Counted from the stretch's first letter, positions 1 through 64,000 are shown. The stretch: DNA of 64,000 nt from Phoronis australis (GCA_002633005.1 NMRA01000377.1:316982-380981); one strand, 5' to 3'. The notes: generated by a model not told the origin, from the sequence alone. Program-made: numbers and translations.

Positions 1-122
1 GCCCTCAAGTGCGGTGCATCCTGTCAATGATTGACAATACCCCACCCCACCAGACTCTGATTGGTCGAGAGTCAAGACCCCAGGAGCTCTACATAAAACC
101 CTTGGATATGACCACTAGGAAG
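1..122 (+). CDS. Gene 1 exon (5'-truncated), C-terminal part of NACHT-like NTPase domain
   Basis: Open frame PQVRCILSMIDNTPPHQTLIGRESRPQELYIKPLDMTTRK; donor AAG|GTAAGC, phase 0, joins exon 859. Confidence 0.75.
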
Positions 123-3100
123 GTAAGCAACAGTTGAGTGATTAATTTGTAAGCAGGAGTATGTTTCATGTAAAGTGACTTAAGACTTCAGACAGAAATT
201 TGATCTTATGATCTCAGAGATTTTGATAGTTATGTATAAGATCAAATTTCTGCCTGAAATCTTAAGTCACTTTTCATGAAACAGGACCCTGGTCTTTTTT
301 ACATTCACATTTATTGACTTAATGAGGATGAGTCTGGTGTACATAAATATTGAGTGTGTATTGATTGTTGATCTTGGGGCGTTCCTTTGCCCTGCTTTAG
401 TTGAATACTGGCAGATGTAGGCAGTAAAGGTGTGAAATAATTCTTTGTGTGATTACTGATTGGCATTCTTAGAATTGAAATCACGGTGTAACCAGTTTAA
501 GTGATCATTAAGTTGAACGTCTGTGGAAAGGAAGTCATAGTGTAAACACTTACTGTTTACTTCTTAGATTTAATTACTTGGCTTTCATGATTTTTACTTT
601 GATGTGAGTACAGTTCATTTTAAGCCTTGCACAATGTATGTTATTACTGGATCACAAAGTGTTGGCCAGGATATTCCTCAATGTTTGGTTTTAACTTGAT
701 ATTCCTCACGGCAAATGGCTTCACATATGCTAGCTATACAAACTAAATCCAGTTCGCCTCCCTGCCAAGCATTTTGCAAAGTGAGGTTTGTAATAAGTGT
801 CTGGCTTAATGTGATAATTACAATACATTAGGCATAAATTAGTCTCGTCATCTTGCAGGCTCTGGTCAAAGAAACCATGAGCAAGTATCACAGGACATTA
901 CGGTCTCGTCAATTGGATAGACTGCTCAGCAAGAGGTCGTCGCAGCTTCCCCTGTGGTTGACCGTAGCTTGCGAGCAACTCCATGCTTTGGAAGATTTCC
1001 GACTTGTCGACGAAAAGATCGATAGCTTTCCTGACGATTTGCTTGAGTAAGTATGGAATAGCCTTTATAAGTGAACAATATTTATATTAATTATTGTTTT
1101 ATTAGAATATGAAATCTCATATTGCTCTTGTTTGTGGGAGTTGAAATCTCGTTTGTTCTTGAGATGACACTTAAGAGAGATGAACATTCACAATGGTTGT
1201 AGTTTGTTTGTGATCATCATGGTATATTAAAATTACCATTGATTACAGAAAAGCTTAATGATATGTTAAAAACCAAGCATGAAGATCACAAGACATTATT
1301 AGAGAGAAATATTCATAATGCAACTATGATTCTGCCTTTTACAAATTGAAACTTTCTAATTTTTGTTTTAGACAATTTACTGTAACCAGTCTAAACTTGT
1401 TTCTTACTCCCATCAGAAGTGTTCATTTGGCTTGTCAAGTACTGACAGTTTGTTAATATGGCTTTAAAAAATTTGTTTGGTGCATAATGACCCACCAGGT
1501 CTAGCAGACTTATCGAACCTGGGTTTGTTTCCTGAAAAGTAACCTAAGACCTAAGTCAGATATTCTGTGTTTCTCTCCTCACAACTATTTCTGGAAAATA
1601 ATTTCATTTCACCTCAGCAAAAGTACAGGGTCTTAGAAAAAATGTGCATCATTGTTAGTTGCTCAGATGATTTTCTTAAGTTATTTCTAAACTGTCGTGA
1701 TAATTATTTGGTAAACGGAAGTGGAAGCGTAGTTCATAATGTCTGACTTGAGTCTTTGAAACAAACCCCAGGTGTTGACCACTAATCAATGTGTGATACT
1801 ATTTGGTTTCCTTCTCATTGTTTGCAGCATGCTTGAGTATGTCTTGGAAGAATACGAACATAAACCATGTGGTGACTTAGTGATGGGCACCTTGTGTCTT
1901 TTGGAAGCTTCCTCAGCTGGCCTGTTGGAGTCAGAACTCCTTGCCATTATAGGTCATGACACAGGGCTGTTGCCCCCAGCCCCATTTGATGAGAAAGGTT
2001 TGTATTAATAATAATTTTTGTCTTGCTTTGGGCTTGTTATCAGTTAGTTGGGATTTTCATTCCTCAATTATATTGTTTTAATGGGTTCATTTATGGTAAA
2101 AATTCTCGAATTTAGGAGATTGAAAAATTTATTATTTTGCTCAAGGTTGGAGCTTGTCTCAAAGTCTTGAAATAAGCTAATAGTCATCTCACATTCAAGA
2201 ATTACCGGAGATGGCAAAATTATTCACTCTGTAAGTTGAAAACACATTGTCCGAAATTTGAGAAATATTGTGAATGTCAAAATTCCCGTGTCCCAAATTC
2301 CTGATACTAGAAAATTCAATTTTTGTAGGAATTTCTGTGTCCCAAGTTCCATAATGTTTGAAGGTTTCAACCCATTTTTTTAGCTATATCTCATTTTTGC
2401 CATAAGTTTTTTACTTTTAATTGTAGAAACCCTCAAAGTGGCATTAACTGACAGTTATCAAATTGGTTTCAAATTGTTTCTTTGTCAAATTGAAGAGGAT
2501 TCGAGGACTTTGTTGGAATTGACCGTTCTTTGTTGCTGGAGACCAGGCTTTACGGGTTGGTGGGTCATTTTGTGTACGGAGCATGGTCTCTAGGAATAAC
2601 GAATTGTCAGTTCTTTGCAATCCCAATAATTACTTCTTATCTGAGTAAGGAACAAGTTGAGACCAATTTTATAACAGTGAGTGGTTTAAATCAAAAGTTT
2701 GGTTTTTAGACAGACTGCGCGTTTATTGTCACTTAAATCTTTTGTTGAGGATTTTCAGTAAAGTGTTATAATAATTGGTGATGATGATGTGTTCTAGAGG
2801 AGAAAGAGTGCTCAGAAAAGGAGAAGAAACAAGATTGTATGCCTGGTGAAAAATGGTCACGTGTCTTCAGACTATTGAGGCCATTTCTGCGACCGTACGG
2901 GGATAGTCGCGAGGGTCGACTTGATTTTTATCATCGTGCCATGAGTAAAGCTGTGAGGCGCAGGTATAGTTTGGGTGAGGCGCAGGTATAGTTTGGGTGA
3001 GGCGCAGGTATAGTTTGGGTGAGGCGCAGGTATAGTTTGGGTTCATTTGGTGACAATTTGTGCAGTATTTGGTCTATGAAAATCTCCATTGAATGCAGTT

Positions 3101-6100
3101 TGTGAATTTAAAAAGTTAAAAGTTGATAGCATGAGTTTTAGTTATAACAAAAGCTTTTGAATTTTTCAAAATTAGAATGTCATTCAGTAATCCCATCGAG
3201 TCAAGTCACCATCTTCAAACAAGCACAAAATATGCTGGCTGCAAAAGCAATCAATGAACTGTTCTGTGTCCATTAGTTTATGAAAAGTTATGCATGATAA
3301 GAGGTCATCTGCAATTGATCAATAATTAAAGGCTTACAAAATGTATTTTAATCTTTTTGGCAGACTTCGGAGTATGAAAACTTTCCAAAAGTTGATTTTT
3401 CTGTCCGATAGATGATTTAAACGTTAATAAAATTTTAGTTTGCATGCCCTCCTTCCAGAATAGTTCTTGAATGTTTTTTGTAAATATTTGGTAATTGTGG
3501 ACAAATCGTTATCTACCTTGAATTTGTCTTTACTTCGAGTCTTTAGTGCCAAAACGGGTTCTCAAAAATGACGCTCTCTGTCTCTTTGATTAAAAAAAAT
3601 GAAGCATGAAACAGGAAACTGCAAAGTGCAAGATGTTAAATAAATGACCATGGGGATTTTGTTTTGGAAACAAATTGATCTTACATAGCACACGTTTAAG
3701 TAAATTACATTACCAGAACTGGCATGCTACAAATTGACCTCTGCCAACCTATAAAACAATGTGCAAAATATTGAAATATAACATTTTGCACTTCTGTCAG
3801 GTATTTCTACGCCGACAAAGAGGCTGAATGCGAACTACGTCAGACGGCTCATGGCTGGTGGCACAAGAAACTCGCCGATTACTTTGAAACAGTGACGAAC
3901 GTTGATCGATTCGTTGAAGAGTACCCGTATCAGCTGTCAGAGATCAATGATACGACGCGTCTGTCACGCTGTTTATGCAACTGGCATTTAGTCAACAAGC
4001 TGTACCATGAGGAGTTCAGCTCACTGCTTTTAAAATACTGGAGAAAGGTGCGGTAGTGTTGTCATGTTTCAATATCAGTTATTAGAACTTGGACCGTCAA
4101 CTCTGTTTATTCTCAATGAACAAAATCTGTGGTGTTACGAACAAGGCACGACCAATACTATTGGTCGAGATGTAACTATTGACTAGTGTTAGTCACACTT
4201 CTGGCAAGTTAGACGTCTGCTCACTAACATGAAATTGGTGCCACTTCTGGGAATTCCATTTGATAAGATCAGAATAATTGCGAATTTGTTGTCTATGATC
4301 CAATGTTAGTTTCAAATACCCAACTATTGAGGGTTCCATAGAACAAAGTATCATCCAGTTTAATATCATTTAGCTTGTCTGGCTTGGTACTTTAGTCAAT
4401 ACTAGATGTTACTTTTTAGTTGTAAGCTAACAGACTGTACCTTTGTTAGTTTGTTTGTTCCTCAGTTTTCTTTCTTTCTGTCTATGCTTTTTCTTCTCAG
4501 ATTTCGTGACTCTGTCATTCACATTACTTCTGTATGATTCATTGATTTTTATTTCATAATTAATATTCATAACTCTCTTAGTAGAGCCATTGTAGAATCA
4601 TTTTTAATGAAGATGAAATAAGATTTCTGTCAACCAGAGCTTGAATGAGTGCAGGGCCCTTAACCTAAAAGTTCCCTTCAGAATGCACAGGCTTCCTTAC
4701 CCTCAGATCCAGGAGTGGACTAAATGTCTTCTTACTACAAAATATTTGCACTCCCCAGAAATCATATTTGCATTTAGTTCAGGTGAACTTCGCATTCACT
4801 CTGGTCCTTGAATTTTCCACTACGAGTACCGAGCTTTGAGGAGTGAGAAATGCACTTTTAGCAATGCCAGAGCGTCTGCCATTATTAACACCAGGATTTT
4901 GAACCTGGGAATCTGAAGCTGAAGCCACTGAACCATGTTGTCCTTGCAGTGCTTTATTCAATGTGAGCAATATCTTCATAGGCTGGTGGTGCAGACCAGA
5001 TGGTAAGTTGCTACATGAATGTACTCAGTGACCTGGAAACAGAGGGCGCCACTGAGGAAGAAATCACCAGGCGGCATGAGCAGATTGCCAGACTGTTGTA
5101 AGTAATGGGGAAATGGTTGAAATATGCCGTTGTTTTTTATAGAACGTGAGTTACAAGATGTCCCAAAAATGATTACTAGAGGTTTGTAGTACTGGATGGT
5201 TTGAAATAGTNTCAGCAACAGCAAGCATGTTATTTGGACTGAAAAGGTGAACTACTCTCACTTTGTATTGTAAGTAATAATTCATTATTAAACTGAGTCA
5301 CCTTCAACATGAAAGTGATGTGTCCGATGGAAGTTTTTTCTATCTGTAAAAGAAGTATTTACACACCACACAATTGTTACTTTCCTTTCAGTTTACAAGC
5401 TGGCAAGTACAGCGAAGCCCTCGATCTCGCTCGGACCGCTCTCAAAATGGAAGAGCAGGACTTGGGTGGCAGAGATGAGAGATTGGCCGAGTTGTACGGA
5501 CTTGTATCTGACATCTATGACGAAGTTAGTACACATTTGAATTTTGAACAAACGAGCTGTGACGTGTTGTAGTTTTTAGGTTATGTGTGAGCTATTTAGC
5601 AACTGACGACAATGTAAGATGGGTAATTCTGCACCTATATAGCCCAAAATATGGCTGACAAGTGAACATTCTGTTTTGTTTGATTGCTTCACAAAAACTA
5701 AGATTAGTATCTTTCTATCACCGTTTGTACTGTGCAGGTGTCATAAAAACAGCTTTTAGAAAAACATGCAACATACCATGTTCTGATATTGAACTTTCTT
5801 TCAGGCCTGCTATATTTGTTCTTCTAAGACAATGTTGCCTAGTTCTCGTTCTTCGTTTGAATTGAAAATAAAATGATATTTATTGGTGTTGGTTTCAGAG
5901 ATTGAAGCTTCACGACTTTGTCTCGACCTCCCAATTGCCTGATCTGGAGCGATCCATGCGTTACAGCAGGAAGTCTATTGCTATCAGGAAGCGTATGACT
6001 GGAGAACATAACAAGGTAAACTGTTCACGCTGAGACTGAACACAAAGCATGTTTGTGTTTTCAGTGCCTGCCTCGTATGTGCCAATCTCCTAGAAAGATC

Positions 6101-9100
6101 ATCGTTGAATTTGCCCGAGGTGTTCGTTCTGAGGATTGTATGAATAATTAATGACATCATTTCTCAGATAGATAAAGCTGCATCACCGGAAGCACTCAGT
6201 ATTGAACATGCACCATGCCACTTATTTGTTGTTTGCATTGCTCACGGTCGGTGTATATCAATGCTCAGCAATTATTCCGTCATCCGGGCTCATAATGCAC
6301 CGAAAGAGGTCAGTTACTGGAAAGGTCATCAAAATATTAACATGTAATTTTTCCTACAAGTTTGAAGAATTCCTTTTCATATTGGTAAACGGGTTGCTAT
6401 CAGTAACTTCCCATAACAATTCCAGAAATACTCACGTGCAGAGTCCATTATTGTCACGCCGTGACAATAATCTTTCTAGTTTGGTCTGTTATTGCATCAG
6501 TTAGTACATACATCTTTACATTCAGTTTAAGCTCGGCATGGCTCTTATGAGGATGTCCTTCAACATGGAGAGTTGGCAGTCGTTGACTAATGATGAAACT
6601 ATCCTACAGATGGGGCTAGATGCAATAGACACAGCCATCCTCATCTTCAGTGAGGTTAGTGAACAACGCATTTGTAATTGAAGAGTATCTAATAACTAAG
6701 AAATTGGTAATATTAAGGAATCTGTTAAGAGGATATTTTTCAATGTCATTTCCAGCAGTATTTGTTTTTCATTTCTTAACTGTGTAAGGATGATGTGTGT
6801 TCATTTATTTTTCAGTGCTTTTATTGTGCATTTTGTAATTACTAAAAATTTTATTCTGGGTTGGGGGCATAACCCAAAAATCTTTGTTTTCTCAAGACTA
6901 AACCCTATCAGAGTGTCCGGAACAGTGCAAAATCACCGCCTATAGATAAAGCGAAGAATGAGAAATGTGACCGTATTTGGCATTTTCCTCGGTATTATAA
7001 TTTAAAATGGTGTGAAAGTCAGGAAATGCTTCCAAGAAAAGCCTTAATCTGAAGAATCCAGAATAGTTGAGAAATATACCCAAACTGATAATGCTTGTTA
7101 TGTGCCATTATCTATGAAGAGATGCCCCGTATTCCATGACTAATTTGAAAGGTGGTTCATATGGAGCTTATTACAGGTGATAGTGAATTATGTTTGTCAC
7201 TATTACATTGAAGTATTTCAAAGTAATGCAGCAGTCAGAGTGCACGCTTTAACTTCACAGTTGAACGACAGGGGTCACTATGCTGAAGCCTTGATGACCA
7301 AAGGTGTGCTGGCACCTAGAGGCAGTGTGGAACAACTCAAGGTAAATAATAAAAGTTGTTAAGTTCACAGTTGATCAATAGAGGTCACTATGGTGATTCC
7401 TTGAATACCAACTTAATGGAGTGCTGGCATCTTGAGACAATGTGGAACAATTTAAGGCCAGTGAAAGTTGTGGTATTCCCTTGCTTGGACAAGATATTCA
7501 TGAGTGNAGTTGGTAATAATAAGGATGTTAAGAGGATATTTTTCAATGTCATTCAGCGAAGAATGAGAAATGTGACCGTATTGCTTGTGGAACATATTTG
7601 GCATTTTCCTCGGTATTATAATTTAAAAGGGTGTGAAAGTCAGGAAATGCTTCCGAGAAAAGCCTTAATCTGAAGAATCCAAAATAGTTGAGAAATATAC
7701 CCAAACTGATAATGCTTGTTATGTGCCATTATCTATGAAGAGATGCCCCGTATTCCATGACTAATTTGATTGGTGGTCCATATGGAGGTTATTACAGATG
7801 ATAGTGAATTATGTTTTTCACTATTACATTGAAGTATTTCAAAGTAATGCAGCAGTCAGAGTGCACGCTTTAACTTCACAGTTGAACGACAGGGGTCACT
7901 ATGCTGAAGCCTTGATGACCAAAGGTGTGCTGGCACCTAGAGGCAGTGTGGAACAACTCAAGGTAAATAATAAAAGTTGTTAACTTCACAGTTGATCAAT
8001 AGAGGTCACTATGGTGATTCCTTGAATACCAACTTAATGGAGTGCTGGCATCTTGAGACAATGTGGAACAATTCAAGGCCAGTGAAAGTTGTGGTATTCC
8101 CTTGCTTGGACAAGATATTCATGAGTGTTGCTCAAAGCCTCAGGAATATCTTACTAAAAAGTTGGTTCATTTTCACCTTTAAGTCGATCTTTGAATATCT
8201 ACGCAACTGTAGAGTTTAATGATAACTTGTCAATAAAGGTATTATTTTCTGATAGCATGGGGAATTTGATTTTAGACTTCAAATTAAAGTGCCAGTGATT
8301 GGGTCATGTGACCTTGACTTTTTGGTGAAATTAATAAGTAGAAAGAAAGTTAGGCATGTTTACACTTGAGATCAATTTTATTTTTTTGATAATATTATTC
8401 GAGTTGAGATCATCAAAACTCTGTCACAGATTTCTAAATTATTTGTTTTTTTCAACTTCTAATTTTTAATGAAAATCACAAAAAATCAGTTTCAATAGTA
8501 ACAGGTGCAAAAGTGGAATATTTGAAAAAAAAAACATTTCACATTTTAGAGAGCAGTGCATGATAATGTGAAATTGTCGCTGAGATAGTTTCTGATTAGA
8601 AGTGAATCAAAAATTAATCCTATTTCTGGAGTTACATACCCAACCATTCTGATTACATTACACTTGACCCAGAAGATGACCTCTGTTCTATTGTGACATA
8701 ACTGGGTTACATGTGAACTTCACACACAATCCTGTGTGGGAGAGTTCAAAGCCCAAGAGTAGTTAACTTTTCCGTATGTTGGCACAGGTGCTTGCGTTTT
8801 CTGCGTGCACTTCTTTTGTTTTAAAAATGTATTGAATTGAGACTGAAATGAAGATAAAATAAAGTATTAAATGCACTTATTTTTATTTAAAGGTATTCTG
8901 TTATTTTTTTATTTCCATCTTTCTTGCAGCTGTACAATGAGGCTATGGACATCAGTCAACAACTGTATGGAGAGCACCACCTGTTGACATCGAGGCTTTA
9001 CATCAATATCGGCATCACGCACGAGGATAACAAAAATTATACCAAGGCTTACCAATACTTCAAGAAGTGGGCAGAGGTCAGTGAGATCGTGTTGGGCTCG

Positions 9101-9820
9101 GAGCACCCCAAGACGAAACGAGCGAAAGGGGTTTTGAAGGAGGCTCGATACATGCAGATAGCGAGAAATCTGGGGGAGCATGTTGACGATGACGGGGAAG
9201 ATAATTCAGACCAAGCTGATGACTGTGATGGAGAGAATGGTGATGATGTTGGTGGTGATATGAATCAGCTGTGGATTGATGTCGGTGATGACGATGATTA
9301 TCACTTTGATGATGATGATGATGATGATGTGAATGAGGAAGACTTTGACGTGGTTCTTCATCACCATGATCTTCAGTTGTCTATGCAGAACTTATTGATC
9401 ATGGATGACGGAGAATGGCTTCAGGACAACCAGTCGGGCGACACACAGCCGGAAGGCAGCATAGAGGACAATTTTAATCACACTCAGGACGTGGAAGGGA
9501 ATTTCGCTGACAATCAAGACATTGAAGGCGCTGCGCAGGGTGCCGATGATGTGGAAGACGCATCACGTGATAACCTGGAGATCGAGGATCATTTGAATGC
9601 AGAGGACATTTCGATTCCAGTAGTTGTCAGTCTACTTCACCATGGTGATGGTAGTAACCATGACAACAGGAGTGAATGTGAATCATACAATGACGGTGAG
9701 AGGACACTTAGTGGGTCGCAACGAGGGGCGGAACGTAGTGCACTTCAAGATGAAACAGTGGACAGCAATATTGTCAGTGACAATGAACGCACTAATGAAA
9801 ATGATGGCCATGATTTGTAG
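1..9820 (+). CDS. 3' part of a multi-exon NACHT-associated/TPR-repeat protein (nephrocystin-3/TEP1-like architecture) with acidic C-terminal tail; 5' end lies upstream of the window
   Basis: Phase-consistent GT-AG exon chain: <1-122, 859-1046, 1828-1997, 2798-2963, 3801-4047, 4982-5097, 5392-5524, 5899-6015, 6526-6654, 7261-7341 (duplicate 7882-7962), 8930-9820 (TAG). Motifs PQVRCILS..KPLD, PLWLTVACEQL, GLLESEL, LDFYHRAMSKAVRRRYF and HKKLADYF..EEYPYQL resemble the post-P-loop part of NPHP3/TEP1/NWD-type NACHT proteins. Kinesin-light-chain-type TPRs follow (LYGEHHLLTSRLYINIG, VLGSEHPKT). Confidence 0.85.
162..283. mobile_element. Short palindromic MITE-like element (48-bp inverted arms)
   Basis: tgtttcatgtaaagtgacttaagacttcagacagaaatttgatcttat (162-209) matches the reverse complement of 236-283 with 3 mismatches; intronic. 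Confidence 0.6.
859..1046 (+). CDS. Gene 1 exon (helical domain after NACHT)
   Basis: ttgcag|GCT acceptor; ALVKETMSKY...PLWLTVACEQL...FPDDLL; GA|GTAAGT donor. Confidence 0.85.
1828..1997 (+). CDS. Gene 1 exon
   Basis: tttgcag|C acceptor in phase 2; MLEYVLEEYE...GLLESELLAII; G|GTTTGT donor. Confidence 0.8.
2445..2682. mobile_element. Degenerate MITE with ~50-bp imperfect terminal inverted repeats
   Basis: Left acagttatcaaattggtttcaaattgtttct vs reverse complement of right actgttataaaattggtctcaacttgttcct; a related arm occurs near 60355-60395. Confidence 0.45.
2798..2963 (+). CDS. Gene 1 exon (winged-helix-like region)
   Basis: Not in ORF track; EKWSRVFRLLRPFLRPYGDSREGRLDFYHRAMSKAVRR; phase 1 to phase 2. 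Confidence 0.85.
2953..3040 (+). repeat. 4 x 22-bp perfect tandem repeat spanning a splice donor
   Basis: Unit gtgaggcgcaggtatagtttgg at 2953, 2975, 2997 and 3019. Confidence 0.95.
3801..4047 (+). CDS. Gene 1 exon
   Basis: ctgtcag| acceptor; YFYADKE...WWHKKLADYFETV...EEYPYQL...LLKYWRK; AAG|GTGCGG donor. Confidence 0.85.
4982..6654 (+). CDS. Gene 1 TPR-region exons 4982-5097, 5392-5524, 5899-6015, 6526-6654
   Basis: All GT-AG and phase-consistent; AGKYSEALDLARTALKMEEQDLG and RSMRYSRKSIAIRKR are TPR-like helices. Confidence 0.8.
7261..7341 (+). CDS. Gene 1 81-nt exon (second identical copy at 7882-7962 across an N join)
   Basis: cacag|LNDRGHYAEALMTKGVLAPRGSVEQLK|gtaaat, phase 0-0. Confidence 0.75.
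7371..7456 (+). pseudogene. Decayed tandem copy of the 81-nt exon (pseudo-exon)
   Basis: Aligns to 7261-7341 with a 5-nt insertion and donor GT changed to GC; only 29 nt downstream of the functional donor. Confidence 0.7.
8930..9820 (+). CDS. Gene 1 terminal exon: two KLC-type TPRs plus ~220-aa Asp/Glu-rich low-complexity tail
   Basis: ttcttgcag|CTG acceptor; ORF track 8924..9820; (GAT)n run near 9308-9328; stop TAG 9818-9820. Confidence 0.85.
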   Translation: MYNEAMDISQQLYGEHHLLTSRLYINIGITHEDNKNYTKAYQYFKKWAEVSEIVLGSEHPKTKRAKGVLKEARYMQIARNLGEHVDDDGEDNSDQADDCDGENGDDVGGDMNQLWIDVGDDDDYHFDDDDDDDVNEEDFDVVLHHHDLQLSMQNLLIMDDGEWLQDNQSGDTQPEGSIEDNFNHTQDVEGNFADNQDIEGAAQGADDVEDASRDNLEIEDHLNAEDISIPVVVSLLHHGDGSNHDNRSECESYNDGERTLSGSQRGAERSALQDETVDSNIVSDNERTNENDGHDL

Positions 9821-12800
9821 AGGTTGTTGTCTAACTCTCTGGAAAAAATAGTTAATAGCGTTAAGGATTTCGCTAAATTGCTTGAAATTATTTAATACCA
9901 ATATTTGGTATAGGGTAACTTGGCGCGTAATTACATGTGATATAGTTATTTCTGTGTAGTGCCACTTGGTAAGTGCTGATAACATGGCAAATCGTATTGA
10001 GTTTTTGTTTGTCCACCAGGTGTCACTAATGTCACTAGGTTACCTTGGGGTTGTTTGTACAAGGTAGCATGTGATTAGAGTTGAAATCATGGCAGTGTTC
10101 TATAGGACAAGTGTTTTGTGAGATTGGTGAGATGGCACAAAATTACGTGAATGAATGAATGACAAGTGTTAAATTAGTAATAAGCTTACCTTGCTTGTAT
10201 GTACGATAGTACCAAAATGGCAGCCTCTGATATTATTGGTTGACAAGGCTGGAACATTAAATTAGGGTAAAAAATTCATGGTTTCTATTTAATAAGCAAA
10301 GATTTCTCGCTGATAGTGTCCTGGGTTACATAACATGGCCCAGTTAAGCCAGACAGAATGACAAGGTCCTGAAAAAAGTCGCCATTTTGAACTTGACGGA
10401 GTCAAATCTCCATCTGCAAAACTAGCTGCTGAAGCAAGCTATGAAATTCTCCCAAGCCATACCATAATTTTCTTTTCTCCATATTTAAAGTTATATCGAG
10501 TGCTGTTTGGGTGATATTACATCCTGTTTCACAGAGTTTGGAATGTTTTGATTCGATTTACAATTGGCTCACAAATATCTGTGTTGAAACAAGGAAAGAT
10601 AACAATTCTTGTTTTCTATTGTTATACTGTGGCTGGAATTTATCTTATAGGTGTTATTTTGGTGTAATGTGCTGATTTATGGGATTTTTGAAGTTTGACA
10701 TTCTTGACCTGCTGTAATATCTTTCTAGGGATTTTTCCTCATTTGACTTTATTGATACTTCAGTAAGTCCTTTGGTAATGCAGTGCTGACTTTTGAACAA
10801 CAATTTTGAATGTGTTATTATTCATACACATAATATTAGCCATGATAGTTGTTACACTTTTGACCAATTTAGTTTTGTAACTCCACGAATCTTTCAAAGG
10901 GCAGGATTTGTCCAGTCAATTGCAAGGGAAAGAGATTTTGTTTTTCACAGATGTCAAAATCAACTGCTCATAACTGGTCAGCTTATGAAATTTTATGGGG
11001 CTAAATTATCAATTTCTGAGTTTAAAAAATCCTATTCAGTTACCCGGGCCTTTCGTTGCCAGAGTTTAGTTTGTAAATATTTCCTCTAGTGTTTTAACCC
11101 ATTTCCACTTGTCAAAGACCACAATGGAAGTAATTCCTTGACTTTTGTGTTATTTGTGCTGTCCAGGTACACCTTCCGGCATATGTTCTAATTTTTTATT
11201 TGTCTTTTGTTTTCTTCTTGTAATTGCACATGTGTGTAATAAATTAATTCTGTGAATATACTCAAACGGCCTGCTCACATTACTCACGGTTTGCATGGTT
11301 TCCCAGACTGAATAGTGTCAATCAAAAACGTTAGTCATAACATCATCTTTAAGAATATGTTTGCATCTAGACAAGCACCCTTACGACCTATTTTACTGTG
11401 CATTTTCGTTTATTTCTAAAATTATACACACAATTACTTTCGAGGGTACCCGAAAAGTAAAACAAAAGATGTGCCGTTTTCTGAATACACCGATCGGGAC
11501 TTATTATCAGAAATTCCCTGTAAAGTAGTTATTAATCTTCTTCAGTCTCCAGAGATCGTCTGCGTGACCTCACCGTCTGCTGACATTGTGTCAGTAAAGG
11601 TGTGCTTCGTACATGTCTGATAAAGATGTCAAAGGGCGAGAGCTCAACCGCAATTTTTGTATGTGTTGGCCTGATTTCATTTCCCACGTGCATTTACTGG
11701 TGATGTACTTTAATTGTTTAATTGCTTTACAAATACACGCCAATTTTCTCTAACCAGTTTGCACTCCTTGAAGTACAAGTATTCCAGACCAAGTTTTCTC
11801 GATTCCTATGTGGTGAGGCAACTTATCACGAATTCTGATTCGTCTATTGTTTTCATGGTTTTTAACGAGCAGTCAATATCAGAGGCGGAGAAATAGTGGA
11901 GTTGATTCACAATACTTTGAAGAACGGTATGGCGGGGACGACAGTTGAGCTCAAGGTTATGCGAGAAACTGGATGAACAAATCTGGCGAATTTACAAACA
12001 TCATATCTCAGAGTGACATGATTTATAAAGGGCAATTGTCCCGGACAAGCCTCCAAAAGCGGACCCAAGTTATAAAAGGCGTGCGACCCAAACACTTGAA
12101 TATGAAAGGCTATATCATTTACAAGAAATTAAAAAAGTGATCATAACTGATCATTGGGTCTACCCTCCTTCCATCACCTTTCTTAAAGGGATGCTAAACC
12201 CTGCTCTGATAATTTCCAACAATCCTCGTGTTGTCACGTGCTAACTGAATGTATCAGTGATGTCAATCTTGAACGATGAAAGCAGGAATGAACTAAAAAC
12301 GCACACTCCCTGTGTCGGAGATTGTACATTATGGTTCTTGGTGGGTGGTCTTTCGCCAGAATTGACGTGTAAAAGCGTAGGTCACGCATGCCCGTTTAGC
12401 AGACTTTGAAAGGAGCTTTCATATTTTCCTCCAAACTTTTGAGGGTTAGTGTCGGGATTAAAGAGCATTAATTTGTATCAGAGAATTAGATGAAAAATTC
12501 GTTTTAAATATATATTATGTTTGTAGGTCCAAAGCCGGTTTGGTATCCTTTTAACATAAACGATTTCGCAAAAAGGCTATTTATTAGGACCTTGTCTTTG
12601 TACGGAAAGAAACAGGAAATAAGTAGCCTTACATTACACCTTCCGGTCACCTCCAAATACTGGGAGTGTATATCAAATAGTATACAATCCCCCCCCAAAA
12701 AAAACGGAAAATCACTCCATTGTCCCTTTATAAAGAAGGGGTCTTTATTAGAGAAACACAGCTACTCTCATACACGTTTTACCGTGTCTTTCTCTTCTCC

Positions 12801-15690
12801 TCTTGACTAAATGAACTTATCAATAAGGTATTCCTTAACATTCTAAGGTTTTTAGGATCTTATTGACAAGACTACACATTTAGCTGGATATCTACAAAAC
12901 TGTATGTATTTTTCGAAAGCAGAAAATCCGTTAAATTTGATTTTTGACTTTAGACCAATTTGCCATTTGTAAAACTTGCTTTTTTAGTTTTTTAGGAAAG
13001 TTTAGCAAAAATAAAGGTACATTTCTTGCAAAACAACAATATAAATAATATGACCATATTTCTTACGATACAAATATTCAAAAACACCATTACTTTTTTC
13101 TAAAGTATCGTTCCGTTTTCGTTCTATGCAACTTCCAAATCGTTTCATAAAACCATACAAGTTCTATTTTTGATATTTGAGAGCCCTTCGTGCAAAAATG
13201 GAACATTTTAAAGACAATTCCTAAAAGGGTTTTGGAAAACAGTGTTTATAGCGTGGTATATGAGAGTTTCAGTTGAATCTGATCCGCCATTTTTGACGTA
13301 CGATGTTCCGAAGTTGGTATAAATTGCACATTTGTCAAGGGTCCTACATATGTTTTGACAACGGTTGTCACACGATTGACTTTAACTGCATTTGCTAAAG
13401 ATAGGTCGCTATGCCTTGCACTTATATATAATTGCAGGTAAAACGTTCGGCATCCATTGGTTAACCGACAATAGATATCGATTAACCCTTCTGTATTTTT
13501 TAAAATCTCAAATATGAATTCGAATTTAAATTTCATAAATAATCCCCATTACAATGCACCACTCACTGTGTTTGTTTTTGAGGCGTTCACTCGTGAAATA
13601 CATATTGCTGCAGAAATATTTGCAAGACATCGTTTGAACTTGTCAAATAATCGTACCACTTCAAATACTATTTGATAACATACCCACCAGTGGGCGAACC
13701 GAACCTATGTATTCGAGCACGGACGTCCTTGGTCGACGAAAATTTTCTATTTGATCAGGGTCTCTATGGCAACCGATCTGTGGCGGACACGTCCAAATGC
13801 ACTGATCTTGGATTGTAATGCTGTTTGAAGCCAGTCCGCATGGAAATGCACGTTATTCACACGAAAATGTTTAAGTTTGCAACGAAGAAGACTCAAGATA
13901 ATAAGGCCAACTAACACAGTTGAGTTCCGGTTTGTGACTTTTTGCGCAGATGCTGTTTATTTTTCGAAAAAAATCCACGTGATAAAATGGTGTATTTTTT
14001 CTTCGTCTCAATCAATAATGAACCCTTTTTAGTTATTGATTGACGTTCAGAGGATGATTGAGACCTTGCTAGACAAGTCACGATGCTTGGATGCGTTTGT
14101 CTGACTTTTTAAAAGTTTGCGAGCTTGGCTGAACTTGAGACGGACGACATTTTCTTTAAGCAGTGAAGCGCAGATTTCAAAACGAATCGGACTGCATATC
14201 AGAGCCAACTATGCGTTCATAGGTTGACGGACAATAATCACGTACAGGACTCCCGCGGATTTTAAGAATCAGCTTGATGAGCGGATACATGTAATTGTCT
14301 CTCATTTCCATTCAGGGCATTTTTCAAACATTGCGGCTTTTTCCCGTTGCTCCCAACTTGTTCGATTCTATAGCCCAACAACAAGTTGGGAAGTTTAGCC
14401 CTGTAGCCAATATCTTCATTCTGGCATTTATGGTTGGAGGACCAGCTCTCTTTTGTTCGATAATTGGTCTCATCTCCAATAAGATCGTATCTAGCCTGAC
14501 TGGGCTGTGCTGTTAAAAATAAATGTTAAGTTATAACTTATTTGAACATAAACCAAAAGCATTTCTGAAATCCTCGTCAAATGGTGATCATGTTTAGTTT
14601 TTGAATGGCCGAAATCGCCCAACTACAACTGAAGTTACGACAATCTATTCTTTCCGAACGTATCAATTCGCTCTGGGTTTGACTATGTTCACAGGTAGTC
14701 TGTAATAAGCCTAGTAGATAATTGGCCTGCTTGTTGTCATACCAGACAAAAGACTGTGCTTGGCAGTTAGCAAAGAAGCTAGATGTTACCACACGCTCAC
14801 AACCCTCTACGTCTGGTAAAGTCACTGAACGGGAAAACGCCGTCATGATTGTTTGCGGGTGAGACATTGTGCGTCGCCCACGCTTACATCAAAACTGTCT
14901 TCTCCGCTTCGATTCCTTTCAATAAAAAATGAATTTGCAACCAAGATAAAATTTTACATGCTTGATGAATTTGCTATAAGACCAAGGAGAAACAACAAGG
15001 GAGCTGAAAAGTCGTGAGACTCTGCATATCAATTGCGGAAAACCCAATCTCAATAGGCAACTGGCACACCACAGGTTGTCATTGTAATATAGTCCACTAT
15101 TATACTCCTCTGTACCTGACTGTGTCTCATTACTTAGTATTGTTGTGCCCAGTAAGGTGGTCACTGTTTCACTTCTAATATTGTTTCAATAGACACCGAA
15201 ACATGTCAAACCGATTTAAATGTAAATCAATCAACGCTTAACACCATTATTTCGACATATGAAACTGAACTTAGAATTACTAAGATTTATTCTTCTAATT
15301 TCAGTTGATACTGTATACATACACATATACATGTATTATATACATGTACCTATACGCATACACGCACACCGACGTTGAGTAGCATCTGGTCGCAGCGCTA
15401 GCGAGTGATTTTCTTTATCACCGGGCACGCCCACGTAAAAGTAACTTACGTACGCTTCACCTATCTTGGTTTTTTCTTGCGACGTCACGAATGTAAAAAT
15501 TTCATTTATAAAACGAATAGATTGTGACCCTGGCGGTGAACCAGTCAATTTCTCAAGATAGTGATTGTATACCTTATCTTATCTAAACAAGCGGGTATTT
15601 GATTTTTGGGAGTACTACATTTAGGGTTTGTTTGAAAACCTTGAGGTATCGCAAGGCACGCTGTAGAGCTCAATCTGAGGCAGCGCAGAG

Positions 15691-15738
15691 ATGACCTTGC
15701 TCTGGTTATTTTTACTTTTTGTATTTAATGAATTTCAG
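15691..15738 (+). CDS. Gene 2 first coding exon 1a (signal peptide)
   Basis: ATG..MTLLWLFLLFVFNEFQ, consensus donor CAG|GTAAGT, phase 0; spliced to 20484 gives ...FQDVNA/KG, a plausible cleavage site. Confidence 0.65.
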
Positions 15739-18700
15739 GTAAGTACACGGAAATGTGTGACAATCTATAGCTTTGTATCATTGGTTTACGTCAGAAAATG
15801 AAAAAAAAAAAAATTCTTTCAGTAGTTAAGGTATATCCGTGAGATTAAGAGAAATTTTGGAACCAAGAAGAGCTCAAATATTTAGAATTTCTTCTCATTT
15901 ATTGATGGTATATTTGTGTGTGATCTCATATTTTATAAACGCGTTGTCGATTGCAGAAAGACATTTCTGGTCCGTTTGGTGTTAGTACTATAGCTTGTCC
16001 TGATGTATGAACTCATTTTTTATAAACGTTCGGAAAACATTCGGAATCTATATGTGACCAAAGAGTCTTGCAAGATTGCTCAGCTAGTGGAGAATTACTA
16101 CACTGTATGTCATTCGGTTTTAGTCCCACACTTGAAAAGCGCCAGTTCTATTTGTAGTCAAAAGCAGTTCAGCTATTAAAATGAATTCTTGTATTTAGAA
16201 TCTACGAAAACTAATTTCTGACGTTCAACTAATGTAAATTTATTCTAATTTTGTTGTATTTCAACATGTTGTCTTGGATTTGTTTAAAATTATACAATCA
16301 AAAGACGAAGCAAGAGCTCTAAAACTAGACTACTTGGTCACGCGTGGGAGTTGGCATTCCATTCCTCCAGTTGTAGGTTTGATGAATGGAACACGAATAA
16401 CACCCTGTGGCGCAATCAAATCAGCTGCGAACGGTATAGATGACGAAAAAATTGACTATCCAACATTCATGAAGTCCCACAATTAATTTAACACCCTAGT
16501 AAACGAAAGCCCCGAGGAAAAGTCGATCTATGCCCATTGTTTGATTCACACTCAAACTGAGGGTGGGATGGGCGAATTTATTGTTGAAAAGCAAACAGGA
16601 ATGTAGTAAAGTAAAGTAAAAAAGCGAAAAGCAAATTTGTACAGGGATTCATAAAACATTCGCCGAGACTGTAAACTGGGCGTTGTTAGAACACCTTTGA
16701 CCTCGTGAACACAATAGATTGAATATAGAGAAATTTAATACATGTACAAAACACGACATTCGGTATTTCTGATTCAACTCAACTTTAAACCCAAAGTCGG
16801 CCTAGCACATCAAAACATTGTTTGCTGAAGGACCGAGACGCATAATATGAGATATGATTAAATCTTCTCAAGTCTGAAAGTAATTAAATTTGGAGCCGTG
16901 TATCAATGAAAGGCATGTAATTTACTGGACGCGAAGATAACCCAGAGTATAGAACTGTCATTCATGAATGGCGGGGGTTTCATTAACCAAACATTAGGTT
17001 TAAGCAACAGCAAGTTCCATACGCTTTCAGCAACAATTTCAAACGCAACTGAGTACATATTACACAGCAACATAGACGTTGGAAAACAGCGATTCCTCTT
17101 AAGGGATCAAGGTTTTTCAACGTCCGTGGCGAGTCACAGATTTTTATAACTTGTGATACCTCAGAGGCATTGCTAAATATCCAGCATAGGTGTGATTCAA
17201 GTAGTTGTTGTTGTAAAGACAATAATTATAGCGTACGAAGCAAAAATGTGTTTTGAATTTACAAAGTTTAACGTTAAGCCTGTACAGTAACATTATCAGC
17301 ACTAAAACAGCTCCTACGCCAGGCCCGTAGCCAGCATTGGACGGGGGGTGGTTCGAATTTCTAGAAAGGTGGACCTTTTGCAAACGTCAACACTCAAGTT
17401 CTTGGTAAGGCGCTTGTCGCAGGTTAATTATGGGGAAGGGAAATATGTATCCGCGGCAACGATGGCTCTCAGCTCTATGCTCCTGAGATAAGACGGAATT
17501 TGTAATACCAGAAATGAGGATGTCGTGACGATTGCTCGCAAACAACAGGAATTAAATTCGGTCGTAATGTGATCCATAAATATAACCTAACGTTCTCGCC
17601 ATACCGTGAATAATGAGCTTACAAGGAATTCACGCCTTTCTAAAGATGTGCGGAAAGTTTCACTGCCCTTCTGAGCGGCTTTCACCGGGATGCAAAGAGA
17701 GTGCATCGTCGGTGTCGGATACGGTTGTGTTGACCGCATTGTCCTGCGCGAGCAAGACCCAATTAAGTGTAATTGTCCAACCATAAACTGTCGTAATCAT
17801 CACTGCCTGTACGTAATGGTGAATTTTCAAATTGCATTTATCAATAATTTTCGTTAAAAAGGAATACCATGGCGGTACTCAGCGGTAAAAACAACCAAGT
17901 TAGGTTTTCGATTATTAAAAATCGATGAACTTAAAAAGCTAAAAACAGCAAACATTGGGTACGATTGAAGATAAACGATCGTGCGTATCGATACAATCGG
18001 GGGATTTACAAACGCTGATCAGAGTTGCCAATATATCACATTTATTATTCTTTTAATATTCTTTCAATCTCGTTTAACCAGATCTTTGACTAGGAAACAG
18101 TTGTATTTAACTTGTGCCCACTCTATATTTTTATGGCTGACAAAAAGCTACATTAGTTATATAGTTAGTGCAACCAAAATCGTCCAGAGATTCCAAATCT
18201 TCAGTTTGGCTATCACCATTTGCACTTCTGTACACATTTCATGATTTGAGTTCTAATAAAGATTAAACTTGAACTAATGACATGTGGTTTTGTTCGCTGT
18301 GAAATGTTTAGTGTAGCTGCAATCTGGAAAGTTCAGGGATGGGTTCACAATTAATTAAACTAATTAAGTTTCGGTGGTGATCAAATCTACTACTGTTTTT
18401 GGTACTTCAAGTTTAAAATAAAGTAAAAAGATATCAACCCGTTCCTGGTAAGAAAAAAACAAGTATGAAAATGAAATAACACAAACCGGCATGAAACATT
18501 TAAAACCATCGTTCCTTTCGGAAGCTGTCCACGGTCAAGATAAACATAAATTAACATTTTTAGTCATTTTGTAATGTTTAAAATGTACCAAGTTAAAACT
18601 GCTCGCTACAGTTGCAGACTGTAACTTTGTGAAAATGCCAGAGACAACCAATTTAGGTGAACTAACAACCATCATTCTTGAGACAGTAGTGCTAGCTATT

Positions 18701-21700
18701 ACCTTTCGACTTCATTAGCTCAAATCTACACCAATACAAAGGGCGACCTGAATAGGCATCATAAAAGTTATCTGGGGCTAAAAAAAACTTTAGAAGGTAG
18801 CTAACCTTCGGAGTAGTGAACCTTCGGTCATGTACTTGTAATCTTGGAAATCTTTTCCATCAAAATTGTTGCTCGTACGAAATCTGCGAAGCTGTGTACC
18901 ATTGACATTGACTGACAAGAGAAGACTTTCTCCATTAAGTTTTAATTAGGTCAAGACTTACCTAATAATGTGAACATGCGGGGATTTCTCAGTGCAAGAA
19001 TACACGGTAGCTAAATGTCTGAGTTTTGAGAAACGATAGAGTAGTCAGTGAACTTACCGTCGGCGTGTACTGAATTTAATAGAACGGAAACGCACACACG
19101 TGTACACGCATGCATGTCAATCCACCAATCCACAATCAAAGTGGACACTTGATGATCAAGATATTTGGGGATCACTTTAAATTTCTAAATTTGAAAATGC
19201 TTGCAATTAATCCAAACTATGCTAGAAAGTACACCAAAGTAGCAAATATCAAACCCATTTTCTGCTGTTTTGTTTATCGCACTACATTTGGGTATCTCGC
19301 TCGATGCTATAAAGTTTGGGCTAGGCATAGACATTTACTTCTAGACTTCTTTGTTACCCTATGGTGTAGACAGAGACCTAGCGCTATCAATGCCGATGAA
19401 TAACATAAAACATCCTCTAATCGTCATATACGCAGTCACCACTCGGGCCGGATACGACCCGATGATTATGTAAAGCGCTTATCATCAGAAGCAAATTCAA
19501 AATTACTATTAACTTATTTATGATTGTGGTTAGTAGAACTTATAGTTACAACATTTTTTTGTCCATCTAGTAAACCCTATCTTATCCTCATTAGATAGGC
19601 ACGGGCTGGACCTTTTCCTCGGAGAGGGGTTCCATCGAACCCCCGGAACCCCCCTGGCTACAGGGCTGCTAATGCGAATGCGAACCTAGAACCTTCGCGG
19701 TCACAATCATACTTAGAAATAACAAAAATTAGCAGTGATAACAACAATAACAACAATGATAACAACAACAATAATAACTTATAAGAATAATGATAATAAC
19801 AGTGATATTTGCAATAACATGTTTGAGTAATTATTGTTATTACTAATTATCCATGTTATTATAATTATTGCTGTCGCTGTTCTAGTTACTAATTATTATT
19901 ATTATTATTAACAGCATAATAATTAATATTCCTTTATCAACGATTATTGCTATTGCAATAATTATTACTACTATAACCACTTGGTATTATTATTACTATA
20001 ACAATCATTATAACTACTATTATTACTAATTATTATCATTACTTGTGGCGGGACAGGCTGCCGCCCATTAGTGCTAGTCACTATTCATATTCTGGTGTCA
20101 ATTGTGACTTTGAGCTATTTGTTGGCTAGTTATTGATAGGCAAATGCCCATGCTGGTTCTTTGGATACCGCGAGGTTTGAGTCAATCTTTTATCAGAGTT
20201 TGTGAAGCGTGGTTCATCGTTGACATACTTACAAAATACGATGAAAGTGCAGTCACTGGTCTTATTATTTACTTGTGAACTGATACTGTTTATGACCATC
20301 ATCAAAGGAATGCCGACAAGTTTTCAGGGAGTTAGTCAAGGTGCAGAACAAAACGGTTTTCCAACTACATATATTAACTCAGTTGTTCAATAATAAACCT
20401 ATTTCTTATATTTCGGGCACAAGGAATTCGTTCAGTGACAGAACTTATGTTCAAAATGTGTAAACCTTTAATTATATTTATAGGACGTCAATGCTAAAGG
20501 AAAACTTCTTGTGAGCTTTCGGAATTTCAACAACCCCAAACACATCGCATTTGATCAGGACTGTTGTGACGGCGTGTTACTGGGAAGTGGGACATGTACT
20601 GGCACGTGTGATCCGGCGTTTGTATTGTGCATGGGATGGAACGGCACGTAAGTGGAAACCAGAACAGGGTCCTCTTTCATAAAAAGACTACTTCTTTGTC
20701 ATTGAGCATGGTGTTTCCAATGTAACTATCACAGCTGAGCAAAACACAGCATTTTTCGGACATACATAGTAAGCATACACTTCTTTATCAGCAAAAGAGA
20801 AATAAAATTGTCCAACGGGCAAGGTCTCTTTTATTTTCATCCTTGTTCTCTACGCTCTCTATCACATGTCCAAGGTAAAGAGGACGAGTGCACCCGGAAC
20901 ACCACGGGTATTTCGCAGCCTCAAATTTCCACTCGGCGGTACATTCATCTACGCATGTGCGAAATTCAGACATGCATTCGGTCATTCTCCAGTTTGGAGG
21001 TCACATGAATTAAGCCACTAAATGCACAGAGAACGTTCATCTACCAAGAGAAGGTTAAGGCTATGAAAATACACGAGTTGTTCTGGATGGGCCCAATGTT
21101 CTTTCATTCCATAAACTATTTCAAGCAAGTTACTTTTTACATTTTATTTCACTAGCATTGATATATTAAAATTAAAAAAAGATGACATTATTGTCCATAA
21201 ATCGAATTTACATTATATCTGGGCATAAGTGACTTTAGCTGACCTGGCACGTCGATTTCCTCTGTGCTTGCACTTGCAAAGGAAACCTCATAGCAGACGC
21301 AACATACCAGGATGAGATCCTGCAGCATTCAGCAATACCGCATGATTCACCGTTTACAACAGGCACGTAAGCAATGCAGTACATTACAATGCTCTGCGCA
21401 TGCGTATAGAAGCACGTCATAAAAATTCCGCAACTTTCGTCATCTCTCTGCTTTAACAATGAAAAATCTACAATGAAGTTTAACATATTCTAAATTTCTG
21501 ATAACCGGAAAAGTTGAATCACACTGAACTTCACTTTTGAGAAAATCGGAAAAAATAAAAAAACACAAACGGCTGTTTTCGAAGTTTTCTTGTTAATGAT
21601 GTCTTTAACAAAAGACGGCATGAACAATCACGGATGTTTTAGCCATTCTCTGTTTCAGTAGCAGCGCATGTACCGGGGCAGGTCAGTTAGAAGCTGTTGA

Positions 21701-24700
21701 AGCTACAAACGAGAACTTCACGTTTGCTGACCAATCTAATGTCCTCATAGATTTTGAAGAGTGGAATGTAAGTATATTTATTATTGGGATAACTATGGAA
21801 ATCCGGAACGGAAAATACTCCAGTACACACATTCTTTTTGCAAGACAAAAATATAATCAAAATCAAAATTTATCATGCCAGATCAGGACCAAAATTCAAC
21901 ACGTCAGATCCGAGAATTTATCACGCCAGGACAGAAAATAAAAAAATTTATTACGTTAGGAAAATTTCACACGTCCGGAAAATTTTACACATCAGGAAAA
22001 TTTTGTGAGACCACGTGACCATCCACAAGCACGTTACCCCTCGAAGAGATGACGTAATGTGTACACAATGTCTAGCCGACGACAGTCATATTATCGTGAC
22101 AATAATGTTGAATTTCTGTCGTCTCTTCCACGTTTTCCAACAGAAGCCAAATGTACACTTGGATACACTAGTCTTGAATACGACTGAGTTTTACAGACAC
22201 AGCGGATCGTCATTGTCAGGTGGTCTCCTGGCATAAAATTTTCTCCTGGCAAGAAATTTTCTCCTAGCCAGAAAGTCCATGTCCGGACGTGATAAATTTT
22301 GTGTCCTTGCTAGATAAACTATAGGTTCTGGATAGTTAAATTTTGGTTTTGAATCTATCTTTTGGTCATGCAGAGAATTTTATTCTCGAATAGAAAATTT
22401 GTGTCCTGGATTTTTCCGCGTTGGCTTTCCATAGATAAATAATTTGCTCATTGTTCAAGGTGTACTAATATACAAAAAATCTGCAAGGTCACAAATTCAA
22501 CTGCAACAGATTGAGTAATTTAAAGATGAAATATATCAAGTTCTTTACCACATGGAGGCTCATGGTCCCTAGCTTTTGTACTCGATATCGAAAATATTTG
22601 TGACTTTTTCATTCTACTGACTATAGGTACTCGAGTATAATATGGTTCTCTAATCCAATTTCTGACGTAAAAACTCAAAATTTCGTTTCAGATTTCGAGA
22701 TTTTGAATTACAATAATCGAACTTGTAACTTAAAAATGCTTGGGTCTTCAAATACTTACTAGGATTTAGAGAGTGATCCACGTAAGCTACTACATAATCA
22801 CGCTCAGGATAATAGAAAATTATCTCGAGTTTGTACTAAGGTAGAACGGGGGTCAAAAAGAATTTCAAGTACTATGATTTGACACAGAGCCAGGACTGGT
22901 CTTTGGAATGAACCTAAAGATTTTTTGCATTGCGACTACACTCAGCTAAAGTCTTTGTGACAAAAGTTTTTCGGAATATACATGAGCGCAAAATTGTAGA
23001 ATTCTACAGTGATACACCCAAGTGAAAATTTTTAAGAAAAAATCCGAAAAATGCTCCGCAAAAAAGAATGCCATGGTTGGGGCTTACGCTTACTTACGTA
23101 AAAAAGCAAATTTGACTATCGTGCAAATTTTAGGCAGGAAAAAGATTTAAAGCATTTTCCTTAGTCCAGAACAAAAGACATTTTCCCAGTTTTATTATTA
23201 AACGTAGACTAAGAACTTCCATATAACTTTATAAAATATTTACTTGCGTCCCCACGGTAAAAGGTGAATGTTCATTCTCTTTAGATTGCATACTTTGGAG
23301 CTAAACATAAAATGAGCGCTGAGCCATTTTTGGTGATTTCAATTATTGGGGACAAGTAAAACAACACAAGAATAATATGTTAAGTTGTATTGGGAATTTC
23401 AGGGTCACAGATCTACCTTAATTACAAGAGTTAACACAAACATTTGAGGTACACAATGAGTAATTGGGTATCACAGATTAGTATAATACCAAATAGGTAC
23501 TAATACCAAATGGGAAATGGCCGATTACCTACCAAGTTGGTCGAGCAAAACGGCAAATTCAATAATAAGTACCAAATGGGTACAAACTGCCAATGGGCAA
23601 ATATTATAAAGTACCAAGTGGGTACACCAAACGGCCAACTGGACTTAACAACCTGGCAAAGCAGGTTGCGCACAAGCTGAGGGAGCAGACGAGCCGGAGA
23701 GATAAAAAAGATATTGTAAGGAACGTGGTGTTGTGGCTTAGTTTGTGTCGAGAGATGTGACCGGGGTGGAGAGAGGCAATCCACAGTGACAGACGCTAAA
23801 GCGCAGTTTTGGTCGCTAACCAATGAAGTCTTCTCCTGCTTGACGGCAACGCGTTCCGGGCTTGAAGGAGGTACCAGCAGTGACTGTAATAAGAACTATA
23901 ACCAGCAGCAGATTTTGTTCGACTCAGGGTAGGGAGGGTGGGATAGGTATATAACTGTTTCATTGCCGGAGATTTTGTTTAGCACCGCCTCACTGGAGTG
24001 AGATTAACTAAAAAACTTACTATTGTGTTACAGAATGGTGGGTGGTCTTTCCCTAAAGTTGTGTTAGAGAGCTGGATGGGAAAGTCGTTGTTAATATCTG
24101 TTGATAAGACAAAGTACAATATCAAAGGGTCCAAAACTAAAGGAATGCCACCGTTTTTGTTTTTGTCCATTTGTCAACTCTGCCNTCACGACAGGCAGGA
24201 CCAAAATTCAACACGTCAGATCCGAGAATTTATCACACCAGAACAGAAAATTAAAAAAATTATTACGTCAGGAAAATTTCACACGTCCGGAAAATTTCAC
24301 ACGTCAGGAAAATTTTGTGAGACCACGTGACCATCCACAAGCACGTTACCCCTCGAAGAGATTACGAAATGTGTACACAATGTCTAGCCGACGACAGTCA
24401 TATTATCGTGACAACAATGTTGAATTTCTGTCGTCTCTTCCACGTTTTCCAACAGAAGCCAAATGTACACTTGGATACCCTAGTCTTGAATACGACTGAG
24501 TTTCACAGACACAGCGGATCGTTATTGTCGGGTGGTCTCCTGGCATAAAATTTTCTCCTGGCAAGACATTTTCTCCTAGCCAGAAAGTCCATGTCCGGAC
24601 GTGATAAATTTTGTGTCCTGGCTAGATAAACTATAGGTTCTGGATAGTTAAATTTTGGTTTTGAATATATTTTTTTGGTCATGCAGAGAATTTAATTCTC

Positions 24701-27700
24701 GAATAGAAAATTTGTGTCCTGGATTTTTCCGCGTTGGCTTTCCGTAGATAAATAATTTGCTCATTGTTCAGGGTGTACTAATATACAAGAAATCTGCAAG
24801 GTCACAAATTCAACTGGAACAGATTGAGTAATTTTAAGATGAAATATATCAAGTTCTTTACGACATGGGGGCTCATGGTCCCTAGTTTTTGTACTCGATA
24901 TCGAAAATATTTGTGACTTTTTTCATTCTACTGACTATAGGTACTCGAGTATAATATGGTTCTCTAATCCAATTTCTGACGTAAAAACTCAAAATTTCGT
25001 TTAAGATTTCGAGATTTTGAATTACAATAATCGAACTTGTAACTTAAAAATGCTTGGGTCTTCAAATACTTAATAGGATTTAGAGAGTGATCCACGTAAG
25101 CTACTACATAATCACGCTCAGGATGATAGAAAATTATCTTGAGTTTGTACTAAGGTAGAACGGGGGTCAAAAAGAATTTCAAGTACTATGATTAGACACA
25201 GAGCCAGGACTGGTCTTTGGAATGAACCTAAAGATTTTTTGCCTTGCGACTACACTCAGCTAAAGTCTTTGTGACAAAAGTTTTTCGGAATATACATGAG
25301 CGCAAAAATTGTAGAATTCTACAGCGATACACCCAAGTGAAAATTTTTAAGAAAAAATCCGAAAAATGCTCCGCAAAAAAGAATGCCATGGTTGGGGCTT
25401 AGGCTTACTTACGTAAAAAAGCAAATTTGACTATCGTGCAAATTTTAGGCAGGAAAAAGATTTAAAGCGATCTTTGTATTAGAAAATGTCGCTTTAATAT
25501 TTCTGAAAAATTAATTATACATTTTCCTTAGTCCAGAACAAAAGACATTTTCCCAGTTTTATTATTAAACGTAGACTAAGAACTTGCATATAACTTTATA
25601 GAATATTTACTTGCGTCCCCACGGTAAAAGGTGAATGTTCATTCTCTTTAGATTGCATACTTTGGAGCTAAACATAAAATGAACGCTGGGCCTTTTTTGG
25701 TGATTTCAATTATTGGGGACAAGTAAAACAACACAAGAACAATATGTTAAGTTGTATTGGGAATTTCAGGGTCACAGATCTACAAATAATTATTTCAGAG
25801 AAGATACCAGATGGGCACCTTAATTACAAGAGTTAACACAAACATTTGAGGTACACAATGAGTAATTGGGTATCACAGATTAGTATAATACCAAAAAAGT
25901 ACTAATACCAAATGGGAAATGGCCGATTACCTACCAAGTTGGTCGAGCAAAACGGCAAATTCAATAATAAGTACCAAATGGATACAAACTGCCAAATGGG
26001 CAAATATTATAAAGTACCAAGTGGGTACACCAAACGGCCAACTGGGCTTAACAACCTGGCAAAGCAGGTTCCGCACAAGCTGAGGGAGCAGACGAGCCGG
26101 AGAGATAAAAAAGATATTGTAAGGAACGTGGTGTTGTGGCTTAGTTTGTGTCGAGAGATGTGACCGGGGTGGAGAGAGGCAATCCACAGTGACAGACGCT
26201 AAAGCGCAGTTTTGGTCGCTAACCAATGAAGTCTTCTCCTGCTTGACGGCAACGCGTTCCGGGCTTGAAGGAGGTACCAGCAGTGACTGTAATAAGAACT
26301 ATAACCAGCAGCAGATTTTGTTCGACTCAGGGTAGGGAGGGTGGGATAGGTATATAACTGTTTCATTGCCGGAGATTTTGTTTAGCACCGCCTCACTGGA
26401 GTGAGATTAACTAAAAAACTTACTATTGTGTTACAGAATGGTGGGTGGTCTTTCCCTAAAGTTGTGTTAGAGAGCTGGATGGGAAAGTCGTTGTTAATAT
26501 CTGTTGATAAGACAAAGTACAATATCAAAGGGTCCAAAACTAAAGGAATGCCACCGTTTTTGTTTTTGTCCATTTGTCAACTCTGCCCCCATTCATCTGC
26601 CAATGCAGACTAACTTAAACTGACAGTCTGTTCTGACCCATTATTTCAATTTTGACTCATTATTTTAATTTTGACCAAGTATGCCCATTCCCATCCATTC
26701 TATCCATTTTCACTAGTTAGACCATCACTCACTCGTTAAGTAGGTTTCATTTCAATCTAAAACTAAAGGTAATTTGTAGCACACATAGTTTTTGATCCAT
26801 CATTTTGAAATGGACATTATAGGACAAAATGGACAGCCGTGGGTCAGTATATAGATATTTCTTTACAGGGTGATACACAAAATGGACAGCCGTGGGTCAG
26901 TATATAGGTATTTCTTTACAGGGTGGTACACAATTGCTGATAACTGCAGAAGACTATGACACAGCAACGACACAACTTATCGACAGGTTTGTCGTAACAC
27001 ACAAACAGGAAGTTTGTGATGAAAACGAGGCCGCCGCCATCAATAGCTGCAACACCATGGTCGCGACCGGAAGTCGAAAGAATCCTACCACGTAAGTCTC
27101 ATTTTCAACAATTTAAAAATATCGTAGTGTAGTTCGCTGAGGAAACGACATATGCAAGAATTTATGTACTCGTTTATGTAGCTAGACTTTTTGCCACCTA
27201 TTTCGATACATGTGAGTGCCCTGGCCTAGTGTTATCAACATTCTGGGGACAACTAAGTCGTGCGGCATTCTCGAGTGTCTTCCCGAACCCTGGACGGACT
27301 GAAAAGGGTAAATAGACAATTAGAAGTTAAAAGAGATACCTTAGCAACGGCAGTTGTCTGGGGCTTACTCTTGGAAGTGGTACACTTCCACTGCCATAAC
27401 TACTGTACCCCATGCGTTACGTCGCCTTTATGATAGTTTAAATCAATTAATTTGAAGCCGAAAACCATGAGCTTCTAAACTATAGGCGTACTTTAATGCC
27501 ACTCAATTTTCCAGCGCATTTGCATATTGCGTGAAAAGCAGTGGCAAATGATTGGAGGCGATGTTTGCTGATGACTCAGACCGCGCCCCGTTTTGTTTCA
27601 GTTTGGAGATATGTATGGCGGCGTTCTGCGACAAGCACTATTATACAGCCGACTGCTCCGTGTTGTGCGTTCCCCAGGACGACTGTTACGGACACTACAC

Positions 27701-30700
27701 GTGCAACCAGACAACGGGCAGAAAGATGTGTAACAAAGGGTGGACAGGAGAGCACTGTGACCTACCGTCGAAGGAATTCGAAAATTGTACAGCAGGTATG
27801 AATTTGAATTAACAGAAAAACTTAAGATAAGGTCAAGCTGAAACATGACGGGTTGAAAATGTCGTTGCTGCAGTTCATGCAGGCTTTCAGTGAGCTCATT
27901 GGTTTGAAAGACAAACTCCAGACCGCGTAGAGACGAAATCGGTTCTACGATAGTGAGGCGTGTGAGACCAAAGTTACCAATATTTTCCTTTAACAGTCAT
28001 CCCCGTGAACTTCAGCTTCTGGTCATGCGCACACGGTAATCTTAAACTTTAATTTTTGCCCGGCGTTTTCAGTTTTCCACCGGCAAAATCAATAGTTCTC
28101 CCTAGACCAGGGATCTTCGAACAAGACCTCTGGGGCCGGAAAATTTCGGAAACTTTCAATTTACCGAAATGACAGCGTCCATAAAGAGCTCCCAGGGGTT
28201 CTTTCGGAAAATAGAGATGGCACTCGACACCCACGGTACTCTCAGTGGGCTATGTTGAAAGAGGAAGTTTTTTCTTGCTCAGCAGTTTGTCTACAGTGTG
28301 AGACGTCTGAAGACACTTTTTTGACCTACGCGTCACTACGCATGTGTCAAGTTCGACAACATATGTAATAACAGAGGGTTCTTTTAATTGAAATGAGATG
28401 AATTGAAAAACTTCAACATTCTTAGAAAGATAAAAATGAGAGAATAATTTCACCTTAGCCCACACATTTCACTCTGTATTCGAAATATAAAACGACACCA
28501 AAAGAACCCGCACAATGGCCTTTTCGAACTTAATTGTTTCCAACAGGAGGGCGGTCGAGTCTTTGTTGGTGAGGTCCCTAGTCCTAAATCCCGGATACGG
28601 CATTAATTGACCTAGGGCTCTGTTGCGTATGGTGTCACCTATAAGCAGTCTCTTATTTGATATTAATTACAGGTTTCGGGTGTTTGAACGACGGACAGTG
28701 CGTCCCTTATCTAAACAGCTTCTACTGCTGCTGCAAACCAGGATGGAAAGGACCTCTCTGTGGTGAAGTCGCGCCAACAACAGCGTCTACGACAACAACT
28801 AAACTGGTGACGTCAGCATCCGGCTACACTGTCACTGTGACCACGTGGGTGAACCCAAGTCTTCATGCTGATATCGCGACCGGAATTCGTTTCGCCTGGG
28901 TTTTCACCAACGGTCTGAATTTACCCAACCTCGCTATCACAATCGACAGCGTGGATTTTGCCTACGGATCTAACGCGTAAGCGTTTTACTTATAATTCCT
29001 TATGAAATGTCTGTGATTAAAGAAGAATAGTGGCTGTCTGACACAACTTACCTAAAACGATAGGCACTTTTCAATCTGTTCGTAGCCAACAAAATCATTA
29101 AGCGACAGTTATACTTCTCTTGTATCGTCGCTAATTATTTCCTACACTGTACTTGTACCGTACAGAACGTTTTTGTGTCCTTTCACTGGGGCAGGATCAT
29201 GACGTCCTTACCAACTGGTATGCGGCCCTTAGGTTGGGAGCGAAAATTTCCAAATTGATATGCACCATTTGACACTGCAGGTTGGACAGACGAAGTGCTA
29301 GTGTATAGTATTTTCTACCCAACACGATTAGAAAGGCTCAGTAGCCGGACTAGGAAAAGTACAACGTATAGGATCTGAGAACCATTTTCTAAATAAACGG
29401 CATTTGCAGTTTTAAATATTTCTTCCTTAAATATAGACATTTATTGTTTATCTATAATAACAATAATAATTATTGTTGGGTTCCCGTGGCCATTACAAAA
29501 ACCTTCGGGTAGGTGATGCTATAGATTTATTTTGGAGTCCAGCAGATTCACCACCATACTACGTCTTGTGGCCTTCATTAGCTTATAAATTCAGTCAGTC
29601 GAGACTTTCTACTCGGAGTCCGAGATAGTGAGGCCAGATGCATTGTTGTTTAGTTCTGTTTTCACCACTTCTTTCAGCAACAAGGTTTCAGTGGTGACGT
29701 ATACAGTACAACTGAAGAATCTGAACGTTGGGGTCGCTTCCCTGAAAACTCCGAGCAACATACGGTTAACTGACACCATTGCCGCTCTCACACAGCCCCA
29801 AATCACTGTTTACATGGGTACGAACGTGACGAAGCTGTCGAGAAGCAAGTATGAGGCTACAATTAGTGGGGTAGTCACAAAAGAGACCATTGTCATATCA
29901 TGGGAAAACACATACCCAGGTGAGGAAACTCTGAATATAACGAGTTATAAAGTAGACCAACATAGGGTGCGAAGGAATTCCCCTTACCTCCCTAATTTTG
30001 ATCACAATCAGAGACCTTTTTCCCGATCCTGGCACTTGGTGATATCCATTCTAAACGAGAACCAACAAGAGCACGAGAGGAATGCCACGTACGTTATCAA
30101 ACAGGACGTTGTTATGACAACCAGTTTGCCGGCTCTCCGTAGATGCAAGAATTTCTTAGATGCTGGGTCACGCAAACTCACCCCAGTGAAAAGCAAGTCT
30201 TTACTGGCGTACCCTAGTAAAATGACGGCCACAGAAGTGACTTGTTGGTGACGTTGGGATGTTGAATCGTTTGATAGAATTGTCTGTTTCCATAAGCGAC
30301 GTTTTTCGCCATAAGGGCTTCGCGAGTGCTGCGGTCTATGGAACGCAGCCTTGTTTACGCATACGCTTGTAGCCTACGCAACTTATGATTGGCGGATTTT
30401 GACTTTGGTGATACCGTATTTTTGGTATACAATCATACCTACTCTTGTCCGTCCGCAGGTTCCGTAACGAAAACATTTTCTCATTCAAATATCAATTATG
30501 GTGTACGCCTACTCGCAAATAGGTCTTTGATTGAGTGAGCTTTTTGGCAATCATAGAAGCCATGGTTCCAAAGATGTCTAAAAGAACTTGTATTGCAGCG
30601 AAGTTTCGCACTAAAATGCAGTTCATTCATAATATTCTTGTAGGAAATGGAAAACCAGAATGGGGTCGCCTCCACAGATATGACTGGAGACTGTCAATTT

Positions 30701-33700
30701 AAATCTACCAAAAAGACGTGCCATATTGAATAATGTTATCGTTTAGTTTGACGCTCGTCATCGACGGGGTGCGCTCTAGGAGTAGGGTCTACCGCTCGTG
30801 ACGTGTAAAGGGCTTTTACACGTGCACATGAATCAGCATAAAAAGATGCAAACGTGCCTTGTAAAGCCTGTTTCAAACAGTTTTTGACTAACAGGTCTCG
30901 TGAAGCAGCTGAACTCGAGTTATCCAGTTCATAAAAACACGTAAGGAGCTGACCACGAACCACGCCCATTTCGTTCAACAGGTCAAATAGTAGTAAGACA
31001 CAAAGGAAGCTTTTCTCTTTGACAACAAATGTACTCACAGACGCCTAGCATTTCTGTACCAGATCCATATTTATGTGCTTTGAACTGTGCAGAGGTGCGT
31101 CCCGGACACGCAAGAAATTCTCCAGGCACTGCTTGCGGCGGGAAATCTTCACAAATGAAACAGAAACAGAGAATTCTAACCATAGTTCAACAACCCATTT
31201 TTGCCGTCCAATCACACTAGTGGTCGCCACTTTGTTGATATACGCTATAAGCTGAGCTCACGAACATACTGGCGAAATGCTCGCGTGATTTGCCTGGTAT
31301 TGCGTGATCGTGCATTTTCGCGAGTGCCTTGAGTCTACGGAACGCACCCCCGATATGCTTTACGTTTGACAAAAAGTTTGATAAAAAATCGAGAGCTTGT
31401 TTCAGAACGGTTCAAGTTAGAATATTTTCTCAGCCTCGTACTATTCGAGACATGATTGGTCGTGTACCAAGTTTACTGTTTACCCAATATTTTGCAAATA
31501 AACTTTGGTATCTTTGCAGAATACAAAGAGTGCAGCTGCCTGACTGTAGAGATTTCCAAGCTATCAGTAATGTAAGTGAAACGTCAAAGGAATAGGACGC
31601 AAGGATATAAGATCGTCACAAACGAGAGTCCCACAATGAATGAGCATAAGGGCCGCCGCAGACGGATAGCTACGAGCTGAGATGCGTGTCTCAAGTGAAA
31701 TTTACCTCACGTCATTGTTACCCGCACACAGCGAGGCAAAATGCTCACTCACTTGACAACTATGTTCGTAAAAATCAACGAAAATGTAGTAAAACCTATT
31801 ACAATGAGCGAGCGAGAGATTTGTTTTTGCCAGATGATGCAATAATTAGTTTGTGTTGGTTACCGAGCACTTGGCTCCTCTCGCCTGCACATTATGAGAA
31901 TCTACGTTCACCAGGTAAATGAAATGCAGCAAGTGAAACAAAATCCTGGCTCATTTTGCCACGGACGTGAGCTACGAGCTGAGTTCATTTAGCATTTGGG
32001 GCGTGTAACTCTCCGTCTGTGCTGGGCTTTGGGGAAGGCCTTCCTCTGTAACAACAGCATGGATGTGACTGAGCAGGGCTCTGGGGCACTTGGTCCCTTG
32101 TCGATCCGAGCCGGTATTTCAACACGATGTTAAAATGCAAGTTCAAGCTATTTCATTTTTATTTAAAAAGTGAGAATTCGAGTTGTTTTGGGTTAATAAT
32201 CGAGGCTATCTTCTGTTGTAGAACAAACGTGTTGTTAGTTTGAATTTTTAACGTCCGAGTTTGTAATTTGTCATAGAAAAATCTATATTGCTGTCACGAT
32301 AATTCGATTACAGGAACATTATTAACGAGAAATGTAATTTACTGAGATAAGTCCCAGCGCGGAATCGCCAAGCCTCTGCAGTCGCAGCCTAACGCTAGGC
32401 TGGCAGAGCTGACACCACTCGTCAAATGGCAAAGTATTTTTAAGCGTATTCAACCGGTAAATACACTTGCTTTGATTTCAGAGGACAGCCTCGAGAATGG
32501 ACAGTTCGTAATAAAGTCACAAAACACAACAGACTTTGTTGTTTTATACCTTTGGTCAAGGCTGAAAGCTTAAAGAAATCTATTCCATTCGATAATAATA
32601 CCCAACATGCGTTTTCGGCCGTAAAACGAATGACGTGTACCCGAGTGATAACCGAAGTCTTACTACACACGTTTTAGTCAGTATTCTTGTGGATATATTT
32701 CAGCAACTCTTTCACTGTGCTCGAGTACTATGTAGTCGTAAATGAGACGCTCTTAACAAAGGCAGAGAAGGCTGCTCCAGTGTCTTATGTTACCAAGCAA
32801 CCTCTAACGACCACTACTCTGAAAACCACCACTGGACTGCTTACTACGACTGAGCCGCTAACTACGACTGTGCCACCGACTACGACGGAACTCTTGAGGA
32901 TAGCCAAATACTCCATACGAGTAAACTCTTGGGTGACGACGACCGACAACGACAAATTGGCTGAAGACCTAGAGAATGCTTGGCTATACTCTAACAGGCT
33001 GAAATATAAAGACATCCAGATAAAGATTACAATTGAACACGTTGAATTTGCATTCGGTGTTGACCAGTAAGTTTGCGAAACAAGAGCCAAAATACTTAAA
33101 ATCAGTGAAGTGCACAAAAATCTTTTCCACCATGTTCACTGTTTAATCATGAACCAAATTTGTCTCAATGAGATCAGTTTACTAAGTGCATTGTAAAGGA
33201 CTTCACTAAAGTATTTTTCCGAATATTCATAAGCTAGATAAATGCATCATATTGTTACCTTTCCGATTTAACCACTACCAAATGCGAAGAAAAATACAAG
33301 GTTCGAGTGAGAAGCCATTGACTTGCATTTCAGACAAAGAGTTTCGATAATCAGCTATATTCTGGAAGTGTTGAACAAAGATATTGGTGTCAAGGATCTT
33401 CAACCAGCATCGGAACTGTTACTGGACATTTTAGTGGGCATCAGCTTTCCCATCTACAACAACGAGAGTATAACTTCTCTCACGTCTAACAACTACAAGC
33501 TCACAATTGGAGGTGTTGTGACGGAGGAGACGATCAGGTTGTCATGGGAGAATGCGTACGCGGGTAAGATTCAAGAATGTAACCTGTCGTTCAGTTTCCA
33601 TAGACTTCACTCATCAGCCACTGATCACTTCATGAAACACAAACTTGTGGCCGAGTAATTTAAAAAAATGTAACAAGGATAACATCTTCAGTGCCCATAG

Positions 33701-36700
33701 AGAGATAAATAATATATTTCGCTATTTAATTCTTGAAGGAATGCAATCATAATTTAACACAAAACAGAATTATTTGCAGTTGGCAAGGGGACCTCTAAAG
33801 GCTTACAAGACTCTTAGGTAGAGTCCACATTTAGTGTCCTATAATGCAATGTACAGCTAATTGTCTACAACTATAGCAGTATTATACAGACAAAAATGTG
33901 CAGCTTACAAGTTAAACATTCTTCTGTGAACAGAATGAAATAAGCGTAATGAACACAACAGTAGATCTGTCAACTAAAACATTACTGCAACTAACTGCTT
34001 ACATTTATTGAAGTGACCTGAAGGGAAGGGATGAAAATGACTTTAGCGAGCACATGAGAGGTTATGACAGTCATAGATGTAACATTTAGTGTTGTTCAAC
34101 GCAAGTGAAGCAGTTAGATACTCTGCGACCCATATCATATATTGATGTGAGTTTTTAGACAGAAAAGTCATTGAATGATTGAGTGATAATTTGAGTATGT
34201 GAAATCCAAGTACCGCGTTTCGTGAAGGTTCTCAGCTCATTCTTAGCTCTGACCCACTCTCTTTAATGCTCTTCGAGCACAAGAGTGCATAAAAATTATA
34301 TATGCATACACATCCGCAACACCTCGTTGGTGTGTATGATCGAACTTTGTTCATGAGAGAAAAGCGGAAATCTGGTCAAAAGACATGTAAATTCGTGGCT
34401 TCAAAAGTCGTACACGAATAGCCATAATTTTGTACCCTTAGTCTACCTTATACATTTAACTGTTTTTTGATCCGGTTATCACAAAGTATCCCGGCCCATT
34501 TTGTGAGTCGTATGAGTAAATACAATGATATGAAACACCTCCGAGAGTTAACTTGAGGCTGTGAAAATACTCGAAGTTTACCGGATGCTCCGTGGGATAA
34601 TTTGAGACCACTAAAATATTCGTGGTTTTCCGGATGATACATCTAGTTCCTGAAGTACCAGAGGTGTTCCGGATTCCCCGAGACATAATTTGAGGCCACG
34701 AAAATACCCGAGGTGTTTCGGATGCTCCGTGGAACAATTTGAGGCAATGAAAATATCCGTGGTGTTCCCGATGTTACATATAGGTACGGAAATACCCAAG
34801 GTGTTACGGATATTCGGAGGGATAATCGAGACCACGAAAATACAAGGGGTTCTTTGGATGATGTCTATAGTCCGCTAGCGAACACAACCATCTTCCAACT
34901 CCGGCCTCACAAGTGGCGAGTCCGTTGGCCAGCATCTGTGCTACACTGTATTCCTAATAAAAGTATTAGTAAAGAGTTATATGCCAAAAACGAGTGGCCT
35001 TTGAACAAGAATTGTACAGCCACAAATCGTGGTTAGCCACGTAGACCATTATTTAACAAATCCTAATTTAAATGAATACGTCATTATATTTCAGAGTACA
35101 AGAACTGCAGCTGTTTGAAGATACTGATTTCTAATCTGAAGATTGTGTAAGTAGTTTCGCTCTCGCGAAAATATTCTACGCTTGGAATTTCAATCTAGAT
35201 CAAATGTTGGGATCAGAAATTTTCCACCACACTTATTTTTTGTTTCAAACTTCTAATATTACAGCAACTACGTTACCGAAGTCGAATATTTTGTCATCAT
35301 TAATGACGGGAAGTTACTGAATGTCAGCCAGACAACACCTCCGGCTACGATGATAACAGAAAGACCTCTAACGACACCTGTACGAAGCACTGCAATGACA
35401 ACGGAATCGACAACCTCAGGAGAGACATCAGCGCCCCCACCTACTGCTTCCTCAGTTACAACTACAACAGTCTCACAACCGGACACAACAATAAAACGGG
35501 AGACAACCGAAGAGAGTACCACGTCGGCGAAAGCAACAATTTCTAACCCGGCAAGCACAAATGGAAGATTATCAACGGTATTGGTGCCTGAGACAACACT
35601 TGGACAAGAAACAACAGGCAGTGCTACAACACCTACAACGTCTATTGGGTTAACATCGACAGAGACAAATACAGCGATGCCTACAGTCGTGAGAACTGGA
35701 GAACCCATATACCTTTTGAAATGGATTGAGGTCCACAACCTTCAGCTCATTGAAAATGCTATCTTGGTGGCATGGAAAGAGGTCAACCCCACCTTTACAG
35801 AATCAAACATTAACATTGTAATAACAGGCACAGAGAACTCGTACGGAGAAAATGGGTAAGTAGGCATCCACGTAATATTTTACTTATAAAAAATCTATAG
35901 TTTTACAAAATTATGTCAGTCAAGCTCTTGAATTTCTTTATTTTTATTAATTTGGGCGTGTTTCAAACTATAAATCACCATTGCGAGCCGGCAGTGATAA
36001 GTGGAAGAACGTTGGGAAATGAATGCATCCCTTGCAAAATCATTTCCCGTTTCTCTTCATTTAAAGCATGTGTAAGAACAACCTTGAAAAGAAAACCAGG
36101 AAGTAATATGTTACCACAGAAGAAACTCACGTGACTACCCGCCGTCAAGTCTCTCGGCCGACTCTATTTGCTTTAAAATTTGTATTAACATCTCGCCAAC
36201 GACAACATTTCGTGAGAGGTTTGACCAAACTGAACTACGATCTGATTTATATGTTGCAAAAGAAGAAAACCGTGCGTAGTGATCTACGTTCCGATTTGTA
36301 TGCGTATTTCAACACATAGTCTCGTTTTCGAAATGTCCATAACACTCAAACGTAACTAGAGGGGATATGAATGACTAACTACCGACAACTATAAAGTATT
36401 AAAACTAACTGCAACTACTCTTTTTACCGTAAGTTCTATGCCATTGGAGTGGAACATTTTCAATTGATGATATCCTTTGGAAAATTGTCATGAAGGCTTT
36501 AGAAACAAATTATTATATTCTTGTCGCTCATGGCGGACACAATTTTCTGTAGTTGTGTAATTGCAAACTGTAATTGATTTGTGCTAAACCTTTTTGCGTC
36601 CTTACACTTAAGTTTTGATGAAGGGAAAAAGCTCACCATTAACGACTTTTATGTAATCGCCTGTTTCGAACTACTTGTTGTGCAATATCCAAACCCAAAC

Positions 36701-39700
36701 TACCATACATCCAAACAATTTTACAAATAACCTGCTACTTCGGTCTTTGGAACGTGTATAACATTATGTACAATATAACTGGAAACCTACATGCATGTCG
36801 TAAATGTTCTAATTCAAAACTGTATTATTGTAGTGTTCAGCTGACCATCATCCACTATAAGGTGGAGATTTTTGGTCATGGAATCGACGTCACCAAGATC
36901 AGCACACCGTCAACAGATGTCGTAACTAGAGTGCTACTGGTCCTTTTGGTGGATGTTACAGTCTACACCGGCAGCGTTGTCCCGAGACCAGCAATCTGTC
37001 GCTATGAACTTACCACATCCGGCGTGGTCACTAAAACGAGTATCCTGGAAGCCTGGCTCACCACATTTCCCCGTACGTTGTCGATTTCATGCATACCTTC
37101 GTTAAAGGAACATTTCCTATTTACTCACTAACGAAAACGAGTTCTAAACCACGAAATTTGTTATATTAAGAATTGTTTGACTAAATCAAATTCTTATCTT
37201 AAATTGCATTCCACGAAATAATGATATCTTAAATTCGTATTTTAATTTAAAGAAACATCGACCTCTATGTTAAGTCTGTTTTAAGAAGGAAACTGGCGTT
37301 CTGTCCCTTAACCACCCATAATGTGATTCAAACCTTTGCTTACCACGGCTGAAGACTTTTATTCTAAGCAAGCAGGTTAATAGCAGTGCACGGAAAACGA
37401 GTGCTAAACTGTCATGATAATGAGCGGGTGGGATTAGTCAATCCTTCCAACAATAGACTGTTTTTTGCCGTTCTTTTTAAAATTATGGGACCCGTTCGTT
37501 AGACGTTATCAGCTTAGAATTTCCCTGTTCAGGCAAAACTGAAGAGCAAATGCACTTTTCACTATGTACTTTGCAGTGCCACTTATTCTGTGGTCGTTAG
37601 CTTGAGCAATAAGTAGCTTCGGAATGCAATTCGGCAGCTAATGAACTGGGCGTTAATCAGCCCTGCTTATACTTTTCAGAGTACAAGAACTGCGGTTGTT
37701 TGGATATCGAGATCCTTACGATGGACATAACGTAAGTAACGTCGGCTTGGATATCATAATGCATTAGACCTTGTATGTATAAAATAATATTTTAAGCCAG
37801 TGTTTGATTTAAGTATCAGCCGCCGACTTTCTAAAAGTCTATTTCTCATAACGAACGAGAATTTGGCATTATCTTTCTTACCTCACTTTATGACGCAATA
37901 ATCCCAACTCATTTAGATTGAGTGTTGATCGGATGAAGAGTGTTGCGCAGTTTGCTGCCGACTTGATATATGCCGATATTTGCCCCTTTATGTTCGTTTA
38001 CAATCTTTTCATTTGCACAATGGAGCTGATGCCGTTGGCAATAAATTATAAAGAGATATTTGTCACACACTAATTAATACAACTATCCAACTACATATCA
38101 TCTGTAGCTTCTTTCCTCTCTGTTTTTCAATTGTTCCCAAAACGCACGGAAGCTCCATATAAACAACTGTGCGAACGCAGAACATTTTTTAGGACTGTCA
38201 GCAGTATGGTACAATGCTAGAGGTCTTGAAGGCAATACATTGCCATAACGGTGAGTCCCAAAGTTTTCGTGGTTGCGTATGTGAATTAAATGATCGCCTA
38301 TAATTAATAATTATGAACTATTTCGTAATCTATTTCAGAAAAACACAGACGATCGTAACGTATTTTGTGCTTGTCAACGGCACTGCCCTCAACTCCACAT
38401 CGAATCCTCCACCTACTGAATTTGTGACACAAACATATGTTCCGACTACCACGTCATCCGTCACTGGCACATACAACCAATCGGCATACTATACCTCTAC
38501 CACAGCTCTACCAACAACGCCTCCTACGGCAGTTGACGTCATTACCAACCAAACGATAACTCTTTTAGGTTGGAAGACTGATTTAACTGTTATCGAACGA
38601 GCTATTATGACGGCATGGTTTGAGGTCAACGCCGTTTCACTGTTCGACTTCCGAGTCAAGATCACTAAAATAGAAAAAGTAATTGGAAATAATGGGTAAG
38701 TATCCTATTTGCTATTATGTAACAACTTTTCAAACACAATTTCGAATTTTGGCAAAAGTCGGGATGCTGAGAGCTGTTAAACTGGACTCTGTTTTTTCCT
38801 TTAACCGACAAAATAATTATTTTTAGGCTTACTTTTTGTAACAGGAGGCGTTTACAATTTTTACTAGTTAGGTACTGACACAGTGTAACCAAAGACCAGG
38901 TATCTTATGACATTCTCTATTTATCTTCATTTGCAGAGTTCAAGTTGTCGACGTGGTGTACAAGATTGACGTCTTCACCGCAAATGTTACGCTTTCAATT
39001 CCAAGTTTAGAGGTTTTAAAGAAAAGTTTGACCATTTCCAACGTCAAGACCTACGTCGGAGGATTAACAAAACGGGACAAATACGCTTACGAGTTAACGA
39101 TCAAGGAAACGGTTACTGTAGACTACATCGTGAGTTTGTGGGAGGAAACTTACACTGGTACGACTTTGCTGTTGTTAATGTTCAGCTAAAATGTTATCTA
39201 GGCGAGAAACAAGTTTCTGTTTTAAAAAGTGGATTCTTTGCCTTACGAAGCACTAGAATTAATGCTGTCTAATTCACATTTGCAAAGTTCATTTAATAAA
39301 GGCTAGTTTTCGTTTTTTAATGCTACCTTCATTTGATGCACTTGACTGACGGTTTAGACGGGGCAACTGCCTGAAACGTCTGATTGGTCTATGAGCTGAA
39401 AATCAGCATCCAGAACAAATCATACATGTATGTTGTAGCCGGCTGATCGGCATATTAAGGACTGGCGTGATAATTATGGTAGTGATCATTGATAATAACG
39501 TCATGCTCTTTGACAACTGTAAATTAACTTACCTTTCAAGCTGCAATCAACGTGTCTACTTTGATTTAGAAAATGCCTTGAATGCTTGTCTCGTTTTTAG
39601 AATTGAAGGGATGTGGCTGCGTGGAAATTGACATATCATCCGAGTCCCTAAACGTGTAAGTCCATTTTCAAATCACATGTCTTAAAGCGCACCAACGCGC

Positions 39701-42700
39701 TTACTTTTCGATTTTTATTTTGCAACTCCATTGTTTATAATTGGAACGTAAGCTCGTCTGAGTCAGATTTTTCATACCTTATCGGTTTCGTAATCACGAT
39801 GATAAATGACCTCGATCAACATTGTTATTTTTCAGCACCACGGGTTTGACTACTGTTGTATATTTCGTTACAATCAATCAGACAACAATGAACCCATCCA
39901 TTAAACAGCCTCCATCTACGAATTTTAAAGTAACAACCACTGCAGCTTTAATCAACACTACCACTACTGGCACTGCTGCTCCTCAAAGCAGCCAATCGTC
40001 TGCAATAACTATAACATCTGAGACGACGACCTGGCAATCGTCGGTTTCACAACGTCTTTCGAGCACGCTTGAATACGCGTCAACGGATGGACATTTTCAA
40101 TCAACACCCACTTTATCTCCTGGGCATCCTTCCACTACACTAATCGTGTCAGCCATGACGACAACTCAGGAAAACGTGATATCAGCATCTCCAAAAACGG
40201 AATTCACCACGGACAGTAGGCCTCCCACAAGCACCGAGGAAATTACTGAATCTATGTCAACCCAGACGCCAAAAGGTACAACCTTAAAGCCATCATTAAC
40301 GACTGAAGCAGAACTCACAACTGGTTCCTCGACAATTGCTTTCTCTCGAGAAACTGATGTCGTTAGACAGACTACCAGCGTTAGGAATGATTTGTCAACA
40401 ACTGAGGGACGAGTGACAGCGTCGCCAAGTAAAGAAACTACAACTCTTGCAGCCGTGGACAAAGTGGAAAACCTAACTATTGTTGTTCAAAAGTGGATTA
40501 ACGAGGTGGACATTGAAATCGTGAAGAAATCGCTGTTGGAATCGTGGATTCTGACTAATAAGGAGGTTCTAAACTCATCTTACGTGAGGATCAACGTTGT
40601 AGAAGTTCAAAGAGGATTCGGCGTGAACACGTAAGTTTTCCGCAATTGTTTTTTTAGTTATACAAGGCTATTTCAACTGAAGTAACTTTCTAATGGCTAG
40701 TCCTTTACCAAATTTCGAATTTCGTGTGCTCGTTCGCGACTTTTGTACTTCGTCTTACTAGATTCCGTAAGCACGTGTACCAGTAAAGGTAAGTGGCGAA
40801 GTAAGAATCAGTTTCAAGCCGACTTTAACCCGAATCGGAAAATCATTGAATTCCCTTTAAATCTGGAGACTCTGAGAAAGCACACATAACTGCTGGTTAC
40901 TGAAGTGATTTGTGAAAACAATTTTCTGACTATAATGCACTCATAATTATTTTGTTTAAAACTTTACTCAGCACTTGTAAAGTACGATAGTACGATGAAA
41001 TTTGGGTAGCAAGCCTTACGCCATTGTTTAAAAATATACAGGACCCAGATGTTCGTATCCTAACATGTTTTCCGCCATACAAGACTCATTAAAAACACAG
41101 TATTGTGAATTGCTTCTCAGTGTCGACATTAGGTTTATAAGACACAATCTGGAAATTCTGGTAACTGGTGTTTTGGTGACTGTTCAGGGATAGGTGCTAA
41201 TAAACATTTACTCTAAAATCTATGCAAATACAGTAGTGTTTGTAGAGTAAACGTGCTCGTAATGCTCTTTTGTATAACTTATGTCGCTCCAATAGTAAGG
41301 ATGCAAAGTGAATGAAGCAAACATTTCAAAAGATGAACTTTTAAGAGTTTGAGGCCTTTAATAGTTCAAAGATCAAGTGCTAATGACATTTACTCTAAAA
41401 AGCTAAGCGGAATGTGCTGTGAAGACGTAAGAAACGTGAAAAATGCAAGGTAATACCCTGCAGTACGATCAAATCACGTGATTACACTAACCTTTATCGC
41501 GGTGTCCACGGAAATGTCGGGGGTCTTTTTTAAAAAACTGACTAAAAACTTAATTCCGAATTTTATCTTGAACTCTTCACGTCTATTCCTGAATTTCACT
41601 AAGCATTGAAAGATGTTAAGTGTCTGAGAATATTTATATGACTGCCAGTTACTAAGGTAATTTTTGTAAACTTTAATTTGACTATGTTACACTCATAATT
41701 AATTGACTAAACCTTCATTCAGTAATTGCTTTTCAGTGTCGAGATAACGTACATCAGATACAATGTGGAGATTCTGGTAACTGGTGTTTTGGTGACTGAT
41801 ATAAAGGAACCTACAGCGTCAACGATAGAGCAAATAGTCAAAACATCTAATGTTACCGTAACTATCTACACCAAAGAAGTTAAGCTCACGGAATATCACT
41901 TTGTTATTTTGCTGATTGGAGATGTCACAGAAAGACGGATCCGTGAGGTCTGGGAACTACGCTACCCTCGTAAGTATCACCAACTAGCAAACGTTCCGAT
42001 TACTTGAATTTTTAACAATATATTCCAGATTAACTGGTCGTAATACTCATACTTCGTGACCTATATTATAATTTATGCTTGTGGATTTTTTCAGGTTATA
42101 TTCAGTGTAGCTGCCTTGAAATCAAGATTGTGAAAAAGACTGTTATCAAGTAAGACCCAATTTACCTAAAAACCAATCTATAGCTTACAAAAAGTATTGG
42201 ATATGTGAGTATTTACATTGTTGAACATTGTTGTTACATGTGTGTGGATGTTTGGTGACTGTTTCCTCTCAAAAATAATCTCAATACGATGTATAAGCCT
42301 GAGTTGAAACGAGTGCTAATGGATTTCAATGTAATCTGAAATGTCTCGATGGCATTACAAAAATGAAATCAAGTTTATCCTTTTTCCAGAGTGAACACCT
42401 ATGAAGTGACATACTTTGTCCTTGAGAATAACACAGTCATCGATCCTCGTATAGTAACCCCACCGACAGCTGCGAACCAATCAACACCAAGCTCTCAGAT
42501 CACAGTGACAACTCCAGAGCAAATTGGCAACTTGACAACTGCTAAGGCAATGAAGTCATCAATTGGCGTCACTGCTACTACCCAGTCCATGGAAGTCTCT
42601 ACAACTGCATTAAACACCAATGAAGTTGGAGTAACGACAGAAACAACGCCAAACGTTTTGAAAACTACAACTGTGCCAGCCGTGAACGTAATCACAAACA

Positions 42701-45700
42701 AAACTATTGTTGTTAATCACTGGATCAAACAAGTTGAATATGAAACTATAAAAGAAATCCTAGTGGAATCATGGGTTAAGGAAAATCAACAACTAACCAA
42801 CTCCTCCACCCTAAGAATCAGCATTGTTGAAGTTCAAAATGGTTTTGGAGTAAACAGGTACTGTTTTGATTTCAATTCTATGCAACTCCAGTAGTGTTTG
42901 TAGAGTAAATGTGCTCGTACTGCTGTTTTGTATAACTTATGTCGCTCCAATAGTAAGGATGCAAAGTGAATGAAGCAAACATTACAAAAGATGACCTTTT
43001 AAGAGTTTAACGCTTTTAATAGCTCATAGATCAAGTGCTAATAAACATTTACTCTAAAAAGCTCAGCGGAATGTGTTCTGAAGACGTAAGAAATATGAGA
43101 AAATGCAAGATATTACCCTGCATTCCGATCAAATCACGTAATCACTCTAGCCTTTATGGGGGTGTCTACGGAAAAATCGGGGGTCTGTTTCAGAAAAAGT
43201 GACTGAAGACTAATTCCGAATTTTATCTTCAACTCTTCACGTCTATTTCTGAATATAACTACCCATTGCAAGATGTTAAGTATCTGAGAATATTCATATG
43301 ACTGCCAGATGCTGAGGTAATTTTGTAAACTATTTTCTGGCTGTGGTGCACTCATAATTAATTGACTAAACCTTCATTCAGCTATTGCTTTTCAGTGTCA
43401 AGGTAACGTACATCAGATACAATGTGGAGATTCTGATTACTGGTATTTTGGTGACTGATATAAAGGAACCTACATCTTCAGCGATAGAGGAAATAGTCAA
43501 AACATCTAATGTTACCGTAACTATCTACACCAAAGAAGTTAAGCTCACGGAATATCACTTTGTTATTGTGCTGATTGGAGATGTCACAGAAACACGGATC
43601 CGTGAGGTCTGGGAACTACGCTACCCTCGTAAGTATCACCAACTAGCAAACGTTCCGATTACTTGAATTTTTAACAATATATTCCAGGTAAACTGGTCGT
43701 AATACTCATACTTCGTGACCTACATTATAATTCATGCTTGTGGATTTTTTCAGGTTATATTCAGTGTAGCTGCCTTGAAATCAAGATTGTGAAAAAGACT
43801 GTTATCAGGTAAGACCCAATTTACCTAAAAACCAATCTATAGCTTACAAAAAGTATTGGATATGTGGGTATTTACATTGTTGAGCATTGTTGTTACATGT
43901 GCGTGCATGTTTGGTGACTGTTTCCTCTAAAAAATAATCTCAAGACGATGTATAAGCCTGAGTTGAAACGAGTGCTAATGGATTTCAATGTAATCTAAAA
44001 TATCTCGATGGCATTACAAAAATTCAGTCAAGTTTATCCTTTTTCCAGACTGAACACCTATGAAGTTACATACTTTGTCCTTGAGAATAACACAGTCATC
44101 GATCCTCGTGTAATAACCCCACCGACAGCTGCAAACCAATCAACACCAAGCTCTCAGATCACAGTGACAACTCCAGAGCAAATTGGCAACTTGACAACTG
44201 CTAAGACAATGAAGTCATCAATGGGCGTCACTGCTACTACCCAGTCCATGGAATTCTCCAAAACTACACAAAACACCAATGAAGTTGGAGTAACGACAGA
44301 AACAACGCCAAACGTTTTGAAAACTACAACTNCATCGATCCTCGTGTAGTAACCCCACCGACAGCTGCGAACCAATCAACACCAAGCTCTCAGATCACAG
44401 TGACAACTTCAGAGCAAATTGGCAACTTGACAACTGCTAAGACAATGAAGTCATCAATTGGCGTCACTGCTACTACCCAGTCCATGAAAGTCTCCAAAAG
44501 TACACAAAACACCAATGAAGTTGGAGTAACGACAGAAACAACGCCAAACGTTTTGAAAACTACAACTGTGCCAGCCGTGAACGTAATCACAAACAAAACT
44601 ATTGTTGTTAATCACTGGATCAAACAAGATGAATATGAAACTATAAAAGAAATCCTAGTGGAATCATGGGTTAAGGAAAATCAACAACTAACCAACTCCT
44701 CTACCCTAAGAATCAGTATTCTTGAAGTTCAAAATGGTTTTGGAGTAAACAGGTACTGTTTTGATTTCAAATCTATGCAACTCCAGTAGTGTTTGTAGAG
44801 TAAATGTGTTTGTACTTCTGTTTTGTATAACTTATGTCGCTCCAATAGTAAGGATGCAAAGTGAATGAAGCAAACATTACAAAAGATGACCTTTTAAGAG
44901 TTTAACGCTTTTAATAGCTCAAAGATCAAGTGCTAATAAACATTTACTCTAAAAAGCTAAGCGGAATGCGTTCTGAAGACGTAGGAAATGAGGGAAAATG
45001 AGAGATATTACCCTGCATTCCGATCAATTCACGTAATCACTCTAGCCTTTATGGGGGTGTCTACGGAAAAATCGGGTGTCTGTTTCAGAAAAAGCGACTG
45101 AAGACTTTAATTCCGAATTTGATCTTCAACTCTTCACGTCTATTTCTGAATATAACTACCCATTGCAAGATGTTAAGTATATGAGAATATTCATATGACT
45201 GCCAGATGCTGAGGTAATTTTGTAAACTATTTTCTGACTGCGGTGCACTCATAATAATTGACTAAACCTTCATTCAGCTATTGCTTTTCAGTGTCGAGGT
45301 AACGTACATCAGATACAATGTGGAGATTCTGATAACTGGTATTTTGGTGACTGATATAAAGGAACCTACAGCGTCAACGATAGAGGAAATAGTCAAAACA
45401 TCTAATGTTACCGTAACTATCTACACCAAAGAAGTTAAGCTCACGGAATATCACTTTGTTATTTTGCTGATTGGAGATGTCACAGAAACACGGATCCGTG
45501 AGGTTTGGGAACTACGCTACCCTCGTAAGTATCACCAACTAGCAAACGTTCCGATTACTTGAATATTTAACAATATATTCCAGGTAAACTGATCGATATA
45601 CTCATACTTCGTGACCTCAATTATAATTCATGCTTGTGGATTTTTTCAGGTTATATTCAGTGTAGCTGCCTTGAAATCAAGATTGTGAAAAAGACTCTTA

Positions 45701-48700
45701 TCACGTAAGACCCAATTTACCTAAAAAACAATCTATAGCTTACAAAAAGTTTTGGATATGTGGGTATTTACATTGTTGAGCATTGTTGTGACATGTGCGT
45801 GGATGTTTGGTGACTGTTTCCTCTCAAAAATAACCTCAATACGATGTATAAGACTGAGTGGAAACGAGTGCTAATGGATTTCAATGTAATCTAAAATATC
45901 TCGATGGCATTACAAAAATGAAGTCAAGTTTATCCTTTTTCCAGACTGAACACCTATGAAGTGACATACTTTGTCCTTGAGAATAACACAGTCATCGATC
46001 CTCGTGTAGTAACCCCACCGACAGCTGCGAACCAATCAACACCAAGCTCTCAGATCACAGTGACAACTCCAGAGCAAATTGGCAACTTGACAACTGCTAA
46101 GACAATGAAGTCATCAATTGGCGTCACTGCTACTACCCAGTCCATGGAAGTCTCCAAAACTACACAAAACACCAATGAAGTTGGAGTAACGACAGAAACA
46201 ACGCCAAACGTTTTGAAAACTACAACTGTGCCAGCCGTGAACGTAATCACAAACAAAACTATTGTTGTTAATCACTGGATCAAACAAGTTGAATATGAAA
46301 CTATAAAAGAAATCCTAGTGGAATCATGGGTTAAGGAAAATCAACAACTAACCAACTCCTCTACCCTAAGAATCAGTATTCTTGAAGTTCAAAATGGTTT
46401 TGGAGTAAACAGGTACTGTTTTGATTACAATTCTATGTAACTCCAGTAGTGTTTGTAGAGTAAATGTGTTCGTACTTCTGTTTTGTATAACTTATGTCGC
46501 TCCAATAGTAAGGATGCAAATTGAATGAAGCAAACATTACAAAAGATGACCTTTTAAGAGTTTAACGCTTTTAATAGCTCAGAGATCAAGTGCTAATAAA
46601 CATTTACTCTAAAAAGCTAAGCGGAATGCGTTCTGAAGACGTAAGAAATGTGAGAAAATACAAGATATTACCCTGCATTCCGATCAATTCACGTAATCAC
46701 TCCAGCCTTTATCGCGGTATCTACGGAAATATAGGGGGTCTGTTTCAGAAAATGTGACTGAAGACTTTAATTCCGAATTTTATCTTGATCTCTTCACGTC
46801 TATTTCTGAATATAACTACCCATTGCAAGATGTTAAGTATATGAGAATATTCATATGACTGTCAGTTGCTGAGGTAATTTTGTAAACTATTTTTTGATTT
46901 GTGGTGAACTCATAATTAATTGACTAAACCTTCATTCAGCTATTGCTTTTCAGTATCGAGGTAACGTACATCAGATACAATGTGGAGATTTTGATAACTG
47001 GTATTTTGGTGACTGATATAAAGGAACCTACAGCGTCAACGATAGAGGAAATAGTCAAAACATCTAATGTTTCCGTAACTATCTACACCAAAGAAGTTAA
47101 GCTCACGGAATATCACTTTGTTATTTTGCTGATTGGAGATGTCACAGAAAAACGGATCCGTGAGGTCTGGGAGCTACGCTACCCTCGTAAGTATCACCAA
47201 CTAGCAAACGTTCCGATTACTTGAATATTTAACAATATATTCCAGGTAAACTGGTCGTAATACTCATACTTCGTGACCTACATTATTATTTTTGCTTGGG
47301 GATTTTTTCAGGTTATATTCAGTGTAGCTGCCTTGAAATCAAGATTGTGAAAAAGATTCTTATCAGGTAAGACCCAATTTACCTAAAAACCAATCTACAG
47401 CTTACAAAAAGTTTTTGATATGTGGGTATTTACATTGTTGAGCATTGTTGTTACATGCGCGTGGATGTTTGGTGACTGTTTCCTCTAAAAAATAATCTCA
47501 AGACGATGTATAAGCCTGAGTTGAAACGAGTGCTAATGGATTTCAATGTAATCTAAAATATCTCGATGGCATTACAAAAATAAATGAAGTCAAGTTTATC
47601 TTTTTCCAGACTGAACACCTATGAAGTGACATACTTTGTCCTTGAGAATAACACAGTCATCGATCCTCGTGTAGTAACCCCACCTACAGCTGCAAACCAA
47701 TCAACACCAAGCTCTCAGATCACAGTGACAACTCCAGAGCAAATTGGCAACTTGACAACTGNTTGTTTCGATCCAGGATATAAATCATTGAAAACATCGT
47801 ATTTTGAATTGCTTTTCAGTGTCGAGGTTACTTATATCCGATACAATGTGGAGATTCTGGTAACTGGTGTTTTGGTGACTGATGTAAAAGAACCTACCTT
47901 GGCGACGATAGAGCAAATACTCATTACATCTAACGTGACCATAAAAATCTACACCAAAGAAGTTAAGCTCATGGAATATCACTTTGTTATTGTGCTGATT
48001 GGAGATGTCACAGAAACACGGATCCGTGAGGTCTGGGAAATACGCTACCCTCGTAAGTATCACCAACTACAGATGTATCAAACGTCCTGATAACTTACAT
48101 TTTTATAACCCATATGTTCCAGACTGTGATTAACACTGACGATTCGTGTTCTGTCATTATACTATATGTTTATATAATTCTTTCCAGGATTTGTTGAATG
48201 TGGCTGCCTTCAAATCAAGATTGTCAAAAAGACGACTATCAAGTAAGACTTACCTTGAGTAAAACAGAACCTAGAGCCTACAAATATTAGGGTTATGTGC
48301 GCATTTATATTGTTGAGCATTGTTGTTACATGTTTGTACGTCTTTGGTGGATGCTTCCTCTCAGCTGTGTAACAAACTTAATTGAAGAAAAATAGTCTCA
48401 ATGTGACGTAAGAACCTGGTTTGAACCGAGTCCTGATGGAATAGAGTGAAATCTACAATATTTTTGTGACATCACAAAATGAGGTCAATTCTATTCTTTT
48501 CCAGACTGAACACCTATGAAGTGATATACTTTGTCCTAGAGAATAACACAGTCATCGATCCTCGTGTAGTAACTCCACCGGCAGCTTCGAACCAATCAAC
48601 GCCAAGCTCTCAGATCACAGTGACAACTCCAGAGCAAATTGGCAACTTGACAACTGCCCAGACAGTGAAATCGTCACTAGGCGCCACTTCTACTACCCAG

Positions 48701-51700
48701 TCCATGGAAGTCTCCACAACTGCACCGGCAGCTGCGAACCAATCAACACCAAGCTCTCAGATTACAGTGACAACTCCAGAGCACATTGGGAACTTGACAA
48801 CTGCCAAGACAATGAAATCATCACTAGGTGCTACTGCTAGCACCTCAACTTACATCGGTGACCGCACGACCATGAGCCTGAAGTCAACGATTACTCCACC
48901 CACACACGTTACCGCTGACGTCAACAGCACATCAACAACAAGGTCAACATTGACCAACGTGCTAAGGAGCATTACCGTTACAGTAACCAACTGGATAGAA
49001 GATATCAATATAGAAATTGTGAAGACGGTGTTAGTGGACGCTTGGATCACAGTCAACCCTGTCTTACGACAAGAACTGAGGATTCACATCGTAACAACTG
49101 AAAACAGATTAACACTATTTGGGTAAGTGGTAATGGTTTTTCTACTGGTTGTATACCTGTATTGGTTTTACATTCGTCCCAGAGAAACACAACCCTAGTG
49201 GTTGATGTAGACCTATGTCTTAAGCAGAGATTGATTGTGTTTTTATGCAATTTGTTTTGTATTTTTGCAGAAAAAAAGCTACGTTAATCACGTATGACCT
49301 AGAAGTATTGAGATTGCAGTTCAATCTACACAACCTCACAACTCCGTCATCAACACTGATGGAGCAGACGTTCACAACTTACAACATGACCCTTTTCACG
49401 GGAACAGTCTTACGTACCGAATACCAGTACACTGTTACATTAGTCGGAGCAGTCACAAAAACTCAAGGAATCGAAATCATTCGGCATAACTGGCAGGTTA
49501 CGTATCCAGGTAATTCCATTTCAAATGTCCCTTATTAGTTTGCACTTCGCAACAAACCGTTGTGCGAAGTGAATTGATTGAAAATATGCAAGTTCAATTA
49601 CTCATTGAAGAGCCAGTGTGTTCTGGGGGGATGAGTGTTTACTTCCTTTACTCAAGGCCGTGGTCTCGAGTCCCACTGGAGCACACTGATAGACCCTTGA
49701 GTGAAGTCTCTAGGTCCCCAGCTTGGGTTTAATTGCAAATTAATACAGCAAAGAAATGGTTTCAGGTGTTCATAGCAATGGACTCACTTGAGCAGCCTAC
49801 GCACTTCTGACACAAGGCGCATCACACCGCCTGCAATTAATTATTTTTACTCGTTGAATGATGATATAGCAAGAGAGCCATCGGCACTGAAATCGGCCTC
49901 GGTTGCAGTCTCATCCCGAACGCTTAATTCCGCTAAATGAACCACAGAGGGCACTATGTGTCACACTGAGTCAGTGTACCGGAGTTGCTTAATTTGCTCG
50001 TTTATTATGTCACTTTGACGTTCTGGACCCATACAAATAAAATTAAAATGCCAAAATTAAAAGCAATAATAACATAATTGGGCCAGATTTGCATAGCACT
50101 GTAAATTACTAAGCACTTTGAAAATTATTGCTTTGCCATGGACCTGGCCAATCACCCTTCTGTACTTTCCGGAAGCATACAACAGGTGCAACCGTTGTCG
50201 GAACACACTGATTAATCAAAACCCACAATTTTGCAAAATTTTAGGTGCTACATTGCCCCCGTGGATTTTTTCCGCTTTAGGAGTTGGAAAGAATCCAAGA
50301 CCCCAAAAATTTTCAAAATCTGACGAGACTGAGCATATGTGGCCTCATCTATTCATGGGTTCAAATCACGTCATGTTAGTGGCATGTACGCCATCACTAA
50401 ACATACGAATACTTATCACTTCATATGTACTCATGATATTCACTTTGTTGCAGAATACAAAAATTGTGACTGCTTCAGAGTCGAGCTATATTCAATAACA
50501 GTCCAGTAAGTATATACAGCTGATTGTAGAACAAGGCAGTGTAGTACATGGAGCCGATTTCAAGTTGAATCTAAATTGGATTTTTAAGCTTTGTAAGGCA
50601 GTTTTGTTTATCCAAACATCCACCACTTACACAGTTAACACACAGATGCAATTTATTGGAATACCATACTGCGAAGTTTGTGTTCTTACAGCTGAAATGA
50701 GGACATCGAATGCGTTGTTCCTCAAAATTATTTTTATATTTTTCAGATTTTTCATCTCATAACATGAGACTTCCTGTTTACCGATTTACTGATGCTCTTT
50801 TATGTTTTTATCTTCGTATCTTCATTTTTCCAGGGTAAAAGACACAGTTGTCATCTATTTTGTGATAGCAAACGGAACGCAACTCAGCCCGTACAACGTC
50901 ACTCAGCCAACAAACTTCACAGGGATAAATGTGACAACAACGTCTCAGCCGACATTAGTCAGTAATATCACAACGCAAGTACCCCCGGCGACTTCTTTGA
51001 CAGCAACAAGTCCCTTGTCTACGGTATCAGGAATACTAACAACCGCAACAACAAGTACAGAAGCCCACACAAAAATGGTCATCACAACATCTTCAAGTTT
51101 GTTGAATGTGAGTACTGAAACTAATAATTTAACAAGGACAACGCCTGGAGATATTTCCTCGACAGTGCGGGAATCGTTCACGGCAGCAAGTCAGACGACA
51201 GGGCCAACTCCACTATCGGCGTCAAGCACATCGCAGGTAATAAATGTTACCTCTCAAGGAACAACGAGAATCACCACTACACTAGCAAGTACCACGTCGA
51301 AAGTATTGAGTACTGCAGCGCCACCTATCGACAGAATCTTCAATCAAACTGTGATGATAGTTGACTGGGTGGAGTATCATAGTTTGGAATTAATTGAGAA
51401 GGCCATTCGGCTGGCTTGGATTCAGACAAACGCACTGAACGTGTCGGAGAATGTTACCGTGCAGGTCAAACTTGTTGAGAACGCCATTGGAAACAAAGGG
51501 TTAGTATAAGCCATGCACATGCCTCCCCTATCTGTAATGTCGTTTTGCTCCTGCAGCTAATTTCAACATCTTCAGGACGTAAAAGTGCACGCACATGTAT
51601 AACTATAGTTTGCAATGAAAATCATTATGACCACTTGTATTTCTTCCACGTTTGTAAAGCATGACCCTACATTCGGCTACTCTCTGAGTATTCCGACGCC

Positions 51701-54700
51701 CTATTGGTTGGCCCAGGAATACTTGGTTCGTACATGCAATTCGACGTGAGTGGGTCAGATATTGCCCGTTTTACGCCACTGGCTCTTTCAGATTTTGCCT
51801 AATTTATCAACTCATTGACCCGTAGCCGGTTTTACATTTAGTGCCTTTATCACATGGTTTATGTTTGTGATATTTTAGCGTTTCCTTAATTTTTGAAAAT
51901 TTTCAAATTGACAGCAATTCATTAACGCTATGGTTACATAGCATTTTGTTCCCAATTAACAGTCGATTATTATTCTTTTGCTTTTTCAGATTGGAAGTTG
52001 TAATTATCAAGTACAACGTACATTTGGGCCTAAATCTTCACTCACTCAACATCTCCATCCCATCTCTTACCGACCTCCAGACGTCGCTTACATCAACGTC
52101 ATCAACACTTAAGCTTTATATCGGTGACGAACCAGTATTGGACCGACAGCTTTTTGAACTTAATATTTTGGGGCTCGTGAACCTGGAAAGCGTGAAACAT
52201 CAATTGGAAATTGAAATAGCTAATTCGTGGAAAACAGTGTATGAAGGTACGTTGATTAAAAAAGGCATTCATTCTTATGCACTATACGGCAAGAGTTAAG
52301 GTTGAAAATCATCATAGATCTAAGTTGGTATATTTTTCCCAATTGACTCTTTTAAACATGTAAGTGTACTGTCATATAGTGCCACCAGTTTTCAAAAACG
52401 TTACATTAATAGTTCGCTTCCATTCAGATTTGAAGACGTGTAGCTGCATCGAAGTCGTTGTGACGAAGGTTGATACACTATACGATGTTATGAGGTAGGT
52501 GCTCGGATTGATAGAGCTGTGAAGAAGCTTTGTACATTTNTTTATCACATGGTTTATGTTTGTGATATTTTAGCGTTTCCTTAATTTTTGAAAATTTTCA
52601 AATTGACAGCAATTCATTAACGCTATGGTTACATAGCATTTTGTTCCCAATTAACAGTCGATTATTATTCTTTTGCTTTTTCAGATTGGAAGTTGTAATT
52701 ATCAAGTACAACGTACATTTGGGCCTAAATCTTCACTCACTCAACATCTCCATCCCATCTCTTACCGACCTCCAGACGTCGCTTACATCAACGTCATCAA
52801 CACTTAAGCTTTATATCGGTGACGAACCAGTATTGGACCGACAGCTTTTTGAACTTAATATTTTGGGGCTCGTGAACCTGGAAAGCGTGAAACATCAATT
52901 GGAAATTGAAATAGCTAATTCGTGGAAAACAGTGTATGAAGGTACGTTGATTAAAAAAGGCATTCATTCTTATGCACTATACGGCAAGAGTTAAGGTTGA
53001 AAATCATCATAGATCTAAGTTGGTATATTTTTCCCAATTGACTCTTTTAAACATGTAAGTGTACTGTCATATAGTGCCACCAGTTTTCAAAAACGTTACA
53101 TTAATAGTTCGCTTCCATTCAGATTTGAAGACGTGTAGCTGCATCGAAGTCGTTGTGACGAAGGTTGATACACTATACGATGTTATGAGGTAGGTGCTCG
53201 GATTGAGAGAGCTGTGAAGAAGCTTTGTACATTTGTTGTGGTTATCTCGCGTTGCAAGTAAGCTTGTACACTTCCTTATCCGCACTTTACTTTAATAGGG
53301 GAAACTATACTGAAAGCAGAGTCACTTAAATCCGGGAGTCACATTTTAAAGGCTATGGCTAACTTTATTAAACACGACGTAAGGAAATTGCGTGGTTTCT
53401 CGCCACCTGACCTCACATCTATATTGGGATCTGACAAAAGTCTTAAAGAATGCCCCTCTAAGGTATGACTGTCATCCGATTTCAGAAAAGACATATCGCA
53501 GGTATCATATCTGGTTCGCATTAATCGCACGGTCGTTGAGCCTGAACAAAGATTGGCACCACCAGTTAATAAGACCAAACTGACAGGATACGAGGTCATC
53601 AGCGTTATACCCAGTCAGATACGAAACTACAAGGACTCCTACAGCCTCTTCCTGACTGGCTTGGTCAGTGGACAGATTGTCGACTCTGTGGTGTCTTCAC
53701 TGAATTCAACATGGGAAACAGTTCGTAAGGGTAAGCCATTATTAAAGATTTTCAAGAATAAAGCGATAGTATGCGTTACCTGTCTTGTTATTGGTGGCTT
53801 TCAAATTTTCTTGACGACAGTCGTCGGAAATGTCGTGTTCATAAATGACATCAATAGGGCGACTCCGAAGATCTGAGCACAAAAAATTACCAATCGTACT
53901 CGATACCTTTCGTTTTCGGTTTTGGTGAATTTAAACTCAAGTCTGTACAAGTCGCATTTAAGAGCCGGTTTGTGTTGAACATGCGTTGTTCTCTCCAAAA
54001 GAATTTCAATTGAAAATTGTCAGATTAGCTATGTAAAGCACTTTGATATTTGCACTGCCGTCTGTTTATGCTCATCTTGCAAAGAAACAGCAACGTGTAT
54101 ACATGGCTTCCTGCAATACTGCCCAGTAACGTCTTATGAAGTGCATCTGCGTAATATATTCTTCCACATATCACGCTGAGGGTACATCTTTTTCTTACGC
54201 TCTAAGTGTAACTCACTGGTTCGAGAGCTGTGTTCGTGACAATCACAGCTTACTCGAGAATCCACTAGAAAACTATTTGATCACATTTCGTAAACACACT
54301 TAAAACCAGGCAAAGGATTTTAAACCGAGTCTGGAGTGACGTTCGGTTATCCGAAGTCCCTGGAATATTGTCGCTTTCATGTCGAATAACTGAAGATTTT
54401 TTTTTTTCAGATTACGAGAGCTGCAAATGCTTTAACTTGGAAGTTGCCCAAGTTGGCAAGTTTGTTAATTCCAAAGGGTAAGTGCGGTTCGTACACTGAA
54501 CAATGTATTAAAAAGAGCAGATACTACAAGTCGTTATTGTCAAATGCGTACTAGATACAAGAATGTCTGCTAGGCACGGAGATTTTTAAATTTTACAACA
54601 CTTGCAAAGGAATGATCATGTTTTAACCAAAACATGAGCACGAACTTTAAAATTAGAACGTAAGTAAACAAAGACATATTGATCTGACGTTTTGGCTAAT

Positions 54701-57700
54701 TCGCTATAAACCATTTTCAAGCAAAGATTCACACTATTGACTAATGTGAGCTTTTGTCTTGAGAATGATTTGTAGTGAATAAAGTTTGTAAGGGAATGGA
54801 CGGAGAAAAGTGCTAGAGTAACAGAGGAGAGCTCTGCTCATTGACGGGAAAATGGCAATGCTAATACATGTTTCACCAATGGTTAAAGGCACTGGAAGTT
54901 CAAAAGGCGAGATTGGGCATAACGGTTTTGAGTTAGCCTTTAGGAATGGCACGATTTTGTGTTTTTGTTTTTTCAGGAAAGATGTGTCGCGAATCCGATA
55001 CTTTGTGGTAGTAAACCAAACTGTTGTGTCGTCAAAGCGAGAGGTTCCTGGTGCGTCCTTCCAGCAACTAATCGAGGAGAAAATAACCGATCTTCAACTA
55101 CGTGACGTTTATGGAGAAAAGTTGTCAGTATTGGGCAAGACTGAAATCTCTCAACTTCAAAGCATCAGCGATCTTAAGCAAGTCTTTGTTAAAGGACGCG
55201 TGGCGGATCGAAACATCAAGGCACTTAAAGCCGCCATATTGAACGCTTGGAACAAAGTATTTGGTAGGTCAGGTCTTTTGACACACACTTTAAGTAACAA
55301 TGATGAAGTATTAATCTTGCTTTACCTGAAATTATTTTGAAACTTAAATTTTTAGTGAAATCTACAAAGTCGTAGGCATAGCGGATATTATGGGACAGTC
55401 CAGTTTTGGTGATCTCCAAATAACATCAAAACTATTGACTGGTTGATTAATTCGAAGAAGACTACTGTTCAATCATCTTTTTTAGTAATTGCACCACGTT
55501 GTTTTTTCCAGGTCTTGTTGATGTTAACGTAATGAAGACAAAGACATTTGTAGATAATCGTCGGTGAGTAGAGTCAACGTTTTCTGGGCCATTTATTTCA
55601 GCATTGAAACTGCTTTTAAAATGAGGGATGTTTCTAATTGCACGTTTTGAGATTTTACTTCTTTAGCTTGTCATGTCTTTTTAGCGGTGTCATCACCTCT
55701 TTGGAGTATTCAGTGAAAAATGCTACCACCAACGCATCGATCGTAGAGAACGAGAACACAACAACAGACGTGCAGCGGCAACTGGAAATCGCAATCTCCT
55801 CCGTGAATCATACCAGGGGAGATAAGTACCAAGTGACGACTCTGGATCCTTCAACGTTAGGGTCACTTCAACCGTACAACCTACACTACTCACTCTTTAT
55901 TGTGGGCAAGATCTCTCGTAGCGACCTCTCTTATTACAAAGAATCTTTGAGATCCGCTTGGTTACTGGAATATCCAGGTAACTTTTAAAGCGCCTACTGT
56001 TACTTTTTGATGTTGTTATGTTCTAAACTGATTAGATTAATCATGCAGTGATCTTTCTGAGGTTCTGTTAAGTCCGCAGAAAATTAACGCCGGATCTCAT
56101 GATTCACAAAAAAAAACAAATATTTTAAATAGATTTCCCAGTAGCGCCTTTACCATACTGTGTAAACCAACTTTGTGCGACTGTGAGCCAATGAAATTCC
56201 AGGATCGCGCATAACTGGATGTTATAACATTACGTACTGCATTGAGTTCGAACTCTTATCACGGAAAATTTAATAGCGATTGAAGAAAACAAACAAATGG
56301 AAAAAATAGTAAGAGCGATTAAAAAGTCAGACACCAATACTTAACTAACATCATCACCATCACCATCACCATCACCATCACCATCATCATCACCATCACC
56401 ATCATCATCATCATCGGGCATCTATTGCAGTCTTCCAGTCGTTTTGTTGAAAGGTTAAATCAATGCTAACAACCAATGTTGTACTTCTTTAGATTTGACA
56501 AACTGTGGCTGCAACTTCACAATGGAATTTGGTCCACTGGAACAGTACGTTGGCGAGTTCAACTCTGAAGTTACTAAGATCACTTACTGGGTGAAACGAG
56601 ACAACGTCTTTGAATCCACGTTTACTCTCGCTGAACCGGCGCCCAATGAGTTGGAGAACGTCGTGAAGTCGTTTGGCGGCGCGTATGGTGTATACACCGG
56701 TACAGCTCCATCACCTATGACCGTGCAGTACTCGGTGGATGTCCTCGGAACCCTGCAATATTCAAACATTGTCACCATCATACAGGGCCTGAATCAGTCT
56801 TGGTCAAATTATTGTAAGTCAACAGGAATTCTTCCTTCGCTGATTCATAGGCGTTTCAATGAACTGGGAAGTGACAAAGTAAATTAGATTGCTGGAGGCT
56901 GTTCCAGTGCATAAAAGTAATGTAGTCGACGACTGATTGTCAAAACACTAGCAAGTACTCTGCGGAGGTTTCAAAGGAAATAGCATATACGTACTGGAGT
57001 CTATGTCTTACATTCGAAGAAAATCTTACCCCAGCTATTGGTTGTCGTATTTCCTTGAGTTGTAAATATCACGTTCTTTTTTCAGTGAAGACTGAATGCA
57101 ACGACTGTGCAGTACAAGTAAAAATTGGAAACAGCCGCAGCCTTCTTACATTGTCAAGGTAAAGACAACCTTTTACCTTGGATAGTCCTCTGCTAATGGC
57201 TAAATGTATCCTAAGCAGTTGCCCCACAGCAGGCTATCACTGGTCTTAGGAATTGTCTTTCATGTTTTGTTGCTATGATGCGTGCTGATAGTTCTACTGT
57301 ACACTGTGTTGCTATGATGCGTGCTGATAGTTTTACTGTACACTGTGTTGCTATGATGCGTGCTGATAGTTCTACTGTACACTGTGTTGCTATGATGCGT
57401 GCTGATAGTTCTACTGTACACTGTGTTGCTATGATGCGTGCTGATAGTTCTACTGTACACTTTGTGGGTCAAGATTGCCTTGGTTGCTTATCCTGATGAT
57501 GACTTATGAGACATCAAAACGTGTTGAAGTGGAAACATCTCGTTGTTTTATTAATAGTCACATACTTGTCTTCGGTGAGACCAGTTAACAATACCGGTTT
57601 CTAACAAACTCGGAGAAGAACAAATGACGAAAGTATTCCCACATGCGTTTTACTTGCCGATGTAGGCAGTGCTGGCTAAACATACTCCGTTCTGAAGTTA

Positions 57701-60700
57701 CAAAAACTGTTCCGCATTTATTCACATTTTGGACATCGGGAAATGAAAAATTGACCTGCCTAATTGTTTATGATAATTTTCTGTGTTTCAGGCAAGCGAG
57801 CACACGTCTTGTATATTCCGTGCTTGTCAACGGAGAAGCCATTGATGTTAAACCTCCAACTAATGACCAAATCAAAAATGCTGTAGAGAGCGTTGGATTC
57901 AATGTCTCGACTGCGGTCAAATTGGACATCCAAGAACTTACTTTGGACGGAAACCTCGTGTTAGAGCAGGTTGACAAAGTTGCAACAAGCATTGAAACAA
58001 CATGGAGCAGCACCGTAAAATCATCTTCCGTCGCCGTAAACGTGGTTTCAACTGAAACATTCGTTAAAGAAAACAAAAGGTAATTTATTTTTTTGGTAAA
58101 ACTGTGATATTTTAGAACCTCGCCAAAAGATACCATTTTTAACATACCTCTTCATTTGCTTTTTCGTTTCGTATTCAATTTCCAGCAAGCACAAGTGGCT
58201 TTGCGACAATCAGTATTCTTGTGTACGTTATGCCCTAGGAGAAAAATGTTCATCCATTTAAATTCTTTTTCGTTCTTTGTTCTAGCCCCGCAACGAAACT
58301 TAAGTTTGCTGTAACGGTGAACGGTACAAGTCCCCAGGACTTGACCACCGTTGTTGCTCCGCCTGAATCATTAATAACTAAGAACATACAGAATGCTACT
58401 GATATCAGCCCGTGCGGCTGCGCGGCCAGAAAAGTTCACAGCCTCGTTGTAAAGAGCAGTTCTGTAGTTACCAGCAGAGCAGTAATCGCAGAAGGTATCT
58501 CTCAGGCATGGAGAACTGCAAACTCCCCAGGTGAATTTTTTTTTTCAGTTTCAGCCCATATGTTTTCACATATTTTAGTGGCTCAGGAAACACTTTCATT
58601 AGTTGACAAGCGTTTAAAATATTTGATTGAGGAGTTGAAATAACTTAATCAAAGTAGCATCTACTTAAGTTCATTTCTTGTGGCTATCCTTCGCACGAAA
58701 ACAAGTGCGAGTATAGATTTCACTTTAAAGGTGTAACGATCAATTGGTAGTTCATTCTTTAGCTAACGGGCTCGCATGGTCCTTTTTTCATTGTAGATTT
58801 CAATCTTACCGGCTTTGTCGTCGATGTCGTCAGTGTGGACAACGGCCTAATTGACACGGCAAGGTAAATGGAATTTAAATAGCTGTAGAAATTACAGCCT
58901 ACTTTTTGTCGCTGAACTGCTCTGTATAGAAGACACATTTAGTTTTAAAAACCTCTATGCGGTGATTCCAAAGTGAAAGAGGACTGTTATATACGTGTTG
59001 CCTGATTTTATTTTTCTTGCTTTTTTAGCAATGCCCAGACACAACAGCGGGTCAGGCGAAGTATTCGAGGAAGACGTGCTGACGAACCTGCGTGAGTGTT
59101 TGGCTATGTTAACATATATCAAAATGTAGCCGCTTCTATTATAAGTACACAGTATTGCTGAATTTGCAAGGCTTGAACTCCAAGTGTACATGAGATGCAG
59201 GCCTAACTAATACAGGATTCCGTCCGTGTTGAAAAGAAAAATTATCGCAAAAAGTTGTTGGGTAATTACGCCGAAAATCGTCTGGCTTCGTTGAAGTTAT
59301 GTCGTAATACACAAAAACAGACGAACAATAACGCTCAACTTATATTTGGAAATTAAGCAGAAAAGTTTGCTTCGAAATTTTGTGTCTGCAACATGGATTG
59401 AATTATAATAATCTTTGATCTGGGCCATCATAGGTCAGTTTTCAAACTTTACTTTCAAGCATTATACAGTTTTGACTGAACCCATCATAACGTTTACTGG
59501 CGTGATTTGCTTCACTATTTATCATTATTCAGGGTAACGAAGATCGATTATATCGCTGGCATTAACAACATGGACTCGAGTTTACTCATGATACAGCAGC
59601 CGTCGACAGTGGAGCTATCAAAGCAACTTGGAACGGAAGTGTGCACTGACTGCGAGGCCAGCCGGGTTTATATGTTCCATGCCAACTCGGCACTGAAAGC
59701 TATGGATAACAAGGACATCCAAGCTGCTCTAAAGACCGCTTGGGAAACCGTTAACTCAGGTAAGGATACTTGTGCCAGCTGACCAGCAGAATAATTTGAA
59801 TTCAGTTATTGCTAGGAATGTCCTCATGCTCTGCAATAAATGGGATAACTAGCCCTTTTCAGAAATCTGCAAGGATTTTATCATTTCGAGTTATGCACTT
59901 TGGTACACTGTGAGTTACAAATGAATAAGGGAAATGACATCTGTTGGAATCTGACATTGGTTTGGATAAACTTGCACTAGTTGAAACGGACAACGAAGAT
60001 TGATTATTGTAAATCTATTGCCAAAATTGGTTCTGGGGAAGGACGACTTCAATCATTACATTTTTCTATCGCCGCTTTACATTTTCAGGTGTTGCTAACT
60101 TGACTGTTGGTGCTACGGTGTCGTCCAAGGAGAATCTTTACGATAAGAAAGGGTGAGTTTGCTTAGAACGTTCACGTTTTGTTTCTAACCTACGCACTTG
60201 AAATCTTATACCTCCCGCAGTACGTTAACAGTTTCGTGACAGCAATAAATTCACAATGTTTCTATTCGAAGTGTTTCCCAATTTTTCGATGCTGTCATAC
60301 ACCATCAGGGAGTCTGTCATCCATCACAGCAATCAACTTTTGCTTTAGACATCTTACTCTTATAAAATTGGTCTCAATGTTTCCTTAGTCAAATTTTAGA
60401 TGGTTTAAGGACTTCAAAAGACGTGATGCATCTACCTCGTTATTGTTTTAAACACGAATCTTTAAATTGGCTTGACACAGCATGTCATTTTAAGCACAGA
60501 CCTTGATCTTAACGATTAACAACCCTAAATGACTTCTCATCTGAAGAACAAACAGGTAACTAGTAGTTTTAATCAAACGTTCACTCCTTGTACGGAATGC
60601 TGATTTACATACACTTTAAATGCAATATCATTACAGTCAAGTACCAATGCCGAATACGTTAAATCAAAATTGGAAAACCCATTACCCTACTCTCTGTGTT

Positions 60701-63202
60701 TCGTGCTCTTGATTACATGGCCGTTTCATTTGAAAGGTCAACTTTCCTTTGTCTTTTCAAGAACATCTCTATCCACGTACATGTATCGTTTTCAAAGAAG
60801 TACCGTCCACATGTATACGCTACAGCAACCGAAAACGTCACTTTTTCTGTACGCTCTGAACACAAATGAGGGAACACCAAAGTTTTTGAGATGTTGCGTT
60901 TTCGCCCGCCAACAGGCCCCCTAAAACGATGACGGTGTCAGCTTTTCTAAAAGTTATTTTTTGGGTTGTGATACGTATGGACACACGTCCTATTCCCAAA
61001 ACGTTTACTTTTTGTTAAAAACTTCATCTCGAGATTTGGTTTTGCTTGTCAAATCCAATGGATACGTGCAGGTTAGACGTCGAAAGCTGTATCCGTAAAG
61101 AAAAATGATGGTGTCAGTGGACAGGGGGTCAATTACGTTGCAAACTTAAAATCTAAGAGCCAATAATTTGAACATGTATTGGTTAAGTTATCACGAAATA
61201 AATGTATCATTTGGCAAACTTAATTAGCTAGGCTATTATCTTTTCTTGCAGCAATGATATTATACGAGTGCAGTACACAATTCGACCGACAGCTGGCGGT
61301 GTGGCGCAGTCAGAAGATAGGTTAATAGCACCCTCTGATGACGAAATAGAGAAAAGTTTGAAGTTAATCGACCCAAATGTCGAACTCTTCCAAGGAGATG
61401 TTTTCAAGACTAAAAATAAAGACAAATTCATACCATCAATAACTAACGTATGTAATTATTCAAAAACAATAATTTTAATCATTGTACTGTTAAGAATTTT
61501 TTGAAGCGGCTGTAAACTTGTCTTCCATCTGCTGTCTGTAATCGAATTTGTCTTTTTCTCGTATAGAACTCGGTCTCATAATACTCCTGATCGTGAGTAG
61601 AATCCCATTTTCATGATGAACCCCAGTCAAAGGCAATGGGTTTCTTGTGCCATTTTTGAAGCGTTTTCTTGGGTCGCTATCTTTTCGATGTTCTTGTTGG
61701 TAAACGAAATGGAATCCAGTCAGGGTAAAGAGTATTATGACGTAGTTTTAGTCAGCTTAACAGGGTCAAATGTAACTTCAAGCTCCTAAACTAGTGCGTA
61801 AAGACTCTTTTTACTTCAGGGAATTACGAAAGGCATAACATGTATATCCTTTAAACGTCACAGATTTACACATACATGTATTCCGTAAGGAAAGTATACG
61901 TTCGTAATTTAAGCTCTTACATAATGGTCAATAGTTAATATACTCTCATATCCTACTACAGCTATGTAGTTATGTGACTGAGTTTTACCTGGCTTAACAA
62001 CGATGCTTCAGAAGCCCGATTGACATTGTTGTACTTTGAGTTCCCGATTGAAAGACGTGTTTACCGACCTCCTTAAGTAAAGCACTTGCTCAGTATTGAT
62101 GTAGTGAAAACAATTAATAAAAATTCAAACTTTGTCTTCCAGGAGCCATGGTTCTGGCCCGTTGTGATCGCTGTCGGCGGACTGCTTCTCATTCTTATTG
62201 TCGTGCTTGTAGTGAATGCATACAGACGATACGGCAGGTAAGTTTACTTCGCGAGCGGAAAGTTAGTGTGATGAAGTGCTTCGCTTGCATCGCCTGATGA
62301 TCTCTTGATTAAGTTGCGCCATCTGGCTTATCTCGCGGCAGCCTTGCTCCACTCAACGTGGTGCAAATTTTGTCAAGTCAAAGCGACTAACACACGTCAA
62401 GCTGAATGAAATCAAATTATAGGATCCAAATTGCGATCCTGAACGGTCAATGGATTTCATTTGTTTCACTGAATTATGTTTTAAAACTAGGAACGGTCAT
62501 TTAGTCACATTATTAAAAATCGAAACGAAGGGATCCACCCCGAAAAGGAACAAAAACAATCATGATTTTTGAAGAAATTGATGTAGGTGGCTTTAAGCCT
62601 AGTTTAACACGCGTTTGGCAAGAACACTCAAATCTTCGCGAGATAACGCCACGTGTTACGTACATTAAGTAAACCACGTCATAGCACTAACTTTCACTCG
62701 CGAGTGTCTTGTGTTACGAAACTGGCATTGTGGTTGCATTATTACAGTTAAATTTATTTCGAATAAATTGAAAATCTTGATATCCTTAAGCTCTTGAAAA
62801 TATTTCCTGCAGGGTTACGTAATGGGTATACATCTTCTCTGCTGTTCTTTTGCACAAGTTGACAATTATCTTCTGCATAAGTTGACAATTTTTAAAAACA
62901 CAGTATTTCACATTTCTGGGATTTTCAAAATTGAATCGTTTTTTTGTCGAGGGACCACAGAAGATGTGCCACGCCTCTAAATCGTGAAAATAGTATGTAA
63001 GGGATTGTTTACATGCCACTAACCGTTTTTGTTGCGAATTGAATGCTGCCGTGTGCTTTTAATTCTTCTGTTTTTACTTTACAGACAAAAATCTGCTCTG
63101 TCTGTCAGTCAAACAGATTTCAGAGAAGAAATCGATTTCACGTATGCAAAGGCAAGGGCATTCGAGGCTTCTAATCCAATGTACACCTCTTTAGCTGTTT
63201 AG
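15691..63202 (+). CDS. Giant Delta/Notch-ligand-like transmembrane mucin (signal peptide-MNNL/C2-DSL-EGF-[SEA-like modules + PTS mucin]n-TM-NPxY tail), about 53 exons, about 4,000 aa
   Basis: GT-AG junctions keep frame from ATG 15691 to TAG 63200-63202, except where N joins interrupt exons at 44332 and 47762. The DSL cysteine pattern is unmistakable. Repeated exons are paralogous, and a hydrophobic TM exon and short tail close the gene. Confidence 0.85.
17320..19668. mobile_element. Ends of a CAGG-type MITE separated by ~2.2 kb of other sequence
   Basis: Left caggcccgtagccag..gggggtggttcga..ggacctttt; right ggacctttt..tcgaaccccc..ctggctacagggctg (13/15 inverted match); no clean TSD. Confidence 0.4.
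19736..20040. repeat. Degenerate (AAC/AAT)n and (ATT)n microsatellite tract
   Basis: acaacaataacaacaatgataacaac... followed by attattattattatta runs. Confidence 0.8.
20241..20330 (+). CDS. Gene 2 alternative first coding exon 1b (signal peptide)
   Basis: MKVQSLVLLFTCELILFMTIIKGMPTSFQG, donor |GTTAGT (same donor type used at 5525, 6655, 51500), phase 0. Confidence 0.55.
20484..20647 (+). CDS. Gene 2 exon 2: N-terminal Notch-ligand (MNNL/C2) domain, part 1
   Basis: KGKLLVSFRNFNNPKHIAFDQDCCDG...TCTGTCDPAFVLC matches the Delta G-x-F-E-L-x-L-x-x-F-x-N...CC...C...C-x-x-F-x-VC pattern. Confidence 0.85.
21659..21767 (+). CDS. Gene 2 exon 3: MNNL/C2 part 2
   Basis: SSACTGAGQLEAVEATNENFTFADQSNVLIDFEEWN; phase 2 to 0; GTAAGT donor. 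Confidence 0.8.
21793..22434. mobile_element. Non-autonomous DNA transposon with long imperfect TIRs and 4-bp TSD
   Basis: Termini CTATGGAAA...TTTCCATAG flanked by ATAA on both sides; subterminal short repeats (caggaaaatttcacacg on the left, aaattttctcctggca on the right). A partial second copy ends at ~24748. Confidence 0.7.
21873..26587. repeat. ~2.3-kb near-identical direct duplication across N at 24185 (probable allelic overlap)
   Basis: 21873-24184 vs 24186-26587 differ by SNPs and by ~50-bp and ~35-bp indels. Confidence 0.85.
26824..26933 (+). repeat. 53-bp tandem duplication containing the exon-4 splice acceptor
   Basis: aatggacagccgtgggtcagtatatag(a/g)tatttctttacagggtg(a/g)tacacaa twice; acceptor AGs end at 26868 and 26921. 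Confidence 0.9.
26922..27091 (+). CDS. Gene 2 exon 4: MNNL/C2 part 3
   Basis: GGTQLLITAEDYD...QLIDRFVV resembles Delta WPGTFSLIIEA...LISR; phase 0 to 2. Confidence 0.8.
27602..27795 (+). CDS. Gene 2 exon 5: DSL domain
   Basis: CDKHYYTADCSVLCVPQDDCYGHYTCNQTTGRKMCNKGWTGEHC has the DSL consensus spacing. Confidence 0.93.
28673..28976 (+). CDS. Gene 2 exon 6: EGF-like domain, Thr-rich linker, first half of module 1
   Basis: C(TAGFG)CLNDGQCVPYLNSFYCCCKPGWKGPLC then PTTASTTTTK...TWV...RFAWVFTN. Confidence 0.88.
29678..33066 (+). CDS. Gene 2 cassette 1 (exons B 29678-29919, C 31520-31571, A 32704-33066)
   Basis: B ends WENTYP; C = EYKECSCLTVEISKLSV; A carries a Thr-rich stretch and LENAWLYSN; phases 2-1-2-2. 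Confidence 0.8.
31650..32028. mobile_element. Possible PIF/Harbinger-like MITE remnant
   Basis: Left taa-gggccgccgcagacggatagctac vs reverse complement of right gcccagcacagacggagagttac; internal direct repeat agctacgagctgag. Confidence 0.35.
33334..35855 (+). CDS. Gene 2 cassette 2 (B 33334-33563, C 35095-35146, A 35265-35855)
   Basis: WENAYA / EYKNCSCLKILI / long PTS stretch + ILVAWKEVN. Confidence 0.8.
34541..34862. repeat. Degenerate minisatellite with higher-order (~137-bp) period
   Basis: ~49-bp units ccg..ataatttgag.cc..aaaata.cc.ggtgtt.cggatg interleaved with ~38-bp variants. Confidence 0.7.
36834..38695 (+). CDS. Gene 2 cassette 3 (B 36834-37072, C 37680-37731, A 38339-38695)
   Basis: AWLTTFP / QYKNCGCLDIEI / PTS + IMTAWFEVN. 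Confidence 0.8.
38937..40630 (+). CDS. Gene 2 cassette 4 (B 38937-39157, C 39601-39655, A 39836-40630)
   Basis: LWEETYT / ELKGCGCVEIDI / ~190-aa PTS + LLESWILTN. Confidence 0.8.
41121..41182 (+). pseudogene. Truncated relic of a B exon
   Basis: ttctcag|VDIRFIRHNLEILVTGVLVT, then diverges into a stop (TAG); homologous to the start of B exon 41737. Confidence 0.7.
41230..47761 (+). repeat. Tandem segmental repeat, unit ~1.66 kb (exons plus introns), at least 4 copies
   Basis: B-exon spacing 41737-43396 = 1659 and 45292-46954 = 1662; intron text (e.g. aatagtaaggatgcaaagtgaatgaagcaaacatt) recurs in each unit. Confidence 0.92.
41737..49122 (+). CDS. Gene 2 cassettes 5-9, near-identical recent copies (B 41737/43396/45292/46954/47820; C 42095/43754/45650/47312/48188; A 42390/44049/45945/47610/48505)
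   Basis: B exons 233 nt ending VWELRYP; C exons 55 nt RYIQCSCLEIKI; intact A exons 468 nt. A exons at 44049 and 47610 are broken by N joins. Confidence 0.8.
49271..51499 (+). CDS. Gene 2 cassette 10 (B 49271-49509, C 50454-50505, A 50834-51499)
   Basis: NWQVTYP / EYKNCDCFRVEL / PTS + IRLAWIQTN. Confidence 0.8.
49610..49730 (+). mobile_element. Decayed tRNA-derived SINE head
   Basis: B-box-like ggtctcgagtccc followed by cccttgagtgaagtctct; similar A/B-box relics at ~4890-4945 (-) and ~16075-16130 (+). Confidence 0.35.
51846..53234. repeat. 695-bp-offset, essentially identical duplication across N at 52540 (assembly overlap); duplicates exons 51990 and 52428
   Basis: 51846-52539 matches 52541-53234 with one visible substitution. 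Confidence 0.88.
51990..61447 (+). CDS. Gene 2 membrane-proximal modules without mucin linkers
   Basis: Exons 51990-52246, 52428-52494, 53486-53730, 54411-54477, 54977-55263, 55512-55563, 55685-55977, 56493-56813, 57086-57158, 57792-58079, 58286-58530, 58797-58863, 59533-59759, 60089-60152, 61252-61447. All are phase-consistent and retain the helix-W and V-x-Y-x-V motifs. Confidence 0.8.
56349..56415. repeat. (CAT/CAC)n microsatellite, intronic
   Basis: catcatcaccatcaccatcacc...catcatcatc upstream of the acceptor at 56492. Confidence 0.9.
57268..57461. repeat. 5 x 39-bp minisatellite, intronic
   Basis: Unit tgttgctatgatgcgtgctgatagttctactgtacactg. Confidence 0.95.
62143..62237 (+). CDS. Gene 2 transmembrane exon
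   Basis: EPWFWPVVIAVGGLLLILIVVLVVNAYRRYG: ~22 hydrophobic residues followed by basic stop-transfer residues; CAG|GTAAGT donor. Confidence 0.88.
63085..63202 (+). CDS. Gene 2 terminal exon: cytoplasmic tail with NPxY
   Basis: tttacag| acceptor in phase 2; RQKSALSVSQTDFREEIDFTYAKARAFEASNPMYTSLAV*. Confidence 0.8.
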
Positions 63203-64000
63203 TAGTGATTTTAGACAAGTATGAAATATATGTATATGCTCAAATTTATTAAAGATACTCCTCCGTCGTTTTCATCAATTTTAAACACATAATGAGTCTC
63301 ATCAATACTAAGATATAACTGAGTTCGAACTATACATGTACCCTGCGATAAATTGCGGTCTTGTACAATTAGTTATAAGTATGAATTATTTAGACGTCTT
63401 GAACAGTGAAGTTTAATTTTCTACGATTCAATCTATGGCTGCCTCTCTGTTGGTGTACCACCCGAAATTCTAATAGTGTACGTTTTATATTGAATGTTGT
63501 ATATTTTGAGATGTGCCAAAGCTCGTGTCGGGAAGTGTTTATCTGTAGCGGTTAAGTCTCTTTAATTTGTGATGTGCAGTATGTTTGTAAACAGCGCAAG
63601 ATAGTCCCTCAGGATCAGCACGCTTTCGCCATTTCATTTGAAAATTCCCGCGAGATTACCTTGTTATCAGATGAATGTTTGAAACTGAATGAACTGAGAT
63701 GTTTACAATTCTCTTTTGTAGTATTTGGTTTTGAACAGGTAAAATGAATTGTACACTTCATCTCAGTCTTAGTGTTTGTCTTTGTCTTGTTGACTGTTTA
63801 CATTGTGGACCTGTGACTTGAAGTCGTTTTTGCTGTTTTTGACCGCACCTCCGATCTGTATTGCGTTATGTGTACAGTGCGTATGTTACTTAAAATATTT
63901 TATGCTCGATATGCATAACTTTTGTAAAAATTTAAAACCTGACTTACATGTTATGTCGACTTTGAGATTTCTTCGCCCGCAATCTAATCTCAGAACTCGG

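What the first reader, a model, noticed from the sequence alone, without database searches (positions are those of the whole stretch)
15691..63202. A ~4,000-aa Notch-ligand-headed transmembrane mucin: Delta head on a giant SEA-like/mucin stalk
Seen: splicing about 53 exons gives one frame, signal peptide - MNNL/C2 - DSL - a single EGF - more than 20 copies of a ~100-aa alpha/beta module interleaved with Thr/Ser/Pro tracts - TM - short tail. Known: canonical Delta/Serrate/Jagged ligands follow the DSL with a run of EGF repeats and are much shorter, while membrane mucins have PTS + SEA but no DSL. Inference: this is a domain-shuffled chimera that would display a Notch-ligand-like head far above the cell surface, at the tip of a glycocalyx stalk. 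It could act as a long-range ligand, a decoy, or an adhesion/mucus-surface sensor. The ORF track fragments it into dozens of unrelated-looking pieces, so automated annotation may split it.
Basis: partly seen in the sequence, partly recalled or inferred. Interest (0 to 1): 0.9.

Follow-up and report, generated by a model that had tools for sequence, protein, structure and literature searches.

The report
Giant Delta-headed SEA-repeat surface protein
This invertebrate locus very likely encodes one ~3,900-residue membrane protein whose tip resembles a Notch ligand but lacks key Notch-gripping residues and sits on a stalk of about 28 repeats predicted to fold like mucin SEA domains; the same design occurs in unnamed mollusc and annelid proteins, and it likely works as a cleavable cell-surface-coat tether rather than as a Notch signal.

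Summary
A 54-exon GT-AG model (15691-63202, +) gives 3,944 aa: signal peptide, MNNL, DSL and one EGF (all above Pfam cut-offs), 28 copies of a ~90-aa module, eight Ser/Thr tracts, TM and a 38-aa tail with NPxY. RNA reads confirm 16 of 53 junctions, all in the stalk and tail. No read covered the DSL or EGF exons, so the head-stalk link rests on other evidence: the EGF spans that junction and shares an exon with module 1, and homologues are colinear. DSL plus the same modules occur in nine named mollusc and annelid proteins, several auto-labelled 'Delta-like'. The module is predicted ferredoxin-like; its best structural neighbours are SEA-type domains (Z up to 7.5, middling). A furin site in the penultimate module is conserved in one branch. 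None of 18 family DSL loops keeps the arginine equivalent to Jagged1 R203, and 17 carry an extra cysteine. So this is an old, apparently undescribed lophotrochozoan family, not a one-off chimera, and probably not a Notch activator. It is most likely a furin-processed, endocytosed surface-coat tether. The module count is uncertain because of assembly gaps.

The parts
15691..15738 (+). Exon 1: start codon and hydrophobic leader (likely signal peptide, cleavage probably early in exon 2)
   Evidence: Sequence; donor in the top percentile of GT sites; mean hydropathy 1.77 over residues 2-14; aligns with homologue N-termini. No RNA laid here; no signal-peptide predictor run.
20484..27091 (+). MNNL/C2 domain in three exons: 20484-20647, 21659-21767, 26922-27091
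   Evidence: Pfam MNNL 22.9 bits on the first exon only; residues 3-259 are 36.7% identical to the Aplysia homologue, E 6e-45; colinear alignment.
27602..27795 (+). DSL exon with altered Notch-binding loop and extra Cys; also holds the first Cys of the EGF
   Evidence: Pfam DSL 55.4 bits; best PDB sequence match DLL1, E 9e-13; loop comparison. RNA depth 0.
28673..28976 (+). One exon with the rest of the single EGF (CCC type), a Thr-rich linker and the first half of module 1
   Evidence: Pfam EGF 22.9 bits; module 1 (residues 278-366) found by the homologue-only profile, 15.7 bits. RNA depth 0.
29678..40630 (+). Distal stalk: divergent three-exon units (module half-pairs, 52-55-bp CxC exon, Ser/Thr-rich exon)
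   Evidence: joint 39655>39836 in 5 reads.
41737..49122 (+). Recently expanded tandem block of near-identical three-exon units, with assembly gaps at 44332 and 47762
   Evidence: B exons 87-97% identical; joints 41969>42095, 42149>42390 and unit-to-unit seen in reads that may come from any copy.
49271..58863 (+). Middle and proximal stalk modules; includes a likely artefactual duplicate exon pair at 52685-53189
   Evidence: seven of its junctions read-confirmed; exon 57792-58079 folds at pLDDT 87.6.
59029..59091 (+). 63-bp exon with two furin-type motifs (RVRR, RGRR) in the beta2-beta3 loop of the penultimate module
   Evidence: Both junctions read-confirmed; an RxxR motif in the same module of the homologues. 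Cleavage itself is inferred.
59533..61447 (+). End of the penultimate module and the last, membrane-proximal module (exons 59533-59759, 60089-60152, 61252-61447)
   Evidence: All junctions read-confirmed; 37.6 bits with the homologue profile.
62143..62237 (+). Transmembrane exon
   Evidence: Only 19-residue windows with hydropathy above 1.8, maximum 3.2; both junctions read-confirmed.
63085..63202 (+). Cytoplasmic tail with NPMY motif and stop codon; the 3' UTR continues to at least 63900
   Evidence: NPxY kept in 3 of 9 homologue tails checked, with variants in 3 more.

Best explanation
The locus very likely encodes one type I membrane protein with a C2-DSL-EGF tip on about 28 repeats predicted to be SEA-type domains, and it likely acts as a furin-processed, recycled surface-coat tether whose tip would bind membranes or glycans rather than switch on Notch. 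Shown: the exons, the head domains, the repeats, the TM, transcription and splicing of the stalk and tail, and the same architecture in molluscs and an annelid. Predicted: the ferredoxin/SEA-type fold. Inferred: (1) furin cuts in the loop of the penultimate module and the halves stay non-covalently joined, as in Notch and KIAA1549; (2) O-glycans on the Ser/Thr tracts and N-glycans (78 sequons) stiffen a rod of roughly 0.1-0.25 micrometre (rough estimate from recalled per-domain and per-residue lengths); (3) an extra DSL cysteine pairs with the extra EGF cysteine and remodels the face that binds Notch in true ligands; (4) shear, pulling or a sheddase releases the ectodomain into mucus or matrix; (5) the NPxY tail drives endocytosis and recycling through PTB-domain adaptors.
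For: Architecture conserved: DSL plus modules in Patella, Potamilus, Haliotis rufescens, Saccostrea, Mizuhopecten, Aplysia, Biomphalaria, Elysia and Owenia, with 26-27 modules in four of them, 14 in Owenia and 5 in the rest. [quoted passage not shown] In the Foldseek-independent search, ranks 1-7 are PCDH15 MAD12, CELSR1, a nuclear-pore chain and CDH23 MAD28, and MUC16, TMPRSS6, GPR126 and IA-2 domains are in the top 25. Furin motif: R-x-[RK]-R 246-267 residues from the C-terminus in the window, Potamilus, Patella, both abalones H. rufescens and H. cracherodii, Mya and Saccostrea, in a low-confidence loop of the model. DSL loop: Arg at the Jagged1 R203 position in 0 of 18 loops, at R201 in 2 of 18, extra Cys in 17 of 18; a CCC-type EGF in 10 of 10 proteins. 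Even R203K abolishes Notch binding by Jagged1 (PMC5538765, passages). Furin cleavage in a membrane-proximal SEA-like domain is shown for KIAA1549 and cited for Notch (PMC13570299, passages).
Against: No read links head to stalk, and depth over the DSL and EGF exons is 0; a shorter head-less transcript is not excluded. The best structural Z is 7.5, which the tool calls common, and non-SEA ferredoxin folds score near. The furin loop is absent from the 5-module branch and from Owenia, and NPxY is not universal, so neither is essential to the family. No tissue, localisation, glycosylation or binding data exist here. The invertebrate Notch interface may tolerate other residues: PMC12166595 (passages) reports variability at these sites in medusozoan ligands. 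C2 lipid binding is known for human ligands (abstract) and untested for this C2.
Confidence: 0.5

Rival explanations
1. It is a true long-reach Notch ligand: the stalk lets it contact Notch across a wide gap and NPxY-driven endocytosis supplies the pulling force.
For: MNNL, DSL and EGF are all retained, in ligand order at the N-terminus, in the window, Patella and Saccostrea. The tail has an endocytic-type motif and lysines.
Against: The R203-equivalent Arg is lost in 18 of 18 loops and the F207 position is variable. There is one EGF, not the 9 of ancestral Delta (PMC5356439). In Patella and Potamilus a ~120-aa insert separates DSL from the EGF core. A furin-cut non-covalent joint in series would be a weak link under force (inference).
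Confidence: 0.12
2. It is a Notch decoy or cis-inhibitor: the tethered or shed head binds Notch weakly without activating it.
For: An intact DSL cysteine framework and C2; a furin site would allow release; some family members carry three or more DSL loops.
Against: The same residue losses should weaken inhibitory binding too. A 3,600-aa stalk is not needed for a decoy.
Confidence: 0.13
3. It is mainly a structural precursor: the ectodomain is cut off and polymerises into mucus, cuticle, tube or shell matrix, the head acting as an assembly module.
For: Furin site, heavy predicted glycosylation, CxC motifs in many modules, a recently expanded repeat block, and named homologues only from mucus- or shell-secreting animals.
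Against: The TM and tail motifs are conserved, and the furin loop is absent from one branch. No proteomic record was found.
Confidence: 0.18
4. The head exons and the stalk exons belong to two genes, or the head is a dead remnant and only a shorter stalk transcript is made.
For: Zero reads over the DSL and EGF exons and almost none 5' of 35 kb. The EGF-exon acceptor is the weakest in the model (83rd percentile).
Against: The EGF is split across 27795/28673 and shares its exon with module 1. The head exons are open and in phase, and their other splice sites score in the 92nd-100th percentile. Nine named homologues join DSL and modules in one predicted protein, though these are gene models too. 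Depth falls steadily towards the 5' end, as expected for a ~12.5-kb mRNA.
Confidence: 0.07

Closest known systems
Unstudied predicted proteins: Patella caerulea KAK6195844.1, Saccostrea echinata LOC133190156, Haliotis rufescens XP_048255349.1, Potamilus KAK3591160.1 (26-27 modules); Aplysia XP_012936519.1, Biomphalaria XP_013079301.2, Elysia RUS79891.1, Mizuhopecten XP_021363915.1 (5 modules); Owenia CAH1774350.1 (14 modules, VWA)
   Same: DSL with extra Cys, CCC-type EGF and the same modules before a TM; furin loop in the long branch.
   Different: The window protein has one DSL directly followed by its EGF, and Ser/Thr tracts between distal modules rather than one block. Its C-terminal region is at most 24% identical to any of them. 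They carry only automatic names.
Delta / Serrate / Jagged ligands (DLL1, DLL4, JAG1, JAG2)
   Same: Leader, MNNL/C2, DSL, EGF order; single TM; short tail.
   Different: One EGF instead of 9 or more, no VWC, no ATEV end, Notch-binding loop changed, about 3,600 extra residues of stalk.
Membrane mucins and SEA-array proteins (MUC1, MUC16, MUC17)
   Same: Ser/Thr tracts, SEA-type repeats, TM, short tail; the MUC16 SEA domain is a structural neighbour, Z 5.3-5.6.
   Different: No Pfam SEA match; no GSVV motif in the beta2-beta3 loop; a furin loop instead; a DSL head.
Furin-cleaved SEA-like receptors: KIAA1549 (UPF0606), PKHD1L1 MAD-like domain, Notch heterodimerisation domain, PCDH15 MAD12
   Same: A membrane-proximal SEA-like domain, with a basic loop cut by or predicted for furin in KIAA1549, Notch and PKHD1L1 (PMC13570299, PMC11527881; passages); PCDH15 MAD12 is the top structural hit.
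   Different: No sequence match to UPF0606; 28 modules against one to three; different N-terminal domains.

Membership tests
Delta (definition in PMC5356439) | Signal peptide | tested here: inconclusive
   Hydrophobic leader and alignment to homologue leaders; no predictor available, no RNA laid.
Delta (definition in PMC5356439) | MNNL domain | tested here: met
   22.9 bits against a cut-off of 22.5.
Delta (definition in PMC5356439) | DSL domain | tested here: met
   55.4 bits against a cut-off of 24.2.
Delta (definition in PMC5356439) | At least nine EGF repeats | tested here: not met
   One EGF.
Delta (definition in PMC5356439) | TM and intracellular domain | tested here: met
   The ancestral ATEV end is absent (ends SLAV).
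Jagged/Serrate | At least 16 EGF repeats and a VWC domain | tested here: not met
   No VWC or further EGF in 29 of 54 exons scanned or in the model's sequence.
Functional Notch ligands | Notch-binding residues equivalent to Jagged1 R203 and F207 | tested here: not met
   Gln and Tyr in the window, aligned to DLL1 and JAG2; 0 of 18 family loops keep the Arg. The role of these residues is from PMC5538765; mapping of JAG1 numbers onto the alignment is partly recalled.
Functional Notch ligands | Binds and activates Notch | not testable with these tools
   Needs binding and reporter assays.
'DSL-like' catch-all class (PMC5356439) | DSL plus at least one other conserved domain | tested here: met
   The class is a bin that the paper excluded from analysis, not a described family.
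SEA domain superfamily | [quoted passage not shown] | tested here: met
   Predicted: homologue modules at pLDDT mostly above 90; a window exon holding two half-modules at 87.6.
SEA domain superfamily | Closest structural neighbours are SEA domains | tested here: inconclusive
   Top rows are SEA-type (PCDH15 Z 7.5, rmsd 3.6, 88 aligned), but Z is under 8 and this was the homologue's model. Foldseek on the window exon ranked DUF77 proteins first and the IA-2 ectodomain fourth, none at E below 0.001.
SEA domain superfamily | Pfam SEA match | tested here: not met
   None on window exons (half-modules) or on whole homologues.
MUC1-type membrane mucins | GSVV autoproteolysis motif in the beta2-beta3 loop (motif recalled) | tested here: not met
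   One GSVV in the model, lying after beta4 and not in that loop.
MUC1-type membrane mucins | Large Ser/Thr-rich tracts | tested here: met
   Eight tracts, about 650 aa; Ser+Thr 22.8% overall.
MUC1-type membrane mucins | Dense O-glycosylation and apical location | not testable with these tools
   Needs glycoproteomics and imaging.
KIAA1549 / UPF0606 | UPF0606 profile match | tested here: not met
   No match at E up to 1 or 0.5.

The most novel reading that the evidence does not exclude
An old lophotrochozoan receptor family fuses a Notch-ligand head to a Notch-like, furin-cut SEA joint in one molecule. It would be a force-sensing antenna: the remodelled DSL tip grips a non-Notch partner (or Notch itself) 0.1-0.25 micrometre above the cell, and the pull opens the cleaved SEA module to trigger shedding and signalling or uptake through the NPxY tail.
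Probability: 0.2. Interest if true: 0.88.

Novelty: new variant of a known kind. Interest (0 to 1): 0.62.

Why it matters
It defines an apparently unnamed family that databases label 'Delta-like' or split into fragments, and that surveys of the lophotrochozoan Notch pathway set aside by design (PMC5356439, PMC8166818). It supplies a divergent SEA-type repeat that Pfam misses, in arrays of 26-28. It shows a DSL domain kept across molluscs and an annelid while losing its Notch-binding arginine, which makes testable the question of what DSL/C2 heads do outside Notch signalling. Aplysia, Biomphalaria, oyster, abalone and Owenia are workable hosts.

Tried and rejected
No genome is held for this window. 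The run search listed no RNA holder; the four same-species runs it offered were laid instead. A word-based homologue search with the DSL exon among 113-2000-aa proteins found nothing. ESM Atlas: no usable hit for a window exon; for a homologue only leads, with a SEA cluster at 0.80 and HMA-repeat structures at TM below 0.5. PDB sequence search with the stalk profile: nothing below E 0.3. Foldseek on the three-module model gave generic ferredoxin folds. The wide structural search on the window's own exon could not be run. My first splice-site scan printed nothing because of a wrong phase filter. Of 39 profile hits, P0011, P0016 and P0036 have no module under the refined profile and were treated as false; the sea cucumber and fluke hits have none either. 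I first suspected a coral host; the neighbouring gene's only three hits are bivalves at 63-64%, so a lophotrochozoan is more likely but not established. A tree of the last three modules leaves the window protein on a long branch with no starred group. Pei and Grishin 2017 is not held and was seen only as a citation. No complex prediction was run.
Full report
Source. The window is AT-rich animal DNA with six single-N gaps; no genome is held. The upstream gene's only three hits are bivalve TPR proteins at 63-64% identity, and every named homologue of the finding is a mollusc or annelid, apart from two EGF-only hits. The host is therefore probably a lophotrochozoan; this is inferred.

Gene model. 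Reading the sequence I built 56 candidate exons from 15691 to 63202. Four of the five gaps checked have overlapping sequence on both sides, so I dropped the duplicate pair at 52685-53189, skipped the 235-bp overlap at 44332 and closed the exon cut at 47762 with X. The result is 54 exons and 3,944 aa with one terminal stop. Scored with matrices trained on read-confirmed sites, every splice site lies at or above the 92nd percentile except the EGF-exon acceptor (83rd) and the gap-cut end.

RNA. Three raw RNA runs (18-19% of each read) and one contig set were laid on two stretches. In 52545-63900, 12 of 17 junctions were seen, in the orientation expected for a + strand RNA in the usual stranded library, and coverage runs to the end of the stretch. 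In 26650-42850, 3 of 17 were seen, plus a unit-to-unit join in the repeat block. Depth was zero over the DSL and EGF exons in all four runs. This fits 3' bias on a ~12.5-kb mRNA but also a shorter transcript, so the head-stalk link is not read-confirmed.

Why one gene is still very likely. The first cysteine of the EGF lies in the DSL exon and the rest in exon 28673, colinear with Aplysia, Biomphalaria and Elysia. That same exon continues in frame into the first half of module 1. A profile of 14 window stalk exons found 39 proteins among 1.84 billion representatives. Of 25 scanned, six carry DSL; cluster members and one more search added Haliotis rufescens, Mizuhopecten and Saccostrea. These are gene models too, but from nine independent genomes.

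Domains. MNNL, DSL and EGF pass Pfam cut-offs; none of the 24 stalk, TM and tail exons scanned does, nor the two later MNNL exons. A profile built only from homologues finds 28 modules in the model, 27 in Patella, Potamilus and H. rufescens, 26 in Saccostrea, 14 in Owenia, 5 in the heterobranch snails and scallop, and none in 50 shuffles. Eight Ser/Thr tracts total about 650 aa and stop before the last nine modules.

Fold. AlphaFold2 on a Gigantopelta fragment gives three ferredoxin-like units and a TM helix. A window exon holding two half-modules folds at pLDDT 87.6. The wide structural search of the homologue model ranks PCDH15 MAD12 first (Z 7.5), then CELSR1, a nuclear-pore chain and CDH23, with MUC16, TMPRSS6, GPR126 and IA-2 domains close behind. 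Z under 8 is common, and Foldseek gave mostly generic ferredoxin folds. I read the enrichment as SEA-like, not as proof of membership. PMC3174154 and PMC11527881 (passages) tie the IA-2 and MAD-type domains to the SEA superfamily.

Processing and tail. A read-confirmed 63-bp exon puts RVRR and RGRR in the penultimate module. R-x-[RK]-R occupies the same loop in Potamilus, Patella, both long-form abalones, Gigantopelta, Mya and Saccostrea, with RxxR variants in Ruditapes and one unnamed protein; the loop is missing in Owenia and the 5-module branch. The tail has NPMY; NPxY is kept in 3 of 9 homologue tails, with variants in 3 more and none in 3. The C-terminal residues are not conserved, so I make no PDZ claim.

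The head. Against DLL1 and JAG2 the DSL loop has Val and Gln for the two arginines, Cys at the next-to-last loop position and Tyr for the last Phe. Across 18 loops matched by pattern in 10 proteins, none keeps the R203-equivalent Arg, 2 keep the R201 one, and 17 have the extra Cys; all 10 proteins have a CCC-type EGF. PMC5538765 (passages) shows that R203K abolishes Notch binding by Jagged1 and treats F207 as part of the site. A new DSL-EGF disulfide is my inference. PMC12166595 (passages) notes variability at these sites in medusozoan ligands, so loss of binding is likely, not shown.

Mechanism. I favour a furin-processed, glycosylated rod on the cell surface that presents a C2-DSL-EGF tip to membranes or glycans, sheds under load and is recycled through NPxY (0.5). 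Rivals: structural precursor (0.18), Notch decoy (0.13), true long-reach ligand (0.12), two genes (0.07). All functional steps are inferred.

Novelty. PMC5356439 (passages; 7 supplement files searched without a hit) puts such proteins in an unanalysed 'DSL-like' bin. PMC8166818 (passages) discarded unexpected architectures, and its Delta2 is a short protein without TM. Searches for DSL domain + SEA domain + mollusc, for Delta-like + DSL + mucus + mantle + proteome and for six homologue locus ids returned no papers. Searches returned general Notch-pathway papers; I read passages of three and saw the rest as listings only. Subscription papers, Pei and Grishin 2017 and most supplements were not seen and may mention the family. 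An earlier unchecked note of this scan (e1-7275674) reports the same design in another genome; it agrees but is not independent support.

Verdict. A real, transcribed gene and a conserved, apparently undescribed architecture built from known parts: a new variant of a known kind, interest 0.62.

Noticed in passing
window 838-9817 (+): Multi-exon upstream gene; one exon hits bivalve TPR-repeat proteins (one with a NACHT domain) at 63-64%. It ends in a long acidic exon and has an N-flanked duplicate at 6950-8127.
   Followed up: partly
window 21884-26587: 2.3-kb intronic duplication (94%) around the N at 24185; likely two haplotypes laid end to end.
   Followed up: partly
window 41737-48052: Five B-type exons of the tandem block differ mostly at non-synonymous sites (0 synonymous to 11 non-synonymous in one pair), suggesting relaxed or diversifying selection; raw counts only.
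   Followed up: partly
window 41121-41182: Truncated 62-bp copy of a stalk exon followed by a stop; likely a pseudo-exon.
   Followed up: no
window 26824-26933: A 53-bp tandem repeat duplicates the acceptor of the third MNNL exon; use of the upstream copy would shift the frame.
   Followed up: no
window 34541-34860: Intronic repeat that draws many partial reads with varied loose ends; likely a dispersed element.
   Followed up: no
window 56349-56415 and 57268-57461: Intronic CAT-type microsatellite and a 39-bp minisatellite of five copies.
   Followed up: no
P0002, P0003 (Potamilus, Patella), residues ~160-350: A ~120-aa domain with no Pfam match lies between DSL and the EGF core in these homologues and is absent from the window protein.
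   Followed up: no
P0005, P0008, P0010, P0028: A branch with several DSL-EGF units and only 5 modules; the Owenia protein has many EGFs and a VWA domain.
   Followed up: partly
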